Shown: positions 1-64,000 of the stretch, one piece after another
How positions within the stretch are numbered: the stretch's first letter is position 1
Layout: every line of letters starts with the position of its first letter
Origin: Escherichia coli
GTDB lineage: Bacteria > Pseudomonadota > Gammaproteobacteria > Enterobacterales > Enterobacteriaceae
Reading direction: 5' to 3' (one strand)
Length of the DNA stretch: 64,000 nt
NCBI RefSeq assembly: GCF_011045215.1
Contig: NZ_CP049201.1
Made by a program: the position numbers and the translations under genes
The notes under the pieces: generated by a model
Databases searched by the model: none
Told to the model about the DNA's origin: nothing
What the model saw: the letters and a program-made list of their open reading frames with translations, nothing else

Positions 1-687
1 CACACAGCGCGCGTAAACGCTGCATAAACGCAGGCGTCGCGGCGTAGAAACCGCCTTCGCCCTGAACCGGCTCAATCACGATGGCGGCGATATCTTCCGG
101 CGCGGCGTCATTTTTGAAGATCCGGTGGATGCTGGCGATAGCGTCATCTTCACTGATGCCGTGCAGCGGGCAAGGATAAAGCGCGCGATAAACGTGCCCT
201 GGCATCAGGCCCATGCCCGCAGAGTACGGATTCACCTTGCCGGTCAGCGCCAGCGTGTAATGCGTGCGCCCGTGATACGCGCCGCTAAAAGCGATGGTGC
301 CGCTACGTTTGGTGGCAGCGCGGGCGATTTTCACCGCGTTTTCCACCGCTTCGGAACCCGTGGTGACCAGCAGCGTTTTCTTGGCAAAATCGCCCGGCAC
401 CTTCTGATTCATAATCTCGCACAGCTCCAGATACGGCTCGTAAGCCAGCACCTGGAAGCAGGTGTGCGACAGTTTTTTCAACTGCGCTTCCACCGCCGCA
501 ACCACTTTCGGATGCAGGTGCCCGGTATTGAGCACCGCAATGCCGCCCGCGAAATCAAGATACTCACGGCCTTCAACGTCCCACACCCGGCAGTTTTCCG
601 CGCGGTCAGCGAAAATCGGGTGAATTTGCCCAACGCCACGGGGAATCGCCTGACTGCGGCGCTGCATTAACTCTTTATTGCTGCTCA
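1..687 (-). CDS. gabT: 4-aminobutyrate aminotransferase GabT, N-terminal ~229 codons; gene runs off the window start
   Basis: Reverse-strand translation from ATG at 685-687 reads MSSNKELMQRRSQAIPRGVGQIHPIFADRAENCRVWDVEGREYLDFAGG..., which I recognise as GabT; sits immediately downstream of gabD as in the csiD-lhgO-gabDT operon. Confidence 0.9.
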
Positions 688-701
688 TTCGCGTTCTCCA
701 G

Positions 702-2150
702 TTAAAGACCGATGCACATATATTTGATTTCTAAGTAATCTTCGATGCCATACTTCGAACCTTCACGACCCAGACCCGAGGCTTTGATGCCGCCGAACGG
801 GGCCACTTCATTGGAAATAATGCCGGTATTGATGCCGACGATGCCGTACTCCAGCGCCTCGCCCACGCGGAAGACGCGACTTAAATCACGGGCGTAGAAA
901 TAGGCGGCAAGGCCAAACTCGGTGTCATTGGCCTGCGCAATCACATCGGCTTCATCTTTAAAACGGAACAGTGGGGCTAGGGGGCCGAAGGTCTCTTCTT
1001 TCGACACTTTGGCGTTGGACGGAACGTCCACCAGAATGGTCGGCTGGAAGAAGTTGCCGCCGCGTTCGTGCGCTTTACCGCCGCAAACCACGCGCGCGCC
1101 TTTCTCCAGCGCATCGGCAATATGCTCTTCCACTTTTGCTACCGCTTTTTCATCGATCAGCGGCCCGATGGTGACGTCTTTATCCAGCCCGTCGCCGATA
1201 TGCAGTTTGCTCACCGCCTGCTGCAATTTTTCGGCAAAGCGGTCATACACGCCGTCCTGCACGTATAAACGGTTGGCGCAGACGCAGGTTTGCCCGGCGT
1301 TGCGGAATTTCGAGGCCAGTGCGCCTTCCACGGCTTTATCGAGATCGGCATCGTCAAAGACGATAAACGGCGCGTTGCCGCCCAGCTCCAGCGACACTTT
1401 TTTGATGTCTTTCGCGCACTGTTCCATTAACTGGCGGCCAATTTCGGTCGAGCCGGTAAACGACAGTTTGCGTACCAGCGGGTTGCTGGTCAGTTCATTA
1501 CCCACCGCGCCCGCCGAACCGGTGACCACGTTAAACACGCCAGCCGGAATGCCCGCGCGGATCGCCAGCTCTGCCAGCGCCAGCGCAGAGAACGGCGTCT
1601 GACTGGCGGGCTTCAGCACCATCGTGCAGCCAGCCGCCAGCGCCGGGCCGGCTTTACGGGTAATCATCGCCGCCGGGAAGTTCCACGGCGTGATAGCCGC
1701 GGTGACGCCAATCGGCTGCTTGATAACAATCAGGCGTTTATCGGCCTGATGACCGGGAATGGTGTCGCCATAAATGCGTTTGCCTTCTTCGGCAAACCAC
1801 TCAATAAAGGAGGCGGCGTAGCTGATTTCACCTTTCGCTTCAGCCAGTGGTTTGCCCTGTTCGAGGGTCATCAGGCGCGCTAAATCGTCCTGATGCTCCA
1901 TCATCAAATTGAACCAGTTGCGCAGAATGTTGGCGCGTTCTTTGGCGGTGAGCGCACGCCAGGCGGGCAGGGCGCGGTTGGCGGCGTCGATAGCGGCGCG
2001 GGTTTCATCAGCGCCCATTTTCGGCACGCTACCCAGCTTGTCGCCGTTCGCCGGATTGGTGACGTCGATGACTTCACCATTGTTGGCGTCCAGCCATTCC
2101 CCGTTAATCAACGCCTGCTGGCGGAATAATTTACTGTCGTTAAGTTTCAT
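702..2150 (-). CDS. gabD: Succinate-semialdehyde dehydrogenase (NADP+) GabD
   Basis: 482-aa ORF with aldehyde dehydrogenase motifs (ELGGNAP, GQTCVCANR); recognised as GabD; operon context. Confidence 0.95.
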   Translation of the reverse strand: MKLNDSKLFRQQALINGEWLDANNGEVIDVTNPANGDKLGSVPKMGADETRAAIDAANRALPAWRALTAKERANILRNWFNLMMEHQDDLARLMTLEQGKPLAEAKGEISYAASFIEWFAEEGKRIYGDTIPGHQADKRLIVIKQPIGVTAAITPWNFPAAMITRKAGPALAAGCTMVLKPASQTPFSALALAELAIRAGIPAGVFNVVTGSAGAVGNELTSNPLVRKLSFTGSTEIGRQLMEQCAKDIKKVSLELGGNAPFIVFDDADLDKAVEGALASKFRNAGQTCVCANRLYVQDGVYDRFAEKLQQAVSKLHIGDGLDKDVTIGPLIDEKAVAKVEEHIADALEKGARVVCGGKAHERGGNFFQPTILVDVPSNAKVSKEETFGPLAPLFRFKDEADVIAQANDTEFGLAAYFYARDLSRVFRVGEALEYGIVGINTGIISNEVAPFGGIKASGLGREGSKYGIEDYLEIKYMCIGL

Positions 2151-2172
2151 TGTTACGTCCTGTTTTCAAAGG

Positions 2173-3441
2173 TTATTGATTAAATACGGCGTGTAAGGCA
2201 TCCACACTACGTGCCGCTCGCAGCGTGCGTCCGGGGTTACTCTGGCTTGCCAACAGCGTTTGTACCTTGCTGACAATATGCGCACCAATAGGAATTGCTG
2301 ATGTCGCTGCCGGGGAGGGCGCATTGCAGGTGTGGATCGTGCGCGGGGTGGTGACAAACAGAAAATCGTCAATCAGCTTGCCGTCCGGCGATACCGCCTG
2401 CGCCCGCACACCGGCGGGCCAGGGCTGGAGATCGCTTAACGAAAGCCGGGGACAATACTTTTGCACCAGCCGCAGATAGCCGCTTTTGCACAGCGAGTTT
2501 TTCATCTCGCCCAGTCCTGAGCGTAGATGGTTTTGCAGCACCCGGCGAATCCCCGACGAGCCTAAAATCTCCAGCGTGTCGCTAAATGAGAAGTCGCGCT
2601 TGCGATAGCCTTCGCGTTTGAACGCCAGCACTGCGTTTGGCCCAACGGTGACGCTACCGTCGATCATGCGGGTGAGATGAACGCCCAAAAACGGCATTGC
2701 CGGATCGGGAATGGGGTAAATCAGATGGTTAACAATCTGGTTATGCTCCGGCGCCAGGCGGAAATACTCGCCGCGGAACGGGCAGATAATAAAGCCCGGT
2801 TCGAGGCCGAGCATTTTCACCAGCCGGTCAGCCATCAGCCCGGAACAGCTAATCAGCGTCGATGCTTCATAGTCGCCGCCCTGACGGGTACGTATCACCA
2901 CGCCGCTTTTATGCTCACTAAGGCCGCTGACTTCGGCGTTATAGATAATCTCGCCGCCTCTGGCCTGGAAAATTTTTGCCATCGCCGCCGTTACTTCGCG
3001 GTAGCTGACAATGCCGCTGGACGGCACAAAAATACCGCCAAGCCCGGTGATATTCGGTTCGCGCTCGCGCAGTTCATCGGCGTTTAACCACTCGCGCTCG
3101 ATACCGTTTGCCGCCGTGCGTTCCCACAACGCGCGCATCCGTTCCATTTCGAGTTCAGAGGTGGCGACCAGCATCTTGCCGCAGTTGTCGTAGCGAATGC
3201 CGTTTTGATCGCAAAAGGCTTTGGTGGCGCGGTTTCCCGCCAGGCAAAACTGCGCCTTCAGACTGCCGGGCGTGTAATAAACCCCGGCATGGATCACGCC
3301 GCTGTTGTGGCCCGTCTGGTGACAGGCCGGGCCGGACTCTTTTTCCAGCAACGCAATGCGGGCGTCCGGGTAGACATCAATCAGTTGCATGGCGGTCGAC
3401 ATGCCGATGATGCCGCCGCCAATAATCACAAAATCATACAT
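2173..3441 (-). CDS. lhgO: L-2-hydroxyglutarate oxidase/dehydrogenase LhgO (YgaF)
   Basis: ORF 2173-3507; likely true start at MYDFVIIGGGIIG (FAD-binding GxGxxG) giving ~422 aa; between csiD and gabD. Confidence 0.9.
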   Translation of the reverse strand: MYDFVIIGGGIIGMSTAMQLIDVYPDARIALLEKESGPACHQTGHNSGVIHAGVYYTPGSLKAQFCLAGNRATKAFCDQNGIRYDNCGKMLVATSELEMERMRALWERTAANGIEREWLNADELREREPNITGLGGIFVPSSGIVSYREVTAAMAKIFQARGGEIIYNAEVSGLSEHKSGVVIRTRQGGDYEASTLISCSGLMADRLVKMLGLEPGFIICPFRGEYFRLAPEHNQIVNHLIYPIPDPAMPFLGVHLTRMIDGSVTVGPNAVLAFKREGYRKRDFSFSDTLEILGSSGIRRVLQNHLRSGLGEMKNSLCKSGYLRLVQKYCPRLSLSDLQPWPAGVRAQAVSPDGKLIDDFLFVTTPRTIHTCNAPSPAATSAIPIGAHIVSKVQTLLASQSNPGRTLRAARSVDALHAVFNQ

Positions 3442-3460
3442 CCGCTCAATTCCTTTGCGC

Positions 3461-4552
<1,092 letters not shown>

Positions 4553-4555
4553 TTA

Positions 4556-4575
4556 TTGTGATCAAAAGCAACAAA
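4556..4575. promoter_or_regulatory. Weak CRP-like half-palindrome (TGTGATCAAAAGCAACA) upstream of csiD
   Basis: TGTGA-N6-CAACA in the csiD upstream region; csiD is known to be cAMP-CRP and sigma-S dependent; match is imperfect. Confidence 0.25.
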
Positions 4576-4775
4576 TTGGTAACATTTAACGTAGGGTATT
4601 AAGGCAAAGTGAGACAGGAAATGAATAACTAAAGCAACAGGTTAGGGGGGGGATTACCATCAGAGAACAGATTATCTGGTCGATAAAAAACGGTAAATGG
4701 CTTCACTGCAAAATGACCGCTAGTAAACTAAATATATTATCTGCCCCGTTTTAGCGGGGCAGATATAACATTAAA

Positions 4776-7028
4776 TTACAAATAGAGATAGTTCAGCGGT
4801 TCTCCTGTTCTCCCTAAAAGAAGAGCGCTACGCCCAGGAATATTGATATTTAGAGTTCCGCCTCTAAGCATAAATGCTTTACCAGGGGGGATACTTTTGC
4901 GTGTATTATTAATAATAATGTTAACGCTATTACTCCCCATGTTTTTATATTTTCCAGGTTGCAATTTGTTAGGCCAGGCACCTTCAACTTCTTCGTTTCC
5001 TTTATTTATTATAACTAGTCCATCATGAGGAGAGTGATTAATGTTCACAGAATCCCCACGACTAAAGGCCAGAACGTTTTTAGTTGCAAATACACCCTCA
5101 AATGCGCTCCATATTCCTGCTTTATCTATATATAATGCGTGGAATTCATTGTAGAGCTGCTGATAGGTAGAGCAACCTTTATTAAGCCACGCCTCACCGC
5201 CGACACGCGTCGACCCATCATAATTTTTAATTTCAGTCGTTGATTTTAATACTTGGCCATCCCAGTAAACTAAAGGCCTGCTGAACGGGAGAGCGGCCAT
5301 ATATGCCATTGCTAATTGTTCATCTTGTTGATGGTTAAATAGAAAATCATTGAAAAGATTGCCATTGTTAGGAAAATCATGGTTAATGTTAATCAATATC
5401 CGTCTTTTTGATGGGATGCTTGAGATTGTGGAACCCGGTTTTGATGCAAGGGTTTGGAGATCGCCACCAAATGAAAAAGCTTTTATCGTCTTCATGAGCA
5501 ATGAAAAATCAATGGCGCTTAAATCATCTCTTTCATAAAGCAGCGATGACATTTGTTCTTCATCCAACTGACAAGTTACCAGATATTCCATGTAATTCAT
5601 GACGGCTTTTTCATGATATTTTGGGTTAAATAAGTTAGTATTGTGTAATCGCTCATTATAATTTTTAAGCGGTGGGGTTATTGATCTTTCTATTTGTTCA
5701 TGTTTTGAGTGTTTTGCTGCATCGTAACGTAAACCTCGTACGCCATATTTTCGCATTTCACGAACGTATTGATTTTGCAGCATAATAACCTGGTCACTTT
5801 TGGGGGTTGTTTTAGGCATTCCATTTAAACGCTTTTCTTTTAATGCATGGAGGTTTTCCCATTCATCCTTAGAAATATTATCTTTACTAGCTTCGAAGTC
5901 TTTTGCAGTGAGATGTATATCTTCTGGATGGATTTGTTTACGTTCTTTTGTTACTGGATCGATAATAAATGGAATCAAAACCTGACCTTGCCAATAGCCA
6001 GGGATACCACCTTCTATATCTTTACTGATCTTCGCTCGTATATCAGCAGAGGGATAATCCAGGTCATTTTTACCACTACCCCCGATTCCCATAAAGTTAA
6101 AAGTATAATCAGGAATGATATCGATACCAAATTTTTTAGCATCTTTAACCAATGCGATAAAATCCTGCAAATCTCCCATTGGATTGTGGATGGTACAAAG
6201 ATCTTCGGGTTGATAAGCGTGAAACCAGTAACCTTTTTCTTCTTCGGGAGTTTCTGGTCCGTCGGCACGGAAAGTTGTCACTGGAGGGATTTGTATATAC
6301 CCATAATGGCAACGTGCAAATTCAGACATATTTTCTCTGATCTGCTGGTAGGTGGCATTAAAAGCATGAAGAATCGCTTCGCCAGGTTTTTTGGGGGTGA
6401 TGATTTCACATTGTGATTTCTGAACAGCAGTAAGAGATTTACGCTCAAGTGTTTGCCGTAGATGTTCTGGATTGATTAGTATTTTAAATGTTTCTTGCTG
6501 TCCGGAAGGTGACGTCACGTTAATATTATATACATCGGCTGCCAGCTCATAGTCAGGAATGTTAATAGCATATGCAACATATTTATCTTTTGGGGAGGGT
6601 TTGTCAGATATAATGTGGGTGAAATGTTCAGCAGGACCATACTGGTGAACCCCCTTATTATATTCTCTTTAATTCATTGTATCTCTTTGATAAATCCATG
6701 TTTTTCCTTCTCCTATCCTGTCTGGCGCTGTAATACTACGCTGTGCAGCTTTATTCAGTTCACGGTAAGTTGTATCTGGAAAAAGGGAAATTTTATAATC
6801 GTTTTTTAACAGATCATTAATGATTTTTTCTGCGTGAAAAGTTGATATAATTTCTCTGTCTTTTAAATCCTGAGGATAAACTCCACAAGCATTAATAATA
6901 TTTGTTACACAGTTTAGATATTCTAATGTATTTAATTTGGAATTTAGATCCCCGTCAGTAATGTTCCATGATAACAATGTGGGGTTGTCGATAGGTAAAT
7001 TTCTTGGTCCTGGTTTTATAGAAAACAT
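4776..7028 (-). pseudogene. ygaQ: ygaQ-like alpha-amylase-family gene split by an in-frame TAA (ORFs 6669-7028 and 4776-6518)
   Basis: The 119-aa and 580-aa ORFs are in the same frame, separated only by TAA at 6669-6671 (minus strand) and 50 sense codons; GLRYDAAKH motif resembles alpha-amylase region II (GFRxDAAKH). Confidence 0.6.
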
Positions 7029-7587
7029 AATAACGTTCCTCTAATGGTAGAGTAATATGATGTATACGTAAACATAAAAATGTTTAATTGTTGTGAAAGT
7101 AATTGCAAACAGATGTCCTATTTTTATCCAATATTTATATGGAAAAGGATAATGCTTAAATCTGTTTTTTTAATTATCGATGTGGTCTGGAGAGGCAACT
7201 GTCAAAAATCGCTCATACGAAACTAATTATTAGCAGAATAAGTTCTATAAAAGAATATATTGCTATATGAAGTTTATTTTTATGGAGTGAAAAGTAACAG
7301 ATATCATAATGATGCGAAAACTCTTCAGTTAATGTAATAAACTTATATTATTAGATACAAAATCATTACAAAGTATCATTGAATCGATGATAACTATAGA
7401 TAGTGTTAATTATTAACATTTGCTTGTTGACTGCGAGTATCGACTTTGCGAATGGAGGCGATGTCGGGTTTTATGTCGCATGTATTGACGCCCCAGGATG
7501 GATGAGAACGCATAAAAATCTGTTATTTACATCATAAGATCATCATGTTTATTGCGTGGTTTATAAGTATTGTTATTGCATACTTAA

Positions 7588-7663
7588 GGCCCTTTAGCTC
7601 AGTGGTTAGAGCAGGCGACTCATAATCGCTTAGTCGCTGGTTCAAGTCCAGCAGGGGCCACCA
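7588..7663 (+). tRNA. ileY: tRNA-Ile (anticodon CAU, lysidine-type; ileY/ileX-like)
   Basis: 76-nt sequence GGCCCTTTAGCTCAGTGGTTAGAGCAGGCGACTCATAATCGC...GGGGCCACCA with CAU in the anticodon loop and encoded CCA end; recognised as the E. coli minor tRNA-Ile. Confidence 0.93.
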
Positions 7664-8414
7664 AATCATCATTCATGTATCAGGAAGAGTTAAGGGTACA
7701 AGGGGTACTCGATGGCGGTCTATATTTCATGACTAACGCCATTTAAAGGAAGAAGTGCGGTGGGTGGTTTCGAATGAGGGCTGGTGTTTTGGTACGTGGC
7801 ACGCCACTGCAATGTATTTATCCATCAGTACTCATTCAAAAGTACCTGGAAAAAATGCCCGCTATGCCAAGCGGGCAAATTGCTTACATGTGGAATTAAG
7901 TAATTAACGATAAAGCCAGAGTATTATCATTTATTATACCCATTCATTTAATCAGGTTAATTACTCAAATCACTGAACTATTCTCTGTTCGCTCACTGAT
8001 GATGAGTGAGTACCACAACCAATGTATGTAGAACAATGCCGTAGAGTAAGGATGAAATGTCTCTGCCACGCCTTAAACATCTACTACTGACCAGAACACC
8101 CGCCGCAGGTAGATGAGTTTTGTGAGCGTTACAGGAGCGTGGCTATGCTCATTAACCAACGCTATTGAGATATAAATTTCTAACACTTGAAAAACGATTT
8201 TCACTAATAAATTATAACGGGTGTTTTTTATCATACAGCGAAATAACTTTTTGTTTATTAAATTTAACATTTTTGTGCTAATTTAATTAAAAAGTCCATG
8301 CGTAGCATGTGAAGCAGTTAATGCCAGCAATTGTCTCAAATGAGCGATTTTTTATAGTGACAAACAATAATAACATTAAAAATAGCCATGTAGACATTAA
8401 CTGAGGAATAGACA

Positions 8415-9764
8415 ATGTTAATTAATAAAAGCAACGGATTTAACGCTAGCGCAGTTTTGGGTAGTGGAAGTTATAATGAAAATAAATCTTCTAAACACAT
8501 GGAGCTACTAGCTCATAGTATTGTAAAATTAATTTGTAAGGAAGCTGCATCAGAGACGTATCGCGGTGCTCTTGAAACTTTACAAAAAATGATGTCTGAA
8601 TGTAAATATAAAGAAGGCAACGCCTTTGTCATTATGGGAGCTGGAGGACAATTAAAACGTATTAAATATGATGTTGATGAAAATAAATTAAAAATATTCA
8701 ACATATACTTTGATAATAATTACGAGGTAGTTACTGATGGTGAGCCTGACGTAGTATTTTTAAGCAAGCAGGAGTGGGAAAATCTTCTCATTAAATTAAA
8801 ACCGGAGATTAAAGAAAATGTGTTTTCTGAAAATAACAAATTATCGAGAGAAAATAATTTTGATCAGTATGTTCAATCCGCTAAAAGAAATGAACAGACC
8901 CTTTTCGATAATATAAGAAAAAGTGATTTTCATGTTGGTTCACTTAAGCCAGGTAGTATGAATAATGTTATTTTAGAAATGCCACCAAATGTCTGTATGG
9001 AATCACGTAATTCATATGAAAACCAAATAGATGAGATTTCATCTTTGTCAGAGTCAAAGGAACACCCCATAGATATTCAAGAAAAAACAGATGCGTTTGT
9101 GAATGAGTTCAGGGGGATATTATTTGATCAAAATGGAAGGTCTTCAGAGTTTCTACTTAATTTTTATGAATGTTGCTATGTGTTTTTACCAAGAGCGCAG
9201 CCTCAGGATAAAATCGAAAGCTATAATTCAGCACTGCAAGCTTTTTCCATCTTTTGTTCATCTACGTTGACACATAATAATATAGGCTTTGATTTCAAAT
9301 TATTTCCAGAAGTCAAGCTGTCTGGAGAACATCTTGAAACGGTATTCAAATACAAAAATGGCGATGATGTCCGGGAGATAGCCAAAATTAACATTACTCT
9401 CCAAAAAGAAGAGGGTGGCTTATATAATCTACGTGGATTGGATTTTAAGGGATGCTTCTTTTCTGGACAGAACTTCAGTAACTATGATATTCAATATGTG
9501 AACTGGGGAACGTCATTGTTTGATGTTGATACTCCGTGTATTTTTAATACGCCTGCTAACCATGAGAGTTATGAAAAATCATTAAAACCTGTAAGCGAAA
9601 ACGGTTTAAATGGAGTCTTATCTGATCGTAATAAAAAAATAAAAATGATCACGGGTGTGGCGCCATTCGATGATATTTTATTTATGGATGATGACTTTGA
9701 TGATAACTCCCCTGAGGATGCTCCCATTGAGAATAGTCCTGTTGTGAATAGTCCCCTTGTATGA
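8415..9764 (+). CDS. Pentapeptide-repeat-containing protein (ypjB/ypjC-region gene; EspX-like effector family possible)
   Basis: 449-aa AT-rich ORF; C-terminal stretch LRGLDFKGCFFSGQNFSNYDIQYVNWGTSLFDVD fits a pentapeptide-repeat pattern; acidic C-terminal tail. Confidence 0.55.
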   Translation: MLINKSNGFNASAVLGSGSYNENKSSKHMELLAHSIVKLICKEAASETYRGALETLQKMMSECKYKEGNAFVIMGAGGQLKRIKYDVDENKLKIFNIYFDNNYEVVTDGEPDVVFLSKQEWENLLIKLKPEIKENVFSENNKLSRENNFDQYVQSAKRNEQTLFDNIRKSDFHVGSLKPGSMNNVILEMPPNVCMESRNSYENQIDEISSLSESKEHPIDIQEKTDAFVNEFRGILFDQNGRSSEFLLNFYECCYVFLPRAQPQDKIESYNSALQAFSIFCSSTLTHNNIGFDFKLFPEVKLSGEHLETVFKYKNGDDVREIAKINITLQKEEGGLYNLRGLDFKGCFFSGQNFSNYDIQYVNWGTSLFDVDTPCIFNTPANHESYEKSLKPVSENGLNGVLSDRNKKIKMITGVAPFDDILFMDDDFDDNSPEDAPIENSPVVNSPLV

Positions 9765-10059
9765 AGTTCTAAAAGTAGTTTTCAATGATAAATAAATGGC
9801 TATTTTTACGAAGAGATAATAACGTAGATTGAAACAATATGTATTATTGATTGAGTAAATGGGATTATTCTTCACACTACATCCATTTTAGTGTCACTAC
9901 CAAAGAAAAAGGGGCTACGTTTTCATGTAACCCCTTGATTTATTTGGTGGGCTAGCAGTGACTGAATTGGTGCTGTAATTGGTTGAAATATTTCATCTAA
10001 TGTCTGGTTCAACTTTCCTTAGCTGCCTGAAAGTTTTTTGATCTTACCCAGCAATAACA

Positions 10060-10390
10060 GCGTTACGGTGCACCACGCCTGACTGAAGAACTGCGTGCTC
10101 AGGGTTACCACTTCAACGTAAAACCGTGGCAGGAGGTCCGGACTGAAAAAACTGCTCAGGACATCATCGGCAGGGAACGCACTGCTAGTCTGTAAACTGA
10201 ACCGACTGGGGCGCAGTATGTGGCATCTTGTCGTGCTGTTGGAGGAGCTGTGCGAACGTGGTATTAACTTTCGTGCTCTGGCCCAATCTATATTTGCCCA
10301 ACAATGGGGGGGCGAATGCTGTAAAAGTAAAACAATCTGCGATCTCAAAGTTATTGTGTGATTTTTATGTGAGCAGAAGATATTCATCAG
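10060..10390 (+). pseudogene. Degenerate serine DNA-invertase fragment (pinH-like) fused to a short unidentified upstream piece
   Basis: Frameshifted translation gives ...[52 protein letters not shown]..., matching the central region of Gin/Pin invertases ([30 protein letters not shown]); lacks the catalytic N-terminus and C-terminal HTH. Confidence 0.45.
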
Positions 10391-10699
10391 AAACGATTAT
10401 GTAAATCATTTTATTTTGCCAACGGCCTCATTGTCGAAAGAAAAGAATACGCCCGTGTTTCCTGAATAGATTGACTTTTTTATCCAACCACACTTCAGCG
10501 CACTGCGTTTAAAAAATGCCTCATTCTTATGCGGAATATCATCATTTCATCATGATGTCTTTGATGAGCGGTGAACACAATACACTTGCGCTGTCTCTTC
10601 AGGATGAATCCCCTGGTCTGGTGCCTGTGGGCTGATGTTGCAGCAAAGCTAAGGTCGCTTAAACGCTACTCAGTATTCACTTTTCAGAGGATGAAATTT

Positions 10700-13600
10700 A
10701 TGAACAGGACCAGTCCCTATTATTTTCGCCGCTCAGTACTTTCCTTATTGATATCTGCCTTAATATATGCCCAGCCTGGAGAGGCTGCTTTCACATCAAT
10801 CGTTACTGGTATCGTAAATGGTGAAACTGTTGATGGTGATCAAATAGTAGATGAACGTGGTACAACTAATGATATTCATATCATTAATCACGGCCGCCAG
10901 ACTGTAATTGGTGGGATGTCTAATGGAAGTATTATTGAAGTTGGTGGACAACAAGATGTAGCAAGCCATAATGATTATCAGGGGCAAGCTAATAATACAA
11001 TCCTTCATGGGGGTGCACAGGTAATTTATAATGGCGGGAATTCTACCGGTACGATAATCGAGAGTGGTCATCAGCAAGTTTATAACGGTGGTACCAGCAA
11101 TGGCACGATAATCGAGAGTGGCAATCAGTACGTTTATAAAGATGGTACCAGCAATGGCACGATAATTAAGAATGGTAATTCAGTCGTCGAAGGAGGGAGG
11201 GCGAACGGGACTGTCATCGATGGTGGTAAACAAACAGTAACAACTCAGGGATATGTTGACGGTACGACGATAAATAAGTCCGGTTATCAGGACATCATGC
11301 AAGGAAGTCAGGCAAAGAATACGACAATAGATGGGGGGCGGCAGTATGTGGACTCGAGTTTTGTAGAAACCACCATCATCAAAAATGGGGGCGATCAAAG
11401 AGCATATAAGAGCCATGCGCTGAACACTACGATAGATGGAGGTCGACAGTATATTGATTCAAGTACTGCACAAATAACCACCATTAAAAATGGAGGAACG
11501 CAACAATTAATTGCCAGCCAGGCTATGATCACCTCGATTGAAGGGGGAATGCAGACGCTGGAAAGTTCGTCAATGGCGTACAATACCACGATCTATTCTG
11601 GCGGGAAGCAAATTGTTGATAACACCAGCACCTCGGATGTTATTGAAGTTTATTCCGGTGGCGTGCTTGATGTTAGTGGTGGTACGGCAACAAATGTTAC
11701 CCAGCACGATGGTGCAATTTTAAAAACAAACACTAACGGTACGACGGTGAGCGGTACGAATAGTGAAGGTGCATTCTCCATCCACAATCACGTGGCAGAC
11801 AATGTGTTGCTGGAAAACGGTGGTCATTTAGACATAAACGCATATGGTTCGGCAAACAAGACGATTATTAAAGATAAAGGAACAATGTCAGTTTTAACCA
11901 ATGCTAAAGCTGATGCGACCCGAATAGATAATGGCGGGGTTATGGATGTTGCCGGAAACGCGACCAATACCATAATTAATGGTGGTACACAGAATATTAA
12001 TAATCATGGTATTGCCACGGGCACTAATATCAACAGTGGAACGCAAAATATCAAGAGCGGCGGGAAAGCTGACACGACAAATATATCCTCCGGGAGCCGG
12101 CAGATTGTTGAGAAAGATGGTACGGCAACTGGCAGCAATATTAGCGCTGGAGGCTCGCTGATTGTCTATACCGGCGGTATTGCACATGGGGTTAACCAGG
12201 AGACGGGCAGTGCTTTAGTTGCCAACACGGGTGCAGGGACTGATATCGAAGGATACAACAAGCTCTCTCACTTCACTATTACCGGAGGGGAGGCTAATTA
12301 TGTTGTGCTGGAAAATACCGGCGAACTGACGGTAGTGGCTAAAACCTCGGCGAAAAATACTACCATTGATGCTGGCGGTAAGCTGATTGTCCAGAAGGAG
12401 GCTAAAACAGATAGCACCAGACTTAATAATGGCGGCGTTCTGGAGGTTCAGGACGGTGGTGAGGCTAAGCATGTTGAGCAACAATCCGGCGGCGCATTAA
12501 TTGCTTCCACGACCTCCGGAACACTTATCGAAGGAACCAACAGTTATGGTGATGCTTTCTACATCAGGAATTCAGAAGCTAAAAATGTAGTGCTGGAAAA
12601 CGCTGGCTCATTAACCGTCGTCACTGGTTCCCGGGCAGTTGACACGATTATTAATGCCAACGGCAAAATGGATGTTTATGGAAAAGATGTTGGCACTGTA
12701 CTCAATAGTGCTGGCACCCAAACAATATATGCCAGTGCCACTTCTGATAAAGCAAATATCAAAGGTGGCAAGCAAACGGTATATGGTTTAGCCACTGAAG
12801 CAAATATCGAAAGTGGTGAACAAATTGTTGATGGTGGGTCAACAGAGAAAACACACATCAATGGTGGCACGCAAACCGTTCAGAATTATGGTAAGGCAAT
12901 CAATACCGATATCGTCTCTGGCCTACAACAAATTATGGCAAACGGGACAGCGGAAGGTTCCATTATTAATGGGGGTTCACAGGTAGTTAATGAGGGCGGT
13001 CTGGCTGAAAACTCGGTGCTTAATGACGGCGGCACACTCGATGTGCGGGAGAAAGGCAGCGCAACGGGGATACAGCAGAGTAGCCAGGGCGCTTTGGTTG
13101 CAACCACCAGGGCGACGCGGGTCACAGGAACACGCGCGGATGGCGTCGCGTTCAGCATCGAGCAGGGTGCGGCGAACAATATCCTGCTGGCAAATGGCTG
13201 CGTGTTAACCGTGGAGTCAGACACCACTTCCGCCAAAACACAGGTCAATACGGGCGGGCAGGAGATCGTCAAAACAAAAGCCACTGCGACAGGCACGACG
13301 CTCACCGGCGGCGAACAAATCGTCGAGGGTGTGGCGAATGAGACAACGATTAACGACGGTGGAATACAAACAGTTTCGGCTAACGGAGAGGCAATAAAAA
13401 CAACGATCAATGAAGGCGGTACGCTGACAGTTAACGATAATGGCAAAGCAACAGATATCGTCCAGAACAGCGGTGCCGCTCTCCAGACGAGCACGGCTAA
13501 CGGTATTGAAATCAGCGGTACTCACCAGTACGGCACTTTTTCCATTTCCGGCAATTTAGCGACCAATGCGTTGCTGGAAAATGGCGGTAATTTATTGGTA

Positions 13601-15433
13601 TTAGCAGGCACCGAAGCTCGCGACTCCACGGTTGGCAAGGGTGGTGCAATGCAAAACCTGGGTCAGGACTCCGCCACAAAGGTTAACTCTGGCGGGCAAT
13701 ATACCCTTGGGCGGTCAAAAGATGAGTTTCAGCCTCTGGCCCGGGCAGAAGATCTCCAGGTCGCTGGCGGGACGGCAATCGTCTACGCAGGTACGCTGGC
13801 GGATGCATCGGTCAGTGGCGCGACAGGAAGCCTGTCGTTAATGACGCCACGGGATAATGTTACGCCAGTTAAACTCGAAGGGGCGGTCCGGATTACCGAT
13901 AGCGCGACATTAACTCTGGGAAATGGCGTCGATACAACGCTTGCCGACCTGACGGCTGCCAGCCGGGGCAGTGTCTGGCTTAACAGCAATAATTCCTGTG
14001 CAGGTACCAGCAACTGCGAATATAGAGTAAACAGTTTGCTACTCAACGACGGTGATGTTTATTTATCAGCACAAACAGCAGCGCCTGCCACAACTAACGG
14101 TATCTACAATACGCTGACAACCAATGAACTTTCCGGTAGCGGTAATTTCTACCTGCATACCAACGTTGCAGGCTCCCGGGGCGATCAACTGGTCGTCAAC
14201 AACAACGCCACTGGTAATTTTAAAATCTTTGTTCAGGATACCGGCGTCAGCCCACAGTCTGACGATGCGATGACGCTGGTGAAAACAGGGGGAGGGGATG
14301 CTTCGTTTACGCTGGGCAATACCGGCGGTTTCGTTGATCTTGGGACCTATGAGTATGTCCTGAAAAGTGACGGCAACAGCAACTGGAACCTGACCAATGA
14401 TGTCAAACCCAACCCGGATCCCAACCCAAATCCGAAGCCAGATCCAAAACCAGACCCAAAACCGGATCCGAAACCAGACCCGACTCCCGATCCAACGCCG
14501 ACACCCGTTCCGGAGAAACGCATCACGCCTTCTACGGCAGCCGTACTCAATATGGCTGCAACATTACCGTTGGTATTTGATGCTGAGCTAAACAGTATTC
14601 GCGAGCGGTTGAACATAATGAAAGCGAGTCCACACAACAATAATGTCTGGGGGGCGACGTATAACACCCGTAATAATGTCACCACCGATGCGGGTGCCGG
14701 GTTTGAGCAGACGCTGACCGGAATGACAGTGGGGATCGACAGCCGTAATGATATTCCTGAAGGAATTGCCACGCTGGGCGCTTTTATGGGTTATTCCCAT
14801 TCACATATCGGTTTTGATCGCGGAGGACATGGCAGTGTGGGCAGTTATTCTCTGGGCGGCTATGCCAGTTGGGAACATGAAAGTGGTTTCTATCTGGACG
14901 GTGTCGTGAAGCTGAACCGTTTTGAAAGTAACGTAGCCGGTAAAATGAGCAGCGGTGGAGCCGCCAATGGCAGTTACCACAGCAACGGGCTGGGCGGTCA
15001 CATTGAAACCGGGATGCGATTTACCGATGGTAACTGGAACCTGACGCCGTATGCATCGTTAACGGGGTTCACCGCTGATAACCCCGAATATCATTTATCC
15101 AATGGCATGAAATCGAAATCAGTCGATACCCGCAGTATATATCGTGAACTGGGGGCAACGCTGAGTTACAACATGCGTCTGGGGAACGGTATGGAAGTTG
15201 AGCCGTGGCTGAAGGCGGCTGTGCGCAAAGAATTTGTCGATGATAACCGGGTGAAGGTGAATAATGACGGTAATTTCGTCAATGATTTGTCGGGCAGACG
15301 TGGAATATACCAGGCAGGTATTAAAGCCTCATTCAGCAGTACGTTAAGCGGGCATCTCGGGGTGGGGTATAGCAACGGTGCCGGTGTGGAATCCCCGTGG
15401 AACGCGGTGGCTGGTGTGAACTGGTCGTTCTGA
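10700..15433 (+). CDS. ypjA: AIDA-I-type adhesin-like autotransporter (ypjA-like)
   Basis: ORF 10571-15433; probable start ATG 10700 (MNRTSPYYFRRSVLSLLISALIYAQPGEA signal peptide); passenger built of ~19-aa imperfect repeats (NGTIIESG.QQVYNGG...), PNPDPNPNPKPDPKPDP linker, C-terminal beta-barrel ending ...AGVNWSF. Confidence 0.85.
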   Translation: MNRTSPYYFRRSVLSLLISALIYAQPGEAAFTSIVTGIVNGETVDGDQIVDERGTTNDIHIINHGRQTVIGGMSNGSIIEVGGQQDVASHNDYQGQANNTILHGGAQVIYNGGNSTGTIIESGHQQVYNGGTSNGTIIESGNQYVYKDGTSNGTIIKNGNSVVEGGRANGTVIDGGKQTVTTQGYVDGTTINKSGYQDIMQGSQAKNTTIDGGRQYVDSSFVETTIIKNGGDQRAYKSHALNTTIDGGRQYIDSSTAQITTIKNGGTQQLIASQAMITSIEGGMQTLESSSMAYNTTIYSGGKQIVDNTSTSDVIEVYSGGVLDVSGGTATNVTQHDGAILKTNTNGTTVSGTNSEGAFSIHNHVADNVLLENGGHLDINAYGSANKTIIKDKGTMSVLTNAKADATRIDNGGVMDVAGNATNTIINGGTQNINNHGIATGTNINSGTQNIKSGGKADTTNISSGSRQIVEKDGTATGSNISAGGSLIVYTGGIAHGVNQETGSALVANTGAGTDIEGYNKLSHFTITGGEANYVVLENTGELTVVAKTSAKNTTIDAGGKLIVQKEAKTDSTRLNNGGVLEVQDGGEAKHVEQQSGGALIASTTSGTLIEGTNSYGDAFYIRNSEAKNVVLENAGSLTVVTGSRAVDTIINANGKMDVYGKDVGTVLNSAGTQTIYASATSDKANIKGGKQTVYGLATEANIESGEQIVDGGSTEKTHINGGTQTVQNYGKAINTDIVSGLQQIMANGTAEGSIINGGSQVVNEGGLAENSVLNDGGTLDVREKGSATGIQQSSQGALVATTRATRVTGTRADGVAFSIEQGAANNILLANGCVLTVESDTTSAKTQVNTGGQEIVKTKATATGTTLTGGEQIVEGVANETTINDGGIQTVSANGEAIKTTINEGGTLTVNDNGKATDIVQNSGAALQTSTANGIEISGTHQYGTFSISGNLATNALLENGGNLLVLAGTEARDSTVGKGGAMQNLGQDSATKVNSGGQYTLGRSKDEFQPLARAEDLQVAGGTAIVYAGTLADASVSGATGSLSLMTPRDNVTPVKLEGAVRITDSATLTLGNGVDTTLADLTAASRGSVWLNSNNSCAGTSNCEYRVNSLLLNDGDVYLSAQTAAPATTNGIYNTLTTNELSGSGNFYLHTNVAGSRGDQLVVNNNATGNFKIFVQDTGVSPQSDDAMTLVKTGGGDASFTLGNTGGFVDLGTYEYVLKSDGNSNWNLTNDVKPNPDPNPNPKPDPKPDPKPDPKPDPTPDPTPTPVPEKRITPSTAAVLNMAATLPLVFDAELNSIRERLNIMKASPHNNNVWGATYNTRNNVTTDAGAGFEQTLTGMTVGIDSRNDIPEGIATLGAFMGYSHSHIGFDRGGHGSVGSYSLGGYASWEHESGFYLDGVVKLNRFESNVAGKMSSGGAANGSYHSNGLGGHIETGMRFTDGNWNLTPYASLTGFTADNPEYHLSNGMKSKSVDTRSIYRELGATLSYNMRLGNGMEVEPWLKAAVRKEFVDDNRVKVNNDGNFVNDLSGRRGIYQAGIKASFSSTLSGHLGVGYSNGAGVESPWNAVAGVNWSF

Positions 15434-15443
15434 CCATCAACGA

Positions 15444-15466
15444 AAAAGCCCACATCTGTGGGCTTT
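15444..15466 (+). terminator. Hairpin after ypjA (AAAAAGCCCACATCTGTGGGCTTT)
   Basis: Perfect stem GCCCACA/TGTGGGC immediately 3' of the ypjA stop codon; weak U-tract. Confidence 0.5.
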
Positions 15467-16111
15467 CATGTTACCAGGAGCCGCGGCTCCTTTGCGTATC
15501 CTTTTATGTCTCCTCACCGTCTGGTCGGTGTCCTGCTGAGACTTCTAACTTCCTGTTTTTGTTGGTGTTGTTTTTACACCTTCCAATCATGATTGGTGCT
15601 GGCGTCCCTGTGCTTTTAATTATAGTGTATTGATATTTAATATTTTTGTTTAAATTAATTTCGTTATGGGTTCCAAAAAGGAACCATAAAGTAGAACCAC
15701 AGAACCTCGCATGGTTCCAACATGCCTAGCGACTTCAAAATAACACGCTCTATGGCAAACTAAATGTAAGTGTGGCTGGATATTTAGCGTCTGATTACTG
15801 AGAGGGTCAATAAAAACTGCTCTATCTCAAATACTGTAGTGGCCCATAAACTTGTCCGCTTGAGTCGATGGTGTACCTCGTCCGTTCAGGCCCGGAGTGG
15901 CTAATTAGCAGAGTATTCATGTCTGCTATGAGCGAGGATCGGACGTAAAACAACTGTAAAAAACTATTTAACTCAGGCAGAAATGTCAAGATTCAGTGAA
16001 AATGTCTAATCACTGGTTCGTTAGAAATGCCCATATGTTGAAAAGGCTGCTGCAAAAAAGTCTCTCGCAGCGGCCTCTTTAATATAACGTCATTGTGTGC
16101 ATCATCTTTAA

Positions 16112-17464
16112 TTATGGGTTTAACTCAAACTGTTCCCCGTTTATTAATTTTCGCAATAAGTCAAGTGCCTCAGATGAGTATTTTCCGACACCACTTTTCC
16201 CAGATTTAATGAAAACATGATAATTGTTGTCTGATGCTTTAATGTTGAAGTCGGTTAGTTTTCTTAATTTTTCGAATTCTTGATTAACATAGTGCCACGA
16301 TCCCATGTCGAGAATCCTTGCCAGATCAGACATTGTATATGGGAAACTAGCATTTAGTGCCTGCCCATTATTGAGTTCAGCGATACCATACATTTTTGCT
16401 AATGCATCATCATGCTCTGCAATATTGCGGAACATCTCAAAATCGTATGGAAGTTCTTGTTTAACAAGGGATTCTGATGCGAATGTGTACGTTCTGGCTA
16501 GAAATGCACGCACAAGTTTTGGATTAACGCTAATTTCCGGTGTATTAGATGATAACGCATCAAAAATCCAACCAAAATTATTTGCGTATATCACCTTGAT
16601 TCGAACGCTTTTATTCTCACCAACACCGATTAGCAATTCCTTTTGATGAGAACCAGTGGCCTCGCAGTCCTTACTGAAGGAGACAAGATAAATATTTGGA
16701 ATCAATGCATTATTGGGAGCGATGATTTCATCTATATCAGAGAGAATTGCCTTTATGTTTTCATCATTGATACTGTACCCAAAGAAAAACAAGGGGTGTT
16801 CAGCAAAATATGTTAGCAACTTAGCACTGATATATTTCTTACGTTTATAGAAATCAACATAATCTTCATTTGTAATAACAATACTTTCAACTTCATGACT
16901 GCTACCATGAATTTTCATGATTTCGCCATAAGATGAATAATTCACTTTAACAACGTTATGACCAACTATTGCCTGATAATTGTCAAATATTTTTTCTAAT
17001 GTGTCGTCATAATTTGTTGTGATTATTGCATGAGGTTTTACTTTCCTTAATTTCTGAACTTCCTCTGTATATTCCATGTTCGAGAAATCAACGGAGTTTG
17101 ATAATTCATTCAGAATGGATGCAATTTCATGCTTAATATAAATATCTTTTGGAGTCGTTCCTTCAAAGTATGTCTCTGGATAGCGATCCTTGCCATCATC
17201 CCAAGCCCATTCAGCATAGAAGTCACAAAAATCGCTAGCAATCAAAGGTTTGTTATCACCCTTTGTTTGGCTGTAGTAACCATAAGGGCGTTTGATCAAG
17301 GGGCATATTTCCGCTAGTTGCTTTAATAGACCTTCCCAGTCAGGCGCTTTTATATATCGTTGTGAAATACCTGCACCCATGAATAAAATGGGTTGGACTT
17401 GTAAGTTTTCAAGGCAAGATTTAACATCTTCGATTATTTCTTCTTGATATTCCGTAAAGTCCAT
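16112..17464 (-). CDS. Stand-alone SIR2-family (ThsA-type SIR2_2-like) protein with unknown C-terminal domain; candidate NAD+-depleting anti-phage effector
   Basis: 450-aa AT-rich ORF; sirtuin-like motifs ILFMGAGIS (GAGxS), ITTNYD, KIHGSSHE (HG) and FFFGYSINDENI line up with ThsA SIR2-domain motifs as I recall them; no partner gene within ~0.7-0.9 kb. Confidence 0.7.
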   Translation of the reverse strand: MDFTEYQEEIIEDVKSCLENLQVQPILFMGAGISQRYIKAPDWEGLLKQLAEICPLIKRPYGYYSQTKGDNKPLIASDFCDFYAEWAWDDGKDRYPETYFEGTTPKDIYIKHEIASILNELSNSVDFSNMEYTEEVQKLRKVKPHAIITTNYDDTLEKIFDNYQAIVGHNVVKVNYSSYGEIMKIHGSSHEVESIVITNEDYVDFYKRKKYISAKLLTYFAEHPLFFFGYSINDENIKAILSDIDEIIAPNNALIPNIYLVSFSKDCEATGSHQKELLIGVGENKSVRIKVIYANNFGWIFDALSSNTPEISVNPKLVRAFLARTYTFASESLVKQELPYDFEMFRNIAEHDDALAKMYGIAELNNGQALNASFPYTMSDLARILDMGSWHYVNQEFEKLRKLTDFNIKASDNNYHVFIKSGKSGVGKYSSEALDLLRKLINGEQFELNP

Positions 17465-18352
17465 ATAGTTACCTCAGGGATAGGTGATTGCTATGTGATG
17501 CACCGCGAAACGGTTCGGGGCTTTGTGACACCCAAACTTTACCCCGGTTTCCCAGCGTTTCCTTTGTATATAATATCATTGAAGTTAATTGCGTTTCTCA
17601 GAAATCTTCTTAGGATGTGATTGCAATAACGGCAACACAGCGCACACATCGCGGCTGATCAGTGAGTATGAAGTGGTTTACTGAATTTGGCCGCCTGAAT
17701 CGAGAGACAAAATGTCCGCTCCTGGCACTAAGCAGAAGTTCCCGAACAACGTAAGCTGGCATATGCCCTCGTTCCTCCGTGGGGACTATCGATCTATTTG
17801 CCGGTTGTGTTTAAGCAATATCGCCAGCGGCGTGAGCTCTCAGTGCATTCAATCAAGCTCACAAATCACACAGTCTTTACTTTTTTTAGATTCCCTAATG
17901 GTTTCGCGTCATAGCCTCAGCCAGATAAACCTGAGCTGCTTTAGGGGTATATGCCTTTCCGAGCATAAAGGATACTGTTTCTATGAAAACTGATCGCGAG
18001 AGCACGATTAGGAGATCAGAACCTGATTTGACATTGATACTGGCTATCAGCGATGGGCAGTTCTCGAATACATCTGACAATCATTTACCTCATTAAGTTT
18101 TATTTCCAGAAGTGCCGTGATCCAGCACGAGTGCTGATAATCAATATCACTTGGGTAATGATTGACAAGTTCACTAAACAACGAGCAGATATTTTAAAAT
18201 TGCCTGCAGCTTCCACATCACCAGGCAGAGGCGTCAGACCCTTAGCACCATACGATTCATAGAGTAATTCCCAATATAGTTGATGCTGAATTTCTTTGTT
18301 CATGTTGAGGCAGTATATTGAAACAATGAGAATGAATCACACATATAAGCTC

Positions 18353-19357
18353 TCACAATCTTCCGCCGTTTTTGACTGTTGCAGATATACTTTTAGCAGG
18401 TTTTAAATGCCTGGAGATTTCTTTCTGTTCTCGACGGATTTTGTATGAATTAATTTCTTCATAATCCTTGTGTTTATTTATTTTTGATAAATCAACCAAG
18501 AGATTATTTCTTATCATCCACTTTACAATTCGCTTGTTGATATCTTTATAGAGAGGGCCGCCTTTATATTTATAGAAGTGAATATCATGAATTTCACTGA
18601 TGAAATCAAGTATGGATAAGATTTCTTTATAATCACCAATGTAACTGTTAATGGTGAAATGGTCTTTATTAAGTTCTATTTTGAATCCATGTTCAGAAAG
18701 GTAATACAAGAAAAAGGCTGAGTCGAGATCACAAAAATCTACATGCAGCGTTCTTCTGTCAAATTTATCAATATGCGAGAGAATGATATCATGTAATTCA
18801 TAATCATATACATTTTCAATAAATCCTTTCCCTGAATGATCAATTTGATTGACATTGCATCCAGCATCTATTGCTACGGATAAAACTTCCGGGGAAAGGG
18901 GCATGAAGAGAATATTCATTCCTTTTTTATCGATGTGATTTATATCACAACCAGCATTAATTAATTCTGTCAATCCTTCAGCATTCCTGTAATGTTCAAA
19001 AATGCATGTGTAGCCATTAGTATCCGTATGCGAGGTGTCTAAACCCAGTTCAATCAGTTTCTTCAGTATTTCTGGATTTTTTTGATGAAAGAGCGCATTT
19101 TGCCCATGTCCGTTGATATGGTGTATATTAATTCCATAACTGAGCAGGCAATCCATGGCTTCCAGGGTTCTGCAGGCAAAAATGGCATTGTTGCCGTTAC
19201 TGTTAACAGCATTGATGTCATAGCCTATTTTTAAAGCTTTCTTTATATCATCAGGTGATCTTGCATTGAAGAATGATTCAGAAATGGCAAGGTCTAATGC
19301 CTTTTCTAATAATCCCTTTTGTAATAAGGATATGACTAATTCCATAAACACCCCCAT
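18353..19357 (-). CDS. Ankyrin-repeat protein (paralog 1)
   Basis: 334-aa ORF with repeated G.DIN..D..G.N.LF blocks (~33-aa periodicity) and a C-terminal region shared with ORF 31629-32573 (..VKWMIRNNL../..IKWFIRNDI..). Confidence 0.7.
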   Translation of the reverse strand: MGVFMELVISLLQKGLLEKALDLAISESFFNARSPDDIKKALKIGYDINAVNSNGNNAIFACRTLEAMDCLLSYGINIHHINGHGQNALFHQKNPEILKKLIELGLDTSHTDTNGYTCIFEHYRNAEGLTELINAGCDINHIDKKGMNILFMPLSPEVLSVAIDAGCNVNQIDHSGKGFIENVYDYELHDIILSHIDKFDRRTLHVDFCDLDSAFFLYYLSEHGFKIELNKDHFTINSYIGDYKEILSILDFISEIHDIHFYKYKGGPLYKDINKRIVKWMIRNNLLVDLSKINKHKDYEEINSYKIRREQKEISRHLKPAKSISATVKNGGRL

Positions 19358-19479
19358 GAAAAAATGTTTAAGTCATTAGATATCAGAAATTCTGTGAAAT
19401 GCAACAGCTGGGGAAAGGTGTTCATGATGTGCGGAATAAAAATTTCCACAAACCACCCGTGGATACATCAGAAACACCT

Positions 19480-19960
<481 letters not shown>

Positions 19961-20102
19961 TTCTCAGTTCAACTTCCTTCTGGCTAGGTTAACTTGCAAG
20001 CAGGAAGTGCTTTTCATCGATTAGTGAATACGGTAGTTTTTTCAAACTAACTGAACTCTATTCGTATGACTTAAATCTTTAAGAAGGCAGGAGATTTGAA
20101 TT

Positions 20103-20957
20103 TTGAAAAACTGGTCACCAGAGCATACTAAAGAAATCAAAGCTTGGCTTGACATAGATAACTATCGCAAGCTCGAAGACATCAGTTTAAATGCCTTGTA
20201 TCACGAACTTTGGGCAAGAGCACTTCTGTACAAGCCTGGGCCTACTGACGAAGAAAAGAAAGGGCTATGGGTGTACATGACTGAAATTTTCAGTGGGAAC
20301 CCCCATCTTTTCAAAGGGAAGCATCTCGATTATCCAACAGTTAACGATACTCTCTACAGTCCTCCACACATTTTTATCACGGATATCACCAGGCTTGCTG
20401 AACTTAGTGTGATGGCTCTTAGTGTGAATCTTTTCACCTGGGAGGAAGGAAACGATGAATATTGTGTTAATGCGCCTCATCACGAAGCTTATGTGTCACA
20501 ACTCTTGTCCCCCTTATGTGAGAAAACGGTGTTGCTTGAAATCGATCTTGGTAGTGGTACTGACGATGAAATAGCCGAATCGATAAAAGCGGCCCTGCCA
20601 CAATGGAGATCGGTAAAAGGAGTGGAAGTTAATGAAACCGGTATCGTTCGTTTCGGCTATGGAACCATTAAAAAAATTATAAATTACAGGTTGGTTGCGA
20701 TGCTGGACATCTTACTTTGGGCAAAAAGGAAAGAACTAAGAATCTCAGATGATCGCCTCTCCCGGCTTCTTTATACTGATGAAGATGAAGAAACAACTAC
20801 CCGTTTAGGGTATCACATTAAAGACTCAGATCGTCCGCTTGCGATGAAAGCTGCAACGATAGACTTCATTAGGCAGTTCAATTTTTTCATGAACCGAAAT
20901 CCCCACCTGAAAAACATGAGAGTTTCAGATGTGATGAAACTCTCTGATTCTAACTGA
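20103..20957 (+). CDS. Hypothetical protein (284 aa), upstream of alpA-like gene
   Basis: Long ORF; position before an AlpA-like gene suggests an integrative-element module; no motif recognised. Confidence 0.55.
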   Translation: MKNWSPEHTKEIKAWLDIDNYRKLEDISLNALYHELWARALLYKPGPTDEEKKGLWVYMTEIFSGNPHLFKGKHLDYPTVNDTLYSPPHIFITDITRLAELSVMALSVNLFTWEEGNDEYCVNAPHHEAYVSQLLSPLCEKTVLLEIDLGSGTDDEIAESIKAALPQWRSVKGVEVNETGIVRFGYGTIKKIINYRLVAMLDILLWAKRKELRISDDRLSRLLYTDEDEETTTRLGYHIKDSDRPLAMKAATIDFIRQFNFFMNRNPHLKNMRVSDVMKLSDSN

Positions 20958-21079
20958 TCTCGAATTCCCGAAGTCTACTACTGCAGGGCAGACCGTAACC
21001 CTGCAGTTAGGAAGCTCGCTCCTTTCTTTTCCCAACTGTTCGTATAGTGATCCCATCACAACGACAAAGGGAAAACAAA

Positions 21080-21286
21080 ATGAACAATCAAAATACCCGC
21101 CTAATTCGCTTGCCAGAAGTTATGAACAGAACCGGCTATGGCAAGGCCTGGATTTATCGTCTAATCAACGAAGGTTTATTTCCACAACCAATAAAAATTG
21201 GTTCGCGTGCAATTGCATTTGTCGAAAGCGAAGTAGATGAATGGATCGCATCTGCAATTGAACGTTCACGTAAAAATGCAGCCTGA
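21080..21286 (+). CDS. alpA: AlpA-family (prophage regulatory / excisionase-like) DNA-binding protein
   Basis: ORF 21047-21286; start ATG 21080 preceded by AAGGGA; sequence LIRLPEVMNRTGYGKAWIYRLINEGLFPQPIKIGSRAIAFVESEVDEWI matches the AlpA/MerR-like HTH pattern. Confidence 0.7.
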   Translation: MNNQNTRLIRLPEVMNRTGYGKAWIYRLINEGLFPQPIKIGSRAIAFVESEVDEWIASAIERSRKNAA

Positions 21287-21490
21287 TTACGGGGCTAATG
21301 ATGAGTGTATTAAATTTGGTGTGTAAAAATAAATGGTGCTATTCAACAATGAGCCGAGGGCCGCCTGATATTTTATAAGTAGTATTAGGTTAGGCTTTGG
21401 TATTAAGAAGTAATAACAATAGTCATTGGTGGAGATTATGATGGCATTTTTACCGTGACATTATAAATTAATAAGTACAGGAGATTTAAA

Positions 21491-21766
21491 ATGAATAATT
21501 CAATCAGAGTACCGGAAGATAAAGATTTTGTATGTGCATTTGTGACTTCACCGGATAGCTTGTATGAGGCTATTGAAACCTATCGTAATTATGTAGATCC
21601 AGTCGAAGAGATAGAGTTTGAGCACGTCCTTCTTTATTTGTTGTGTTCTATACTGGTCGAAGGTGCTACAGATGTTACCATTAATGATGAAGTACGAATG
21701 TGTATTGAGCACCTTGTCAATGAAAAAAATATTATCAGAAAGAATAATGCAGGTAAAAAGGTGTAA
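21491..21766 (+). CDS. Hypothetical small protein (91 aa)
   Basis: ORF in AT-rich island segment; ATG preceded by GGAG; no recognised domain. Confidence 0.4.
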   Translation: MNNSIRVPEDKDFVCAFVTSPDSLYEAIETYRNYVDPVEEIEFEHVLLYLLCSILVEGATDVTINDEVRMCIEHLVNEKNIIRKNNAGKKV

Positions 21767-21939
21767 AGTCTGTAATAAATTATCATGGGTACAGACAGCA
21801 CAAGTCTGTACCTTCTTATTTTAATCCTACTGGTAATGATATATAAAAATTATGTGCTTTTGATAGCGGTCATGTGGTTTTGCTATAGTAAGCATTGCAG
21901 GATAGGAATATCCTAAACTTTCATTCTCTGCCCTTTGTT

Positions 21940-22245
21940 TTATTTAAGATAACTGAAAAATACAGGGTTTAAACGATACTGGTATTTGAACTCAGTAGGT
22001 ATAATAACATTCGTATCAATCAGTTCATCGATGGCCCGATAAAATCGGGCTGGCGTAATATGTATATCTTCCTGCTGTGCGATGGATGTTGCACGGTGAA
22101 AGTTCAGGTAAACAGTGTTTTTATCTGGTGTGTATGAAGCGATTAATGTGAGAAGCCAAAACACATAGTGAGCAGTATTGTTCAGATTGCGTTGTTCATC
22201 TGATAATTTATTCTGGTAAAGGTAAGCAGGGAGTCTTTGCTTCAT
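21940..22245 (-). CDS. Hypothetical small protein (101 aa)
   Basis: ORF immediately downstream of the wHTH gene on the same strand; no recognised domain. Confidence 0.4.
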   Translation of the reverse strand: MKQRLPAYLYQNKLSDEQRNLNNTAHYVFWLLTLIASYTPDKNTVYLNFHRATSIAQQEDIHITPARFYRAIDELIDTNVIIPTEFKYQYRLNPVFFSYLK

Positions 22246-22314
22246 AAAGATATCCTTTGTTTTATTAAGTTTTTCGCTGGTGTGGGGCGTAAAATCACCG
22301 CGCTGTTATGTCTT

Positions 22315-22878
22315 TTAAAAGGGAATGCCGTCAGTTGGATATCTGTTTCTGGATTTTTTTACAGGCTTTGTTTTGCGCCCTGCGCGATAAAAGTTGAATG
22401 AAGTGGCAAAATCTTCAGTCTCAAGTCTGGATTTACTGAATTTATCCATCAGATCTTCATTGAAACGATGAGGAATACCTTTTACGCATAAATTAGAATT
22501 CAGGTAAACCTGACCGTCTTCAGCGTTACGGATCAGTATTTTCCTCTCAAATAATTCTCTGAATGCACGTGAAACATTCGATTTATTCAGTCCTAACTCT
22601 CTGGCAGTACGTGACTGTGAAAAGTCAGGGATAATATTTCCATAATCAATGACTGAGAAAAGATAAAGAACAATTCTGAATGCCGTTGGTGTCAGATCCA
22701 TTCGGGCGAGTGTGGCCGTATTATCTTTAAAGACCATCGAAAAATCGTCACGAAAGGATGTCTTTTTACAGGCACTTGCTTTAACTTTTATTTCTTCCAG
22801 ATCTTCGGGCATAACATCTAATGCTTCTGCAATGATTGCTTTTTGTTCTTTAGTTAACATAACACTTGTGTTTGACAT
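22315..22878 (-). CDS. Winged-HTH protein, replication-initiator-like or regulator
   Basis: 187-aa ORF with probable HTH (TARELGLNKSNVSRAFRELFERKIL); lies next to a direct/inverted-repeat-rich noncoding region (23.3-23.7 kb). Confidence 0.55.
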   Translation of the reverse strand: MSNTSVMLTKEQKAIIAEALDVMPEDLEEIKVKASACKKTSFRDDFSMVFKDNTATLARMDLTPTAFRIVLYLFSVIDYGNIIPDFSQSRTARELGLNKSNVSRAFRELFERKILIRNAEDGQVYLNSNLCVKGIPHRFNEDLMDKFSKSRLETEDFATSFNFYRAGRKTKPVKKSRNRYPTDGIPF

Positions 22879-23341
22879 AATGGCTCCTTTTTTATTATTG
22901 TGATAACAGATATGGCATATTAAATTTGTTTGTCAATATTATTAGTAATAAAAATTTTAAAATATTATATTTATTGCTCTGTGATTATTTTTTTAGTGAA
23001 ATATTAAGGGTTGTCAGAGTTATTACGAAGGGTGCTAAATTTCACCATCACCCGTTATGTCATTAATAATTTTTGGTTCTGAAAGATACAACCAATATTC
23101 TATCTTAACTTGTTGATGTAATTGATTAATTTTCTTTTTGTATTTGCAAGATAAAAGAGTGATAAAGAAACAAGAAACCGAAATTTAGCTTTAGACTGAC
23201 ACAAAATTCCATTGTACACAGTTTGATAAACACTGCTATTGCTGATTTTCCTTCGTAATATTATTCCTTAAGTGAAGCCTGCGCACCTGTATGTTGCGCC
23301 ACTGGGCTTCAGAACATTGCTATAGTGTTTAACTGTCAGTA

Positions 23342-23439
23342 GAAATACGCTTCGCGCAGGAGTTCAGACAGTTGGGTTTAGCTCTCAGCACAAATACGCT
23401 TCGCGCAGAGATTCAGACTGCTGAGTTTAGCGAAAGAGT
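23342..23439. repeat. Two tandem ~49-bp direct repeats (AAATACGCTTCGCGCAG.AG.TTCAGAC.G.TG.GTTTAGC)
   Basis: Read directly: 23342-23390 and 23391-23439 are near-identical; followed by nested inverted repeats (GGCTCACGCCGG at 23475-23486 vs GGCGTGAGCC near 23618-23630). Confidence 0.7.
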
Positions 23440-24151
23440 GGACCCGACTACATGATTTACCCGTTAACTTAATACGGCTCACGCCGGAACCCCTTCGGAA
23501 AAATCCTTTCTGCTTCAGCGAGTGAGTGCTGTGGGCACTCAGCGGCGCTGCAAGAGGGATTAAACGTTGGGTTTTCATCTGACGGGTAAAAATAATCTAC
23601 ATATATCTGTCGTCGGGGGCGTGAGCCGGTGCGTAGCACTCTCTCAGAAAAATTCCTGAAGGGGTTTTATCTGAAATCTGGAAACTACCTGGCTTTTGAA
23701 AAAAGGAAGTGGTAATGCAATCGATCGGACTCAACATTGCAACAGCGTAAGCTGTTTCCAGTATTAAAAGAATAAATAGTTGTCATTTTAAAATAAAATA
23801 TTTTCAATTTTGTATTGATTTAAATTTTAAAGCTGATAGTACTTAATTATAAAAACAAAAAAGGAGAGGGTTATGAGTAATATTTTTGTTTCTTCTCAGG
23901 AAGAAAAGTTTATATTTGTTGTTGATAAATATATAACACAGCATCGCGACAGTGTTAATAACAATATTTTTTACAGAAAACTTTATGTGCTTTTCGCTGG
24001 ATACCATCTGAAGTATTTTTATTCACGGGCGCAATATCGCAATTCGTGTTATTGCGTATTCCGCTCTATTCGATCACGGATTGGCATCGAAGTTCGATCA
24101 GCGATTCGCATCCATTCGATCAACCGGGAACTTAACTTTTTCTACCGCTTT

Positions 24152-24907
24152 TTAACTCGTTTTTTCGCTGCTTTCCACTGTCGGGGGATTTTTCCTCAGG
24201 GACTCTCCCTGAAGGACCACTCTGTGTGAGTTATGTACCAGTCTGTCCAGGATGGCATCTGCTGTTGTTGGGTTCTCCATCAGACCATGCCATTTATCTA
24301 CCGGGAACTGGCTTACCACTATCGTGCTGCTTTGTCCGTAACGATCCTCTGTGATCTCCAGAAGGTCATTACACTGGGCGTTACTTAACTGTTCCAGCCC
24401 CAGATCGTCCAGGATTAGAACCTGTATTTTTTGCAACTGTTTCAGATATTTCAGCCAACTGCCATCAACACGTCCCTGAGCCAACTGTTCCAGTAATCGC
24501 CCGGTTCTACAGTACCGGACGCTGTATTTCTGTCGACATGCCTGTTCGCCCAGCGCATTGGCTATCCAGCTCTTACCGCATCCTGTCGGACCGGTTATCA
24601 GTAGGTTTTTCCTGTGGATTATGTAGTGGCCGTTCAGCAGTTCCCTCATCTGTTCAGCCCGCAGACCTCTTGAGGCCGGATAACGCAGCCCTTCCGGTGT
24701 TGCCTGATATTTCAGGCAGGCATTTTTTCTCAACCGTGCCACACGACTGTTTTCTCTGCTCAGAAGCTCGTCATCAACCAGCAGTGTCAGCCTTTCCTCG
24801 AACGACAGTTCGTCGTAAGTCTGAGGCGTTTCCCGTTGCCGTATCAGGCTCCCGGCCATCGCCGGGAGTTTCAGTTGGGTCAGTTTGTTTAACAGATTAT
24901 CACTCAT
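24152..24907 (-). CDS. istB: IS21-family helper ATPase IstB
   Basis: ORF 24152-25150; likely start MSDNLLNKL (24907); Walker A GPTGCGKS and typical IstB layout; overlaps the end of istA. Confidence 0.85.
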   Translation of the reverse strand: MSDNLLNKLTQLKLPAMAGSLIRQRETPQTYDELSFEERLTLLVDDELLSRENSRVARLRKNACLKYQATPEGLRYPASRGLRAEQMRELLNGHYIIHRKNLLITGPTGCGKSWIANALGEQACRQKYSVRYCRTGRLLEQLAQGRVDGSWLKYLKQLQKIQVLILDDLGLEQLSNAQCNDLLEITEDRYGQSSTIVVSQFPVDKWHGLMENPTTADAILDRLVHNSHRVVLQGESLRKNPPTVESSEKTS

Positions 24908-24923
24908 ACGGTTGTTCCTTCTG

Positions 24924-26489
24924 TCAGTGGTAGTAGCCAGGACCACGCAGGTTTTCATGCTCTGAAGCATATGCCGGATGTTGTTCGCCCTGGCGGGATA
25001 ACGGAAGCTCAACGTTATCCCGATGATGACGCAGCAGATTGTCGATAAAGCGTCTGTCCGGGGCGTTATAGTGCAGGGCAACGTAACAGGCCTTTTCCAG
25101 CCGTTCCGGGCCGTATTTTTTCTGAAGTGCCAGCAGACCCAGGACTGCACGGTAAGCCAGCTCCGGATGGGGTTTGGCTTTCAGCATGGATTCAACCACC
25201 CGGCCTGTGGACGGACCTGTACGGTTTCCCTGCTCGATAAGGCGTTCCGGTGTCCATGTCCCATGCCGCCGGTGGCGTTCTGGCATGTGAAGCGGATTGG
25301 TTGTGTGTTTATATTCATGTGTGCTGCGCGGATGTTGCGCCACACACTGCCCCTTGTGCCAGAGCTGTACCACCGACTGCCCCACCTTCAGTGACAGACG
25401 CTGACCGACCAGTTCGTGTGGAACGGAGTACCAGTGACGGGCATATTCAACGTGGTAGTCAGGGCCAACCTTCACGGCTTTGTATTCCGTGTATTCATAA
25501 GGCTCCAGAGGCAGCGGAGAGAGTGCTGGTGCATCCAGCATGCGGAAGCGTTCTGCGCGGGTTTGATTACCGTATCCCTTCATTGGTCGGTTATTCATGT
25601 CCGTCAGCAACTCCCGAAGGCGTGCATTCAGCGCCCTGAGCGTGTGGAAGGTTTCATTACGGATGCGGGCAAGAAGCCATCGCTCGACGATGAGGACGCC
25701 GTTTTCTGCTTTTGGTTTATCTTTAGGTTTGCGCGGGCGGGCCGGGATAATAACCGTGCCATAGTGCTCAGCCAGCGCCTGATAACTGTCGTTGATGACA
25801 GGCTCATAGCGATCGGCTTTTTTCACTGCGCTTCTGAGGTTATCGGGGATGAGCAGCTTCGGTACGCCGCCCAGGAAGGTCAGGCAACGGCTGTGGGCAT
25901 TTAACCATGACATCATGTCCTGACCTTCGCACGCTTCAACATAGGTATAGTTGGACGCCCCCATTACAGCCACGAAGATTGCCACGCGGCGTATCTCTCC
26001 GGTGTCCGGATTAATAACAGGGACCGTAGGACCACAGAAGTCGATAAAGAGCTTTTCGCCAGCACGATGCTCCTGTCGCATGGAGAGGCGTCGCGTTTTT
26101 TTCCACTTCCGGTAGCAACGGCAGAAGTGTGAGTATCCCATCGCTTTGTCACCCGCCTGTGCCTTGTATTCCATCCACAACAGTTGGCGCGTCACGCCAG
26201 GTTTTCTCATTTCCGTATCGAAGTACAGCATGTCAGGCATAACAAGCTCTGACGCAGAGGTGTCTTTGGGCGGGAAAATGAGTTTCTCCAGCGTGTCATG
26301 GGATATATCAGCAGGTAATGGCCATGACAGAGAAGAGGCTTTGAAGCGGGCAAGAACCTCAAAAACGGTTGAGGCGCTGATGTGTAACGTCAGTCCGATA
26401 CAACGGTTAGTCAGCTTCTTATCGAACTTGAGCTGAAGGATCTTAAAACAAGTTTCCATAGTGCTCCTGGATTTTCTCTTTTTGGACAT
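24924..26489 (-). CDS. istA: IS21-family transposase IstA
   Basis: ORF 24924-26591; likely start MSKKRKS (26489); N-terminal HTH followed by integrase-like catalytic core; paired with istB. Confidence 0.8.
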   Translation of the reverse strand: MSKKRKSRSTMETCFKILQLKFDKKLTNRCIGLTLHISASTVFEVLARFKASSLSWPLPADISHDTLEKLIFPPKDTSASELVMPDMLYFDTEMRKPGVTRQLLWMEYKAQAGDKAMGYSHFCRCYRKWKKTRRLSMRQEHRAGEKLFIDFCGPTVPVINPDTGEIRRVAIFVAVMGASNYTYVEACEGQDMMSWLNAHSRCLTFLGGVPKLLIPDNLRSAVKKADRYEPVINDSYQALAEHYGTVIIPARPRKPKDKPKAENGVLIVERWLLARIRNETFHTLRALNARLRELLTDMNNRPMKGYGNQTRAERFRMLDAPALSPLPLEPYEYTEYKAVKVGPDYHVEYARHWYSVPHELVGQRLSLKVGQSVVQLWHKGQCVAQHPRSTHEYKHTTNPLHMPERHRRHGTWTPERLIEQGNRTGPSTGRVVESMLKAKPHPELAYRAVLGLLALQKKYGPERLEKACYVALHYNAPDRRFIDNLLRHHRDNVELPLSRQGEQHPAYASEHENLRGPGYYH

Positions 26490-26625
26490 TGACGTCTCCA
26501 CTGGTTTAAACACGGCAATGGAGACTGTGGTGAAAAGAGTTAATTCCCGGAGTGACTGGCGAATTCCAATCAATGATCGGAAGTATGCCAAATCGTGATC
26601 GATTGTGATGCCAACATATCCTTAC

Positions 26626-28100
26626 CCATAAATCCGAGTGATGTTATTCTGTTGATAAATTAACCATAATTTAGAGGAACTATGGAAAACTGGGTTATTA
26701 AGGAGCTGGAATCTCTGAATGTTGGTGATATCAGGCTCGAAAAGCGAATAAAGCACGTTCTCAGTGTGCTTAGCCGTTCACCAAAGGAAAGTATTCCCGT
26801 ATCCTGCCGTACCTGGAGTGAGACAAAAGCTGCTTATCGTTGCTTTTCCAGTGATAAAATTTCAGCCGATAAAATCATGGCTCCCCATAAGAAAAATATC
26901 ATCGAAAGGACTAAACAGTTTAAACGGGCTCTGGTTTTACAGGATACGACTGAACTAAATTATTCTGGTCAAAAAAAGAAACAGGGCGTCGGTCCCAGAC
27001 GACATGAAAATGAGCGAGATTTGTTTATTCACCCTCAATTGGTTATAAGTGATTCAGGTATTTGCTTAGGGGTTTATGATGATTATCAATGGTTCAGAAA
27101 AGAACTCAAAACTCAGAAACAAAGTCGTAAAGAAATAACTAATGATTCACTTCACAGGAAACATATCAGTGAGAAAGAAACAGGACGGTGGATAGAAGGA
27201 TATAAAAAAGCAACAGAACTGGCTAGGTCCTGTCCTGATACCCAGATAATTTCTGTTTCAGACCGTGAAGGTGATATTTACGACCTCTTTGAGAGTGCAG
27301 AAAATGAAAGTGGGATAAAGGCTGACTGGCTCGTAAGAATGAAGAGCATTAACCGGGCTATACTGAATTCATCAGGAAAAAGAGACTCATTACTCCTGAA
27401 TGAAAAAATGATGCAGATTTTGCCACAGCAGATAATTGAGTTTACCCTTCCGGAAGGACGAGGACAACCTTCCCGCAAAGTCCAGCAGGAGCTACGCTTA
27501 GCAAGGTTGACGCTACATCCACCCACCGGTCGAAGAGGAAAGTTACGTTGTTCTCCGGTAACGGTAACTGTATTACTTGCAAAGGAAATAAATGCTCCAG
27601 AAAGTGTCCAGCCATTAGTATGGTGGCTAATGAGTAGTGTACCTCCAGAAAAGCTGACGGAACCCGCACAGCTTATTCAATGGTATTTATTACGCTGGCA
27701 GATTGAAGTTTTCTTTAAGGTATTAAAAAGCGGATGTCAGGTTGAGAAATTACAACTTGAGACATTTGAACGCACAAGGAACTGTCTGGCCTTATACCTT
27801 ATAATCTCATGGAGAATACTTTATCTTAGCTCATTGTATAAAATGGTTCCGGAGGAACCCTGTGATTTAATTTTCGAAAAGAAAGAATATGAGTATCTCT
27901 GGATATTGGTAGAGAATACGCCTCCACCTGAAAACATACCGAATATAAGAACGGCGGTTTTAATGCTTGCAAGATTAGGAGGATATCTGGCAAGAAAAAA
28001 TGATTCGCCTCCAGGCCCTAAGACTATATGGTCAGGATTAACACAATTAATGCTGTCAATTAATGCCATAGAAATAGCCCAGAAAACTTGTGGGTAAGGG
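26626..28100 (+). mobile_element. IS4-family insertion sequence nested in the IS21-family left end
   Basis: Single transposase ORF flanked by imperfect terminal inverted repeats (CCTTACCCATAA... / ...TTGTGGGTAAGG); both flanks carry IS21-type repeat motifs; boundaries approximate. Confidence 0.6.
26682..28097 (+). CDS. IS4-family DDE transposase
   Basis: 471-aa ORF containing the IS4 Y-x2-R-x3-E-x6-K signature (YLLRWQIEVFFKVLK). Confidence 0.85.
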   Translation: MENWVIKELESLNVGDIRLEKRIKHVLSVLSRSPKESIPVSCRTWSETKAAYRCFSSDKISADKIMAPHKKNIIERTKQFKRALVLQDTTELNYSGQKKKQGVGPRRHENERDLFIHPQLVISDSGICLGVYDDYQWFRKELKTQKQSRKEITNDSLHRKHISEKETGRWIEGYKKATELARSCPDTQIISVSDREGDIYDLFESAENESGIKADWLVRMKSINRAILNSSGKRDSLLLNEKMMQILPQQIIEFTLPEGRGQPSRKVQQELRLARLTLHPPTGRRGKLRCSPVTVTVLLAKEINAPESVQPLVWWLMSSVPPEKLTEPAQLIQWYLLRWQIEVFFKVLKSGCQVEKLQLETFERTRNCLALYLIISWRILYLSSLYKMVPEEPCDLIFEKKEYEYLWILVENTPPPENIPNIRTAVLMLARLGGYLARKNDSPPGPKTIWSGLTQLMLSINAIEIAQKTCG

Positions 28101-28195
28101 TATGTGATGCCAAACTGTGATCGGAGATGGATGCCAAATCATGATCGATTCGAATGCCAAACTGCGATCGATTCAGATGCCATTTTGCAGTTATC
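28100..28195. repeat. Displaced IS21-family subterminal repeat block (3-4 copies of ATGCCAAA..TGATCGATT)
   Basis: Read directly: GTGATGCCAAACTGTGATCGG, GGATGCCAAATCATGATCGATT, CGAATGCCAAACTGCGATCGATT, CAGATGCCA. Confidence 0.6.
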
Positions 28196-28576
28196 ACGTT
28201 GATAATATCATGCAGATGTTTATGGGTGTCGTTTCTACCCTGAAGGCCCCTCTGCTCAGGCAACTCGCAAACAGTGACACATTACTGCATTGCCTGAATT
28301 CGCTCGTGAATTATATTTCAGGCAATCTGGATGAAGCAGAGCACATTTATGCTGATTTACTGGCACAGTATGAAAAGAAACGCATTGCACGTTCTCTGGC
28401 TTATACACCACCAGGATCCGTGGTCAGGAAAAGGCTGTGAGGCAGCGGATACGTACTGGACAGGGGATGGCAGAGTGACATAAAAGCAGTCGTTTCCCGC
28501 AAGACATTACCGGGCATTAAAAAGGCAGGAGCCACCGGTCTGGTGTCCTGCCTGGCGGGATTGTTTTACTGTGGTC

Positions 28577-28897
28577 TTACTTATCAATGACCTGCCAGCC
28601 ATCATCCGTTTTGATCAGCCTGACAGCCGCTGTGCGTTTTTCGTTATCGACAACAGCTGTTACATTGCATTTATAGCTTTTATCCGATAGTTTTTCGCAG
28701 TCATGCTTTTTGACAGATTTTAATTCCCGCAGTGCGTCTTTCGGGACATCTTTACCTGCTATGGATTTAACGATGGCATTCGTCTGCTCCATGACCTTAT
28801 TCATCGCAGTGTAAATATCCTGCTCAGACGGTTCACCGGTACAGCCACTCAGCAAAAAAATGGACGCAATGAGTGTGGTAAATGCATATGTTTTCAT
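28577..28897 (-). CDS. Small lipoprotein (106 aa)
   Basis: N-terminal signal peptide with lipobox LLSGC (MKTYAFTTLIASIFLLSGCTG). Confidence 0.6.
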   Translation of the reverse strand: MKTYAFTTLIASIFLLSGCTGEPSEQDIYTAMNKVMEQTNAIVKSIAGKDVPKDALRELKSVKKHDCEKLSDKSYKCNVTAVVDNEKRTAAVRLIKTDDGWQVIDK

Positions 28898-28923
28898 AAA
28901 ATAATCCCAGACTGTAGAGTACG

Positions 28924-29322
28924 TTATTGAATAAGGCCGGTTTTCATCTTGCTGTTGTTTTCAGAGATCGTCCACTTACTGACCGTTTCGCCTTTAAATT
29001 CGATTTCCAGCGTTTTGGCCTGCGTCTGTGAACCGCCTGTCAGCAACCCGACCACTGGAATGAATGTGGTGGCATCAAACTGATTGTTATCCATCGAATA
29101 AGTCCATTCTTCATTGCCACTATCAAGTGTAGTTTTGGTTTCGGGCTCACCTAATGCGGTAATGATTTCTGATTTCGTTGTTTTATTTTTTATAATTTTC
29201 GACTGCAGACTTTGTGCTGTTTCTTTTTTTAGATGCTGGTTGCCTGATGTTGAACAACCAGAAATAAGGAAAGCAGAAATAAAAAACACAGAAATCATGA
29301 ATCTGTTCATAAGTTCTCTCAT
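28924..29322 (-). CDS. Small lipoprotein (132 aa)
   Basis: Signal peptide with lipobox LISGC (MISVFFISAFLISGCSTSG); alternative start MNRFMIS possible. Confidence 0.6.
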   Translation of the reverse strand: MRELMNRFMISVFFISAFLISGCSTSGNQHLKKETAQSLQSKIIKNKTTKSEIITALGEPETKTTLDSGNEEWTYSMDNNQFDATTFIPVVGLLTGGSQTQAKTLEIEFKGETVSKWTISENNSKMKTGLIQ

Positions 29323-29359
29323 ATTAATTTTTTATGTTTGCGGTGGTATGAAATTAATA

Positions 29360-29635
29360 TCACCGTATAAAAACAACTCTGTCTGCATATTTCTTTTTAA
29401 TAATGCAGATAAGAATAATGACGCTGGCAAAAAACGTAATGACTGAGACAGGAGTGCTGCCGGTCAATGAAAATACTAACCAGGCGAGAGCTAATGCCAC
29501 GAATTGAAACAGGAATGCCACACTGAGCGGACTCTCACCGTAGGCGACTTTTGCATGGCAGCCTTTGCAAATCCGCACGCCGTGCGGGCTTTGTGTAAAG
29601 CAGAAGGGGCAGCTAATCGTTTTATTATCCATCAT
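29360..29635 (-). CDS. Zinc-ribbon membrane protein (91 aa)
   Basis: N-terminal CPFC...CKGC four-cysteine motif followed by two hydrophobic segments. Confidence 0.5.
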   Translation of the reverse strand: MMDNKTISCPFCFTQSPHGVRICKGCHAKVAYGESPLSVAFLFQFVALALAWLVFSLTGSTPVSVITFFASVIILICIIKKKYADRVVFIR

Positions 29636-29820
29636 GACTCCGTGGCCTGATTTAAGGTGATGTATTTTTGAACATTTTCGATGAATGATCCGCTTTAGTA
29701 AAATTGCTTGTACCGATCGATGGATCTCTGTTGATAGGTTATAACTATCATAACAAGATTATCGATCTATATAAACGATCAATATTTTATTGACTATCAC
29801 TAAAATATGGATTAGTTAAC

Positions 29821-31050
29821 TTATGGTGCAGGATAGGGGTTATTTTTAACTAATTGTTCTTTAATGGGATTTGTTGTCATGGAATGACAGGGTGTCAGAA
29901 GATGCAGGTGCAGGATTTGGTGGAAAGGATGTGCAGTGGCATGTAACAGAGACATGCCCCTGCGCCTGAGAAGTGCCACAATATGGCCGAGCAATACAAA
30001 CCACGAATGCAGACGACGCTGGCGGGGTATCTGACGAGCTGTATTGTGCAGTTTGCTCCTGAGTTGAATGACACCCACTGTTTCCTGTTGTCTTTCCAGA
30101 CGAATTTTTTCTTCAAGCTGAAGGATTTTCTCCAGAATCGTTTCCCGGTTTGCAGCCTGTTCTTCAGGCTCGCATGATGGCACTGGCACTGGCACTGGCA
30201 CTGGCACTGGCACTGGCACTGGCACTGGCACAGTCTGCTGTTGCTCTTTTTTCAGTAAAGCCAGGTGCTCTGGTGTAAAATCAATCTGTGTTTGCAGAGA
30301 AGACCAGCCATACTTTTTTCCAAGCTGAGACGCTTTAAAGGCAATGCCCTGGTACTGAAATGAAAAGCCGTTCATTTTTCCCGTTGAGGCGATATTAGGT
30401 TTACAGTTCACGCCTTCCTTTTCCAGCATAGTGATAAAAGTCAGCAAATCAGGGCGGCCGGTTAACGCATTATCAATCAGGCTCTGCAGAGTGGACCTGG
30501 GGCAGGGAGTTGTCGTTCTTTCAGCCATCATCAGCTCGTTGCGGGAAGGCTTTCTTTTCTCCTGACTATGACTACTGATTGCAGATGTGGTTTGAGTGAG
30601 TTTGTGGACTTTCTCCAGCTCGCTGATAATCCGGGTACTGATAAGATTTTCATTTTTCCCAAGGTACAGCTTCCCACCGACCATGTTAATTCTGTTAGCT
30701 ATTATATGGATATGCTGCCCGTCCGAATCATCGTGCATGATATAGCAGCGAAGATGGGTTTCAGTGAATCCCATCCGGGTCATATAATCGTCAGCGAATG
30801 CCGCCCATTGTCTGACTGACAGTGTTTCTCCCTTTGGCAGGCGAAGCGAATTATGCCAGACAGGTTTGGCGACACCGGGGCGCAGTAGTCTTGTGCCTTC
30901 AAATTCACTGATAAGTTCAGCAGCAGTGCTTCCCGTCATGTTGCCACCGATAATATAAGGCGTGATTTTGTGGTGAGATCCTGACTTAAGGCTATAGAGA
31001 ACAACACCTGCGAACTGTTTACCCCGCTTTATTTTCTGCATACCTTTCAT
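29821..31050 (-). CDS. Mobilization relaxase (MobA/MobL-like) with internal (VP)n linker; C-terminal tail of doubtful authenticity
   Basis: Three-histidine relaxase-type motif HDDSDGQHIHIIANR; start overlaps the mobC-like stop (ATGA at 31047-31050); low-complexity tail after the VP repeat. Confidence 0.65.
   Translation of the reverse strand: MKGMQKIKRGKQFAGVVLYSLKSGSHHKITPYIIGGNMTGSTAAELISEFEGTRLLRPGVAKPVWHNSLRLPKGETLSVRQWAAFADDYMTRMGFTETHLRCYIMHDDSDGQHIHIIANRINMVGGKLYLGKNENLISTRIISELEKVHKLTQTTSAISSHSQEKRKPSRNELMMAERTTTPCPRSTLQSLIDNALTGRPDLLTFITMLEKEGVNCKPNIASTGKMNGFSFQYQGIAFKASQLGKKYGWSSLQTQIDFTPEHLALLKKEQQQTVPVPVPVPVPVPVPVPVPSCEPEEQAANRETILEKILQLEEKIRLERQQETVGVIQLRSKLHNTARQIPRQRRLHSWFVLLGHIVALLRRRGMSLLHATAHPFHQILHLHLLTPCHSMTTNPIKEQLVKNNPYPAP
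30178..30231. repeat. Perfect hexanucleotide tandem repeat (TGGCAC)x9 inside the relaxase gene
   Basis: Read directly; encodes a run of 8-9 Val-Pro dipeptides on the minus strand. Confidence 0.95.
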
Positions 31051-31451
31051 TGAGTTGGCTCCAGAAAGGTTGATGGAATAAGGTGATCCCTGAGAGTTTT
31101 GATTTGTCTGCGCAGGGCGAAGAGTTCTGTACGGGTCAGTTCGCTGTCAGGGCTTTTGCTGTCGAGATGATTCAGCAGGCGGTTTAAATGCTGTGAAAGG
31201 TTGCCGAGTTTAATCCATGCTTCACGATTGATTTCAGGTAATACCGGTGGGAGTTTGTTGAGGGATGCCATTCTTAGCCATTCCCCTTTTTTATAAGGGC
31301 CTCTTTTACTATCGAGAATAGATAATTCTTCTTCGTTTAACCGAACGCTGACGCAGTGAGTTCGAACTTCATTAGGTGAATATTTTGCTGTATGGAATTT
31401 ACCTCTTCTTGAGCGTCTTGATAGATCTTCTTTACTTTCATTTTTATGCAT
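31047..31451 (-). CDS. MobC-like relaxosome accessory protein
   Basis: 134-aa basic protein immediately upstream of and overlapping the relaxase gene; typical mobC-mobA arrangement. Confidence 0.5.
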   Translation of the reverse strand: MHKNESKEDLSRRSRRGKFHTAKYSPNEVRTHCVSVRLNEEELSILDSKRGPYKKGEWLRMASLNKLPPVLPEINREAWIKLGNLSQHLNRLLNHLDSKSPDSELTRTELFALRRQIKTLRDHLIPSTFLEPTQ

Positions 31452-31628
31452 ATCTAACCTTTTTTAAAATGTGTTCATGATCTACAGTTAGCGCATTGGT
31501 AAAATAAGTCAAGGCAGTGTCGAAATTTATAAATAAGATAGGTGGAGCAGATTGCTAATTAGGTAATCTGCTCTGGGTAAAAATAGGGTTCATATTAAAT
31601 TCATTATGACAGTGAGGAGGGGCGGAGG

Positions 31629-32573
31629 TTACAATCTACGTTTTACTGGCATTAAAGAGATTGTTTGTTTCATAATTTCGCTAAGTTTCTTTTTCTCATG
31701 TTCTGCTATATATTTACAAATCTCATCATGTCGAATATGCTGTTCCAGTTGTTTTTTATCCATTTTGATGTCATTGCGGATAAACCATTTAATGGTTTCA
31801 ATGTCCCCGCGTAAATCATAACCTCGCAGTACAATATGGCGAAAATGTGTGTTGCTGATATCTGTCTTCTTCTTTAGTTCACTGAAGAAAGAGCTCATTT
31901 CATTTTCATTGGCACTTAGATAAACCTGGCAGTTATCAGAGATAGTAAAGTTAAGGTTTTTCTTCTGAAGCAAATCCATTATCTGCAGACTTTCGCTGTT
32001 GAGGTAGTTGAAAATTACTGGACTGCTATCCTTCATACTAATATGACGAATGAGCATTTTGGCTTTGAAATCGCCTAATGAATAGCAAATTTCAAAAATA
32101 CCGTGACCCTGGTTATCTCTGTGGTTTATATCGCAACCGGCCTGTACCATCAAATCAAAGATAGAGTGATTTTTTACGTAAAAAAGTATTGTTCTTCCGC
32201 ATTTATCCACATTGTTGACATTAATTCCAGCATTGATCAGGGTTTTGCAACAGGATATATTATCAGCTAACGAGCATAAACAGGTTTGGCCGAGACCATT
32301 TTTATGGTGTATATCTACGCCGGAATCAATCAATTTTTTCAGTATGTGAGGATTTCGCTGGTTAAACAAAACATTGTGACCATAGTTGTCAGCATGGTTA
32401 AAATCTATTCCTGCTTTAACCAGAGTGTCAATCATTCTTGGGTTTTTACAGTAAAACAGTATATTTCTTCCAAACGAATCCAGTGTATTAATATCGGAGC
32501 CTGCATTAATGCAAGCCTGAATGTCTTTTGGAGTTTTACAAGAGAGTAATGTATTTATTGCGTTGTTATTCAT
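31629..32573 (-). CDS. Ankyrin-repeat protein (paralog 2)
   Basis: 314-aa ORF with ankyrin-like repeats (GSDINTLDSFGRNILFY..., GIDFNHADNYGHNVLF...) and the shared C-terminal region; 16 bp downstream of ORF 32589-33029. Confidence 0.7.
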   Translation of the reverse strand: MNNNAINTLLSCKTPKDIQACINAGSDINTLDSFGRNILFYCKNPRMIDTLVKAGIDFNHADNYGHNVLFNQRNPHILKKLIDSGVDIHHKNGLGQTCLCSLADNISCCKTLINAGINVNNVDKCGRTILFYVKNHSIFDLMVQAGCDINHRDNQGHGIFEICYSLGDFKAKMLIRHISMKDSSPVIFNYLNSESLQIMDLLQKKNLNFTISDNCQVYLSANENEMSSFFSELKKKTDISNTHFRHIVLRGYDLRGDIETIKWFIRNDIKMDKKQLEQHIRHDEICKYIAEHEKKKLSEIMKQTISLMPVKRRL

Positions 32574-32588
32574 AATTTTTCTCCTCTG

Positions 32589-33029
32589 TTAAGCGACTAA
32601 TCTGATATAGTTGTCATGGTTGGTTTTATATTCCTTTATTTTTTTAATGTCTTCGTAAATTCGAGCGAGTGAAAACCATGAGATCTCTTTCAACATGTTT
32701 TTGTTGCTTACATACAAAATGTTACCACCGCGAAATGAAAAAGCATTATGGAATGTACTTTCATTCGTCGTTTTGAGAAATCGAATGAAATTTTTTATTG
32801 TCTCTTTTTTGTTCATGTTATAAGAGGTGAATGTATAGATAGAGAATACGGTTAAAATATTTCTCTTCGAGACCATATGTCTTGAGAAATAATCGAAATA
32901 AAATCTTTGCTCCTGAGTGTCACTTTTGCAGAAAAAAGAAAATTGTGGATTATATAATCTATAAAGATCTGCGTTCTTTTTTGTTTTGGCGAGATAGTTA
33001 GTCAGGCTTGGATATTTTGTTTTATTCAT
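32589..33029 (-). CDS. Hypothetical protein (146 aa), probably co-transcribed with ankyrin paralog 2
   Basis: ORF ends 16 bp upstream of the ankyrin gene start on the same strand; no recognised domain. Confidence 0.45.
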   Translation of the reverse strand: MNKTKYPSLTNYLAKTKKNADLYRLYNPQFSFFCKSDTQEQRFYFDYFSRHMVSKRNILTVFSIYTFTSYNMNKKETIKNFIRFLKTTNESTFHNAFSFRGGNILYVSNKNMLKEISWFSLARIYEDIKKIKEYKTNHDNYIRLVA

Positions 33030-33389
33030 TTTAGTTCTCCTTTATTTAATTAACAAAGGAAATATATATTATTAAATAAACAAAATGCAAATATATTTTT
33101 ATATTTATTTAATTAAATAGTTATATTTTTATTATATTTCATATAAGGTGTTGTTTTTCATTGTTATTTTATTTTTATCAAAAAGTGCTGTGTTTTATTT
33201 GATTGATTTGGTTTGAGAGTAGTGATTGATATAGTATGAATTGGCGATGAGGGTGTTTTAAAAAATAAATTTATCAAAGTGCAAAGGTGCAATGTGGGGC
33301 TTTGTATTAAATTAATGATGTTAGCGCCCCTTGGCTATCTAACTAAAGGTTAAAGCCAAGGGGAGAGTGTTCAGGCAGATTCAATTCAT

Positions 33390-34371
33390 AATCTTTTTTT
33401 TGTAATTGCTTTACAGGTAACTGGTTGAAGCGTTGTTCGTAAAACCTTTTGCTCTCTCTGTAATTTGTCCTGGAGGATTTCTTCATAAAAGTAGCGTTCT
33501 TTTAGCGATTCTATATCAACTTTTATATCATTACGTATTAACCATTTAATTAGCAGTCTTCCTGCATAGTGCGTCAGTAGATATGTACTGCTTATGTAAA
33601 ACCAAACATGACTAATGTCTGTCAGCTTCTTTAGTTGTAAAATTAATTTTTTAGCGTCGGCATTTGTTGGTGTTATGATACATTTATCACTTATCTCAAA
33701 TTCATTTTTTGTTTTATAAGCAATGACAACAGCTCAATTGATTTAAATGTAATGTTCTTGAGTACAATTTTTGAACTATTTGTAAGGTGAATATTACGGA
33801 TAAAAAAGCGCATGTAGTTATCATTTTTAGATTCCCAGTGCGTATATTTACCAACTATGCTATTATTTTCTGACTGCCAGTGATCGAATGCTGTCTGTCC
33901 ACTTATATTTTTATGATTAATGTCGCAACCAGCCTCAATTAGTGCATCGTACACATATCCTTCAAATGGAATGAAAAGAAAGGAATTGCCATATCTATCT
34001 TTGGTATGGATATCTAGTCCTGCTTTGATAAGATATTTTACTAACCCTGGTGAAACATCAATATGTTGAATCGCAAGGGTGCCTGACTTATTCCGGTGGT
34101 TAACATTAATACCATTGCTGACAAGAAGTTCCACTGTTTCAACATTTTGAGCATAGAATAATGCATTATTACCGTCATTATCCAAGTGGTGAATGTCAAT
34201 GTCAGCGTCAATCATTGCCTGTATAGCTTCAGGTACATTACAGGTAAAAAGAGCAGTTTGACCTTTACTATTGCACATATTTATATCCATGCCAGCCTTA
34301 AGGCAACGAAGGACACCATTTTTAGACTTTACACGGAATAGGTTATTTTTATTATTTTCTCTTGATATCAT
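33390..34371 (-). pseudogene. Ankyrin-repeat paralog 3, frameshifted at a homopolymer tract
   Basis: 226-aa ORF stops at 33691-33693; the paralog-consistent C-terminal region (...KNEFEISDKCIITPTNADAKK...LLIKWLIRNDIKVD...) continues in another frame; shift maps to the T6 tract at 33705-33710; 3' end approximate. Confidence 0.55.
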
Positions 34372-34890
34372 TGTTTATCTCCTTTTTTGTTGTTTTCAAG
34401 ATATTAATGACACCAGATTTTACGGTATTCAAATTTATTTTTGTTTTATTAGGGGGTATCTGATTTGGTTTGCTTAAGGTTATTCTTAACTTAATGGAAC
34501 ATAGGGACTTTAAGGTTATCCTATGTGATGTGGATTAACCATTTTCACAAGAATATTTATCCATATTGGAGCTAATCTGTATAAAGGAGATAATTAGAGG
34601 CTCAGATATTAATACTATAGAGAGTAATGCTATAGGATATGGAAAAGATCATGTAATATAATGGTGGTTATTAATGTTCATCTTAATTTTGGAAATTAAA
34701 TGAGTAGTGTTTTTTATGAGGTTTTTTGCTGTTGATAATTCTTATTAAAATTTGAAGAGCATCCTTTAAGTTATTCGGCTTGAGGATGCTCATTTAAAAT
34801 TTAAGCAGCGTAGTCTTTTTCAACAGCCAGGAAGGGGTGATGCTGCCAACTTACTGATTTAGTGTATGATGGTGTTTTTGAGGTGCTCCA

Positions 34891-35133
34891 GTGGCTTCTG
34901 TTTATATCAGCTGTCCCTCCTGTTCAGCTACTGACGGGATGGTGCGTAACGGTAAAAGTACTGCCGGACATCAGCGCTATCTCTGCTCTCACTGCCGTAA
35001 AACATGGCAACTGCAGTTCACTTACACCGCTTCTCAACCCGGTACGCACCAGAAAATCATTGATGTGGCCATGAATGGCGTTGGCCTCAACACGATTTTA
35101 CGTCACTTAAAAAACTCAGGCCGCAGTCGGTAA
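34891..35133 (+). CDS. insA: IS1 InsA (deletion variant, 80 aa)
   Basis: [80 protein letters not shown]. Confidence 0.85.
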
Positions 35134-35177
35134 CCTCGCGCATATAGCCGGGCAGTGACATCATCGTCTGCGCGGAA

Positions 35178-35555
35178 ATGGACGAACAGTGGGGCTACGT
35201 CGGGGCTAAATCGCGGCAGCGCTGGCTGTTTTACGCGTATGACAGGCTCTGGAAGACGGTTGTTGCGCACGTATTCGGTGAACGCACTATAGCGACGCTG
35301 GAGCGTCTTATGAGCCTGCTGTCACCCTTTGACGTGGTGATATGGATGACGGATGGCTGGCCGCTGTATGAATCCCGCCTGAAGGGAAAGCTGCATGTAA
35401 TCAGCAAGCGATATACGCAGCGAATTGAGCGGCATAACCTGAATCTGAGGCAGCATCTGGCACGGCTGGGACGGAAGTCGCTGTCGTTCTCAAAATCGGT
35501 GGAGCTGCATGACAAAGTAATCGGGCATTATCTGAACATAAAACACTATCAATAA
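35178..35555 (+). CDS. insB: IS1 InsB segment (expressed as InsAB' by -1 frameshift)
   Basis: [22 protein letters not shown]...[15 protein letters not shown] matches the IS1 InsB C-terminal region. Confidence 0.85.
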
Positions 35556-35600
35556 GTTGGGACCATTACCAAATAGTTTATATGCTAAAAATTTAGGGAA

Positions 35601-38600
35601 TCATTTTCCTAATTCTCCAGCTAAAAGTTCAGCCTGCTTCAAAACAGTCTCTGTGGCGAGCAATGACATATCAGGCGGATAACCATATTTTTTGAGCAGA
35701 CGTTTTACCACCACGCGAATTTTTGCTCTTGCTGCTTCTTTCACTGTCCAGTCAAGACTGACATTGTTGCGGATAGCCTCCGTAAGTACGACTGCCAGTT
35801 CTCGTAGTTTTTCCTTTTCCATTAACTCGCGAGCACTGTCGTTATCTGCAACAGCAGAATAGAAGGCATATTCATAAGCGCTGAGGTTTAACTGGCTGGC
35901 AAGGCTGTCAGATTCCTGGATAGTCTTGGCAAGCTTGATTAGCTCATCAATTACCTCCGCTGCTGTCAGTACCTTGTTCTGGTAGCCATTGATTGCAGAG
36001 GTCAGCATATCAATCAGTTTTTTGCCTTGGGTGATACTTTGATTCGAGCGAACTTTAATCTCGTCAGAAAGCAGTTTTTTAAGCGTTTCCAAAGCAATAT
36101 TTCTGTGTTGGTAATCCTTCATTTCCTGAAGGAATTCTTCAGAAAGAACGGAAATATCTGGCTTTTGTATCCCAGCAGCGTCAAAAATATCAACAACTTT
36201 ATCGGTAACCAGAGCCTGATCGATAGTCTGTTTTACCCGAACTTCCAGACTGTCATTGTGTTCTTCTTCTGATCCGTCTGAGTTTTCAGTAAATTTATTC
36301 AGTCTGGCTTTTACTGCCTGGAAGAATGCTACTTCGGGTGCCGCTTCCATTGCTTTATCGTGCGGTGTCGCCAATGCAAATGCCTGCGACAAGGCTGCAA
36401 CCGCAGCCAGGAAACGCATTTTACCTTTACCGTTATCCAGCCCTAAAATATGGTTTTCTGATTCAAGAATAATTGTCAGGCGTTGTGAAGTAGTTGCGGC
36501 AAAGTAAGCTTTGTAATCGTAGCCATGCATCATGCCTTCCAGGATTTCCAGCTTTTCCTGCATGAGCGTTACAGCTTCTTCCTGAACCTCAGCAGGATCT
36601 CCACGTCCACCTGCATCAGAGTAAAAGGAGAGGGCTTCTTTTAAATCAGAGGCAATGCCCAGATAGTCAACAACCAGACCGCCTATCTTATCTTTATACA
36701 CACGGTTCACACGGGCAATTGCCTGCATGAGGTTGTGGCCTTTCATTGGTTTGTCGATATACAGCGTATGCATGCTGGGAGCGTCGAAGCCGGTTAACCA
36801 CATATCACGCACTATCACCAGTTTCAGCTTGTCGTCGTCATCCTTCATACGATTAGCCAGAACCTGACGTTCTTTTTTTGTGGTGTGGTGTTTAGCGATT
36901 TCTGGTCCGTCAGCAGCAGAAGAGGTCATGACGACTTTAATCACGCCATCATTTAGATTATCGCTGTGCCATTCAGGTTTTAACTCTATGATTTCTTTAT
37001 AAAGTTCAGCAGCAATACGACGGGACATGGTGACAATCATGCCCTTGCCATGATCGGCATTAGATTTTAAGCGCTGTTCAAAGTGCTGAACCATATCCGC
37101 CGCAATAGCTTTAATACGTTTTGAACTGCCAATCAAACCTTCGATTCTGGCCCATTTAGACCGTTCTTTCTGGGTAAGCGTCAGCTCGTCTTCGTTAAAC
37201 TCATCGTCGAAGTCTTCAATTAGCTGGCGACCTTCGTCACTGATGGCAATTTTGGCAAGACGGCTTTCATAGAAGATACGCACGGTTGCACCGTCTTCTA
37301 CGGCCTGTGAGATATCGTAGATATCAACGTAGTTACCAAAAACAGCAGGTGTGTTTACGTCCGTTTTTTCTATGGGGGTTCCGGTAAAGCCAAGATAGGT
37401 AGCATTGGGCAAGGCATCACGCATATATTTGGCAAAGCCGTAAACGGTGCGTTTACCTGTTACGTTGCCTTCGCTGTCTTTCACGTCAACTTCTTTGGCG
37501 CTGAAACCGTATTGTGAACGGTGGGCTTCATCAGCGATAACGACAATATTGGTTCTGTCTGACAACAACTCATAGATATTGCTGCCATCATTAGGCTGGA
37601 ATTTTTGAATAGTGGTAAACACCACACCACCAGAGGCTACGCGCAAATATTCTTTGAGTTCTTCCCGGTTGTCGGCCTGTTTTGGTGTCTGACGAAGTAG
37701 CTAGGTCGCGGAAGAGAACGTACCGAATAGCTGATCATCCAAATCGTTACGGTCAGTAATCACAACAACTGTCGGATTATCCAGCGCCAGCACAATTTTC
37801 CCGGTATAAAACACCATCGAAAGCGATTTACCGGAACCCTGAGTATGCCAGACTACGCCCGCTTTGCGATCTCCGGTTTTTTGCGCATTAACAAGATCTT
37901 TACTGTTACGTCCCTGCTGGCGCAGTGCCACTTCGGCAGAGGGGGAGTCCGCATTCACCGCTGAGGCACGAATAGTGGAAAGAACTGCTGCATTGACCGC
38001 GTAGTACTGGTGATAAGCCGCCATTTTTTTAACAGTACGGATACTGATAATCCCTTTGCTGTCTTCATGTTTGCTGGCCTCAAACACGATAAAGTGGCGG
38101 ATCATATCCAGCAGCGTTACAGGATTAAGCAACCCCTGTAATAAAACTTCAAGCTGTGGTTGGGTACTGGTGGCTTGCGTTTTACCGTTAGCAGTTTTCC
38201 ACGTCATATAACGACTGAAATCGGCAGAAACCGTCCCCGCTTTGGCTTCCAGCCCGTCAGATATCACATTAAAAGCATTGTAGTTAAACAGACCGGGGAT
38301 TTGGTTCTGATAGGTTTTAATCTGATTATAGGCACCTGTTACCGTAGCATTTTCGTCAGCGGCATTTTTAAGTTCGATAACGACTAATGGCAGGCCGTTG
38401 ATGAATAAAATAAGATCAGGTCGGCGGGTATGATTGCCTTCTTTGATGGTGAGCTGATTAATGACCAGAAATTCATTATTAGTGGGATCGTTAAAGTCGA
38501 TCAGGCAGGCCAGCTCTCCTTGTGTATTACCATCCTTACTGACTTCGATATTGATCCCTTCGGTCAACAGGCGATGAAAGGCCAGATTGTTTGCCATTAG

Positions 38601-38840
38601 ATCAGGTGTGCTGATCTGCATCACCTGTTTCAGGGCTTCCTCACACTTCTGTTCACTAAGGTGCGGATTCAGGCGTTGTAGAGCAATACGCACCTTATCT
38701 TCAAGGATAACCTGCTGATAGCTACGTAACGGATTGATTCCACTGGGTTCAATGTCCGGGCCGTAAACATACTCATAGCCCAGCCCTTGCAGGTGCTCAA
38801 TTGCCATTACTTCAATATCGGATTCGGTCATCTTTGCCAT
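35601..38840 (-). pseudogene. hsdR: Type I restriction enzyme R subunit HsdR interrupted by an in-frame amber codon
   Basis: ORFs 37701-38840 (N-terminal, helicase motif I GSGKS) and 35601-37646 (C-terminal) are in the same frame, separated by a single TAG at 37701-37703 (...[33 protein letters not shown]...). Confidence 0.8.
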
Positions 38841-38898
38841 GCGTACTGTCCTTATTGCCGCTTAACCAGAGAGCGGGCTGTACACCCGCATAATTATT

Positions 38899-40050
38899 TT
38901 ATGCTACTGATGCGATTGCTTCTTCTGCATACTGAACCCGTACTTCACCGCTCATCAGTTTGGGAAGTAAGGTATCGCGGAGTTTTTCTAAGCTATCAAT
39001 TTGTTTTGAGTTGTTAATAAGTTTACTTTCAAATGAATCTAATAACTCATTAATTATACGTAGGGAAGCTTCTGTTGGCAGATTAACATTGAACTTCTTA
39101 AGATGATCCAAGTTAACTCGTTGTCTGCCACTTGAACCTTCCATACAGCTTTCTGCATATTCTTTGAAGTCCGGGTTTCGGCACATGATATATGAGATAA
39201 AAGGATGGATTTCTTTTTTAGGACGCATAACTATGAATTCGGTAGAACCCCATCCAGTTTCATTGTCGTCTAAAAAATCAATATAGGCCGCTTTCCCATT
39301 TTCTAAACATGGGGTAATTCTGGCTAGCAAGGTATCTCGTTTAGTAAATTTAGTTCCTGAAGAAAATGGACGTCTGTAATATCCATTTGCACGAAAATTA
39401 ACAGTGCTCAGTCCAGCCATGTCCAAATAAGTAGCGTCTTGGCTTTTAATTAAAGTTCGCTTTGGATTAAAGTCAATTATCTGATCTATACTAACTGATA
39501 CACCAGTGCTATCTAAAATAAACCACTGCCTAAACAGGGTTTCAGCCATAGATTCTAGTGTTTTATTCTGGCAATGAAGCAGGTCTATTTTGTCTTTAAG
39601 AGAGGACAAAATAGAGGCGATGGCTTTTTGTTCAGATTCATCAATTGGTAAGTAAAGAGGAATCAAATTTAGCGATGCTTTATTTAATTTTGGTTGAGCA
39701 GCACCTGTTAAATAAGGAGATAGATCAAGTTGTGAAAAATATTGGATTATCAATGCCGTTAAATGGGGCTTTTTAGCTTTAAGGACATGAGCGTGATTAT
39801 TAACCCAAAATTTTCCAGTAGCTTCAAATGCTATAGGTGTTTTTCTGGAATTTAAGTTTTCTCCATCTTCAGAAATAAGGATGTAGCTGCCATCAAAAAT
39901 ATAATTGTCGATATAATCGACAATTCCTGACGCTCCATAATATGGAAAATTTCCTTTCTTATGGGCTCGTTCCATAGCACTCAAAGGAATTCTTTGTGCG
40001 TTGCAAAAATCTGCTAATTCAGTTATACAAAAATTTCTCCACCTACTCAT
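38899..40050 (-). CDS. hsdS: Type I R-M specificity subunit HsdS
   Basis: 383-aa ORF between hsdR and hsdM, start overlapping the hsdM stop; two-TRD architecture with conserved central and C-terminal helical regions. Confidence 0.75.
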
Positions 40051-41594
40051 AAAACCACCTTCGCCAGATTATCAACGATGGCTCTGTTCAGACGCGCCTC
40101 TTCTTCCAGTTGCGCTTCAAACTCAGCTTTAAGAGCCGTAAAGCGTTCTTTAAAGTCGAAATCGTCTTCTTCATCAGCAAGACCAACATAACGGCCAGGT
40201 GTCAGCACATAATCGAGTTTAGCAACTTCAGCAATGTCTACTGACGCACAGAAACCAGCGACGTCTTCGTAGTCGCCACCTTTGTTACGCCAGTTATGGT
40301 AGGTATCGGCTATGGTTTTAATATCGTAGTCAGACAGGACTTTGGTTCGACGATTAATTAAATGGCCTAAATTCCGGGCATCAATAAACAGAATTTCTTT
40401 ACTGCGATCACGATATTGGCTGCTATTTTCACGATCACGACGCATAAACCATAACGCCGCAGGGATCTGGGTGTTCAGGAACAGTTTTGCAGGTAAATTT
40501 ACGATACAGTCAATCACATTGGCATCTTTTACCAGTGCGGCACGGATATCACCTTCACCAGAACTTTTAGATGTTAAAGCCCCTTTTGCCAGTACAACAC
40601 CAGCCTGACCTTTTGGCGACAGGTGATACAGAAAATGCTGCATCCAGGCAAAGTTAGCATTCCCGGTAGGTGGGATACCGTATTGCCAACGGGCATCGCC
40701 ACGAAGCTGCTCACCGGACCAGTCAGACACGTTAAACGGTGGATTGGCAATGATAAAATCAGATTTTAGATCTTTGTGGGCATCGTTAAGGAATGAGCCT
40801 TCACTGTTCCAGCGGACGTGTTCTGAATTGATACCCCGGATAGCCAGGTTCATTTTTGCCAGACGCCAGGTGGTCTGGTTGGATTCCTGACCGTAAATCG
40901 AAATATCGTCAATATTTCCCTGATGCGCTTCAACAAATTTTTCTGACTGAACGAACATACCACCGGAACCGCAGCAAGGGTCAAAGACTCGGCCTTTATA
41001 GGGTTCCAGCATGTTAACCAGCAGGCTTACGATGGATTTTGGCGTATAGAACTGACCGCCCTGTTTGCCTTCTGCCAGTGCAAATTCACCAAGGAAGTAT
41101 TCGAATACGTGGCCTAATACATCAGCAGAACGCGCTTTGGCATCTCCCAGTGCAATGTTGCCAATCAGATCTATCAGTTCACCCAGCACAGTTGCGTCGA
41201 GGTTCTGGCGAGCGTAGACTTTCGGCAGCACACCTTTTAGCTGTGGGTTACCCGCTTCGATAAGCTCCATAGCATCATCAACCAGCTTACCGATTTCGGG
41301 TAGCTTTGCCTTAGATATTAGATAGTTCCAGCGTGCAAGCTCAGGGACAAAGAAAATGTTGTAAGCGGTGTACTCGTCTCTATCTTCCGGGTCAGCGCCT
41401 GCGAACTCGCCTTCACCAGCCTTCAGCAACTCATAATGAGATTCAAAAGAATCAGAAATATACTTAAGGAAAATCAGGCCCAGCACGACATGCTTGTACT
41501 CGGCTGCATCAATGTTCTTACGTAGCTTGTCAGCCGCTTTCCACAGGATGACCTCTAACGGGTCTGTTTTGATTTCTTTAGGTTTTCTGGCCAT
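40047..41594 (-). CDS. hsdM: Type I R-M N6-adenine DNA methyltransferase HsdM
   Basis: 515-aa ORF with AdoMet-binding motif [10 protein letters not shown] and catalytic NPPF. Confidence 0.9.
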
Positions 41595-41754
41595 TAGCGT
41601 AACTTTGTGAAGGTGGAAGATGGCCCTATTTTGCCTTAAAGTTCCGCTTGTTACGAGCTTATACAGCGATTAATTATTATCTGGTTTTAGTGTGTTCGTG
41701 TAGCTCAGCAAGTGCAATGACTCATGGAGTAAATGCTTTGTAGCGGGATTGTAG

Positions 41755-42070
41755 ATGTCAGGTCATTGCCGTCAATGGAGCCAGTGTCATTGGCATAATT
41801 GCTGCACAGCCGATGCCACGCGCACATTCGCTAGTTCACTGTGGTTCATCGTGTGTACTACACCAGTACGCAGTCCGGGAAGTAACGGCATGGCAGAATC
41901 GTTTGTAAAGACGTTCAAGCGGGATTATGTGTACGTAGATGATCTGCTGGATGCAGTCTAAATGATGGAAACAATGGCAGAATAGATAGAGGATTATAAT
42001 AATCTGCATCCACACAAGGGGTTGAACATGAAATCGCCACGCGAATATCGTGATGCCATATTAGCAGTTA
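41755..42070 (+). pseudogene. IS3-family (IS2-group-like) transposase OrfB C-terminal remnant with internal stops
   Basis: ...NGMAESFVKTFKRDYVYV...IEDYNNLHPHKGLNMKSPREYR... resembles the IS2 InsD C-terminus (NGIAESFVKTIKRDYI...HYNEWHPHSALGYRSPREY). Confidence 0.55.
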
Positions 42071-42515
42071 ATTAGCCGTGTCCGTTTTAGCAGGGACAAC
42101 TCCAGTATTCAAAAAAGCTTTCTTAGTGCATATGCATGAGGTGAATAGATGTACAGGCTATGACAAACCATAGTTGTAATTTTTAATGTTTAAAATTCTC
42201 CGTTACAGTAGGACACTCCTTGTACATTAAATTCCATCTAAGGTTGAATTTTTAATTTAATAAGGTCGCAATCTAAAATGATGTGTATGGGGTTATTTGT
42301 AAGATGATTTTTTATGTTTGATAGTGGTGATTAAGGGAGCGGGTAATGTTTGTCTATTCAAAAATATAGAGATTCAAGGTTGGTAGCAGTTTGGCTTCTT
42401 TTCTAACCGAAGGGCAGAAAAGCAAGGGGAACTCGAAGAAGCAAGCGCAGCGGCTTCGCAGAGTTAGCCCTTGCTTCTCTTATAATTGGCATTATTCATT
42501 CAAGAACAATAGGAT

Positions 42516-42535
42516 CTTCGCTTGTACAAGCGAAG
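42516..42535. repeat. 20-bp perfect palindrome CTTCGCTTGTACAAGCGAAG
   Basis: Read directly; lies in a 1.1-kb AT-rich intergenic region upstream of the ParB-like/recombinase module, near a second inverted repeat (42414-42479). Confidence 0.8.
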
Positions 42536-43189
42536 CTATAATAAAAACAATCAATTAATTATTTTAAAAGTATTAAACAAGAACCTATTGACATTCATAA
42601 AATACAAGTTATTTATAATGTATGCCATAAATAAAAAGTTTTATGTCATATGTATCCTGCACTATGTGCAGTTAATGTACCACTTGTCCCATAGATGGGA
42701 ATATTGGAAAGGTTACTTTGTTTTGAAGTAGCCTTTCGTCCTTCAATATTAACGATTACTTATTGCTATTACCAAGTCCAGTCGAATCGAAGAACATCTT
42801 TTATCTGAAACGACTCCTAATACCCGGTTAAAGCCACAATAACTCTCGCATACGTAGACCAAAGAAAAATTATGATATTAAATATGTGATTTTTTTTAGT
42901 GTTAAGTTGAATAATTAAATACTGGAGAGTTTTCTGTGCACTACCAATTGCTGGTTCATCTGTTCTGCCGCTGATGTTTCTGACGAATCTCCCGGTGACA
43001 CAGAACTGTCCCTCTCTACCAGCCTTTATTCGACTCAATGTCCGGCTGCTGATACGCAGTTATCCCTTCGTATCAATGACTGACACTTAAACGTAATGCT
43101 TTGGTTGCTGGCGTATCTGACAGCTTCTTCGGCGTGAAGGTCGTTGTGTAAGTATACTTCTTGGTTTATTTAGGCTATATAAAACATGA

Positions 43190-44086
43190 CTATGACTTGC
43201 TGTTTTCAGTAAGAGTCTTATCATCCAAAGAATTTATTCTAGAAATTCTTTTTAACTCATTAAGATAATCAACCTCGTTTTCTAAGAACCAATGAAGAAC
43301 TTTAGAATTGCCAAGTAATTTATTAATATATGACTGGATTATAACGAATTTCAACATATCTGAACCATACTCGGTTTGAAGCTTTTTCGTTTCTTCCGAA
43401 GTTGTTGCCATTTCTTGTTCCAGACGAAGTATGGTTTTTTTTATATCCTTTTTATAGGGAGTGTTTTTCCCTTTATTTACTATCATCGATGCCGGTGTTG
43501 CATCCAAGATGCTCATTGCAAATTTTTTACTATAATTATCAAAATTAATCATTGTACCGACTGCTTCAATTTGGCGAATTGGCTTCATTTTCCTCAAAAC
43601 GTCAAATGTAGCCTTAGGTATAGGTTTATCAGAAAGTTTCGCAATTACACTTGGATCTATGCCGTTCATCACATTCGCTTTATCTTTTATGGCATCAACA
43701 GATATGCCCAAAGCAGCACTAAGTTTTTCAATTGATACTTTTGCCAGAGACTTAATTATCATTCTATGTTCTTCAACTACATTTATATGATTCACTTGTT
43801 TGTTAGGAGTGAAAGCATCATCTATGCTCGAAAGTATACATGGAGCTTTTTCTATACCTAAGTCTTTTAAAGCCTCAACCCTTAAATGGCCATCAAGTAT
43901 CTTAGTGACATCTTTATCTTTGTCATAGAATACTATTATTGGTTCAATAATACCTAAGCTTTCGATAGAGGTAACTATTTGATGATATTTATGGCTTCGC
44001 TTTACGTTTTCTAATAATTCCTTAGATGGAATTAACTTATTAGTTTCCAGGTAAATAAAATTATCGCCAAAACGTATCTGAATCAT
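43190..44086 (-). CDS. ParB-N-terminal-domain (ParB/Srx-fold) protein, paralog B
   Basis: 298-aa AT-rich ORF; ILDGHLRVEALKDLG resembles the ParB arginine-patch box (GERRxRA); start overlaps upstream stop (ATGA). Confidence 0.65.
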   Translation of the reverse strand: MIQIRFGDNFIYLETNKLIPSKELLENVKRSHKYHQIVTSIESLGIIEPIIVFYDKDKDVTKILDGHLRVEALKDLGIEKAPCILSSIDDAFTPNKQVNHINVVEEHRMIIKSLAKVSIEKLSAALGISVDAIKDKANVMNGIDPSVIAKLSDKPIPKATFDVLRKMKPIRQIEAVGTMINFDNYSKKFAMSILDATPASMIVNKGKNTPYKKDIKKTILRLEQEMATTSEETKKLQTEYGSDMLKFVIIQSYINKLLGNSKVLHWFLENEVDYLNELKRISRINSLDDKTLTENSKS

Positions 44087-44979
44087 TTTAATACCTCTTT
44101 GTTTACTGGGGTTAATATCTGAGATGGTAGTTCTGAAAGATTCTCTTGTTCAAGTATATGTTGAAAGCTTTTATTCATCATTATGATGTTAAAAATCTCA
44201 TTTACTATTAGTAGGTTGGTTTTTATGAATTTTGAGTTGTTATAAACAGATTTATGTTCAGCGATACTATTTTCATAAAGCTCAATCAACTCCTCTGCAG
44301 TCATCCTTTTTGATGGTTTGTGATAATAAAATCCGGCTGCTTTTGCACCTTTATTCCCAACTGTTCTTTGATTTAGAATGTGTTTTATCTTTATAATGTC
44401 CCGACTTTTTATTAATTTTTTATCATATGCTTCGGTAAGAATATCTTGTGCTTCCTCAGTTTCACATCTTGCAAATTGCACTGCGAGATACAGAGGCAAA
44501 TTACCCCGTTCGACTGCTGAGAGAAGTTTATGCTCTCCCTTATCAAGTAGCATATTAATACTGCTCACCCAGTTCGATGAATATCCAGTAATCTCACTTA
44601 TTTCGGAGTCTGAAAGTCCTCTGATTTTCATGTCTTTAATCACCTGTAATAACTCATTAGAACGTGGTCTTCTCCTTGCAATGTTTTCAACTAAACTCAT
44701 AACGTAAGCATCTTCTTCTGATACATCTCTTATAATTGCTGGAATAATAGTTTCACCTAATGCAACGAGAGCCTCTATTCTCCCTTGACCACAAATTAAA
44801 GCATATTTGAAATCGCCTTCATCAATAGCTCTTACGCTTATAGGCTTGCTTAATCCTCTTTTTTTTATGCTTTCCTTTATTTCTTCATGCACTAACTTAT
44901 TTCTTGTTCGTGGGTTAAGAAATTTTATTTTTGCAATCTCAATTTGAATTATTGGGAATTCATTTTTTTCAGGCAGCAT
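44083..44979 (-). CDS. ParB-N-terminal-domain (ParB/Srx-fold) protein, paralog A
   Basis: 298-aa ORF; LICGQGRIEALVALG ParB-box-like motif; start overlaps the recombinase gene end. Confidence 0.65.
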   Translation of the reverse strand: MLPEKNEFPIIQIEIAKIKFLNPRTRNKLVHEEIKESIKKRGLSKPISVRAIDEGDFKYALICGQGRIEALVALGETIIPAIIRDVSEEDAYVMSLVENIARRRPRSNELLQVIKDMKIRGLSDSEISEITGYSSNWVSSINMLLDKGEHKLLSAVERGNLPLYLAVQFARCETEEAQDILTEAYDKKLIKSRDIIKIKHILNQRTVGNKGAKAAGFYYHKPSKRMTAEELIELYENSIAEHKSVYNNSKFIKTNLLIVNEIFNIIMMNKSFQHILEQENLSELPSQILTPVNKEVLK

Positions 44980-46525
44980 ATAGTTCCCTCACTTTCATGC
45001 GAGTAATAATTTGTAGAAGTTTATCAAGATTATCAAATCTATAGAGATCTAATCGAATGTTGTTTGTTTCCGTCATGCACATTTTATTATATTCGTTTTC
45101 AATCTTTGGTATGATATAAAAATCAAGAGGTGAAATATTTTGTGAATTCATTCGTATAACAATTGTTATGTCTGCTTTCTGTGAGTTATCAAACCGGACT
45201 TTCCATCTAAGTTTACCTGATTTCATATGTATGCATTTAGTAACAAGGACGGAAATTAAAAACTCATCATTGATGTAAAGCATTGGGGCATATTTATACT
45301 CGTCTATATGACAGTTACTTTTTAAAATTTCACCCTTAAAATCCTCAATTATCTCTGAGTGAAATGATCTTAGTGCTTCATTTATTTTGAGATAGCTGTA
45401 ATCATGTTCTGGCTTATAACCAATCAAAGTATATGCTCTTAAAAGACCACCAAATCGGGTTCTATAAACAGAAGATGAAGGGCCTGTATCATCTTCATCA
45501 ATGATAAAGCCTGATAGTTTTCCATTAGATTCTAATTTTTGTTTTAGTTTTTCTAATAGATCTTCATTAGTCAAATGAATGGATCGGAGCTGAATTATTT
45601 CTTGAGCTTTATTGTATTTTTTCTTTGAAATAATAGGTTTATATGCCTTGTCACATCTAACCCATTCATGTTTGGGGTTTTTTACAAGCCTACTTTTTAA
45701 TTTAGATGAGGTTTTGTTATATATGTTGTTTCCAATATATTTTTCATTTGTCAAAATTTGATGTATTTTTGCACGAGTCCATAATGTTCCATTTTCTGCA
45801 GGTATGTTCTGTTCATTTAATCTCTCAGCAATAATGAATTCTGGGACGTTATTATCTATAAAGAGATCATATATTCTATTTACAATTTTTATTTCATTTT
45901 TTGGTCCCGGAATTAATATTACCCTATCTGTTTGAATACTCTTTCTTTTGCGGAAACTCAATATTTCTTTAGCTATGCCATTTTCGTCTACTAAAAGACG
46001 TCTCAGCCCATAACCAGCCATACCGCCTTGATGATAACCAAGCTTTATTAAATTTACTTGCCCTATAAATACCTTTTCAGATAAATTCCTGCTGTGATAT
46101 GCAGCACTAGATCTTTTTATATTCAGTATAACAGAGGACTCTAAAGGGAAATCTTTAGTGGGTATAGGTTCGGAACAATATATAAGATCTACACCATTTC
46201 TCTCAAATAGAAAGGAATAATATGCCGCTTCATCACTATTTTGAAAACGACCAAAACGGCTCACATCATAAAATAATACAGCCTGTATATCTATTTTCTT
46301 TTGTTCTACATCGCTAAGTAACTGCTGCAAAGAATGCCTGCCTACGATACTGACTCCGCTCTTACCTGCATCATCGTAGGTATAAGCGATTTCCATATTG
46401 TTCTTTTCAGCATAATCTTTGATATATTCGGACTGATTATGTAAAGAATATTGCTGATGGTCGGTAGACATCCTCAAGTACTGCGCGACCCTAACTCTAT
46501 GATTTTTGTCATTTTCGCTAGCCAT
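44969..46525 (-). CDS. Large serine recombinase (resolvase catalytic domain plus recombinase domain)
   Basis: 518-aa ORF; N-terminal YLRMSTDHQ (catalytic Ser motif) ... DVSRFGR typical of the serine recombinase fold; length indicates the large-serine-recombinase class. Confidence 0.8.
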   Translation of the reverse strand: MASENDKNHRVRVAQYLRMSTDHQQYSLHNQSEYIKDYAEKNNMEIAYTYDDAGKSGVSIVGRHSLQQLLSDVEQKKIDIQAVLFYDVSRFGRFQNSDEAAYYSFLFERNGVDLIYCSEPIPTKDFPLESSVILNIKRSSAAYHSRNLSEKVFIGQVNLIKLGYHQGGMAGYGLRRLLVDENGIAKEILSFRKRKSIQTDRVILIPGPKNEIKIVNRIYDLFIDNNVPEFIIAERLNEQNIPAENGTLWTRAKIHQILTNEKYIGNNIYNKTSSKLKSRLVKNPKHEWVRCDKAYKPIISKKKYNKAQEIIQLRSIHLTNEDLLEKLKQKLESNGKLSGFIIDEDDTGPSSSVYRTRFGGLLRAYTLIGYKPEHDYSYLKINEALRSFHSEIIEDFKGEILKSNCHIDEYKYAPMLYINDEFLISVLVTKCIHMKSGKLRWKVRFDNSQKADITIVIRMNSQNISPLDFYIIPKIENEYNKMCMTETNNIRLDLYRFDNLDKLLQIITRMKVRELYAA

Positions 46526-46807
46526 GCACGAAACCTCATGGGTGATTCAATACAATGTAGAGGATAAAATTGATCAAATTTTAACCGAATTCAACTGTTT
46601 TATCATTGATTAGAGCGAATTTGGTAGATCTTCGAGGTGTATGATAATCGAGAAGAGATGTGAATTATTTAGCTGATATGACCGACAGCTTTCGTTATGT
46701 GGACTCAATGTCCCCATTTGTAAATGGCTATGCTTAGTCCACATAGGTTAATGGTGTGATTATTAATTCTTTAACTAAATCAAGATAGTTAATCCATCAT
46801 GGGAGAG

Positions 46808-48037
46808 TTATGCGGCAATAACTTTGCATTTTTGAGACGAAACATAGTCACTCCACCATTGCATGAGAACCACCCGTTCAGTGAGATACTCTGCACGATT
46901 GTAGGCTGCAATTATTTCATCTTTCTTCGAGTGGGCAAGGGCGGCTTCTAAGACATCAGTCCTAAACTTGCCAGACTCCTCAGCAGCCGTTCTAGCAATG
47001 GATCGCATACCGTGAGCTACAAGCTCACCTCCGAAACCCATACGGATTATGGCCGCATTAGCTGTTTGTTCATGCATGTGATTGAGTGGAGCTTTGATAC
47101 TGGGGAACACCCACTCTCTATGCCCGCTGATGACTTTCATTAAATCCAAAACTCGCAAAGCTTCTTTGCTCAGTGGAACTTTGTGAGGCTTCTTCATTTT
47201 CATAAACTCCGCCGGGATGTTCCACATGCCAGTTTCAATATCAATATCTGACCATCTTGTGCGAACAGCTTCACCTGGGCGAACCCATGTGAGAAGTTGC
47301 CACTCAATCAGTAGCCTTGTTTCCAAACGGATAGAAGCATTGTTTAGAGCAACCAAGAAGCGAGGGAGTTCGGAAGGGGGTAATGCTGGCATATTCTGTT
47401 TTTTTGGCTTGCTGAACCGTTGCCCCAGGTTGTCTGCCGGGTTGAATTCTATGAGTTCTTCTGTTGCTGCATAGCGGAAAATTTCATTCAGGCGGGATAT
47501 GATGCGGCGAAGTGTTTCAAGGACACCTCGTTTTTCTATGGGTTCTAAATGCTGTTTAAGCATTTTAGGGCGAATCTCCTTAATTGGGGTATCACCCAAT
47601 GTGGAAAAGATATTTCTCTCTAGGCTTCGCCAGATGTCGTTAGCATGATCTTGGGAGATGCCTGACGTTTTGACTTTCTCATCAAGCCACTTCTTGGCTA
47701 CTGCTTGAAATGTATGTTCCGTGGCATCTTTCAGTGCATTGGCTTTTTGGTTGTTATGAACTTGGGGGTCTATACCATTTGTAAGCAACGACAAGTATTC
47801 ATCACGTAAAGCTCGTGCCTTCGCAAGTGTAAGGTGAGGATAGGTTCCTAAGCTCACCTTAGTTCGCTTTTTGGTCACAGGCACTGCATATCTGAAATAC
47901 CAATTTTTCTTCCCTCCCTTCGCCAGGGGAGCGATTCGCAACAGCAAACCATCGCCGTCAAAAAGGTTAACCTCTTTTTCGGCAGGTTTGGTGCTTTTGA
48001 TTTCAGTGTCAGTGAGCTTCTTAGCGATTTTGGCCAT
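46808..48037 (-). CDS. P4-type tyrosine integrase
   Basis: ORF 46808-48118; likely start MAKIAKKLTDTEIK (48037, ~409 aa); C-terminal catalytic-domain residues (...HGMRSIARTAAEE...); located 166 bp from the ssrA 3' end, same orientation. Confidence 0.85.
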   Translation of the reverse strand: MAKIAKKLTDTEIKSTKPAEKEVNLFDGDGLLLRIAPLAKGGKKNWYFRYAVPVTKKRTKVSLGTYPHLTLAKARALRDEYLSLLTNGIDPQVHNNQKANALKDATEHTFQAVAKKWLDEKVKTSGISQDHANDIWRSLERNIFSTLGDTPIKEIRPKMLKQHLEPIEKRGVLETLRRIISRLNEIFRYAATEELIEFNPADNLGQRFSKPKKQNMPALPPSELPRFLVALNNASIRLETRLLIEWQLLTWVRPGEAVRTRWSDIDIETGMWNIPAEFMKMKKPHKVPLSKEALRVLDLMKVISGHREWVFPSIKAPLNHMHEQTANAAIIRMGFGGELVAHGMRSIARTAAEESGKFRTDVLEAALAHSKKDEIIAAYNRAEYLTERVVLMQWWSDYVSSQKCKVIAA

Positions 48038-48203
48038 GTTTGGGACCCTCGATTTTAGGACCCATCTTCGTGGGTCCCATTCAGGGTGCCATAACTCGTA
48101 GTTCTCAGCAATTCTCACTAGACTACAATAGACGTAAAAAAGCCCGCAGAGCTTGTGCTGTGCGGGCTTAGTAGACTTTACTGAACTTCAGTACATCAAT
48201 ATT

Positions 48204-48566
48204 TGGTGGAGCTGGCGGGAGTTGAACCCGCGTCCGAAATTCCTACATCCTCGGTACTACATGCTTAGTCAGTCTTTACATTCGCTTGCCAGCTGCGGAC
48301 GGACACGCCACTAACAAACTAGCCTGATTAAGTTTTAACGCTTCAACCCCAGGCAGGGCTTCCACGCGATCTCTTTTGGGTTTGACCTCTCTTGATCCCC
48401 GTCCTAAGAGCGGAGGCTAGGGAGAGAGGGCTCTAAGCAGGTTATTAAGCTGCTAAAGCGTAGTTTTCGTCGTTTGCGACTATTTTTTGCGGCTTTTTAC
48501 GAGGCCAACCGCCCCTCGGCATGCACCTTGGGTTTCGCAAATCCCGTCGAATCCAGAATCAGCCCC
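48204..48566 (-). ncRNA. ssrA: tmRNA (SsrA)
   Basis: Reverse complement reads GGGGCTGATTCTGGATTCGACGGGATTTGCGAAACCCAAGGTGCATGCCGAGGGGCGGTTGGCCTCGTAAAAAGCCGCAAAAAATAGTCGCAAACGACGAAAACTACGCTTTAGCAGCTTAA...GCTCCACCA, i.e. E. coli tmRNA including the ANDENYALAA tag-encoding segment; 363 nt. Confidence 0.97.
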
Positions 48567-48780
48567 AATGTGTAAAGGTAAGTATACCAGATTTATGAGC
48601 GCCATGACCAGCCTCAATGGCGTTATCGTTAAAGATTTAGCACCCATGTAGCCTGATTTTTATTCGATTAAGCAATGGGATGGCAACATTTGTGTCGGAT
48701 GTGATAGCCAATAAGATGTTCATTCGCGCCGCCGGAGAGGGAGGCGCGGTGAGGAACTGGTCAATAATTGGAGTGCAGGT

Positions 48781-49263
48781 TTAACGGTGGGCGTTTTTCA
48801 TGATACGTGCTTTATCCACCTGCCATTCGCGTTCTTTGATATCTGAACGTTTATCGTGCTGTTTCTTACCTTTGGCGACGCCGATTTTCACTTTGCACCA
48901 GGCATTTTTCCAGTACAGGGAGAGCGCCACTACGGTATAGCCTTCTCGATTGACGCGACCGTACAATGAGTCCAGTTCGCGCTGGTTGAGAAGTAACTTG
49001 CGGGTACGGGTAGGATCGCACACCACATGCGTGGAGGCCACGGCCATTGGCGTGATGTTAGCGCCAAACAGAAATGCCTCTCCGTCACGCAGAAGGACGT
49101 AGCTGTCGCTGATATTGGCTTTTCCTGCGCGCAGGGATTTAACTTCCCAGCCTTGCAGGGCAAGTCCCGCTTCGAACTCTTCTTCGATAAAGTATTCGTG
49201 ACGGGCGCGCTTGTTAAGCGCGATGGTCGCTGAACCAGGTTTATGTGCTTTTTTCTTCGTCAT
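48781..49263 (-). CDS. smpB: SsrA-binding protein SmpB
   Basis: 160-aa [36 protein letters not shown]... recognised as SmpB; directly upstream of ssrA. Confidence 0.95.
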
Positions 49264-49394
49264 AAGCGTCGTGAATCATCGGTAATCTGAAATCGAAAAC
49301 ACCCCATATCAATCCTGCGGGGGACAAGGCTCTATCTTAGCATGAACCCGATGTTACCCAGCGCCGGGATAGCGTTTTTTTTACAGCAGGATAA

Positions 49395-49871
49395 ATGATA
49401 TTATTTGTTGGATTTTTGTTGATGGAAATTGTTATGCCTCAGATTAGCCGGACCGCACTGGTACCCTACAGCGCGGAGCAAATGTATCAGTTAGTGAATG
49501 ACGTTCAGTCTTATCCTCAGTTTTTGCCGGGTTGTACCGGAAGTCGGATTCTGGAGTCCACTCCTGGGCAGATGACTGCGGCGGTAGATGTCTCTAAGGC
49601 TGGGATCAGCAAAACGTTTACTACCCGCAACCAGTTGACCAGTAACCAAAGTATTCTTATGAATCTGGTGGATGGGCCGTTCAAGAAATTGATTGGTGGA
49701 TGGAAGTTTACGCCGCTGAGCCAGGAGGCGTGTCGTATCGAGTTTCATCTCGACTTTGAGTTTACCAATAAGTTGATTGAGCTCGCCTTTGGTCGCGTGT
49801 TTAAAGAGCTGGCGTCTAATATGGTCCAGGCTTTTACGGTTCGTGCGAAAGAGGTTTACAGTGCCAGGTAA
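49395..49871 (+). CDS. ratA: Ribosome-association toxin RatA (SRPBCC family, YfjG)
   Basis: 158-aa ORF; conserved smpB-ratA-ratB neighbourhood. Confidence 0.85.
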
Positions 49872-50151
49872 AATTGCCGTTGAGGTGGCTTATGCGCTAC
49901 CTGAGAAGCAGTACCTGCAGCGCGTGACGCTGCAGGAGGGCGCGACGGTTGAAGAAGCTATTCGCGCCAGTGGCTTGCTGGAATTGCGTACCGATATCGA
50001 TTTAACTAAAAACAAAGTCGGCATTTACAGCCGTCCGACAAAACTAAGCGATAGTGTGCATGATGGCGATCGGGTGGAGATTTATCGCCCTCTCATTGCC
50101 GATCCGAAAGAGCTTCGCAGGCAACGAGCAGAAAAATCAGCGAATAAATAA
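49861..50151 (+). CDS. ratB: RatB (YfjF), probable GTG start overlapping the ratA stop
   Basis: ORF 49777-50151; GTG at 49861 gives ~96 aa ([16 protein letters not shown]...). Confidence 0.75.
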
Positions 50152-50157
50152 CGGACA

Positions 50158-50188
50158 GAAAAAAGGTGCTCATTGAGCACCTTTTTTA
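50158..50188. terminator. Bidirectional rho-independent terminator between ratB and bamE
   Basis: AAAAAGGTGCTCATTGAGCACCTTTTTT: GC stem flanked by A-tract and T-tract. Confidence 0.7.
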
Positions 50189-50212
50189 ACGTCTTTGAGA
50201 GCAACTTTATTA

Positions 50213-50554
50213 TTAGTTACCACTCAGCGCAGGTTTGTTATCAATATTGGTCAACACACCGCTACTGTTAAAGGTTAGCGTCAGCGTTTGCTGCGTTACA
50301 CCTTCATGACCTGGTTGCTGGCGGAAGACATAGAACCAGGTATTCGTACCAAATGGATCGGACATCAGCGGTGTACCCAATGCGTACGCAACTTGTTGTT
50401 GCGTCATGCCAACACGTATTTTGGATACGTCGTTAGCGGTCAGATAGTTCCCCTGGTTGATGTCAGGACGGTAAACCACTCGCTCCAGAGTGGAACAGCC
50501 TGCGGTCAACATCAATAGTACTGCTGCTGCAGCAGTCAGCGTTTTACAGCGCAT
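50213..50554 (-). CDS. bamE: Outer membrane protein assembly factor BamE (SmpA)
   Basis: 113-aa lipoprotein (lipobox LTAGC); recognised BamE sequence. Confidence 0.9.
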
Positions 50555-50702
50555 AGTGATTTGATTCCTTTTCGGGCCCGAGCAGTACGTGGCTCATCTG
50601 TAATATGCCGATGATAATAGACCTTTCATCACTTTAAAACCTTTTGCTTTCCGGTCTTACGGCGTTTTGCTGTTTACTCTGACCGTGAAGCAGGAAAAAA
50701 GT

Positions 50703-52364
50703 TTACGCCGCAAGCAGTTCTTTCGCATTCGCCAGTGTGTTACGTGTGACTTCACTGCCACCAAGCAGGCGCGCCAGTTCTTGTAACCGCGCTTTTTTAT
50801 CCAGAGATTGCATATGCGTTTCTGTCATCGCACCATCGGTTTCTTTGCTGACAAAATAGTGTTGATGACCACATCCCGCGACTTGTGGCAGGTGGGTAAC
50901 ACACATCACCTGAGTTGATTCGCCGAGTTGACGCAGCAGTTTGCCGACAACTGCCGCTGTTGGACCGCTAATCCCTACATCCACTTCATCAAAAATCAGT
51001 GCCGGGGTTTCCATTTTACGCGCCGTGATGACCTGGATTGCCAGTGCGATGCGGGACAATTCACCACCGGATGCGACTTTGGCAATAGGCTGCATTGGCT
51101 GACCTGGGTTGGTGGTTACCCGAAACTCAATACGATCGGCACCGTCAGCGCCCAGGTGATGCTCGTCAAATTTAACATCGATCGTAAACTGCCCATGCGG
51201 CATTGAGAGCGCATGCATACTGTCGGTGATCAGCTGTGCAAGTTCTTCTGCATATTGCTGGCGTTGTTGGTGTAATGCGCGCGCGGTTTCCAGTGCCTGC
51301 TGATGATGTTTCGTTACCGCCAGCGCGAGCGTTTCTTGTGAGTCGGCCTGATCGTCCAGTTGCTGCTGTTCTTCCAGTAGCGACTGGTAATACTGTGGTA
51401 ATGCCTCAGGGCTGACGTGATGTTTACGTGCCAGCGAAATCTGTTTTGAGATGCGTTGTTCAAGTTCAAACAGCCGGTTGGGATCGAGATCCAAACGATC
51501 GCAGTAGTGGCGCAGTTCGTCGCTGGCTTCAGCAATCTGGATGGTAGCTTCTTCCAGCATATCAAGTACGCCGGACAGTTTGCTGTCCATGTCAATCAAT
51601 TCGCTCACCAGTTGTTTAGCCGTGTAAAGCTGACTTTGCAGGTTTGCGTCTTCACCGTCGGCCATTAATGCCAATGCATTCTGGCTGGTGGTCAGCAATT
51701 GACCGCTGTTCGCCAGACGTTTGTACTCTTCGTCGATTTGCTCAAACTCTCCGGGCTGCGGATTAAATTCGTTAAGTTCTTTTAATTGGTATTGCAGCAG
51801 TTCCGCACGGGCGGCGCGTTCCTGACTTAACTGTTGATGATGCGCGAGGTCACGGCAGCTTTGATGCCACAACTGATAACGTGCGGTCATTTCCTGAAGT
51901 AGAGAGGTTTCATTGGCATAGCCATCAACCTGGAATTTTTGGTGCTCGGGTTTGGTGAGTAACTGATGAGCGTGCTGACCATGGATCTGAATCAGCAACT
52001 GACCCAGTTCGCGCAGTTGTGACAGAGGAACAGCTGTACCGTTGATGAAACCACGGGAGCGACCATCGCTGCTGATCACGCGACGAAGCAAACATTCATG
52101 CCCGTCTTCAAGCTGGTTTTCTTCCAGCCAGCGCAGAGCCGCTGGCGTATCTTTCAGAGAAAAACGGGCGCACAGGTCAGCGCGAGCAGCGCCGGTACGC
52201 ACCATGTCGGCTTCAGCGCGACCACCGAGACAAAGACCGAGGGCATCTATTGCAATAGATTTACCCGCGCCGGTCTCGCCAGTTATTACGGTCATGCCGC
52301 TATGAAAATCAATCTCAAGCTCACGAACGATAGCAAAGTTGCTGATGGTCAGTTGTGCCAACAT
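50703..52364 (-). CDS. recN: DNA repair protein RecN
   Basis: 553-aa ORF with SMC-like Walker A (GETGAGKS) and coiled-coil middle region. Confidence 0.95.
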
Positions 52365-52375
52365 AGTCGTTTTCC

Positions 52376-52434
52376 TGTATGAAAAACCATTACTGTTATT
52401 GCGTACAGTATAAACTGGTTTTATATACAGTAAA
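52376..52434. promoter_or_regulatory. LexA (SOS) boxes in the recN promoter
   Basis: CTG-N10-CAG motifs read directly: TACTGTTATTGCGTACAGTA (52393-52412), ACTGGTTTTATATACAGT (52416-52433), weaker CCTGTATGAAAAACCAT (52376-52392); recN is a known LexA target. Confidence 0.7.
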
Positions 52435-52449
52435 GAGGCTGGCGTAAAA

Positions 52450-53328
52450 TTAGAATAATTTTTTTGACCAGCCGAGCTTGGTGCTTAATGTGTTGAAATA
52501 ACTGTAATCTTTCGGATGAATCAGATTCAGATGGTAATCACAGCGACGAATCAGGACATCTTCACCTTCCTGAATCGGCAGTGCTATCTGGCTGTCGCAA
52601 CTGATTTCCAGGTCGTTACGGCGATGCGAAAAACGCAGACGGATCGTGCTGCTGCTGTTTATGACCAGTGGTCGTGCTGACAACGTATGCGGGAACATGG
52701 GCACCAGGGTAATCGCATCCAGAGAGGGGGTCAGAATAGGACCGCCCGCAGAGAGGGAATAGGCGGTGGAGCCTGTTGGCGTCGAAATAATTAGCCCATC
52801 AGATCGCTGAGAAAACGCAAAGATCTCGTCGATATACACTTCGAACTCTATCATATGCGCCACTTTGCCTGGATGAAGTACCACTTCATTTATCGCGGTG
52901 CTGATGCGCTTTTGGCAATCTTGCTGACAGACTTGCGCTTCCAGCAAAAAACGTTTCTCGCTGATGTAGTGACCTTCCAGCACATCGGCTAATTGTTGCT
53001 GGGCGTTATCGGGGTCAAGGTCAGTCAGGAAACCCAGGTTGCCACGGTTGATTCCAATAACTTTAATATCGTAACGGGCGAGCGTGCGCGCCGCGCCCAG
53101 CATATTACCGTCGCCACCAACGACTACCGCGAGATCAGCCAGTTGCCCAATCTCCGCGAGCGTGCCAGTTTTCACATTCTTCAGTTGCAGTTCGTGAGCG
53201 ATTTGTTGCTCAACGATGACCTCGTAACCTTTTGTGCACAGCCAGCGGTAGAGCATTTCATGTGTTGTCAGTGCAGTAGGGTGCCGTGGGTGTCCCACAA
53301 TGCCAATACACTTGAAATGATTATTCAT
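52450..53328 (-). CDS. nadK: NAD kinase NadK
   Basis: 292-aa ORF with GGDG motif ([14 protein letters not shown]). Confidence 0.95.
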
Positions 53329-53374
53329 TTTTCCGAGGTCCTTGTTGCGAAGATTGATGACAATGTGAGTGCTT

Positions 53375-53405
53375 CCCTTGAAACCCTGAAACTGATCCCC
53401 ATAAT
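53375..53405 (+). promoter_or_regulatory. Sigma-32 heat-shock promoter of grpE
   Basis: CCCTTGAAA (-35) and CCCCATAAT (-10) with ~13-bp spacer upstream of grpE. Confidence 0.65.
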
Positions 53406-53417
53406 AAGCGAAGTTAG

Positions 53418-54044
<627 letters not shown>

Positions 54045-54065
54045 TTTCTGTTTTCGTAATAATTC

Positions 54066-54100
54066 ACGGCCCTGCATGCGAATGTCGGGCCGTTTTCGTT
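54066..54100. terminator. Hairpin between convergent grpE and yfjD
   Basis: ACGGCCC-N14-GGGCCGT followed by TTTTCGTT. Confidence 0.5.
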
Positions 54101-55385
54101 ACTCCGCCACACTCTCGCGCAGCGGTTTCACAGGAAAAACTTTTACCTGCTTAATCATATTGTCCTGTACGTCGAGAATATCGATATCGTACTCGCCAAT
54201 ACGCACGCGGGTGCCTGCGACAGGAATCTCTTCCAGTGCCTCAAGAATGACGCCATTAACCGTGCGGGCATCATCTTCCGGTAGATGCCAGTTAAAGGCT
54301 TTGTTGATTTCCCGCACGTTGGCAGTGCCATCAATAATCACCGAACCGTCGTTTTGCGGCGTGACCTCTTCGGCAAGTGTTGGCGACATCGACGTGGTGA
54401 AATCACCAACTATCTCTTCCAGAATATCTTCAACCGTCACCAGCCCCTGAATGTCTCCATACTCGTTGACGACCAGGCCGACTTTCTTTTTGTTGCGCTG
54501 AAACTTAACCAACTGCGTGCTGAGGGGCGTACCTTCCGGGACAAAATAGATCTCGTCCGCGGCGCGCAGCATGGTTTCTTTGGTGAACTCTTTTTTCTCC
54601 GACATCAACCGCCAGGCTTCACGTACTCGCAGCATACTGATGGCGTCGTCCAGCGAATCACGGTAGAGCACGATGCGCCCGTGAGGTGAGTGGGAGAGTT
54701 GGCGCAGAATCGATTTCCAGTCATCGTTGATATCAATACCGATAATTTCACTGCGCGGCACCATGATGTCATCAACGGTCATTTTTTCCAGATCGAGCAC
54801 CGACAGCAGCATATCCTGATTGCGACGGGAAATTTGTGAGCGCGATTCATGCACGATAGTGCGCAACTCTTCTTTGCTCAAAGAGCCGCTGACCACGATA
54901 TCGGTTTTGATGCCCATCATGCGCATTAACATGCGGGTGATAGCGTTCAGCAACCAGACCAGCGGCATCATCAAAATTTGCAGCGGTGCTAACAGAATAC
55001 TACTCGGATAAGCGACTTTTTCCGGGTATAGCGCAGCGATAGTTTTCGGCAACACTTCGGCAAAAACCAGCACCACAAAGGTCAGCACACCAGTCGCAAT
55101 TGCCACGCCCGCATCGCCGTACAAACGCATCCCAACAATAGTGCCGAGCGCGGAGGCAAGAATATTGACCAGGTTATTGCCGATTAACACCAGGCTTATC
55201 AGCCGGTCTGGCTTACGCAGCAATTTTTCGACGCGTTTGGCCGAGCGATTACCCTGTTTCGCCATATGTCGCAGACGATAGCGGTTGAGGGTCATCATTC
55301 CGGTTTCGGACCCGGAGAAATAGGCTGAAATGACCACCATGATGATCAGAATAATGATCAACGTAGTAGTAGAAATGTGTTCCAG
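54099..55385 (-). CDS. yfjD: CNNM/CorC-family inner-membrane protein YfjD (UPF0053); start codon uncertain (CTG at 55385 or TTG at 55361)
   Basis: DUF21 TM domain plus CBS pair plus CorC/HlyC C-terminal domain; AAGGAG lies 7 nt upstream of an in-frame CTG; no in-frame ATG or GTG upstream of the TTG used by the ORF track. Confidence 0.8.
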   Translation of the reverse strand: MEHISTTTLIIILIIMVVISAYFSGSETGMMTLNRYRLRHMAKQGNRSAKRVEKLLRKPDRLISLVLIGNNLVNILASALGTIVGMRLYGDAGVAIATGVLTFVVLVFAEVLPKTIAALYPEKVAYPSSILLAPLQILMMPLVWLLNAITRMLMRMMGIKTDIVVSGSLSKEELRTIVHESRSQISRRNQDMLLSVLDLEKMTVDDIMVPRSEIIGIDINDDWKSILRQLSHSPHGRIVLYRDSLDDAISMLRVREAWRLMSEKKEFTKETMLRAADEIYFVPEGTPLSTQLVKFQRNKKKVGLVVNEYGDIQGLVTVEDILEEIVGDFTTSMSPTLAEEVTPQNDGSVIIDGTANVREINKAFNWHLPEDDARTVNGVILEALEEIPVAGTRVRIGEYDIDILDVQDNMIKQVKVFPVKPLRESVAE

Positions 55386-55405
55386 GGGAAACTCCTTTTC
55401 TGGGT

Positions 55406-56197
55406 TTAGCTGATTAACTGCTGGACAATTCGGCTGCCGAAGTAGGCCAGTGTCAGAATGACTGCACCCGCAACGTTAAACCAGACGACGCGGCGTCCAC
55501 GCCATCCTTCATGATAATGTCCCCACAGCAGCACAATATAGACAAACCACGCCACGATAGAGAGCACAGCCTTGTCGATATTTTCCATGCTAAATAAGTT
55601 GTGCTTGTAGAACAGGCCAGTGCAAAGCGTGAGCGTTAGCAGCACTACGCCAATCTGCGTGATGTGGAACATTTTACGCTCGATACTCATCAATGGCGGC
55701 ATTTCCTGGTTAAACGCCAGCTTCTTGTTCTTCAGTTGGTAATCAATCCACGCCAGTTGCAGCGCGTACAGGGCGGCGATAATTAGCGTGGCATAGGAAA
55801 AGAGCGATAAGCCAATGTGCACCAGCATCCTAGGCGTAGCTTCCAGATGGGTGATGTATTCATTGGGCATGAAGGTTGCCAGCGCCAGGTTGATAAGCGC
55901 AAAGGCATAGACAATGGGTAGCAGCAACCAGCCACGATTGCGAGAAGCCACAATGGTCATTACCGTACAGATCATCAAACTGACCAATGAACCAACGTTC
56001 AGCAGGCTGAGGTTTTGTCCGCTATCACCGTCGGGCAGGATGCGGGCTTCCAGAGCGATTGCGTGGCAGACCAGCGCAATGACCGCAGAAATAATAGCCA
56101 TGCGCCGCCAGCCGCCGTTTTTTTGCAGCAGACCGGGAACAATCAGCGCAAGACTGACGGAGTAGGCGACAAGCGCGAGCAGAGCAAAAACGGGCAT
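55406..56197 (-). CDS. ypjD: Inner-membrane protein YpjD (cytochrome c assembly-like)
   Basis: ORF 55406-56272; likely start MPVFALLALVAYS (56197, ~263 aa); multi-TM. Confidence 0.8.
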   Translation of the reverse strand: MPVFALLALVAYSVSLALIVPGLLQKNGGWRRMAIISAVIALVCHAIALEARILPDGDSGQNLSLLNVGSLVSLMICTVMTIVASRNRGWLLLPIVYAFALINLALATFMPNEYITHLEATPRMLVHIGLSLFSYATLIIAALYALQLAWIDYQLKNKKLAFNQEMPPLMSIERKMFHITQIGVVLLTLTLCTGLFYKHNLFSMENIDKAVLSIVAWFVYIVLLWGHYHEGWRGRRVVWFNVAGAVILTLAYFGSRIVQQLIS

Positions 56198-56363
56198 AGT
56201 AATGTCGACAGTTTGAGCAATAAGAAAGAGAAGCAGTATAGCGTCAGGTGAACGCTGCTCCAACCGTTGCATAACAACAAAGACGCCTTCATGTTATACT
56301 GCGGCAAAATACTGATGATGTGTCGCGATTGCGGCCAACCGTTTCCACCCCAGGCGAGAGACA

Positions 56364-57725
56364 ATGTTTGATAATTTAACCGATCGTTTGTCGCGCACGC
56401 TGCGCAATATCAGTGGCCGTGGACGCCTCACTGAAGACAACGTAAAAGATACGCTGCGCGAAGTGCGCATGGCGCTGCTGGAGGCGGACGTCGCTCTGCC
56501 GGTAGTGCGTGAGTTTATCAATCGCGTAAAAGAGAAAGCGGTTGGTCATGAAGTTAATAAGAGCCTGACGCCGGGGCAGGAGTTCGTCAAAATCGTCCGT
56601 AACGAACTGGTTGCGGCGATGGGCGAAGAGAACCAGACCCTGAACCTGGCTGCGCAACCGCCTGCGGTCGTACTGATGGCGGGCCTGCAAGGTGCCGGTA
56701 AAACAACCAGCGTTGGTAAACTCGGTAAGTTCCTGCGCGAGAAGCACAAGAAGAAAGTGCTGGTGGTTTCTGCCGACGTTTATCGCCCGGCGGCAATCAA
56801 ACAGCTTGAGACGCTGGCAGAGCAGGTGGGCGTTGATTTCTTCCCTTCTGATGTTGGTCAGAAGCCGGTAGATATCGTTAACGCGGCGCTGAAAGAAGCC
56901 AAACTGAAATTCTACGACGTGCTGCTGGTGGATACCGCTGGTCGTCTGCACGTTGACGAAGCGATGATGGACGAGATCAAACAAGTCCATGCGTCGATTA
57001 ACCCGGTTGAAACCCTGTTTGTGGTTGACGCCATGACCGGTCAGGATGCGGCCAATACGGCAAAAGCATTCAATGAAGCGTTACCGCTTACCGGCGTAGT
57101 GTTGACCAAAGTGGACGGCGATGCCCGCGGCGGTGCGGCGCTCTCTATTCGTCACATCACTGGCAAACCGATCAAGTTCCTCGGTGTTGGCGAGAAAACT
57201 GAGGCGCTGGAGCCGTTCCATCCGGACCGCATCGCGTCGCGTATTCTCGGCATGGGCGACGTACTGTCGCTGATCGAAGATATCGAAAGCAAAGTTGACC
57301 GCGCGCAGGCAGAGAAATTAGCCAGCAAGCTGAAAAAAGGTGACGGCTTCGATCTCAACGACTTTCTTGAGCAGCTGCGCCAGATGAAAAATATGGGCGG
57401 CATGGCTAGCCTGATGGGCAAGCTGCCGGGCATGGGGCAGATCCCGGATAACGTCAAGTCACAGATGGACGATAAAGTGCTGGTGCGTATGGAAGCCATC
57501 ATCAACTCGATGACGATGAAAGAGCGCGCTAAGCCAGAAATCATCAAAGGTTCGCGTAAACGCCGTATTGCTGCCGGTTGCGGTATGCAGGTGCAGGACG
57601 TTAACCGTCTTCTGAAACAGTTCGACGACATGCAGCGCATGATGAAGAAAATGAAGAAGGGCGGAATGGCGAAGATGATGAGAAGCCTGAAGGGGATGAT
57701 GCCGCCGGGATTTCCTGGTCGCTAA
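56364..57725 (+). CDS. ffh: Signal recognition particle protein Ffh
   Basis: 453-aa ORF with GTPase motifs (GLQGAGKTT, DTAGR) and Met-rich C-terminal M domain. Confidence 0.95.
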   Translation: MFDNLTDRLSRTLRNISGRGRLTEDNVKDTLREVRMALLEADVALPVVREFINRVKEKAVGHEVNKSLTPGQEFVKIVRNELVAAMGEENQTLNLAAQPPAVVLMAGLQGAGKTTSVGKLGKFLREKHKKKVLVVSADVYRPAAIKQLETLAEQVGVDFFPSDVGQKPVDIVNAALKEAKLKFYDVLLVDTAGRLHVDEAMMDEIKQVHASINPVETLFVVDAMTGQDAANTAKAFNEALPLTGVVLTKVDGDARGGAALSIRHITGKPIKFLGVGEKTEALEPFHPDRIASRILGMGDVLSLIEDIESKVDRAQAEKLASKLKKGDGFDLNDFLEQLRQMKNMGGMASLMGKLPGMGQIPDNVKSQMDDKVLVRMEAIINSMTMKERAKPEIIKGSRKRRIAAGCGMQVQDVNRLLKQFDDMQRMMKKMKKGGMAKMMRSLKGMMPPGFPGR

Positions 57726-57783
57726 ATGACCTTATGCGACAGAGTTATTAACTGCTGATTGCATTTTCTCCAGAAATCAGTAA

Positions 57784-58110
<327 letters not shown>

Positions 58111-58128
58111 TCTGTCACGGTGGTCATG

Positions 58129-58677
58129 ATGAGCAAACAACTCACCGCGCAAGCACCTGTTGATCCCATCGTTTTGGGAAAAATGGGTTCGTCTTACGGT
58201 ATTCGTGGGTGGCTCAGAGTGTTTTCTTCCACCGAAGACGCCGAAAGCATTTTTGACTATCAGCCCTGGTTTATCCAGAAGGCGGGTCAGTGGCAGCAAG
58301 TCCAGCTGGAAAGCTGGAAGCACCACAATCAGGACATGATCATCAAGCTGAAAGGCGTTGACGATCGTGATGCGGCGAACCTGCTGACAAATTGTGAAAT
58401 TGTCGTGGATTCATCGCAGCTGCCTCAGCTTGAAGAGGGTGACTACTACTGGAAAGACCTGATGGGCTGCCAGGTAGTAACCACTGAAGGCTACGATCTC
58501 GGTAAAGTCGTCGATATGATGGAAACCGGATCCAATGACGTTCTCGTCATTAAGGCAAACCTGAAAGATGCGTTTGGTATCAAGGAACGTCTCGTACCGT
58601 TCCTCGATGGGCAGGTTATCAAGAAAGTCGATCTCACTACTCGTTCAATCGAAGTAGATTGGGATCCTGGTTTTTAA
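58129..58677 (+). CDS. rimM: Ribosome maturation factor RimM
   Basis: ORF 58120-58677; start at [10 protein letters not shown] gives 182 aa. Confidence 0.9.
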
Positions 58678-58707
58678 ACCACCGGATAAACGGTAAAAGA
58701 CGGCGCT

Positions 58708-59475
58708 ATGTGGATTGGCATAATTAGCCTGTTTCCTGAAATGTTCCGCGCAATTACCGATTACGGGGTAACTGGCCGGGCAGTTAAAAATGGCCTGCTG
58801 AGCATCCAGAGCTGGAGTCCTCGCGATTTCACGCATGACCGGCACCGTACCGTGGACGATCGTCCTTACGGCGGCGGACCGGGGATGTTAATGATGGTGC
58901 AACCCTTGCGGGACGCCATTCATGCAGCAAAAGCCGCGGCGGGTGAAGGCGCAAAGGTGATTTATCTTTCACCACAGGGACGCAAGCTTGATCAAGCGGG
59001 CGTCAGCGAACTGGCAACGAATCAAAAATTGATTCTGGTGTGCGGTCGCTACGAAGGTATAGATGAGCGCGTGATCCAAACCGAAATTGACGAAGAATGG
59101 TCAATCGGCGATTACGTTCTCAGTGGTGGTGAGTTACCAGCAATGACGCTGATTGACTCCGTTTCCCGGTTTATTCCGGGAGTACTGGGACATGAAGCCT
59201 CGGCAACGGAAGATTCCTTTGCTGAAGGATTGCTGGATTGCCCGCACTATACGCGGCCTGAGGTGTTAGAAGGGATGGAAGTTCCGCCAGTGTTACTGTC
59301 GGGCAACCATGCCGAGATACGTCGCTGGCGTTTGAAACAGTCGCTGGGCCGTACCTGGCTTAGAAGACCTGAACTTCTGGAAAACCTGGCTCTGACTGAA
59401 GAGCAAGCAAGGTTGCTGGCGGAGTTCAAAACGGAACACGCACAACAGCAACATAAACATGATGGGATGGCGTAA
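58708..59475 (+). CDS. trmD: tRNA (guanine37-N1)-methyltransferase TrmD
   Basis: 255-aa [33 protein letters not shown]... recognised as TrmD. Confidence 0.95.
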
Positions 59476-59513
59476 GCCCCCGAGATATCAGTTTACCCAG
59501 GATAAGAGATTAA

Positions 59514-59864
<351 letters not shown>

Positions 59865-59892
59865 GATTTCGCTTAAGCGACATCCTGTTAAG

Positions 59893-59925
59893 AAGGGCTG
59901 GCCAATTGGCTGGCCCTTTTTTTAT
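59893..59925. terminator. Rho-independent terminator after rplS
   Basis: AGGGCTGGCCAATTGGCTGGCCCTTTTTTT: perfect GC-rich hairpin plus T7 tract. Confidence 0.8.
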
Positions 59926-59940
59926 CTGTTTGCTCGTGTT

Positions 59941-60423
59941 TTAAGGGGTAGTAATCACCACTGCGACGCGGCGGTTCTCGGCGCGGCCCTGGGCGGTCTT
60001 GTTACTGGCTATGGGATATTTTTTTCCTAAACCCTGTGTGGTGAGATTGCTGCGCGGAATTTGTCCACCCATAGCCCATGCATCGGCCACGACATTCGCC
60101 CGTTTCAATGATAAGCCTTCGTTGTAACTGTCTTCACCATAGTTATCGGTGTGTCCATCCATACGGGCATGTGTTAGCCCTGTCGAGGCCAATTTGGCTG
60201 CCATGGTTTGGATCTGTTGCTGGCTTTCCGGGAGCAATTTGTAGTCATTTTTTGCGAACAGAATGGCATCTGATAAGCCCAGCGACCAGTCGCCGGCGGA
60301 TTCAGTAAATCCATAAGATTGCATAGCGGCGACTTGCTCAGGAGTAAACTTTCCCTGAGGGGACTGGCAGCCAGTCAGTATTAGTGAGGTGAAAATCAGG
60401 GGTGCTACCAGGTGCTTTATCAT
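59941..60423 (-). CDS. yfiB: OmpA-family lipoprotein YfiB
   Basis: 160-aa ORF with lipobox (LTGCQS) and OmpA-like C-terminal domain; yfiR-yfiN-yfiB operon context. Confidence 0.9.
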   Translation of the reverse strand: MIKHLVAPLIFTSLILTGCQSPQGKFTPEQVAAMQSYGFTESAGDWSLGLSDAILFAKNDYKLLPESQQQIQTMAAKLASTGLTHARMDGHTDNYGEDSYNEGLSLKRANVVADAWAMGGQIPRSNLTTQGLGKKYPIASNKTAQGRAENRRVAVVITTP

Positions 60424-60438
60424 ATCGATATATCCTTG

Positions 60439-61665
60439 TTATCTCACCAGCTTTTCGGCACGCTGGTGTTTGGCCTGATACATATTGTGATCGGCAAGCT
60501 CTTGTAATTTTTCCGCAGAGGCGTGCTCAATGGTCATCGCGTAACCAATGCTTAATGTCATGGTGGTCTGATGGCCATTATGAAGATCAAACGGGAGATT
60601 AAAGATTTGTGTCAGTGCTGAGCATATCTGCTGCACTTCAGATTCCGACTGTACACCATAGAGCACCATCGCGAATTCATCGCCGCCCAGGCGGTATGCT
60701 TTATGTCGCAGCCCGCCAAATTCAGCTAACCGTTTTGCGATTTCAATCAAGACTCTATCGCCCGTCGCATGACCCCAGGTATCATTGATATATTTGAAAT
60801 TATCGCCATCAAGAAATAGTAACGCCGACGTTTTTCGGGCATCGGAATTGTTCATCAACGTATTGATGCCGCTACGAAACGCTGCGCGGTTAGCCAGCCC
60901 GGTTAATGGGTCATGTAGCGCGGTACGCAGAAGCTGCGCATTTTTGGCCTGTAAACGAAGCTGCCACTCTTCCATTTCATCCAGCAGACTGTTGAAGTCG
61001 AGAGCGAAGCGGTGAAACTCAGCGATACGTTCTTCCGAAACTCGTCGGGAAAAATTGCGGTTGGAACGCACATCATGTACGACATCGGTGATATTTTTCA
61101 GTGCTTCCACCAGGCCATTGTGCAAATGGCGGGTGAGGGTAATTGCGATTCCTGATGCCAGCAGAATACAACCGGTCAGTACGGCGAGCGAAAACCAGAT
61201 AAAATGGCTGATTGAACTGTCGCGAGCGGTTAAGCGTACTTCGCCAATGGTTTCGCCATTGTGACGAATCGGCTGAATGATGGGCGCAGGGAAGAGCCAG
61301 TGGCTTATGAAATTGCTGAAAGTATCGCCTGGATCCTTACGGGTGTAATGCCAGGATGCCAGAATATTTTGCTGCTTATCACGTACTTCTGCAGTTGAAA
61401 ATTGCCCTTGCTGGCCCAGCGCTGCCAGTGTTTCAGTTGCTGCAGGGCCATCGGCAAAAACGACAGCTGCTTCCAGACTGTAAGTCATTGTTGCTGCTGT
61501 CAGTGCCAGGTTTTTTTGCGCGTACTGTTTCAGGGTCAGCACCGAGGTCACGGAAAGCAGCAACCAGATCAGCATCATAGTGATAAATATGCTGGTCATA
61601 CTGATGTTGCGTAATGCTCTTTTAAACGTGGGGCGCTTATTAAGAGAATTATCGTTATCCATCAT
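60439..61665 (-). CDS. dgcN: Diguanylate cyclase DgcN (YfiN)
   Basis: 408-aa ORF with N-terminal TM/periplasmic region, HAMP and a GGDEF domain (RLGGDEF). Confidence 0.9.
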
Positions 61666-62173
61666 TTTTCTTCCGTGCGAGCATTAAGACATCCGGGTTG
61701 ACCTTTACACCGCTACGCGATAAGGCATCCAGGTTTACGGCAAATCTGACGTCATTATTGTGGATGATCAGACAAAAGGCGCTACCAATAATGCACTCGG
61801 TATTTTGTTCGGCAATTAATAATAACGCCTTTGACGGATATTGTTCGGTTAATTCCATCTGGAATGTCGGTGACTCGTTGCCAAAATAAAAACCATTGCA
61901 GCCTGAAATCATCGCCTCTTGTTGAGTGTGAATGATGACAGGCAGATAAGGCAAAGATGTCGCGGCATTCTCTTGTAGGGCGGTACTAAAACGTGAAGAT
62001 GAAAAGATACATAACTTTGGTGGCCCTGATAGCGCAGGCCAGCGGGTGTAACTGACAATACCGGAAACCATCATACGCACGTTTTTCGCAACGTCAGAAG
62101 GCTCCAGAGCGAGTATTGGTGCTCCCGTCAGCAGGAGAATCAGCAGTAAGAACAGTCGGTGAGAAAAACGCAT
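61655..62173 (-). CDS. yfiR: Periplasmic DgcN inhibitor YfiR
   Basis: 172-aa secreted protein; start overlaps the dgcN region; conserved operon order. Confidence 0.9.
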
Positions 62174-62322
62174 TCAGGGATCCCCACCATCTTCGCTCGA
62201 AATGCATCGATATTTTTTCAGAATGCTCATTAAAATATCATTTTTTCATGCGACCGTCATCAATGTGAGAAATAAAACACAATGAGCCAAATCTTATGTT
62301 TAATTTATTTGTGGGGTTTTAA

Positions 62323-62688
62323 TTAATTTAATCGTATTGTGCTGGCATTTTCATCAGCCCCTTTTTGCCATACTTCATGCAGTTGGCTGGCATTTTCAAC
62401 ATTGTTGCAGCTGGCAGGAAAGCTTTTACCGGAAAGTCCCCGGGCATAAGTAAAATCGGTCTGGCAAGTTTTCTTTTGTCCTTCGGCATATCCTTTAAGG
62501 TATAGACCGCGATCCGCCTGTGAATCGCTAAATGCATCGTCATCTTTTATGGCGCTGCCCGATATCGCATCTTCCATACCGACATCATACCAGTCGGTGC
62601 TGGTCAAGGTTGGCGCGTGAGTATAAGGATCAATCTGACATCCGCTAACCAGTAAAGCCAACAAGGGGGCGATAAACTTTTTCATCAT
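62323..62688 (-). CDS. yfiL: Lipoprotein YfiL
   Basis: ORF 62323-62706; probable start ATGATG (MMKKFIAPLLALLVSGC) with AAGGAG 7 nt upstream; lipobox LVSGC. Confidence 0.8.
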   Translation of the reverse strand: MMKKFIAPLLALLVSGCQIDPYTHAPTLTSTDWYDVGMEDAISGSAIKDDDAFSDSQADRGLYLKGYAEGQKKTCQTDFTYARGLSGKSFPASCNNVENASQLHEVWQKGADENASTIRLN

Positions 62689-62733
62689 TTCTTTCTCCTT
62701 TTTCAAAGCATAGCGGATTGTTTTTAAAGGAGG

Positions 62734-62802
62734 TGTAAATTTATTTGTACGAAATAAGCATCAAAAGCGCGAGTAAATTGTTTCTGTAAAGAAAAATGTA
62801 CG
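62734..62802. promoter_or_regulatory. TyrR boxes in the aroF-tyrA promoter region
   Basis: TGTAAA-N6-TGTACG at 62734-62751 and 62785-62802 (TyrR consensus TGTAAA-N6-TTTACA); aroF is a classic TyrR-repressed promoter. Confidence 0.65.
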
Positions 62803-62896
62803 AAATATGGATTGAAAACTTTACTTTATGTGTTATCGTTACGTCATCCTCGCTGAGGATCAACTATCGCAAACGAGCATAAACAGGATCGCCATC

Positions 62897-63967
62897 ATGC
62901 AAAAAGACGCGCTGAATAACGTACATATTACCGACGAACAGGTTTTAATGACTCCGGCACAACTGAAGGCCGCTTTTCCATTAAGCCTGCAACAAGAAGC
63001 CCAGATTGCTGACTCGCGTAAAACCATTTCAGATATTATCGCCGGGCGCGATCCTCGTCTGCTGGTAGTATGTGGTCCTTGTTCCATTCATGATCCGGAA
63101 ACTGCTCTGGAATATGCTCGTCGATTTAAAGCCCTTGCCGCAGAGGTCAGCGATAGCCTCTATCTGGTAATGCGCGTCTATTTTGAAAAACCCCGTACCA
63201 CTGTCGGCTGGAAAGGGTTAATTAACGATCCCCATATGGATGGCTCTTTTGATGTAGAAGCCGGGCTGCAGATCGCGCGTAAATTGCTGCTTGAGCTGGT
63301 GAATATGGGACTGCCACTGGCGACGGAAGCGTTAGATCCGAATAGCCCGCAATACCTGGGCGATCTGTTTAGCTGGTCAGCCATTGGTGCTCGTACAACG
63401 GAATCGCAAACTCACCGTGAAATGGCCTCCGGGCTTTCCATGCCGGTTGGTTTTAAAAACGGCACCGATGGCAGTCTGGCAACGGCAATTAACGCTATGC
63501 GCGCCGCCGCCCAGCCGCACCGTTTTGTTGGCATTAACCAGGCAGGGCAGGTTGCGTTGCTACAAACTCAGGGGAATCCGGACGGGCATGTCATCCTGCG
63601 CGGTGGTAAAGCGCCGAACTATAGCCCTGCGGATGTTGCGCAATGTGAAAAAGAGATGGAACAGGCGGGACTGCGCCCGTCTCTGATGGTAGATTGCAGC
63701 CACGGTAATTCCAATAAAGATTATCGCCGTCAGCCTGCGGTGGCAGAATCCGTGGTTGCTCAAATCAAAGATGGCAATCGCTCAATTATTGGTCTGATGA
63801 TCGAAAGTAATATCCACGAGGGCAATCAGTCTTCCGAGCAACCGCGCAGTGAAATGAAATACGGTGTATCCGTAACCGATGCCTGCATTAGCTGGGAAAT
63901 GACTGATGCCTTGCTGCGTGAGATCCATCATGATCTCAAAGGGCAACTGACGGCGCGCGTGGCTTAA
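62897..63967 (+). CDS. aroF: DAHP synthase, Tyr-sensitive (AroF)
   Basis: ORF 62828-63967; start at MQKDALNNVHITDEQVLMTPAQLK gives 356 aa; recognised AroF sequence. Confidence 0.95.
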   Translation: MQKDALNNVHITDEQVLMTPAQLKAAFPLSLQQEAQIADSRKTISDIIAGRDPRLLVVCGPCSIHDPETALEYARRFKALAAEVSDSLYLVMRVYFEKPRTTVGWKGLINDPHMDGSFDVEAGLQIARKLLLELVNMGLPLATEALDPNSPQYLGDLFSWSAIGARTTESQTHREMASGLSMPVGFKNGTDGSLATAINAMRAAAQPHRFVGINQAGQVALLQTQGNPDGHVILRGGKAPNYSPADVAQCEKEMEQAGLRPSLMVDCSHGNSNKDYRRQPAVAESVVAQIKDGNRSIIGLMIESNIHEGNQSSEQPRSEMKYGVSVTDACISWEMTDALLREIHHDLKGQLTARVA

Positions 63968-63977
63968 GAGGTTTATT

Positions 63978-64000
63978 ATGGTTGCTGAATTGACCGCATT
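63978..64000 (+). CDS. tyrA: Chorismate mutase/prephenate dehydrogenase TyrA, first codons only
   Basis: ATG at 63978 followed by MVAELTA...; 10 bp downstream of the aroF stop as in the aroF-tyrA operon. Confidence 0.8.

Follow-up and report, generated by a model that had tools for sequence, protein, structure and literature searches.

The ygaQ gene of Escherichia coli K-12 is a known pseudogene, whose fragments were once named separately as ygaQ, ygaR and others. It lies in the order ileY-ygaQ-glaH/csiD-lhgO-gabD and retains a frame of 751 codons that is broken by nonsense codons without any frameshift, namely the three ambers at codons 111, 346 and 614, which are widespread in the species. 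Promoters that H-NS represses lie within the K-12 gene, a pattern typical of silenced DNA of horizontal origin (PMC7229825), and the 110-aa K-12 YgaQ fragment is reported to make cells resistant to mitomycin C on overexpression and to cleave ssDNA 5' flaps (PMC4725251). A second damaged form of the gene is found in the O157-like strain 28RC1 and 283 others, and consists of an otherwise full-length ygaQ with a single in-frame nonsense codon, in this case at codon 413 within the catalytic domain and fixed in a clonal group. Uninterrupted versions of the same gene are present in E. coli TUM13936 (WP_276270337.1) and in E. albertii. The structural point of reference is the alpha-amylase of Bacillus subtilis (1BAG/1UA7), which YgaQ resembles in its predicted TIM barrel and C-terminal beta domain and in its region II and region IV motifs, although YgaQ is just 17–18% identical to the Bacillus enzyme, has an extra N-terminus of about 200 aa, has no visible signal peptide and has a Phe in region I.

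The allele described here comes from a stretch of E. coli DNA of 64,000 nucleotides (contig NZ_CP049201.1), referred to below as the window. Unlike the K-12 gene it has none of the three ambers, and carries instead one private ochre at codon 120; unlike the O157-type gene its stop is unique, and unlike the TUM13936 and E. albertii genes it is interrupted. It is very probably a young unitary loss-of-function pseudogene, produced by a single recent G-to-T nonsense mutation (Glu120 to ochre) and free of secondary decay. The phenomenon of ygaQ pseudogenes is thus known, and what is new is the Glu120-ochre allele.

The ygaQ locus and its premature stop

In every genome fetched, ygaQ is flanked by the tRNA-Ile gene ileY and DUF5507/ypjC on one side and by glaH(csiD)-lhgO-gabD on the other, and its transcription is directed toward glaH. 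The window has the same ileY and glaH neighbours, and over 2,451 bp its sequence is 96.4% identical at the nucleotide level to K-12 strains, with 83 differences and zero indels in the 2,253-bp CDS. The PGAP labels, ‘alpha-amylase family glycosyl hydrolase’ and ‘alpha amylase C-terminal domain-containing protein’, also agree with the identity that the first-pass annotation had assigned to the gene. With 37.6% G+C, the CDS is much richer in AT than the adjoining glaH-lhgO genes (55.9% G+C). Among 5,426 complete E. coli genomes the ygaQ stretch is matched in 4,105, of which 3,365 have at least 80% of it covered and 740 hold a partial ygaQ only, whilst 1,321 genomes gave no match.

The features of the locus, together with those of a second interrupted gene discussed below, are as follows, with positions given in the window.

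4738..4765, minus strand: strong hairpin resembling a terminator (stem of 11 bp), 11 nt past the natural ygaQ stop
4776..7028, minus strand: whole ygaQ frame, 751 codons including the premature and the terminal TAA; the coordinates are those of the intact TUM13936 CDS
4776..6668, minus strand: 630 sense codons and the natural stop, 3' of the premature TAA; predicted to hold the entire GH13 barrel and C-terminal beta domain, and presumably untranslated
4815..5084, minus strand: Pfam Alpha-amylase_C match (all-beta), residues 649-738
5469..6239, minus strand: Pfam Alpha-amylase match, residues 264-520, holding region II (GLRYDAAKH) with the nucleophile Asp436 at 5721-5723
6669..6671, minus strand: premature ochre TAA at codon 120, with the substitution at 6671, which is T on the coding strand and G in all other sampled alleles
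6672..7028, minus strand: N-terminal 119 codons, still translatable, an Escherichia-restricted orphan region that spans the entire 110-aa K-12 YgaQ fragment
7036..7041, minus strand: GAGGAA resembling a Shine-Dalgarno sequence, 7 nt before the start codon (ATG at 7028), read from the sequence
7588..7663, plus strand: tRNA gene ileY, CAU anticodon, flanking ygaQ
35601..38840, minus strand: hsdR, type I restriction subunit of an ssrA-linked island, a 1,080-codon frame with TAG at codon 380 (37701-37703)

Two ORFs are listed on the minus strand, one of 119 aa at 7028..6669 and one of 580 aa at 6518..4776. When the region 7028..4776 (-) is translated in one frame it gives 751 codons, in which stops occur only at codon 120 and at the terminus, the former being the TAA at 6671..6669 (-). 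The 50 codons that lead from this TAA to the GTG start of the 580-aa ORF are sense throughout, and the TAA is the sole separator of the two ORFs. The earlier proposal that both share one frame and are split by the TAA at 6669-6671 alone is therefore exact in its coordinates. From the base composition of the CDS a stop is expected at a frequency of 0.069 per codon, and the probability that 630 codons remain open by chance is about 3e-20, which indicates a genuine coding frame that has been interrupted once. For annotation this means that the 119-aa and 580-aa ORFs belong together as one pseudogene rather than as two genes.

The proposed lesion is a single G-to-T transversion, which would have changed the Glu120 codon from GAA to TAA. 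Translation from the native ATG and its GAGGAA ribosome-binding site would then end after 119 residues, ahead of the barrel, and the remaining 630 codons, with every GH13 motif, would not be made for want of a further in-frame start that has a ribosome-binding site. The first in-frame starts 3' of the TAA are GTG171 (6518), which lacks a Shine-Dalgarno sequence, and ATG234 (6329), already within the barrel. A translational restart that would supply the catalytic part was considered and, given these two starts, judged unlikely, as is a functional C-terminal product from the TAA allele. It appears that ygaQ is monocistronic, since the terminator-like hairpin stands directly past its stop, and the possession of its own terminator argues against polarity, such that a polar effect on glaH is not expected.

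Two further sequence differences were seen close to the gene. Just downstream, glaH/csiD (3632-4578) carries 40 SNPs relative to TUM13936 within less than 1 kb, between near-identical flanks, and looks like a short recombination patch. On the other side, position 45 of tRNA ileY (window 7632, variable loop CTTAG) is A in the window and G in four other strains. The variable loop of ileY is polymorphic in E. coli, with TCCGG in 28RC1, and the A at 7632 is probably harmless.

The codon 120 stop among other genomes

The TUM13936 allele is identical to the window over 2,451 bp with the exception of the first base of codon 120, which gives GAA (Glu) in place of TAA. Within the CDS this corresponds to identity at 2,252 of 2,253 bases, and the TUM13936 gene is annotated as an intact protein of 750 aa (WP_276270337.1). 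This single G/T difference upholds the suggestion, made from the sequence of the window alone, that a gene of about 750 codons had recently acquired a nonsense mutation. A wider comparison was made with 21 full-length E. coli alleles, fetched so as to spread across the identity ranking. Codon 120 is GAA in all 21, and 12 of them have an uninterrupted 750-codon gene. The E. albertii orthologue, which shares 59–60% protein identity and is syntenic, being located upstream of csiD-lhgO-gabDTP, is also uninterrupted at 738 aa, and an 824-aa metagenomic homologue (34–35% identity) aligns across the position of the stop. The first-pass annotation had named a comparison with intact orthologues as the way to check its reading, and the outcome in which two separate genes are found did not appear.

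Across the first 10 kb of the window, outside the 1-kb glaH patch, few sites differ from TUM13936, and inside ygaQ the TAA base is the one that does. As the nonsense base is the sole ygaQ difference between the two, the mutation postdates every other substitution in the allele. Signs of secondary decay in the form of further stops, frameshifts or an excess of non-synonymous change were looked for against the TUM13936 CDS, from which there are zero other differences. Amongst the intact alleles dS is 0.07–0.20 and dN 0.01–0.02, and the resulting omega of 0.05–0.17 implies that uninterrupted ygaQ is maintained by purifying selection.

Amongst the 5,426 complete E. coli genomes there is no exact match to the window across ygaQ, and a 101-nt probe with the TAA in its middle found no perfect match either, with 10 genomes at one mismatch. 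The codon 120 TAA is hence private to the strain of the window, although this privacy partly reflects sampling because the lineage is poorly represented: over the core region at 48200-64000 the best identity to any genome in the collection is 99.4%.

A private base of this kind raises the question of whether the TAA could be a base-call or assembly error in a strain whose codon 120 truly reads GAA and whose ygaQ, as in TUM13936, is an intact gene of 750 codons. There is a small chance that this is so. Over 2,451 bp nothing but the T at 6671 separates the sequence from an intact allele, this T occurs in 0 of 5,426 genomes, and the window contains a second private nonsense SNP, in hsdR. The first-pass annotation had also mentioned hsdR as the other in-frame nonsense pseudogene of the window, and this holds, as the 1,080-codon frame at 38840..35601 (-) is interrupted by the TAG at codon 380. 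Apart from this CAG>TAG change, the 3,240 nt are identical to the intact hsdR of TUM9812, and a 601-bp probe from hsdR has an exact match in no complete genome. That no second genome among the 5,426 searched carries the TAA base, and that two nonsense changes fall within a handful of private SNPs, which is above the expectation for random mutation, are points against a genuine mutation; two private nonsense changes in one window might be a sign of assembly errors, or of selection for loss. Against an error, however, the two changes differ in type (G>T in ygaQ, C>T in hsdR), the other nearby private SNPs are innocuous, and at least four other ygaQ stop alleles exist in hundreds to thousands of genomes. 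Moreover, substitution errors are rare in finished assemblies, where the typical errors are homopolymer indels and not transversions.

The hsdR gene is located in a region of about 32 kb (window ~15600-48200), between ypjA and ssrA, that forms an island with an integrase, ParB-like genes and a type I restriction-modification system (hsdM, hsdS, hsdR). At the same site TUM13936 has a P2-like prophage, and the ssrA site holds different elements in otherwise similar backgrounds.

Under the preferred explanation, a recent nonsense mutation in ygaQ, the stop would be a real change, the C-terminal product would be absent and the loss would be tolerated through dispensability of the gene in most E. 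coli. Since ygaQ is reportedly silenced by H-NS in K-12 (PMC7229825), the functional consequence of the stop may be nil either way.

The predicted YgaQ protein and its GH13 motifs

Intact YgaQ is predicted, from profile matches and structural models, to be a divergent GH13 barrel with a C-terminal beta domain, set behind an orphan N-terminus of about 200 residues. The Pfam evidence consists of marginal passes, with PF00128 at 22.5 bits (cut-off 22) and PF02806 at 27.1 bits (cut-off 21.2). A profile of the YgaQ family matches the B. subtilis alpha-amylase 1BAG/1UA7 in the PDB with an E-value of 4e-19. An AlphaFold (AF2) model of residues 196-750, built from 12 sequences, has a pLDDT of 63.6 and a pTM of 0.70, and its top Foldseek matches are 3dc0, 1ua7 and 1bag, with E-values of about 1e-15 and a TM-score of 0.67 on the target; a model of the full-length protein, made with a 5-sequence alignment, had a pLDDT of 40. 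The first strand of the barrel, ILHAFN, begins at about residue 219.

The catalytic motifs are unevenly preserved. Region II, GLRYDAAKH, aligns with GFRFDAAKH of the B. subtilis enzyme (BSUA), and its nucleophile, D436, is invariant in the alignments; the motif is found in 20 of 21 E. coli alleles, the remaining one having A437T next to the nucleophile Asp. In region IV, ININHD, the pair H550-D551 is invariant. The canonical region I motif, DxxxNH, is not kept and reads DYTFNF, with Asp307 and Asn311 retained and the His replaced by Phe312 in E. coli, in E. albertii and in a full-length relative from a gut metagenome (P0008), whilst the NH is present in cyanobacterial relatives.

The general acid/base Glu of region III appears to be missing. 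In a HMMER alignment the Glu of BSUA (E208, in YGEIL) falls on N465 of YgaQ, and MAFFT places the corresponding Glu of P0008 (in FGET) and of cyanobacterial relatives (in FAEI) on N463, in both cases within a part of the model where the pLDDT is below 50. Both residues belong to the motif HNTN (residues 462-465, window ~5630-5650 (-)), and the acid/base-aligned position is Asn in all 21 E. coli alleles; in E. albertii it is Asn or Ile, depending on the register. An invariant Glu, E481, lies 18 residues downstream, again where the model has a pLDDT below 50, and by comparison with Bacillus amylases it is probably on helix alpha5. A MAFFT column that places E481 under ‘YGEIL’ of another aligned sequence (P0013) was rejected as an alignment artefact due to an insertion in the latter, given that the adjoining sequence matches helix alpha5 of Bacillus. 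The apparent absence of a canonical acid/base residue is mildly surprising, and judged by these motifs intact YgaQ may not be a conventional hydrolase.

The YgaQ family is tiny, with members in E. coli and E. albertii and a single sequence from a gut metagenome, beyond which come distant amylases of cyanobacteria, and profile searches intended to deepen the alignment added almost nothing. A search of residues 1-215 against 1.84 billion cluster representatives returned fragments of ygaQ itself and no other homologue. These matches were E. coli ygaQ fragments of 44–133 aa, with no full-length 750-aa representative, although a full-length YgaQ cluster of 15,629 members exists in another protein database. 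The missing representative is probably a clustering artefact, reflecting the many pseudogene fragments that are called as separate proteins. Inspection of the YgaQ sequence by eye, not with a predictor, revealed no signal peptide.

The one full-length relative from outside Escherichia, P0008 (34% identity), is encoded at 4916-7390 of the human gut metagenome contig ERZ983566. Its neighbours include an InvH-like type III secretion lipoprotein fragment, an LRR fragment and a FidL-like protein with an OmpR/HilA-type regulator. An EAL protein and a giant invasin/intimin-like adhesin are also present, and the setting is of the virulence-island type.

The combination of an apparently absent acid/base Glu, a retained nucleophile, an orphan N-terminus, no visible signal peptide and the virulence-type island around P0008 has led to the consideration that YgaQ is a GH13 pseudoenzyme or effector associated with the host or with secretion. 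The repeated, independent knock-outs of the gene, this one included, would then be selected, either by antagonistic pleiotropy or because they release an active N-terminal fragment, the reported 110-aa ‘nuclease’. This proposal is decidedly improbable.

Recurrent inactivation of ygaQ in E. coli

The window allele combines a gene of the intact-type clade with its own independent lesion, and it joins a series of other inactivations found in the sampled strains. Genome counts in the following lines are from exact 61-nt probes.

Stop at codon 413: O157-like strain 28RC1; CAG>TAG; 284 genomes
Stop at codon 614 alone: three sampled strains; TGG>TAG; stop 614 in 2,383 genomes
Stops at codons 346 and 614: three sampled strains; TGG>TAG; stop 346 in 1,073 genomes
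Stops at codons 111, 346 and 614: K-12; TGG>TAG; stop 111 in 893 genomes
Frameshift in ygaQ: one sampled strain
IS3 truncation of ygaQ: one sampled strain

The stops of the K-12-type lineage are nested across strains and their counts fall in the order 2,383 > 1,073 > 893, which fits a stepwise acquisition of stop 614, then 346 and then 111. Overall, at least 2,667 genomes have one of two nonsense alleles (stop 614 or 413) and, when the 740 genomes with a partial gene and the 1,321 unmatched genomes are taken into account, intact ygaQ emerges as the minority state. About 4.9% of the possible point changes in the AT-rich ygaQ CDS create a stop, and hence nonsense mutation is an expected route of loss for a gene under relaxed selection.

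Codon 111 has a further variant. In E. coli O25:H16 F5505-C1 it is CAG, compared to TGG in intact alleles and TAG in K-12, and the ambers at 346 and 614 are still present. This is most simply explained by the path TGG>TAG>CAG, with a sense ‘reversion’ after the gene had already died, or alternatively by recombination.

The proximity of the stops at codons 111 and 120 bears on the idea that the 119-aa fragment is functional, like the 110-aa nuclease fragment of K-12, and that its release is the reason why stops recur around codons 111-120. The K-12 fragment is reported to be soluble and active when expressed (PMC4725251), the 119-aa ORF spans the whole of the corresponding region with its native start and Shine-Dalgarno sequence kept, and the stops at 111 (K-12 lineage) and 120 arose independently in a segment that varies or is missing in E. 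albertii. However, the nesting and counts of the K-12 stops indicate that the stop at codon 111 came last, after 614 and 346, in a gene that was already dead, and the closeness of two out of five nonsense sites is not significant. The N-terminus, moreover, has no homologues outside ygaQ and no recognised nuclease domain, and deletion of ygaQ alone gave no mitomycin C phenotype (PMC4725251). A selected release of the fragment is therefore very unlikely.

The weakest of the alternatives, that the two ORFs are independent genes or that ribosomes pass the stop through programmed readthrough or suppression, can be dismissed. Independent genes are ruled out by the single 750-aa CDS in 12 of 21 strains, the single 738-aa CDS in E. 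albertii and the continuity of homology across the stop, and the downstream ORF has no Shine-Dalgarno sequence; a conserved or programmed stop is ruled out in that the TAA is private, being conserved in no other genome (21 alleles, and the local haplotype in 5,426 genomes), and UAA is the least leaky stop codon. The separate naming of the fragments as ygaQ and ygaR in early K-12 annotations (PMC4725251) is the one point in favour of two genes.

Taken by itself, a loss-of-function allele of a dispensable AT-rich gene that is already a pseudogene in K-12 is ordinary and of little import. The window ygaQ, understood as a recent nonsense allele, represents the earliest stage of decay, with a single lesion and no further deterioration. 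Across the species at least five independent inactivations of ygaQ are found, yet the intact alleles are under strong purifying selection, and the gene is best viewed as a polymorphic pseudogene. It is this stepwise and convergent inactivation, throughout E. coli, of a gene that is otherwise held under purifying selection that is mildly surprising and of relevance to population genetics.

Follow-up and report, generated by a model that had tools for sequence, protein, structure and literature searches.

An intact ypjCB gene beside the tRNA gene ileY of Escherichia coli and its relation to the K-12 genes ypjC and ypjB

Background

Between a tRNA-Ile gene and an autotransporter gene of Escherichia coli lies an AT-rich open reading frame that raises three questions: what it encodes, whether it is a working gene, and whether its product belongs with the type III effectors. 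The DNA analysed here is a stretch of 64,000 nucleotides from E. coli (contig NZ_CP049201.1, assembly GCF_011045215.1), referred to below as the window. For this frame the initial annotation had proposed a protein with pentapeptide repeats near the C-terminus and an acidic tail, possibly related to the EspX effectors, and an intact counterpart of sequences that in K-12 go by the names ypjC and ypjB, in a region described as rich in pseudogenes in that strain. In what follows, the identity and surroundings of the gene are established, the anatomy of its product is described, and its distribution and allelic variation are used to weigh the explanations that can be given for it.

Results and discussion

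The open reading frame is an intact ypjCB gene

The position and composition of the frame are as initially described; its 449 codons have a GC content of 33.9%, compared with 44.3% for the window, with ileY upstream and ypjA/EhaD downstream (Table 1), and the longest stop-free run in the other five frames is at most 86 codons. The predicted protein matches the YpjCB family of NCBIfam (NF050179) with 926.1 bits, the curated cutoff being 650, and its residues 1-449 align with profile positions 1-465. The same single frame includes two Pfam families, DUF5507 (PF17612, residues 1-160, E 1e-85) and DUF5508 (PF17621, residues 195-449, E 5e-165). The protein is 100% identical to the RefSeq ypjCB product WP_097470686.1 from E. 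coli PapM-32-1, which was isolated from baboon stool; the intact copy of O157:H7 Sakai is ECs_3517, annotated as 'ypjB, hypothetical protein'.

In K-12 the copy of ypjCB is a pseudogene, in agreement with the earlier description of the region, and it carries a single in-frame stop, Q161* (KRNE*NLF), at the codon found at positions 8895-8897 of the window. The comparison bears out the proposed correspondence with ypjC and ypjB and shows what these two are: ypjC (b2650), the '18 kDa' N-terminal product of 160 residues, and ypjB (b2649), the other half, are the parts of one gene split at codon 161. A possible restart in K-12 at M195 matches the DUF5508 profile of 263 positions. Given the split of the K-12 gene at Q161*, the two Pfam families mirror the halves of a pseudogene and not natural domains. 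With respect to the described family (NF050179; ypjC b2650/ypjB b2649; ECs_3517) nothing material differs in the window, where the same full-length match and an identical synteny are found; the ypjCB family is already annotated, and it is not a new one. It is near certain that the frame is an intact, AT-rich and horizontally acquired allele of ypjCB.

The order ileY, ypjCB, recombinase remnant and ypjA is a fixed module, and the incomplete recombinase-family pseudogene keeps its relative position in all the strains inspected that have sufficient downstream flank. The gap between ypjCB and ypjA, approximately 0.9 kb, holds this remnant and a small open reading frame; the ypjA frame is open from a GTG at position 10571, its annotated start is at about 10700, and it ends at 15433. 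The tRNA gene was called Met by ARAGORN, tRNA-Ile by RefSeq, and ileY in the Sakai record. A neighbouring amylase gene is a pseudogene in the window, in K-12 and in O157. The island between ypjA and ssrA measures 32.7 kb in the window and 20.3 kb in PapM-32-1, which shows that the window does not come from that strain; among the larger open reading frames of the window, those of this ssrA-linked island encode SIR2-like, ankyrin, transposase, relaxase, type I restriction-modification and integrase proteins, and a type III secretion system, chaperone, secretion gene or effector-carrying prophage was not found among the larger frames near ypjCB.

Table 1. Positions in the window of ypjCB, of the regions of its product and of the neighbouring features
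Feature	Position	Strand	Basis and remarks
tRNA ileY, anticodon CAT	7588..7663	+	ARAGORN; Rfam tRNA model, 70.8 bits; 3' end towards ypjCB
Shine-Dalgarno-like GAGGA	8403..8407	+	7 nt 5' of the ypjCB ATG; direct sequence reading
ypjCB coding sequence, intact	8415..9764	+	449 aa plus stop; ATG start; NF050179, DUF5507 and DUF5508 matches
N-terminal 28 residues	8415..8498	+	21% S, 18% N, one acidic residue; composition and hydropathy
N-terminal region, residues 1-130	8415..8804	+	Fast-evolving, mosaic alleles; low AF2 confidence
Variable linker, residues 131-214	8805..9056	+	Alignment; dN/dS 1.0-2.0; pLDDT <50
Conserved C-terminal domain, residues 215-402	9057..9620	+	AF2 domain model; dN/dS
Pentapeptide-like stretch, residues 337-371	9423..9527	+	7 in-register repeats; shuffle test; PF00805; alignment
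Acidic-hydrophobic tail motif FDDILFMDDDFDDNSPED, residues 418-435	9666..9719	+	Charge; invariance in 17 alleles
Recombinase (pinH-like) remnant, between ypjCB and ypjA	10125..10292	+	Annotation; coordinates carried over from L001, offset 586
ypjA/EhaD, AIDA-type autotransporter	about 10700..15433	+	Open reading frame; annotation in PapM-32-1, K-12, O157 and others

The C-terminal half of YpjCB includes a short pentapeptide-like stretch and an acidic motif

YpjCB is predicted to be an acidic, soluble protein, with a net charge of approximately -21 (summed over blocks of 30 residues); neither a hydrophobic signal peptide nor a membrane segment was found in it, the maximum KD hydropathy over 19 residues being 0.62. 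The first 28 residues vary in sequence from allele to allele and retain their Ser/Asn-rich composition. An N-terminus of this kind, poor in acidic residues, fits an export signal as well as simple disorder. In the linker that precedes the C-terminal domain, some alleles have an in-frame insertion of 35 residues after residue 209. The AF2 model of the full-length protein was poor (pLDDT 40.6), and a Foldseek search of the PDB with it, which gave only E values of 0.017 or higher and TM scores of at most 0.11, was dropped as meaningless. Modelled alone, residues 215-402 reached a mean pLDDT of 75.9 and a pTM of 0.76, and the predicted domain consists of three helices and a three-stranded beta-meander followed by short strands roughly every 5 residues, which fall over the pentapeptide-like stretch. 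When this domain model was compared with the PDB structures, neither a significant match nor a pentapeptide-repeat protein was obtained.

The claim of a pentapeptide-repeat protein held only in part: a stretch of seven repeats is present at residues 337-371, and the family model did not reach its threshold. The stretch (YNLRG LDFKG CFFSG QNFSN YDIQY VNWGT SLFDV) has 7 consecutive hydrophobic centres with a period of 5, preceded by D or N at position i-1 in 5 of them, and is flanked by the degenerate units EEGGL and DTPCI. When YpjCB was shuffled 20,000 times, the period-5 score of the stretch was attained 31 times, and 30 of its 35 residues are invariant among 17 aligned alleles. The same score failed to pick the annotated repeat region of EspX1, so it responds specifically to canonical A(D/N)LXX repeats and is no general detector. 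Searched with PF00805, the whole protein gave no match at E ≤ 10, and the excised segments gave 14.7 and 15.9 bits (E 0.01-0.02), below the gathering threshold of 20.2. A profile of the C-terminal domain retrieved three chance-level matches from the PDB sequences, the best of which was Qnr (3pss), aligned in register with an E value of 0.28. By convention, pentapeptide-repeat proteins have at least eight tandem repeats; the stretch of YpjCB is estimated at under two coils. Judged by its sequence, this stretch is genuinely pentapeptide-like, conserved and beyond chance, although it is short and below the family threshold. YpjCB resembles the PF00805 proteins Qnr, MfpA and Rfr by its seven A(D/N)(L/F)xx-like repeats in register, which also align in register with Qnr; unlike those proteins, it scores below the gathering threshold, its repeats make up 8% of the protein, and no pentapeptide-repeat fold was matched.

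The acidic C-terminal tail that had been noticed at first is present, with a net charge of -8 over the last 29 residues. Its motif FDDILFMDDDFDD has 13 positions, 10 of which do not vary over the 17 aligned sequences, namely F418, D419, I421, M424, D425-D427, F428, D429 and D430. This tail resembles the C-terminal peptide of SSB (DDDIPF) and short eukaryotic motifs; in YpjCB the motif is internal.

ypjCB is restricted to E. coli and has been inactivated repeatedly

ypjCB is carried by 3,077 of 5,426 complete E. coli genomes (approximately 57%), in every case on the chromosome, and most of these copies share only 90-95% DNA identity with that of the window. A search of a plasmid collection gave four matches, three of them in records of 4.8-4.9 Mb that are effectively chromosomes, and it was set aside. 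In an exhaustive comparison with 1.84 billion representative proteins, phmmer found 45 matches, 44 of which are E. coli-type sequences or fragments with 45-97% identity; the sole distant one, a PA14-repeat protein (P0164) that shares the short sequence GCYYSDQNF, was rejected as a chance match. A scan of the GTDB species representatives with exact peptide patterns yielded two matches only. One is a 2.8-kb contig from a MAG labelled 'Planococcaceae', the other a contig of 291 bp with 0.59x coverage from an assembly of Arthrobacter; they share 82-86% identity with E. coli ypjCB and were both taken as contamination. Since the matches are confined to E. coli-type sequences, ypjCB is an E. coli-restricted orphan. 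YpjCB had no match in PADLOC, and its only strong match among the PHROG families, phrog_30093 (unknown function), scores at nearly full length and is apparently the same family.

To see in what state the gene is, the annotation was read in 18 carriers spaced evenly along the ranked matches in the complete genomes. It is intact in 6 of them and interrupted by Q161* in 5; the remaining copies show C41*, Q119*, two frameshifts, an IS5 insertion, a truncation and a partial copy that spans 89% of ypjCB. Inactivation, which affects about two-thirds of the sampled copies, has occurred independently at least five times.

Intact alleles diverge in DNA by as much as 12% and fall in at least three length classes of 449, 457 and 484 residues, every length difference in the alignment being in frame; the allele of the window is one of the 449-residue intact forms and differs by 5-12% in DNA from the K-12-type, O157-type and 484-residue-type classes. 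Mosaic blocks are visible in the alignment of 17 allele sequences and point to intragenic recombination. Identity with K-12 is 92.8% for the coding sequence, lower than for the intergenic stretches that flank it (97.3% and 98.9%) and for the gab genes (about 96.5%).

The ratio dN/dS was estimated by the method of Nei and Gojobori for five alleles, four intact and that of K-12, which make ten pairs. For the whole gene it is 0.7-1.1 in nine of the ten (0.28 for K-12 and MEI2B), values that, together with frequent inactivation, are also expected of a decaying gene. By regions, residues 1-130 gave 0.83-1.65, with 1.2-1.65 in eight of the nine computable pairs (that of K-12 and MEI2B was not computable); the linker is given in Table 1, and the C-terminal domain gave 0.25-0.7 in nine of ten pairs, the exception being the window and O157 with 1.09. 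In the pentapeptide-like stretch each of the ten pairs has 0-4 nonsynonymous changes. Alleles separated by 70-151 substitutions are still open, and approximately 3-5% of random substitutions in ypjCB would create a stop; for the most divergent intact pair, with 151 differences, the probability of meeting no stop under neutrality is 3e-4 to 6e-3. The simplest reading of these sequence comparisons is a real coding gene with a constrained C-terminal domain and a relaxed or diversifying N-terminal half, dispensable in many lineages.

Reports on the K-12 copy are available. An RpoD promoter with an H-NS site has been listed in the spacer between ypjC and ileY (PMC3946193), and Hha binds the ypjC region, ypjC being induced 9-fold in the Hha assay (PMC2408971). 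In mixed biofilms ypjC is induced approximately 2-fold; its deletion led to more colonisation of the K-12 biofilm by the enteroaggregative strain EAEC 55989, its constitutive expression gave no phenotype, and no ypjC mutant was obtainable in 55989 (PMC3646849). These K-12 phenotypes concern the truncated ypjC fragment of 160 residues, and polar effects are possible. The published hexamers of the ypjC promoter (TTATCA-18-TTTAAT) occur in the window in antisense only, inside the open reading frame and at a frequency expected by chance, and they were set aside. Taken together, the K-12 reports agree with an accessory gene that was acquired horizontally, is silenced and has some connection with community behaviour.

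The alternative that survives best is that ypjCB is a functionless leftover of horizontal transfer that drifts and is being lost, its intact copies being merely those not hit so far. The inactivation of about two-thirds of the sampled copies by at least five independent lesions agrees with this idea, as do the whole-gene dN/dS, the lack of relatives outside E. coli and the adjoining amylase pseudogene. We nonetheless consider it somewhat unlikely, given that the frame has stayed open across up to 151 substitutions in spite of the low neutral probability of doing so, that the 449-, 457- and 484-residue variants are all in frame, that conservation is far higher in the C-terminal domain, pentapeptide-like stretch and acidic motif than in the N-terminal half, and that deletion of the K-12 ypjC fragment gave a phenotype.

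No EspX-family membership detected for YpjCB

The suggestion that the gene belongs to the EspX family was not upheld. The best BLASTP match of YpjCB with EspX1 of Sakai (ECs_0025) had an E value of 2.3, and hhalign gave a probability of 0.1% for the alignments of the two families. EspX1 itself has a weak match to Qnr models of NCBIfam (E 5e-4) and to Pentapeptide_4 of Pfam (18 bits); YpjCB retrieves from NCBIfam, at E ≤ 10, its own family alone and no Qnr-type model. None of the effector families in Pfam and NCBIfam matched YpjCB, and at E ≤ 10 the whole protein had no match among the PDB chains. The PDB contains SopA, NleL and PipB2; all three were absent from the PDB matches of the whole protein and of the C-terminal domain profile. 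A search of the literature for the names ypjB/ypjC or ECs3517 found no link to effectors, and ECs3517 itself gave no result.

The results obtained with BLASTP and hhalign against EspX1, with NCBIfam and with the PDB thus do not support EspX-family membership. The alignments of YpjCB are nearly without diversity (hhalign Neff 1.2), so a remote homology with EspX or other effectors could still exist. By these sequence models, with EspX1 standing for the EspX family, YpjCB is not detectable as a member of the EspX or the pentapeptide-repeat families. Moreover, since no Pentapeptide match passes the threshold and the protein falls in a named family that has been shown to be neither effector nor non-effector, the term effector-like describes a possibility and not a finding. 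The likeness to EspX1 is of another kind: both proteins are of similar size (449 and 473 residues), both genes are poor in GC (34% and 32%) and restricted to Escherichia, and both proteins have a weak, sub-threshold pentapeptide-like region about two-thirds along (residues 303-377 of 473 in EspX1). Unlike EspX1, YpjCB matches no Qnr-type model, and the two share no sequence or profile similarity.

Could YpjCB be an effector-like protein all the same, translocated or secreted as a substrate of a type III or another non-Sec system, and acting on host or competitor cells? Such a protein would act through the pentapeptide-like mini-solenoid and the acidic linear motif, in a design comparable to that of EspX or PipB2 without detectable homology. 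Several features would agree with it: the Ser/Asn-rich first 28 residues, with one acidic residue, no Sec signal and a composition kept across alleles; the GC content of 34% and the position beside a tRNA gene; the resemblance to EspX1 of an E. coli-restricted orphan with low GC and a weak pentapeptide-like region; the fast evolution of the N-terminal half and the mosaic alleles; the intact copy of O157:H7; and the binding of H-NS and Hha to the region, as is often the case at virulence genes. In contrast, similarity to EspX1 and to effector families is lacking in the searches described above, as are effector links in the literature searched, and the gene is accompanied by an autotransporter gene and an ssrA-linked island of mobile and defence genes instead of an adjacent type III system, chaperone or secretion gene. 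The 57% of complete genomes that carry ypjCB include K-12, a soil isolate and a baboon commensal, which we take to be non-LEE strains. Effectors usually have a conserved N-terminal secretion region and a variable C-terminal part; in YpjCB this pattern is reversed, with a conserved C-terminal part and a variable N-terminal half. On balance an effector-like protein is unlikely.

We regard as quite unlikely the proposal that YpjCB is a putative E. coli-specific exported effector or interaction factor that has gone unrecognised. In that case, an export signal based on composition and a variable region for targeting would lie in the fast-evolving N-terminal half, the C-terminal mini-solenoid and the largely invariant acidic motif would engage a conserved partner of the host or of a bacterium, and the frequent inactivation in commensal and laboratory lineages would reflect the loss of a niche-specific trait.

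The adjacent autotransporter and a possible DNA mimic

As an accessory factor, YpjCB might serve the expression, modification or function of the YpjA/EhaD autotransporter encoded next to it. This is suggested by the constant order of ypjCB, recombinase remnant and ypjA in all the loci inspected with enough flank, which is held even where a phage-like element lies directly upstream of ypjCB, and by the biofilm-related phenotype and induction. This role seems very unlikely to us, because the genes are approximately 0.9 kb apart with the remnant and a small frame intervening, their integrity is uncoupled (in K-12 ypjA is intact and ypjCB broken, in MEI2B-1023 the reverse is found), and no known autotransporter accessory domain appears among the Pfam or NCBIfam matches. 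Finally, that YpjCB mimics DNA as a pentapeptide-repeat protein of the Qnr/MfpA kind and binds enzymes that process DNA is hardly credible, even with Qnr as the best, in-register PDB sequence match of the C-terminal domain profile, an acidic protein overall and short strands predicted by AF2 roughly every 5 residues in the stretch.

A proposed role for YpjCB

The best explanation overall, which we hold to be reasonably probable, is an intact ypjCB that encodes a soluble protein with a fast-evolving N-terminal half and a constrained C-terminal domain. As for what the protein does, we propose tentatively and with low confidence that YpjCB may be a dispensable accessory factor that binds proteins. 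Its protein-binding module would be formed by the conserved C-terminal domain together with the acidic tail and would act either inside the bacterium or at its surface, and the gene would be a dispensable element under the control of H-NS and Hha that affects community behaviour. The K-12 data tie the ypjC fragment to the resistance of the biofilm to colonisation, and the gene has been lost by mutation in many lineages.

Conclusions

The analysis serves chiefly to tidy up the annotation: what appears in K-12 as two 'genes', and in Pfam as two families of unknown function, are the halves of one gene, and the EspX or effector label for ypjCB lacks support. ypjCB is at the same time a good example of an orphan gene restricted to E. 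coli: its alleles are deeply divergent, the C-terminal domain of its product is constrained, and it has been lost repeatedly. Should YpjCB be shown to be exported or to have a binding partner, it would be a new factor in the colonisation biology of E. coli.

The surroundings of ypjCB

On the side upstream of ypjCB, glaH/csiD (3462-4439) is only 96.6% identical to its counterpart in the baboon stool isolate PapM-32-1, whereas the adjoining genes gabT, gabD and lhgO reach 99.9%; this drop in identity suggests a local recombination patch at glaH. The alpha-amylase-family gene of the ygaQ/ygaR region is interrupted in the window by one in-frame stop (6669-6671), it is intact by annotation in PapM-32-1, and the annotations of K-12, O157 DEC4E, EC11 and MEI2B-1023 list it as a pseudogene with an internal stop. 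The tRNA gene ileY differs from strain to strain at few positions, approximately alignment columns 50-56 and one more 3' position, which in the window involve sites 7632, 7635 and 7654; at two positions the ileY of the window is distinct from those of both K-12 and PapM-32-1.

Between ypjCB and ypjA, a short pinH-like recombinase remnant (10125-10292) is kept in all the inspected strains with enough downstream flank, and most strains have a 39-aa ORF after it. The remnant may be what is left of a mobile or invertible element. The ypjA autotransporter gene is hypervariable; the start of its passenger region (10700-11442) is only 78% identical to that of K-12, with indels, and the non-coding DNA around the 5' part of the gene is approximately 99% identical to K-12. 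The interval from ypjA to ssrA is occupied in the window by an integrative island of 32.7 kb (16112-48566) that is distinct from the CP4-57 element of K-12 and also from the PapM-32-1 counterpart.

Features of the regions flanking ypjCB in the window
Feature	Position	Strand	Location
Alpha-amylase-family gene (ygaQ/ygaR region)	4776-7028	-	adjoins ileY
SIR2-like protein	16112-17464		island
Ankyrin-repeat protein	18353-19357		island
Transposases, Mu-like and Tn5-like			island
MobA/VirD2 relaxase	29821-31050		island
Type I R-M system, hsdR in two ORFs	35601-37646 and 37701-38840		island
Large serine recombinase			island
Tyrosine integrase	46808-48118		island, adjoins tmRNA
tmRNA	48204-48566		beside tyrosine integrase

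ypjCB in other assemblies and the Pfam families

In E. coli EC-1639 the place directly upstream of ypjCB, occupied by ileY in the other inspected strains, holds a phage-type integrase, a CI repressor and a hypothetical gene (locus L007, 1-2068); the ypjCB-ypjA unit of this strain shows no change. Fragments of ypjCB of the E. coli type were also observed on tiny contigs in two public assemblies, the 'Planococcaceae' MAG UBA3370 and one from Arthrobacter agilis, where the contig has 0.59x coverage (loci L003 and L004); they probably represent contamination of these assemblies.

When the Pfam models were compared with the ypjCB ORF (8415-9764), the boundary of PF17612 (DUF5507, 160 positions) was that of the K-12 fragment ypjC, and the boundary of PF17621 (DUF5508, 263 positions), which matches from M195, was that of the K-12 fragment ypjB. 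Both fragments are products of the Q161* mutation in K-12, and the DUF5507 and DUF5508 'families' are a single gene.

Follow-up and report, generated by a model that had tools for sequence, protein, structure and literature searches.

An apparent mosaic relic of IS3 and a Pin-type serine DNA invertase upstream of ypjA in Escherichia coli

IS3 belongs to the IS3 group of the IS3 family, and its orfA and orfB reading frames are joined by a programmed -1 frameshift. Elements of this type are bounded by terminal inverted repeats of the form 5'-TG...CA-3' and flanked by a 3-bp target-site duplication. In the systems governed by serine DNA invertases, inverted 26-bp crossover sites (hix, gix or pix) bound an invertible segment. 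A degraded gene of the latter kind, pinH, has long been annotated as a pseudogene in E. coli K-12 (b2648, NC_000913.3). The same chromosome carries psaA, a 14-bp copy of the ssrA 3' end (reverse complement TGGTGGGCTGGCGG) that lies at the edge of the annotated CP4-57 element and is read as its attR.

We analysed a stretch of E. coli chromosome of 64,000 nucleotides, referred to here as the window, whose plus strand corresponds to the minus strand of K-12 (NC_000913.3) and in which ileY, ypjCB, pinH and ypjA follow one another in this order. Sequence comparison indicates, with little room for doubt, that the segment upstream of ypjA is an inert mosaic relic, in which nucleotides 1-18 and 544-618 of one IS3 copy are fused head-to-tail to codons 44-101 of an invertase gene and then to the 5' region of ypjA. 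K-12 pinH lies at this same locus. The features of the region are as follows.

9909-9936, minus strand: terminator-like hairpin with a T-tail (terminator scan; 91-95% identity to DNA flanking the 3' end of ssrA in strains E371 and H2)
9944-9958, minus strand: degenerate copy of the ssrA 3' end, TTGGTGGGCTAGCAG (likeness to K-12 psaA)
9959-10020, plus strand: homologous to the outermost ~62 bp at the distal end of K-12 CP4-57 (blastn)
10039-10056, plus strand: IS3 left inverted repeat, nt 1-18, TGATCTTACCCAGCAATA (18/18 identical from IS3 nt 1)
10057-10130, plus strand: internal IS3 fragment, nt 544-618, orfB/InsF codons 62-86 (blastn, BLASTP, Pfam HTH_21)
10131-10139, plus strand: IS3/invertase junction, with 3-9 bases, AGGAGGTCC, assignable to neither parent (homology limits of both parents)
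10140-10309, plus strand: fragment of a Pin/Gin/Cin-type serine DNA invertase, nt 130-303, codons 44-101 (blastn, BLASTP, Pfam)
10315-10670, plus strand: ypjA 5' module, not recombinase-derived (318/356 identities, 89%, E 7e-136, to the ymgJ region of strain NT1W25)

The DNA to the left of the relic carries apparent traces of an ssrA-associated element, the true tmRNA gene ssrA itself lying at 48204-48566 on the minus strand. Positions 9883-9950, which include the hairpin, resemble the DNA found just 3' of ssrA in strains that harbor a P2-like prophage there. We initially read this stretch as native ssrA flank, a reading weakened by its position in E371 and H2, where it sits between the P2-like prophage and ssrA and may thus have been supplied by the phage. 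Immediately beyond it, positions 9944-10020 align with K-12 psaA and the adjoining interior of CP4-57 (56/77 identities, 73%, E 2e-8). This stretch resembles the CP4-57 attR in having a degenerate ssrA core followed by ~62 bp of a CP4-57-like end and preceded by an ssrA-type terminator, but the att-type relic is degenerate and lies on the opposite side of ypjA. It would constitute a second, older att-type relic (9883-10020), on the far side of ypjA from psaA. From position 9958 as far as the core-like site that comes next after ypjA, there is neither a cognate integrase nor any other remaining gene of the element. The core region (9941-9975) differs strongly, by 38%, in the divergent allele of strain FDAARGOS_1288 considered below.

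The IS3 sequence begins further right, at 10039. When compared with a full 1258-bp copy from a BL21 derivative, which served as the IS3 reference throughout, positions 10039-10056 are identical to nt 1-18 of the element (E 9e-5, or E 0.005 against the whole window), whereas only 11 of the 18 bases agree with the internal nt 526-543, so that this piece is far better explained as the terminal repeat. Since position 10039 coincides with the terminal TG of the left repeat, the boundary 10038|10039 marks a true site of IS3 insertion. This 18-bp repeat falls outside the range of the first-pass annotation, which does not mention it. The repeat is joined directly to IS3 nt 544 at 10056|10057, with nt 19-543 (~525 bp) missing and a microhomology of just 1-2 bases at the deletion joint. 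The second piece is equally recognizable: blastn aligned window positions 10044-10130 with IS3 nt 531-618 at 78/88 identities (89%, E 4e-28), an IS3 variant carried on an EIEC pINV plasmid is closer still to the internal piece (92%), and a 151-bp query spanning the IS3 stretch returned ~89% matches in genes labelled 'IS3-like element IS3 family transposase' from thousands of E. coli records.

The encoded peptide tells the same story. Frame +2 contains a 22-residue stretch including the motif YGAPRL, of which 20 residues, at 10064-10123, had been singled out by the first-pass annotation as impossible to place in the neighboring invertase; an IS3-family OrfB origin had been considered there and left unconfirmed. 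In BLASTP, 20 of the 22 residues are identical to residues 62-83 of IS3 OrfB (E 2e-12), which settles the assignment in favor of that origin (orfB codons 62-86). Pfam places the piece in HTH_21, the N-terminal domain of IS3-family OrfB proteins, with an E value of 7e-5 and a score of 23.4 bits that, owing to the shortness of the fragment, stays under the gathering score (28.1). Compared with IS3, one base is missing from the run of A residues at 10120-10123. In summary of its affinities, the relic shares its first 18 bases with the IS3 of E. coli exactly and 74 more at 89% identity (92% for the pINV variant), but it retains only 92 of the 1258 bp of the intact element and cannot transpose: the right end of the copy and the flank beyond it have been deleted, orfA, the frameshift site and the DDE (rve) domain all fell within the deleted parts, and orfB codons 62-86, in the HTH_21 region, are all that is left of the coding sequence. 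The left repeat, complete with its terminal TG, is still present, and no further IS3 sequence, including the right inverted repeat, occurs elsewhere in the 64-kb window. As judged from its sequence, this is a remnant and not a member element.

IS3 homology stops at 10130, and that of the invertase starts at 10134 when phage invertases are used for comparison or at 10140 with a prophage invertase. The invertase-coding segment (51 residues) is read in another frame than the IS3 peptide and matches the Pfam Resolvase family (PF00239; E 8.3e-10, profile positions 48-103 of 145). The closest intact relative that we found is a 185-residue recombinase encoded beside an invertible-type tail-fibre module in a prophage at dusA, to which the segment is 67% identical over 57 amino acids (BLASTP, E 3e-24) and 87% identical in DNA (117/134, blastn, E 9e-45). 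The invertases of Mu-like (vB_EcoM) and P2-like phages follow at 77-84% DNA identity, from window position 10134. Local alignment carries the homology through a 4-bp deletion near 10283 to CAATGGGG, ending at 10309 (invertase nt 303, codon 101). The fragment thus resembles the Pin/Gin/Cin/Hin invertases of Mu-like phages, P2-like phages and prophage e14, with 67% protein identity over codons 44-94. Unlike them, it lacks both ends of the protein. The alignment to the intact invertase begins at residue 38-44, leaving out codons 1-43 with the region of the Ser10 nucleophile, and it stops at codon ~101 of 185, so that codons 102-185, with the remainder of the catalytic domain and the C-terminal HTH, are missing.

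A pinH-like invertase segment had already been recognized in the first-pass annotation, and it is indeed the pseudogene of existing records. K-12 pinH maps to window positions 10123-10362 with ~2 mismatches in 240 bases, and a PGAP pseudogene ('recombinase family protein', both termini missing) maps to 10125-10292. Both annotations describe the invertase part only, the IS3 scraps at 10039-10130 being unannotated in the records examined, and the K-12 feature, unlike the invertase scrap itself, runs ~50 bp into the DNA upstream of ypjA. A search of the literature for pinH yielded a single match, to a different, full-length PinH of the O157 prophage CP-933H. In the O157:H7 strain Z1825, the match to the invertase scrap goes no further than ~10285, where an autotransporter beta-barrel gene adjoins it, which suggests a lineage-specific deletion from the relic into ypjA.

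To the right of the invertase fragment lies a module of a different kind. Positions 10315-10670 are paralogous to the DNA that precedes the degraded autotransporter ycgHI beside minE, a region that includes ymgJ and a second small ORF. The paralogy starts 5 bp past the end of the invertase scrap, which defines a fourth recombination joint at ~10310-10314 in addition to those at 10038|10039, 10056|10057 and ~10131-10139. Past recombination at this site, as the first-pass annotation had proposed, is borne out by this IS3/invertase/ypjA-module chimera with its four junctions. The range it had assigned to recombinase debris, 10060-10390, holds for the core and fails at both ends: IS3 DNA starts at 10039, recombinase DNA ends at ~10309, and the last ~75 bp (10315-10390) match the ymgJ-type module and are not recombinase debris. 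Within the module, a 39-codon ORF (10516-10635) is found in both paralogous copies with few changes, and the ymgJ-like ORF, which starts with GTG at ~10372, is truncated by a stop after 11 codons.

We infer that the element which received IS3 was an older, CP4-57-like one integrated at ssrA, and that the insertion fell ~95 bp inside its distal end. The history would begin with transposition of IS3 into this distal segment, followed by at least three illegitimate deletions in an order that is not recoverable: one of ~525 bp inside IS3, one from IS3 nt 619 to codon ~43 of the invertase gene, and one from invertase codon ~101 to the module upstream of ypjA. Together these would have cut out the remaining IS3 sequence, the greater part of the invertase gene and anything that lay between them, leaving a relic that encodes neither transposase nor invertase and would now be decaying neutrally. 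Insertion of IS3 into the invertase gene itself is unsupported, there being no invertase N-terminal sequence to the left of the IS3 left repeat.

The mosaic is common in the species. With a 901-bp query around the relic, over 3000 complete E. coli genomes matched at >80% coverage, the top match being 100% identical, and the left flank, the IS3 piece and the invertase piece occur together in ~3000-3050 of 5426 complete genomes. The matching genomes are annotated in the order glaH, an amylase-like gene (ygaQ), tRNA-Ile (ileY), ypjCB, the 'recombinase family protein' pseudogene, the 39-codon ORF and ypjA. Outside E. coli, a search for the exact junction pattern in 100,044 species-representative genomes, which would miss diverged copies, gave one match, a 2.8-kb contig (DEQI01000374.1) binned as 'Planococcaceae bacterium UBA3370'. 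This contig is 95% identical to window positions 7618-10417 and is almost certainly E. coli contamination of the metagenome-assembled bin.

All four junctions and both small deletions of the window recur in K-12 and in the divergent FDAARGOS_1288 allele. Divergence between the window and FDAARGOS_1288 is distributed unevenly over the segments:

9976-10038, spacer: 1.6%
10057-10130, internal IS3 piece: 4.1%
10131-10309, invertase scrap: 11.7%
ypjA upstream DNA: 4.5%

For the excess in the invertase scrap, gene conversion with resident pin genes and patchy recombination are both possibilities. At the invertase sites that differ between the two alleles, each allele equals the intact gene about equally often, and the pattern fits independent neutral decay from one chimeric ancestor. 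That the junctions are intact in alleles differing by 4-12% may be owed to linkage with ypjA and not to age alone. A minus-strand ORF of 122 amino acids in the window is not conserved, the annotation of FDAARGOS_1288 having a minus-strand ORF of only 53 amino acids.

No intermediate with an intact IS3 or an intact invertase at the site was found with a query composed of the left flank, the left inverted repeat and IS3 nt 19-155. Five matches at full coverage were considered as intermediates and rejected, all being two-piece joins, and partial matches at a CRISPR locus were set aside as chance similarity to the flank. Each of the five genomes concerned has a fresh, complete copy of IS3, oriented like the relic and within 35-500 bp of it. 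In strain 20220828076, the one of the five that was examined, the fresh copy lies inside the IS3 scrap (at ~2655, corresponding to window ~10073), the DNA beyond it is rearranged and ypjA has been lost.

No function is indicated for the relic by its sequence: no catalytic residues are left from either the IS3 transposase or the invertase, and the relic has no match among Rfam families. A role as the source of an antisense transcript was weighed, in which an RNA initiated at minus-strand promoter-like sites (10437-10377) and ended at the displaced ssrA-type terminator at 9936-9909 would damp IS3 orfB or Pin-family mRNAs or affect ypjA. Two such sites do face the relic, a good terminator hairpin lies ~470 bp downstream on the same strand, and the relic is widespread. 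Promoter-like sites are, however, not above chance (two found against 2.8 expected), only 74 nt, at 89%, are complementary to IS3, the change between alleles looks neutral and Rfam gives no support, all of which make co-option very unlikely. Its more specific form, a minus-strand RNA from ~10400 to 9905 that would serve as an antisense decoy lowering the IS3 transposase and prophage Pin-type invertases, or would set a silent state of ypjA, strikes us as extremely improbable; if true, it would explain why over half of E. coli genomes retain the mosaic with its junctions unaltered.

Phase variation is frequent among surface adhesins, and the invertase fragment precedes ypjA and points the same way as that gene, just as hin does with fljB. 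The fragment might accordingly be seen as the remnant of a Hin-like invertible promoter switch under which expression of the adhesin gene ypjA was formerly phase-variable. We give this hardly any credence. Unlike the Pin/Gin/Cin/Hin systems, the relic has no crossover sites or invertible segment: with two mismatches allowed to the AAACCNNGGTTT core, the hix/gix-type site has one match in the window, at 53 kb, against 4.2 expected, and none near the locus. The closest intact relatives are, moreover, the tail-fibre invertases of Mu-like and P2-like phages, and the paralogous ymgJ/ycgHI module has no invertase, its homology starting exactly where the invertase scrap ends. Finally, that the whole of 10060-10390 is one contiguous, frameshifted invertase pseudogene with the YGAPRL peptide as a diverged part of it, as the PGAP and K-12 labels (recombinase or pinH pseudogene, with no IS mentioned) might imply, is next to inconceivable, given that the peptide and the DNA encoding it match IS3 orfB (E 2e-12 and E 4e-28) and nothing in the invertase, whose homology begins only at 10134-10140, and that an exact IS3 terminal repeat lies directly upstream. 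The outcome that would have refuted the first-pass annotation, a lone continuous invertase pseudogene free of transposase sequence, is thus not what the DNA shows.

The preferred reading of an inert IS3/invertase mosaic adds annotation details to a locus whose invertase part was already known, namely an unannotated 92-bp, two-piece IS3 remnant with an exact left end directly upstream of pinH. The IS3 pieces are ordinary IS debris, and the relic matters very little in itself. Phylogenetic work on the ypjA locus could use it as a marker, and it is a small marker of the layered integration hotspot between glaH and ssrA, where successive ssrA elements would have been followed by the IS3 hit and then by deletions.

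Several observations concern the wider setting. The tRNA gene at 7588-7663 is called tRNA-Met (anticodon CAT) by ARAGORN and tRNA-Ile (ileY, CAU) in RefSeq, which is the usual ambiguity of the lysidine-modified tRNA-Ile2. YpjCB was considered as P2-phage cargo, and tblastn against 50,697 phage records returned no match. Between ypjA and ssrA lies an island of ~33 kb (15443-48203), whose content, by comparison with strain 19AR1724, includes SIR2, three ankyrin-repeat genes, a relaxase, a type I restriction-modification system, two ParB genes, a large serine recombinase and an integrase adjoining ssrA. Strain 19AR1724 has the island and is missing window positions 4638-15442, that is, the amylase-like gene, ileY, ypjCB, the relic and ypjA. 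In NZ_AP042570.1, the strain that best matches the relic region, the integrase of a Stx2g-converting lambdoid prophage directly adjoins ypjA; set against the SIR2/type I restriction-modification island of the window, this prophage shows that the position beside ypjA hosts different integrated elements depending on the strain.

Follow-up and report, generated by a model that had tools for sequence, protein, structure and literature searches.

We show that the single open reading frame spanning positions 10700–15433 (+) of the window (the whole 64,000-nt stretch of Escherichia coli DNA that was analysed) is ypjA, known as ehaD in EHEC and already described as a surface adhesin gene, and that it is ordinary save for being a rare allele with three added turns at the tip. 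As a whole, an account in which a chromosomal ypjA encodes a type Va autotransporter, the repeats of the passenger are β-helix rungs and the rare long head was recombined into the gene is one that we hold with high confidence.

Gene identity and domain architecture

The frame begins with an ATG at 10700, which matches the position of the start codon in the homologous genes of RefSeq, ends with a stop codon at 15431–15433 and encodes 1577 aa (1526 aa in K-12 and 1528 aa in O157). The gene is 99.0% identical in nucleotide sequence to ypjA of E. coli OkiPb01695 and 92–95% identical to ypjA/ehaD of K-12 and O157; the matching genes (92–99% nt identity) are annotated as ‘adhesin-like autotransporter YpjA/EhaD’, and RefSeq uses the name ypjA/ehaD for the same gene in thousands of genomes. 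The gene order is also that of other strains (ileY, ypjCB, a recombinase remnant, a 39-codon ORF and ypjA, with ssrA downstream), the remnant and the 39-codon ORF lying within the 935 nt between the end of ypjCB at 9764 and the start of ypjA. Both the high identity and the chromosomal neighbourhood expected of a YpjA/EhaD orthologue are thus found in the window gene. The initial annotation, which spoke of a ‘ypjA-like adhesin’, was right about the autotransporter but too cautious in its wording, given this identity and synteny: the gene is ypjA. K-12 YpjA (b2647) and O157:H7 EhaD have the same gene, locus and domain order as the window, and are 94–100% identical to it (nt) over the stalk, autochaperone domain, linker and barrel, whereas the first ~900 nt (signal peptide and head) are just 72–85% identical. 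The features of the gene are as follows.

10700..15433 (+): ypjA/ehaD coding sequence (ORF; Pfam AIDA ×12, Pertactin and Autotransporter; identity to annotated ypjA)
10700..10786 (+): probable Sec signal peptide MNRTSPYYFRRSVLSLLISALIYAQPGEA (read from the sequence, putative cleavage site)
10787..11638 (+): variable N-terminal head, ~15 uninterrupted rungs of 17–19 aa, 14 of them with the core motif (HMM, period 18, AlphaFold)
11048..11101 (+): extra 18-aa rung GTIIESGHQQVYNGGTSN, not in common ypjA alleles (allele alignment)
11423..11527 (+): extra 35-aa double rung NTTIDGGRQYIDSSTAQITTIKNGGTQQLIASQAM, not in common ypjA alleles (allele alignment)
11639..14026 (+): conserved stalk (anchor motifs, period 19, AlphaFold, 94–100% nt identity to K-12 ypjA)
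14027..14395 (+): Pertactin-like C-terminal passenger domain, the autochaperone region (PF03212, E=2.5e-45)
14405..14515 (+): proline-rich linker KPNPDPNPNPKPDPKPDPKPDPKPDPTPDPTPTPVPE, a P-X dipeptide array, aa 1236–1272, 49% Pro
14645..15430 (+): outer-membrane β-barrel translocator (PF03797, E=4.3e-46; TIGR01414, E=6.6e-100)
12886..13494 (−): spurious antisense ORF, 202 aa (no Pfam family; frequency reproduced by codon shuffles)
13217..13525 (−): spurious antisense ORF, 102 aa (no Pfam family; frequency reproduced by codon shuffles)
14347..14772 (−): spurious antisense ORF, 141 aa (low-complexity keratin-type matches only)

The segment MNRTSPYYFRRSVLSLLISALIYAQPGEA starts with a basic n-region, followed by a hydrophobic core and then by small residues ahead of aa 30, and on this reading it is probably a Sec signal peptide with a putative cleavage site; the extended signal peptide region PF13018 was not detected in a Pfam scan of the window protein. 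The Pertactin-like domain matches residues 414–534 of pertactin (1DAB), and an autochaperone domain of EhaD is given in PMC5767081. The barrel (PF03797 match at aa 1316–1555) also matches the barrel of BrkA (3QQ2, E=2e-23) and Vag8 (7AKV). With a C-terminal 12-strand β-barrel (PF03797, TIGR01414, 3QQ2) and a β-helical passenger that has a C-terminal autochaperone (AlphaFold, Foldseek, PF03212), the window protein is, as judged from these matches, a classical type Va autotransporter. The Sec signal peptide would direct such a protein into the periplasm, its C-terminal barrel of 12 strands would insert into the outer membrane, and the passenger would be exported through the barrel, with folding starting at the C-terminal pertactin-like autochaperone and proceeding outward to yield one long right-handed three-stranded β-helix.

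The proline-rich linker noted in the initial annotation is real, and its P-X array most likely forms an extended spacer that separates the rod from the barrel. Pertactin of Bordetella, like YpjA, combines a β-helix passenger with the homologous C-terminal domain (PF03212; 1DAB). It also has a proline-rich repeat that varies in length between strains. The array of YpjA, which follows the autochaperone domain and adjoins the barrel, differs from pertactin in this placement. Nowhere in the gene is length more polymorphic than in the linker, where the differences are modest (0, +2 or +4 aa): relative to the window it is 2 aa longer in K-12 and 4 aa longer in O157, OkiPb01695 and PapM-32-1. Gene lengths in the genome sample include 4569, 4575, 4581 and 4587 nt, and changes in linker length, in steps of 2–4 aa, are commoner than changes in the head.

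Repeat units and the predicted fold of the passenger

BLOSUM62 autocorrelation of the passenger (aa 30–1100), compared with 200 residue shuffles, gave maxima of self-similarity at offset 18 (z=12.0) and offset 19 (z=7.6), so that the array of ~19-aa imperfect repeats proposed for the passenger is real and its periodicity lies far above chance. Period 18 dominates in aa 30–330 (z=10, with harmonics at 35, 36, 54 and 71) and period 19 in aa 330–1100, and neither was detected by the same autocorrelation in the C-terminal 480 aa. An iterated HMM found 30 copies of a 12-residue core at a spacing of 17–19 aa (aa 61–313 for the units in the head), with the motif nTtIngGgQxV recognisable in ~30, and to speak of ‘dozens’ of repeats was fair. 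The repeats are of the AIDA type, for which the models Pfam AIDA PF16168 (486 bits, E=2e-149, 12 stretches) and TIGR04415, the strand-loop-strand repeat (218 bits, 11 stretches), already exist.

Repetition had been claimed for DNA and protein alike; in the protein it is clear, and in the DNA it is present but weak. Scored against codon shuffles, the DNA has periods of 54 nt (z=8.9, 44% identity vs a background of 28%) and 57 nt (z=6.1, 34% identity). Similarly, ‘G-rich’ applies to glycine (15.5% of passenger residues) and to codon position 1 (40% G, 40% A), whereas the DNA as a whole (27% G, 31% A) does not fit the term. Tandem Repeats Finder reported a single array in the helix region (11051–11166, 54 nt × 2.1 copies, 90% matches), the other array in the gene being the linker. 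Among exact direct repeats, one of 24 nt (at 11089 and 11143) is the longest and one of 17 nt comes second; a search with a 14-nt word found no others of at least 14 nt.

AlphaFold models aa 29–1110 as all-β (pLDDT 87.9), and DSSP autocorrelation of the model has its maxima at 18 in the head and at 19 in the stalk, where pLDDT is mostly >85. The best Foldseek matches are Ag43 (7KO9, 7KOH, 4KH3 and 7KOB; E ~1e-21) and TibA (4Q1Q; E=3e-12), and the same solved structures are matched in a sequence search. Since the periods of the model match those of the sequence and Ag43 and TibA are the best solved matches, we read the repeat as one rung of a right-handed β-helix. Each 18-aa (head) or 19-aa (stalk) unit with the core nTtIngGgQxV would then be one helix turn, and selection would therefore keep the periodicity and the few residues that face inward or form turns (T, I, G, G, Q, V). 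The DNA of the units, by contrast, has drifted to 35–45% identity. The full-passenger model has low confidence at aa 118–134 and aa 742–756; the former is an alignment artefact, as a head-only model (pLDDT 95.2, pTM 0.89, all-β) resolves the region. Long paired strands at model residues 397–423 and 653–692 may be hairpin excursions and not plain rungs. The stalk contains five ~100-aa modules, with the anchor N.VLLENGG.L at aa 368, 533, 629, 826 and 956, which alternate with blocks of canonical 19-aa rungs (aa 423–490, 665–770 and 865–912); four of the five were aligned and have 34–41% mutual identity, the fifth (aa 533) being placed by its anchor motif only.

The long head and alternative readings of the array

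Heads of different strains differ by whole rungs (17, 18 or 35 aa) and fall into three discrete length classes, the window head exceeding that of K-12 or O157 by three rungs (+18 aa and +35 aa). The rung GTIIESGHQQVYNGGTSN belongs to a tandem duplication of a 54-nt unit, in which it matches the adjacent copy at 87% identity; it lies in the array reported by Tandem Repeats Finder, holds the longest exact repeat of the gene and is modelled as a regular rung (pLDDT ~98, head-only model). The double rung NTTIDGGRQYIDSSTAQITTIKNGGTQQLIASQAM stems from a tandem duplication of 105 nt, shares 67% identity with the 105 nt before it and is the older of the two; the alignment sets its gap at aa 245–279, an equivalent position within the repeat. 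An 842-nt head is found in ~2740 of the 2764 genomes with a near-complete head and in 52 of 60 evenly spaced records (a systematic sample), a 950-nt head in 19 genomes, at another locus, and the 1001-nt head of the window in 2 of 5426 complete genomes. Gain or loss of head rungs is rare, and copy number is nearly fixed and not hypervariable.

Compared with other ypjA alleles, the window head is 72–85% identical (nt), and dS is 0.56–0.63 in the head and 0.055–0.09 in the stalk; the 500 nt upstream are 98–100% identical to K-12 and O157. Because the difference in length accompanies this deeply diverged block, it does not stem from recent slippage, and because the divergent ~900 nt lie between K-12-like flanks (98–100%), we conclude that the long head came by homologous recombination, the direction and source of which we infer. 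The idea that the array is a substrate for recombinational length variation thus survives in part: the strains do differ by whole units, but variation is not wide, and with exact repeats of 24 and 17 nt the present-day array is a poor substrate.

These data also bear on whether the array is a contingency locus, in which near-identical DNA repeats slip or recombine often and so switch repeat number, adhesin length or antigenicity within lineages. We consider this very improbable. Allele length does differ by whole units, one adjacent 54-nt pair is 87–90% identical with a 24-nt exact run, the P-X linker differs by 6–12 nt among strains, and shorter family members (883–1036 aa) exist; against this, the remaining unit pairs show 60–76% identity and no exact repeat beyond 17 nt and so are not near-identical tandem repeats, the 842-nt head is present in essentially all sampled genomes, and a dS of ~0.6 between long and short heads implies that the indels are ancient. 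For the helix repeats the contingency reading is largely refuted, and low-rate contingency variation in the linker is plausible. It is likewise highly doubtful that the repeats chiefly provide acceptor sites for a heptosyltransferase of the Aah/TibC (BAHT) kind, which would place YpjA beside AIDA-I and TibA as a glycosylated adhesin. The match to TIGR04415, named ‘O_hepto_targRPT’, is strong and the fold resembles that of glycosylated TibA; yet the aah–aidA and tibC–tibA pairs have an adjacent heptosyltransferase and the ypjA locus has none, the gap between ypjCB and ypjA holding no ORF of adequate size, and a Pfam scan of 13 window ORFs found neither a heptosyltransferase nor a glycosyltransferase. 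Moreover, Ag43, in which the same repeats occur, does not need glycosylation to function.

That some antisense ORFs within ypjA are real overlapping genes we regard as exceedingly unlikely. Stop-free antisense runs reach 165–211 codons, but codon-shuffled controls gave equal counts (10 in the gene vs 8.4, 6 vs 6.5 and 2 vs 2.0) and similar maximum lengths, Pfam gave no family matches, low-complexity artefacts aside, the antisense stop density (26–59 per 1000 codons) is within the range of other long window ORFs, and promoter-like sites are not enriched (10 vs 8.2 ± 3.3 expected). In the 141-aa ORF a Gly/Ser-rich stretch mirrors the Pro-rich linker, and KRTAP is the sole match above cut-off, narrowly (23.5 vs 21.1 bits). 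Codon position 1 of the gene is 74–80% purine. Since the shuffles destroy the repeats, keep composition and length and return the same counts, composition and gene length explain the antisense runs; the initial annotation correctly called these ORFs spurious but wrongly made the repetition their cause.

Relatives, function and possible exchange of the adhesin tip

Among solved proteins Ag43/Flu is the best structural and sequence match: like YpjA, it is a three-stranded β-helix of AIDA-type 19-aa rungs, but identity is 22–24% and the Ag43 passenger is about half the length of that of YpjA. Assignment of YpjA as an Ag43 or AIDA-I equivalog was rejected, the scores for NF033177 (351 bits) and NF033176 (280 bits) being below the cut-off of 1200 for either, which leaves it a relative only. 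AIDA-I and TibA share with YpjA the PF16168 and TIGR04415 repeats, a pertactin-type autochaperone and the barrel. YpjA has been grouped phylogenetically with self-associating, biofilm-forming autotransporters, including Ag43, and linked to biofilm, in a paper that describes its mechanism as unknown and at the time of which it had no published structure (PMC9289746). Roles in adhesion and biofilm are attributed to YfaL, YpjA and YcgV in the statement of PMC3796261 that cites Roux 2005, and ehaD has been tied to biofilm in STEC (PMC4076661). These roles come from over-expression of the K-12 and O157 alleles, the heads of which differ from that of the window by ~25% (nt). By analogy with those alleles the window allele would be adhesive; passenger–passenger self-association with aggregation of cells, as in Ag43, AIDA-I and TibA, would be a candidate phenotype of YpjA.

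The closest known relative of the window head belongs to a ypjA-like gene of 1558 aa. Nineteen complete E. coli genomes, NZ_AP027764 among them, carry this gene at the ycgH locus, which is flanked by ymgG and minE; another form at this locus is a shorter, 1012-aa paralogue. The 1558-aa gene is 93–98% identical to the window gene over stalk and barrel and 95% identical over ~200 nt upstream, and the heads share 86% identity along the 1001 nt, with 96% in the first 150 nt; it differs in chromosomal locus and in having one rung fewer (−17 aa). Since the heads are only 86% identical overall (dS 0.20), that of the ycgH locus is a relative of the donor and not the donor itself.

Finally, we tentatively suggest, as a possibility that is rather less than probable, that the adhesin tip (signal peptide and ~300-aa head) is a cassette exchangeable between the paralogous ypjA and ycgH, the window allele being one product. 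Gene conversion across the shared flanks (~200 nt upstream and the 3.8-kb stalk and barrel, at 93–98% identity) could shift heads that differ in rung number and surface between loci and strains. If true, this would give E. coli a slow means of diversifying the tip of an adhesin.

Gene identity and repeat periodicity of YpjA

The analyses presented in this part concern ypjA (ehaD), a single ORF whose exact limits match those proposed in the initial annotation. The elements of its product, a classical type Va autotransporter, are as follows.

10700–15433, + strand: ypjA, 1577 codons
aa 1110–1232: Pertactin domain (Pfam)
aa 1236–1272 (nt 14405–14515): proline-rich linker, 49% Pro
aa 1316–1555: Autotransporter barrel (Pfam)

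Megablast matched the region in 5326 of 5426 complete E. coli genomes, with full-length matches always carrying the RefSeq name ‘ypjA: adhesin-like autotransporter YpjA/EhaD’; the top match was strain OkiPb01695 (99.0% identity), and overall identity to K-12-type, O157-type and other alleles is 92–95%. Pfam places the AIDA repeat PF16168 in 12 stretches (E=2e-149), and NCBIfam finds TIGR04415 (‘strand-loop-strand repeat’) in 11 stretches as well as TIGR01414; YpjA scores far under the cut-offs of the NCBIfam equivalog models for Ag43 and AIDA-I. The nearest sequences with a solved structure are Ag43 variants, TibA, Vag8, BrkA and pertactin. ypjA is an already known gene, whose repeat family and fold class are already catalogued. 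A word-indexed homologue search returned mostly fragments and left the full-length 1526-aa YpjA clusters unlisted; it served for alignments and for spotting shorter paralogues. The pertactin-like domain corresponds to the autochaperone region (PMC5767081), and adhesion and biofilm formation on expression of YpjA/EhaD are reported in passages of PMC3796261 (citing Roux 2005) and PMC4076661.

Autocorrelation against shuffled controls confirms that the passenger is built from a long array of imperfect repeats, as had been noticed by eye in the sequence. Scored with BLOSUM62, the passenger has autocorrelation peaks at offsets 18 (z=12.0) and 19 (z=7.6) relative to 200 shuffles, with period 18 and clean harmonics in the first 300 residues and period 19 in residues 330–1100; the sole signal in the C-terminal third of the protein is a 2-residue alternation, that of the barrel strands. 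Against codon-shuffled controls the DNA-level peaks lie at 54 nt (z=8.9) and 57 nt (z=6.1), at a unit-to-unit identity of only 44% and 34%, respectively, over a background of 28%. This approach was chosen because Tandem Repeats Finder (TRF) is too insensitive for units that are 35–45% identical, and across 10000–16000 it detected only a 54-nt pair and the linker. The description of the repeats as G-rich applies to the protein (15.5% glycine) and to the purine-rich first codon positions, but not to the DNA itself, which is 27% G.

An iterated HMM, first seeded with 18-aa units and reduced to a 12-residue core (consensus gTtIngGgQqv), finds 30 copies at 17–19-aa spacing, a core that counts units adequately and does not mark exact rung boundaries. 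Fourteen consecutive copies occupy aa 61–313, and further blocks lie at aa 423–490, 665–770 and 865–912. Between the blocks we identify five related modules of ~100 aa, anchored by the motif N.VLLENGG.L at aa 368, 533, 629, 826 and 956; four of these were aligned and are mutually 34–41% identical, the module at aa 533 being placed by its anchor motif alone. Since repeat blocks alternate with such modules, the array is hierarchical and not a simple tandem run.

The predicted fold and unit-wise length variation

One repeat per beta-helix rung is established for this repeat family. An AlphaFold model of aa 29–1110, built on 65 aligned homologues, consists of short beta strands alone (mean pLDDT 87.9), and the autocorrelation of its DSSP string gives 18 in the head (the N-terminal part of the helix) and 19 in the stalk (the conserved stretch between head and pertactin-like domain), the same periods as the sequence. 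The first-ranked Foldseek matches in the PDB are Ag43 (7KO9, 7KOH, 4KH3 and 7KOB; E ~1e-21) and TibA (4Q1Q), with generic beta-helix enzymes and tailspikes far lower. Considering the matching periods and the Ag43/TibA fold, we conclude from the model that each YpjA repeat is one predicted rung of a right-handed three-stranded beta-helix, an architecture like that of the self-associating autotransporters. A 2022 review had predicted beta-helix rungs for YpjA, no structure of which was published at that time (PMC9289746).

In the full-passenger model an extra 18-aa unit of the head had a pLDDT <50 and might have been a disordered loop. We reject this reading, since a head-only model (pLDDT 95.2, pTM 0.89), whose alignment contained sequences with the extra unit, renders it as a regular rung with pLDDT ~98; judged from the two models, the low confidence in the larger one was an alignment artefact. 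A second low-confidence stretch, aa 742–756, is not accounted for by any indel. DSSP also assigns unusually long paired strands to model residues 397–423 and 653–692 (aa 425–451 and 681–720), within canonical repeats; they are possible beta-hairpin excursions, similar to the ones bending Ag43.

It had also been proposed that the repeats and a proline-rich linker are a substrate for recombinational length variation. Unit-wise change does occur. When seven alleles of ypjA were aligned with one paralogue, inserts of 18 aa (aa 117–134) and 35 aa (aa 242–276 or 245–279) relative to K-12, O157, NR3736 and FDAARGOS_1285 appeared in the window gene, OkiPb01695 and PapM-32-1. At another place 17 aa are missing from the paralogue, and further units of 18 and 19 aa occur at different positions in an Escherichia albertii homologue. 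No indel of the helix region shifts the reading frame, and in the head each one adds or removes whole rungs; FDAARGOS_1285 also lacks 2 aa at ~aa 380 in the stalk. The sole DNA tandem repeat that TRF detects in the helix region (87–90% identical) has the 18-aa insert as one of its copies, and this insert contains the longest exact direct repeat in ypjA (24 nt); the 35-aa insert is an older duplication, at 67% identity.

The proposed degree of variation did not hold up, given that the other exact repeats are at most 17 nt and that head lengths fall into three discrete classes (842, 950 and 1001 nt). The 842-nt head occurs in ~2740 genomes (of 60 records taken at even spacing, 52 have it); the 950-nt head, at another locus in every case, occurs in 19, and the 1001-nt head in two. 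The linker is present as described, between the pertactin-like domain and the barrel, where we infer that it is a putative extended spacer. Gene lengths in a systematic genome sample are 4569, 4575, 4581 and 4587 nt, differences that reflect 2–4-aa changes of the P-X array, except for the 2-aa stalk deletion of FDAARGOS_1285; length polymorphism is thus more common in the linker than in the head. The repeats are structural rungs and not a hypermutable tract. When four shorter family proteins (P0005, P0007, P0008 and P0011) were mapped onto YpjA, P0007 (1036 aa, from E. coli O28/42:H37; 17 contigs) matched aa 1–856 and 1314–1577, so that the final stalk module, the autochaperone domain and the linker are all missing from it.

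Antisense frames and the genomic neighbourhood

Antisense ORFs exist in ypjA, but their attribution to the repetitive coding DNA is not borne out, since codon shuffles leave the counts unchanged: stop-free runs of at least 60 codons in the three antisense frames number 10, 6 and 2 in the gene against 8.4, 6.5 and 2.0 in shuffles. The shuffles destroy the repeats and keep both the codon composition (codon position 1 is 74–80% purine) and the length of the gene (4.7 kb), and these two properties are thus sufficient to produce such runs. Antisense stop density is in the range of the window’s other long ORFs. A family search with the antisense ORFs matched only low-complexity sequence, the mirror of the proline-rich linker; a promoter consensus scan of 10200–15800 did no better than shuffles (10 against 8.2), and terminator consensus hits in that interval fall within coding sequence.

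The upstream neighbourhood is standard (ileY, ypjCB, a recombinase remnant, a 39-codon ORF, then ypjA).

7588–7663, + strand: tRNA ileY, called ‘Met’ (anticodon CAT) by ARAGORN
8415–9764, + strand: ypjCB, intact, 449 aa (NCBIfam YpjCB, 926 bits; DUF5507 and DUF5508)
10516–10635, + strand: 39-codon ORF, 65–184 nt upstream of ypjA

The CAT anticodon of ileY carries a lysidine modification, and the RefSeq homologue of this tRNA is tRNA-Ile, which fits ileY. In the annotation of some other strains (ZH177, AH21) ypjCB is a pseudogene, interrupted by an internal stop. The 39-codon ORF, hypothetical protein WP_001120794.1 in RefSeq and identical in every strain record examined, could represent a leader peptide, a remnant or an artefact of annotation.

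Homology with other strains stops ~150–200 nt past the ypjA stop codon, and an integrative island lies downstream of ypjA.

15600–48566: integrative island, ~32 kb, between the ypjA stop codon and ssrA
16112–17464, − strand: SIR2_2-domain protein, 450 aa, directly downstream of ypjA
24924–26591: Mu/rve-type transposase
26682–28097: Tn5-like transposase
29821–31050: relaxase
37701–38840 and 35601–37646, − strand: hsdR, two ORFs (PADLOC REase_I positions 3–286 and 365–1024)
38899–40050: hsdS, intact
40047–41594: hsdM, intact
44969–46525: serine recombinase
46808–48118: tyrosine integrase
48204–48566, − strand: ssrA (tmRNA gene)

In other strains the ypjA–ssrA site holds different islands (CP4-57-like elements or prophage-like genes). 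The SIR2_2 protein hits PDC-S25, a candidate defence family in PADLOC (E=4e-77), and more weakly the SIR2 proteins ThsA, LmuA and Dsr1. Its gene, at the edge of the island, probably has an anti-phage function. The island also includes a type I restriction-modification system, in which the split of hsdR is probably due to a frameshift or internal deletion, so that the restriction arm may be inactive.

A mosaic head allele and the ycgH-locus paralogue

The 500 nt upstream of the ypjA start codon are 98–100% identical to K-12 and O157; identity falls to 72–85% from the first codon to ~nt 900, and then returns to 94–100%. The mosaic boundary at the start codon is sharp (10700–11600 compared with 10200–10699 and 11750–15433), and the 3′ boundary varies by allele group, with recovery by nt 901 for K-12 and O157 and by nt 1051 for NR3736 and FDAARGOS_1285. 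dS is 0.56–0.63 in the head, 0.055–0.09 in the stalk and 0.07–0.11 in the C-terminal part. Positive selection as the main cause of head divergence was rejected, since dS is itself ten-fold higher and head dN/dS is only ~0.3; the pattern suggests that the segment is old or imported, not that it was under positive selection locally.

The closest relative of the head lies not in ypjA but in a 1558-aa gene at the ycgH locus (86% identity over 1001 nt, dS 0.20), where a shorter paralogue is found as well.

Between ymgG/ymgD and minE, in 19 complete genomes: 1558-aa ypjA-like gene (example: L010, E. coli 2017-02-2CC, 5671–10347)
Also at the ycgH locus: shorter, 1012-aa paralogue, P0011 (L011, 4001–7039)

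The 1558-aa gene resembles ypjA over ~200 nt upstream (95% identical) and over the whole stalk (93–98%). Exchange between the ypjA and ycgH loci is plausible. The mildly unusual points are only the rarity and the mosaic origin of the head allele. ypjA and the 1558-aa gene, 4.6 kb in length, near-identical and ~1.5 Mb apart, also provide gene conversion or inversion with a substrate, and such a pair is a pitfall when short reads are assembled or adhesins typed. Both the rare, deeply divergent long-head allele and the near-identical ycgH-locus paralogue should be recognised in surveys of the adhesiome and in schemes for typing ypjA, since either one can confuse calls of presence or absence as well as assemblies from short reads.

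Follow-up and report, generated by a model that had tools for sequence, protein, structure and literature searches.

A 32.6-kb island at the ssrA 3' end of Escherichia coli, probably a single element with an IME backbone and modular cargo

Results

Boundaries of the island and the empty site

We found that the ssrA 3' end of an E. coli/Shigella-type chromosome carries a precise foreign insertion, a real island of 32.6 kb (15605-48203; 32,599 bp), in the window, that is, the whole stretch of 64,000 nucleotides analysed. In all likelihood, the segment 15594-48217 is a single island at the ssrA 3' end, with its own P4/CP4-57-family integrase, an IME backbone, and modular cargo (Table 1). A preliminary description of this DNA had placed a mosaic island of about 32 kb here. 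The extent at the ssrA 3' end was right, whereas the proposed start, 15470, lies about 130 bp outside the true edge. Furthermore, the description had reported no convincing attR by eye, but a degenerate attR exists at 15594-15604. It is a copy of the ssrA 3' end minus 3 nt, 160 bp from the ypjA stop, and the annotated ssrA pseudo-fragment psaA of K-12 maps onto these same positions. K-12 DNA aligns nowhere but in the flanks, at 423-15604 and 48198-50159 of the window. Sister strains have perfect or near-perfect copies of the attR core; for example, the 14-nt repeat CGCCAGCTCCACCA is perfect at the attR of ET915. The first ~140 bp of the P arm beside attR are also kept in 99COLEC. The att pair encloses the whole segment and not a much smaller element.

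A synthetic empty-site query, consisting of the ssrA 3' end fused to the DNA beyond attR, gave a contiguous match (300/300 nt, 99.3% identity) and was matched over at least 80% of its length in up to 2528 of 5426 genomes. In strain D6, ssrA is followed directly by ypjA, with no island between them. Because the synthetic empty site is contiguous in many E. coli genomes, 15605-48203 is a clean insertion. The GC content of the island is 40.6%, against 49.9% on the ssrA side and about 50% in the flanking core.

Table 1 Features of the island and its flanks (positions in the window)
Feature	Position	Strand	Basis or remarks
Ancestral sequence downstream of ssrA (B' arm, ATCATGATTGG...), up to ypjA stop	15434-15593	-	Adjoins ssrA directly in empty-site genomes, e.g. 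strain D6
attR core remnant CGCCAGC---ACCA	15594-15604	-	K-12 homology stops at 15604, psaA position
Conserved island end (P arm)	15605-15944		Kept in ET915 despite other adjacent cargo
attR-proximal cargo slot with SIR2_2 gene (16112-17464, 450 aa)	15945-17710	-	PADLOC candidate PDC-S25, 4.1e-77
Third ankyrin paralog (18353-19357, -) and IS21/IS3 fragments (about 19520-19862)	18353-19862		
Regulatory module	20103-23872		DUF6387 20103-20957 +; AlpA 21080-21286 +; two small ORFs; HTH protein 22315-22878 -
ISSso4 (IS21 family; istA, istB) with nested IS4-family element (26614-28105)	24053-28189	-	5-bp target duplication GTTAT at both ends
Three small conserved ORFs (106, 132, about 90 aa)	28577-29644	-	Syntenic with relaxase in Photorhabdus and a gut Enterobacteriaceae genome
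Mobilization module: MobC/NikA-like gene (31047-31451, 134 aa) and MobA/VirD2 relaxase (29821-31050, 409 aa)	29821-31451	-	
Candidate oriT region, upstream of MobC-like gene	31452-31628	-	9-bp-stem hairpin 31545-31573, read from sequence
Two ankyrin-repeat genes (31629-32573, intact; 33691-34371, cut to 226/328 aa) with 146-aa ORF between	31629-34371	-	Pfam Ank families
IS1 copy	34836-35600 (right end approximate)	+	Left inverted repeat 34836-34858; IS1 transposase ORF
Type I R-M locus	35601-41594	-	hsdM 40047-41594; hsdS 38899-40050; hsdR pseudogene 37701-38840 + 35601-37646
IS3-family transposase remnants and non-coding DNA	41809-43116		RefSeq annotation of homologous positions, strain B-1109
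Two overlapping ParB_N/RepB-C genes, 298 aa each	43190-44979 (44083-44979; 43190-44086)	-	
Large serine recombinase, 518 aa, first triad gene	44969-46525	-	Pfam Resolvase, Recombinase
P4/CP4-57-family tyrosine integrase, 409 aa	46808-48037	-	NCBIfam PRK09692, 444.6 bits (cut-off 434)
Island-supplied DNA downstream of ssrA (P' arm)	48038-48202	-	Includes terminator hairpin 48136-48169
attL core CGCCAGCTCCACCA(A), final 14 nt of tmRNA + 1 nt	48203-48217	-	Identity block common to sister-strain attR
ssrA (tmRNA) gene, integration target	48204-48566	-	ARAGORN; Rfam RF00023, 295.8 bits

Integrase, mobilization, and regulatory genes

As described previously, a P4-type integrase gene lies next to the tmRNA gene in the same orientation, and exactly 166 bp separate its ATG from the tmRNA 3' end. 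The integrase is full length, has the Pfam domains Arm-DNA-bind_3, Phage_int_M, and Phage_integrase, and is 48% identical to K-12 IntA, with whose catalytic residues its R/HxxR/H/Y residues align. At 21 loci in about 15 other Enterobacterales genera, each with an integrase 81-91% identical to that of the window, the ssrA 3' end is located about 166 bp upstream of the int start.

The relaxase (PF03432, 80.8 bits) carries Tyr19 and the motif HDDSDGQHIHIIANR (HxDx6HxH), and over its N-terminal 250 aa it shares 42-49% identity with relaxases found on small mobilizable plasmids. Upstream of the MobC-like gene there is a hairpin only, with no match to the oriT nick-site consensus, and this region may contain the oriT. 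Photorhabdus and a gut Enterobacteriaceae genome share the gene order int, MobC, relaxase, 132-aa ORF; the Photorhabdus locus has the 106-aa ORF as well, and the Pluralibacter locus stops within the relaxase. The block of three small ORFs matches PHROG families of unknown function. Searches with Pfam and PHROGs found no T4SS or phage genes in the island. AlpA (Pfam Phage_AlpA, 2.3e-20) is 34% identical to K-12 AlpA and is located about 26 kb from int, not adjoining it. The regulatory module also includes a 1-kb non-coding stretch in which a 49-bp repeat occurs twice (23327-23431).

Modular cargo and decay

All the modules named in the preliminary description (SIR2, ankyrin, alpA/Rep-like, mob, type I R-M, and the recombinase-ParB triad) were located, as were the IS21, IS4, IS1, and IS3 elements or remnants, which correspond to ISSso4 with the nested IS4-family element, IS1 from 34836, and the IS3-family remnants. 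The Rep-like gene is the HTH gene at 22315-22878. For the IS2 also named there, only fragments of the IS3 family were seen. The term mosaic holds for modular cargo and IS insertions in a single att-bounded element; the evidence favours one backbone rather than a string of unrelated islands.

The slot beside attR is swappable between conserved flanks: ET915 has an AAA ATPase, Shedu, and a HEPN protein there, and 99COLEC has a Gabija-like nuclease-helicase pair. The SIR2 gene in the window is a candidate defence gene. The hsdM and hsdR genes have NCBIfam hits, and hsdR, intact in sister strains (1079 aa), is broken by an in-frame stop seen in the translation. The ankyrin genes are paralogs with a common C-terminal domain, and the IS21/IS3 fragments beside the third paralog were taken from the RefSeq annotation of the homologous locus. 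The serine recombinase and the two ParB genes form an operon adjoining int; the nearest solved relatives of the recombinase are TP901-1 Int, TnpX, and SPbeta SprA. ET915 and 99COLEC have otherwise identical islands that lack the triad block (42742-46841).

The window copy is decaying, with the ISSso4::IS4 and IS1 insertions, the hsdR stop, a truncated ankyrin gene, and a shortened attR core. ISSso4 splits a 141-aa ORF (23873-24052; 28190 onward), which is uninterrupted in 23AR1217. The IS1 copy, for which the right inverted repeat was not found, is absent in 99COLEC, and NT1F34 has an intact IS3 at the position of the IS3-family remnants. This copy is now probably poorly mobile or immobile.

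Distribution and flank contexts

The full island is rare and of foreign origin. Its proximal 20 kb was found complete in 28 of the 5426 genomes and its distal 8.4 kb in 29, and most E. coli lack the segment. In metagenome contigs, the island end (P arm and core) adjoins three different right flanks. One is the ancestral flank, another is an arm of the CP4-57 type whose integrase is 95% identical to IntA, and the last is an island with a third P4-type integrase. Since the attR-side end has three different right-hand flanks, these contexts point to independent site-specific integrations. The metagenome scan revealed no attP junction of an excised circle.

Discussion

The element belongs to a well-known class, the mobile islands with anti-phage genes, of which it is an ordinary and partly decayed example. 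On integration, the regenerated ssrA end (attL) obtains its downstream sequence and terminator from the island, and the original downstream DNA is displaced to its present position behind the short ssrA-end copy (attR). Int, together with the AlpA-family protein as a regulator or excision factor, may produce a circular excised form, which the MobC-like protein and the MOBQ-like relaxase could nick at a nearby oriT. The mating apparatus of a co-resident conjugative plasmid would then transfer the element to a new host, in which Int would reinsert it at ssrA. Against this reading stand the missing nick-site match and attP junction, the distance of AlpA from int, the shortened attR core, and the several broken genes. 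In addition, the triad block and the int 3' end vary between variants, and thus some modules were gained or lost by recombination and did not come with the original element.

One alternative, which we regard as rather unlikely, is tandem accretion, in which a recent small island with int and the triad was inserted before an older R-M/ankyrin/mob/AlpA/SIR2 island that has lost its own int and attL by deletion. Tandem arrays at ssrA are real, and in an island array at argW the triad lies between two int 3' fragments, as expected from a deletion within a tandem array. Versions of the island without the triad exist (ET915 and 99COLEC). However, in these two strains the integrase (about 97% DNA identity) directly abuts the same R-M, mob, and AlpA backbone, and a clean 4.1-kb block of the window (42742-46841) is replaced there by 36 bp. 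Conversely, int and the triad alone are kept in 523-659 genomes, including E. coli B REL606, but these states stop at IS3, IS1, or IS2 copies and are thus IS-mediated deletions. The core-like sequence CGCCAGCAACCA at 43102-43113 also speaks for this alternative; however, it falls within DNA annotated as an IS3 fragment, and core genes contain similar motifs by chance. Moreover, no integrase remnant was found within the island, and other genera keep int and mob in synteny.

It is very improbable that the island is a degenerate P4-like phage satellite, or a cryptic prophage like CP4-57, moved by phage packaging and not by conjugation. The integrase family and att site are shared with CP4-57, an AlpA homolog is present, DUF6387 and the 132-aa ORF match PHROG families of unknown function, and P4-like satellites occur in the tmRNA hotspot according to passages of PMC10121019. 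Nevertheless, Pfam, NCBIfam, and PHROGs revealed no primase-helicase, capsid-size, cos, structural, or replication phage genes; the relaxase and MobC-like pair is present instead, and there is no DNA similarity to CP4-57. As for the possibility that there was no insertion, that ancestral DNA was lost from K-12 and most strains, and that the attR-like motif is a chance match, the attR in the window shares only 11/14 nt with the ssrA end and was missed by exact k-mer and 18-mer fuzzy searches. Yet the motif is located exactly at the K-12 homology break and the empty-site junction, and the GC content is low. This reading is refuted by the empty-site junction, the perfect repeat in ET915, and the three flanks of one island end, and we give it practically no weight.

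The single-island reading can be compared with known systems. CP4-57 of K-12 (intA, alpA, psaA) also uses the ssrA 3' end, has its attR likewise 160 bp from ypjA, encodes an integrase of the same family and an AlpA homolog, and has an attR core without the T, as do most copies of the window-type island. As the preliminary description stated, the cargo is unlike that of CP4-57: K-12 DNA aligns to the flanks only, and CP4-57 has no relaxase/MobC-like gene, type I R-M, SIR2, ankyrin, or recombinase-ParB triad. In the window, unlike in CP4-57, AlpA is far from int. Rousset et al. 2022 reportedly described P4-like satellites with defence hotspots, in which a P4-type integrase accompanies variable defence genes in a fixed slot. 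The island in the window differs from such satellites in that it has no P4 replication or capsid-hijacking genes and has a conjugative mobilization module.

IMEs such as SGI1 and the MGI elements have a tyrosine integrase, a small excision or regulatory factor, a relaxase with an accessory protein, and variable cargo (Guedon et al. 2017, PMC5704250). The island has the same gene set and, like them, no mating-pore genes; SGI1 and MGI differ in having another integration target than ssrA and another relaxase lineage. According to the passages of Hochhauser et al. 2023 (PMC10121019) considered here, the tmRNA locus is E. coli defence hotspot #9, occupied by prophages, P4-like satellites, and IMEs that carry defence genes, at the same chromosomal site as the island; those main-text passages name neither this element nor its boundaries or cargo slot. 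The 15.2-kb espC pathogenicity island of EPEC is also an integrase-bearing island at ssrA (PMC7545054), but its virulence cargo, EspC, is not found in the window. In Dehalococcoides, islands at ssrA carry a large serine recombinase, the proposed integrase, in a six-gene module with a ParB-domain gene (PMC3146451). These islands share the target and the recombinase and ParB-domain genes with the island in the window, in which, however, the att sites are explained by the tyrosine integrase and not by the serine recombinase.

Boundaries and att cores of the island

The chromosome from which the window comes is of the E. coli/Shigella type. The core genes of the window are gabD, lhgO and glaH at one end, and those at the other end include smpB, ratA, bamE, recN, nadK, grpE and ffh. 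The alignment with K-12 covers only 423-15604 and 48198-50159, with no K-12 match between them, which bears out the earlier statement that the cargo is unlike that of CP4-57, the K-12 element at the same site. The tmRNA gene (ssrA) is a classic integration site. Here it is intact, the island restores its 3' end, and the integrase gene lies alongside, an Islander-type arrangement. The preliminary description had placed a P4-type integrase 166 bp from the tmRNA 3' end in the same orientation, and this is exact.

The same description found no attR by eye and left the distal boundary uncertain. Computational repeat searches failed too: k-mers of 11-20 nt taken from the 3' region of ssrA had no relevant exact match elsewhere in the window, attR was missed by an 18-mer for which up to 4 edits were allowed, and short-word BLAST with the ssrA 3' region did not rank it (the best non-self matches were the T-arm of the ileY tRNA and a 69%-identical stretch in the SIR2 gene). 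The sole exact k-mer match, a 13-mer in the AlpA gene, was rejected as a chance match. Nevertheless, a degenerate attR is present. It was located solely through the break in K-12 homology and psaA, a 14-nt ssrA pseudo-fragment that marks the end of CP4-57 in the K-12 annotation. This fragment lies 160 bp from the ypjA stop, and the K-12 match ends at it. This displaced copy of the ssrA 3' end, degenerate in the window, is perfect or near-perfect at the same position in some sister strains with the same island. ET915 has a perfect 14-mer, 23AR1217 has the psaA form, one base shorter, and B-1109 and 99COLEC have larger deletions; thus, the core is eroding independently in different lineages.

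The CP4-57-type attR cores of several genera (Enterobacter, Kluyvera and Citrobacter in comparison loci L040, L045, L064 and L078; also L003 23971-23986) all read CTCCGCCAGC-CCACCA, without the T of ssrA. This T is also missing from most of the attR copies of the island examined (23AR1217 and three metagenome contigs). The shared absence suggests that the T-less form derives from attP, with the crossover 3' of the T position, and not from decay. After this origin, the core was further eroded by small deletions. A core-like motif at 43102-43113 was dismissed as an internal att site, because it lies inside an IS3 fragment and similar motifs are present in core genes.

The integrase has the domains Arm-DNA-bind_3 (PF13356), Phage_int_M (PF22022) and Phage_integrase (PF00589) in Pfam and scores 444.6 bits against NCBIfam PRK09692 (cut-off 434). 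It is 48% identical to IntA of CP4-57, and its VRPGE, HGMRSIA, LAH and AYNR motifs align with the catalytic R, HxxR, H and Y of IntA. About 15 other genera of Enterobacterales have integrases 81-91% identical to it, at 21 loci in all, and there too the ssrA 3' end is about 166 bp upstream of the integrase start.

Coordinates of features in and around the island
Feature	Position	Strand	Remarks
ygaQ', ileY, ypjC, pinH' segment	4544-10570		36.6% GC
tRNA gene	7588-7663		ARAGORN: tRNA-Met(CAT); K-12 counterpart annotated as ileY, tRNA-Ile(CAU)
ypjA	10571-15433		49.1% GC
attR core	15594-15604	-	reads ...AAAAGCACAGGGA-CGCCAGC---ACCA-ATCATGATTGG...; the ssrA end CGCCAGCTCCACCA minus three bases
P arm	15605-15944		conserved attR-side island end
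attR-side cargo slot	15945-17710		defined by comparison with ET915
Ankyrin genes	18353-19357, 31629-32573, 33691-34371		paralogous over their full length; one truncated here
Non-coding stretch	22879-23872		1 kb, upstream of a 187-aa HTH gene
49-bp tandem repeat	23327-23431		2.1 copies, 84% matches
ISSso4::IS4 composite	24053-28189		4137 bp
(TGGCAC)x9	30178-30231		in relaxase gene
Hairpin	31545-31573		upstream of MobC-like gene; candidate oriT
Triad block	42742-46841		36 bp in 99COLEC and ET915
12-mer copies	about 43026 and 46702		both sides of triad
Triad	43190-46525		two ParB_N/RepB-C genes (43190-44979, -) and large serine recombinase (44969-46525, -)
Palindrome	46696-46745
Integrase, 409 aa	46808-48037	-	next ORF downstream of tmRNA, same strand; ATG exactly 166 bp from tmRNA 3' end
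tmRNA gene (ssrA)	48204-48566	-	ARAGORN and Rfam

Insertion, probably as a single element

A synthetic attB query, made of the last 150 nt of ssrA and the 150 nt beyond attR, was searched in 5426 complete E. coli genomes. In many of them the junction is one unbroken 300-nt match (99.3%), that is, an empty site, and up to 2528 of the 5426 matched over at least 80% of the query length. In strain D6, ypjA follows ssrA after 160 bp without interruption. Since the empty site is contiguous elsewhere, the island comprises 15605-48203 (32,599 bp) together with a single copy of the core. The proposal of an island at the ssrA 3' end was thereby supported and sharpened, the open boundary is settled, and attR is recognisable despite its decay. 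The island may serve as a worked example of att sites that exact-repeat searches miss. Its GC content is 40.6% (39.6% without the ISSso4::IS4 composite), compared with 49.9% for the ssrA-side core.

A 26-nt pattern of the attR-side end (P arm and core) matched five metagenome contigs, in which the flank after the island end is the ancestral one (one contig), the CP4-57 arm (two) or a third P4-type island, represented by its arm and integrase (two). In the one CP4-57-arm contig long enough to show it, the integrase is 95% identical to IntA. Homologous replacement is a possible source of these three contexts. In our reading of the sequences, one end with three right-hand partners, joined at the core in every case, is the mark of an element that integrates site-specifically at ssrA sites with different occupants. 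The attP junction of an excised circle would read …AAAGCACAGGGA-CGCCAGC(T)CCACCAA-ATATTGATG…, and an attP pattern had no match in the metagenome contigs.

The full island was found in only 28-29 of the 5426 genomes, and the integrase and the triad (a large serine recombinase and two ParB_N/RepB-C genes) adjoin ssrA in 523. This difference arose because IS-mediated deletions left remnants in many genomes. In NT1F34 the integrase and triad are followed by IS3 and then ileY, in REL606 by IS1 and then glaH, and the remnant of NRZ99027-2 results from an IS2-bounded deletion. Such integrase-plus-triad remnants, as well as island variants without the triad, would also be expected if the island were more than one element fused by tandem accretion. 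Furthermore, in an island array at argW in CUVET21-37 and VE-T2 (L009 11711-16213, L094), a 94%-identical triad has an integrase 3' fragment on either side, both in the same orientation; their identities to window 46807-47050 are 94% and 82%. However, a near-identical integrase adjoins the same backbone in the triad-less strains, the integrase-plus-triad remnants all end at IS copies, and the island has neither an internal integrase fragment nor a convincing internal att site. Tandem accretion is thus quite improbable, and we treat the island as one element. E24377A and other RefSeq genomes already hold it, unremarked.

Gene content and class of the element

The gene classes listed in the preliminary description were all present at about the places given. 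The relaxase has a MobA/VirD2 domain (PF03432, 80.8 bits) with Tyr19 and the histidine-triad motif HDDSDGQHIHIIANR, as in relaxases of integrative mobilizable elements (IMEs), and its partner is a NikA/MobC-like gene. The non-nested ORFs of at least 100 aa in 15.6-48.2 kb were all either scanned or attributed to IS remnants, and no gene for a type IV secretion system or coupling protein is among them. Searches of the island with Pfam, NCBIfam and PHROGs found no genes for phage structure, packaging or replication and none of the P4 satellite features, namely the primase-helicase (alpha), sid, psu, delta and cos. An integrase, an AlpA-family protein and a relaxase/MobC-like pair, without mating-pore or phage genes, therefore make up the gene set of an IME. 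From these sequences we infer that such an island could be excised and conjugatively mobilized, with indirect support from the three flanks found at its attR-side end and from the integrase-mobilization synteny in other genera. The role of AlpA is known for CP4-57, and by analogy we infer the role of the AlpA-family protein in the island.

The integrase genes of Photorhabdus and of a gut Enterobacteriaceae genome are followed, within 6-7 kb and with the order kept, by counterparts of the MobC-like gene, the relaxase gene and a 132-aa ORF; a 106-aa ORF was matched only in Photorhabdus among the integrase-mobilization loci compared. In Pluralibacter, the MobC-like and relaxase genes are about 9-10 kb from the integrase, at the far edge of a locus whose view ends at the relaxase. 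The integrase and mobilization genes thus form one backbone. Other relatives of the relaxase were found on 7-10-kb mobilizable plasmids. The nearest 'plasmid' match, OX345050.1 (3.6 kb), was rejected as a plasmid; it is a linear contig with the same order of ankyrin, MobC and relaxase genes, and probably comes from a related Salmonella island. An ankyrin homolog also lies beside a MobC-like gene in a Salmonella contig (L010 2277-3224).

A search for an oriT nick consensus around the mobilization genes identified none. The hairpin upstream of the MobC-like gene is the only inverted repeat found around these genes and is a candidate oriT. Two ankyrin genes are beside it and would be in the leading region if transfer starts there. 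The three ankyrin paralogs are about 28% identical and have a common non-ankyrin C-terminal domain (…VKWFIRNDIKVD…KKRL). The perfect hexanucleotide repeat in the relaxase gene encodes (VP)9. The annotated relaxase is 409 aa in the window, 413 aa in B-1109 and ET915, and 407 aa in 23AR1217 and 99COLEC, and variation in repeat length may be the cause of these differences. The 49-bp tandem repeat in the non-coding stretch, which matched no Rfam family, may be regulatory or resemble iterons.

CP4-57 and the espC island occupy the same locus. CP4-57 (K-12 b2622-b2646) shares no DNA or gene-content homology with the island apart from the flanks, and its AlpA is 34% identical. The island adds one more member to a known class of ssrA-locus elements. 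In the hotspots described by Hochhauser et al. (2023; PMC10121019), tmRNA is E. coli defence hotspot #9, and prophages, P4-like satellites, IMEs and transposons are among its occupants. Since the hotspot and the class of element are already known, the island is an incremental addition to E. coli biology.

Exchange slots and decay

The attR-side cargo slot, between the conserved island end and the gene for a 334-aa ankyrin protein, holds the SIR2 gene in the window, an AAA ATPase, Shedu and a HEPN protein in ET915, and a Gabija-like nuclease-helicase pair in 99COLEC. The SIR2 protein matches PADLOC candidate PDC-S25 over residues 10-338 (4.1e-77), and its gene is a candidate defence gene. At the integrase side, the triad block is replaced by 36 bp in 99COLEC and ET915, with the island otherwise the same. 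On these comparisons, the island belongs to a family of mobilizable islands that target ssrA in Enterobacterales. The family has a fixed backbone and two exchange slots for putative defence genes, one at attR (SIR2, the Gabija-like pair, Shedu with HEPN) and one at the integrase (the triad).

The copy in the window is partly decayed. In the type I restriction-modification locus, hsdM and hsdS are intact, an in-frame stop divides hsdR into parts of 379 and 681 aa, and an IS1 has inserted beside hsdR; type I restriction is probably lost and methylation may persist. One ankyrin gene is truncated, attR is shortened, and ISSso4 with a nested IS4-family element splits a 141-aa ORF, with a GTTAT target duplication. 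This composite was present at this site in no complete E. coli genome of the collection. In strains 357900 and Ceylon31, an ISSso4 copy with an IS4-family element fills 4137 bp elsewhere in the chromosome, and its ISSso4 parts are 100% identical (64% query cover); in C5 and 52F4 the whole composite aligns as a single piece (97.6%); thus, the nested pair may transpose as a unit.

Outside the ssrA island, the segment from ygaQ' to pinH' is low in GC and looks like an older island remnant. In 23AR1217, an unrelated 333 bp (L002 5109-5441) stands in place of window 4638-15442, and thus the island adjoins glaH there.

The recombinase-ParB-ParB triad

The triad is an operon of overlapping genes, conserved at about 45% identity, and is found on Agrobacterium pAtC58 and on plasmids of Burkholderia, Sphingobium and Marinibacterium (Alpha- and Betaproteobacteria); in a Piscinibacter Tn7-like element the triad directly follows the TniQ gene. 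The two ParB_N/RepB-C proteins are distinct: a GxGR/ENxARR-type motif is retained in the first, whereas the motif of the second is DGHxR. No description of a recombinase-ParB-ParB module as a functional unit was found in a search of the literature, and we regard the triad as the most novel part of the island. Of the 5426 E. coli genomes, 659 have it, REL606 and BL21 among them. The practical value of the island lies in such candidate genes, which can be studied directly in strains that every laboratory already has, as with the triad in these two.

It is possible, if rather unlikely, that the triad is an undescribed self-contained module of mobile elements. As such, it may be a serine-recombinase-driven cassette inserting at the 3' ends of P4-type integrase genes, a version proposed because the argW copy is flanked by two integrase 3' fragments; the argW arrangement could reflect either such a cassette or a deletion in a tandem island array. 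Alternatively, the triad may act in maintenance or against invaders, as a new system carried in cargo slots. A search for terminal repeats around the triad gave two candidates, the 12-mer GACTCAATGTCC, which occurs on both sides of it, and a palindrome at the integrase side.
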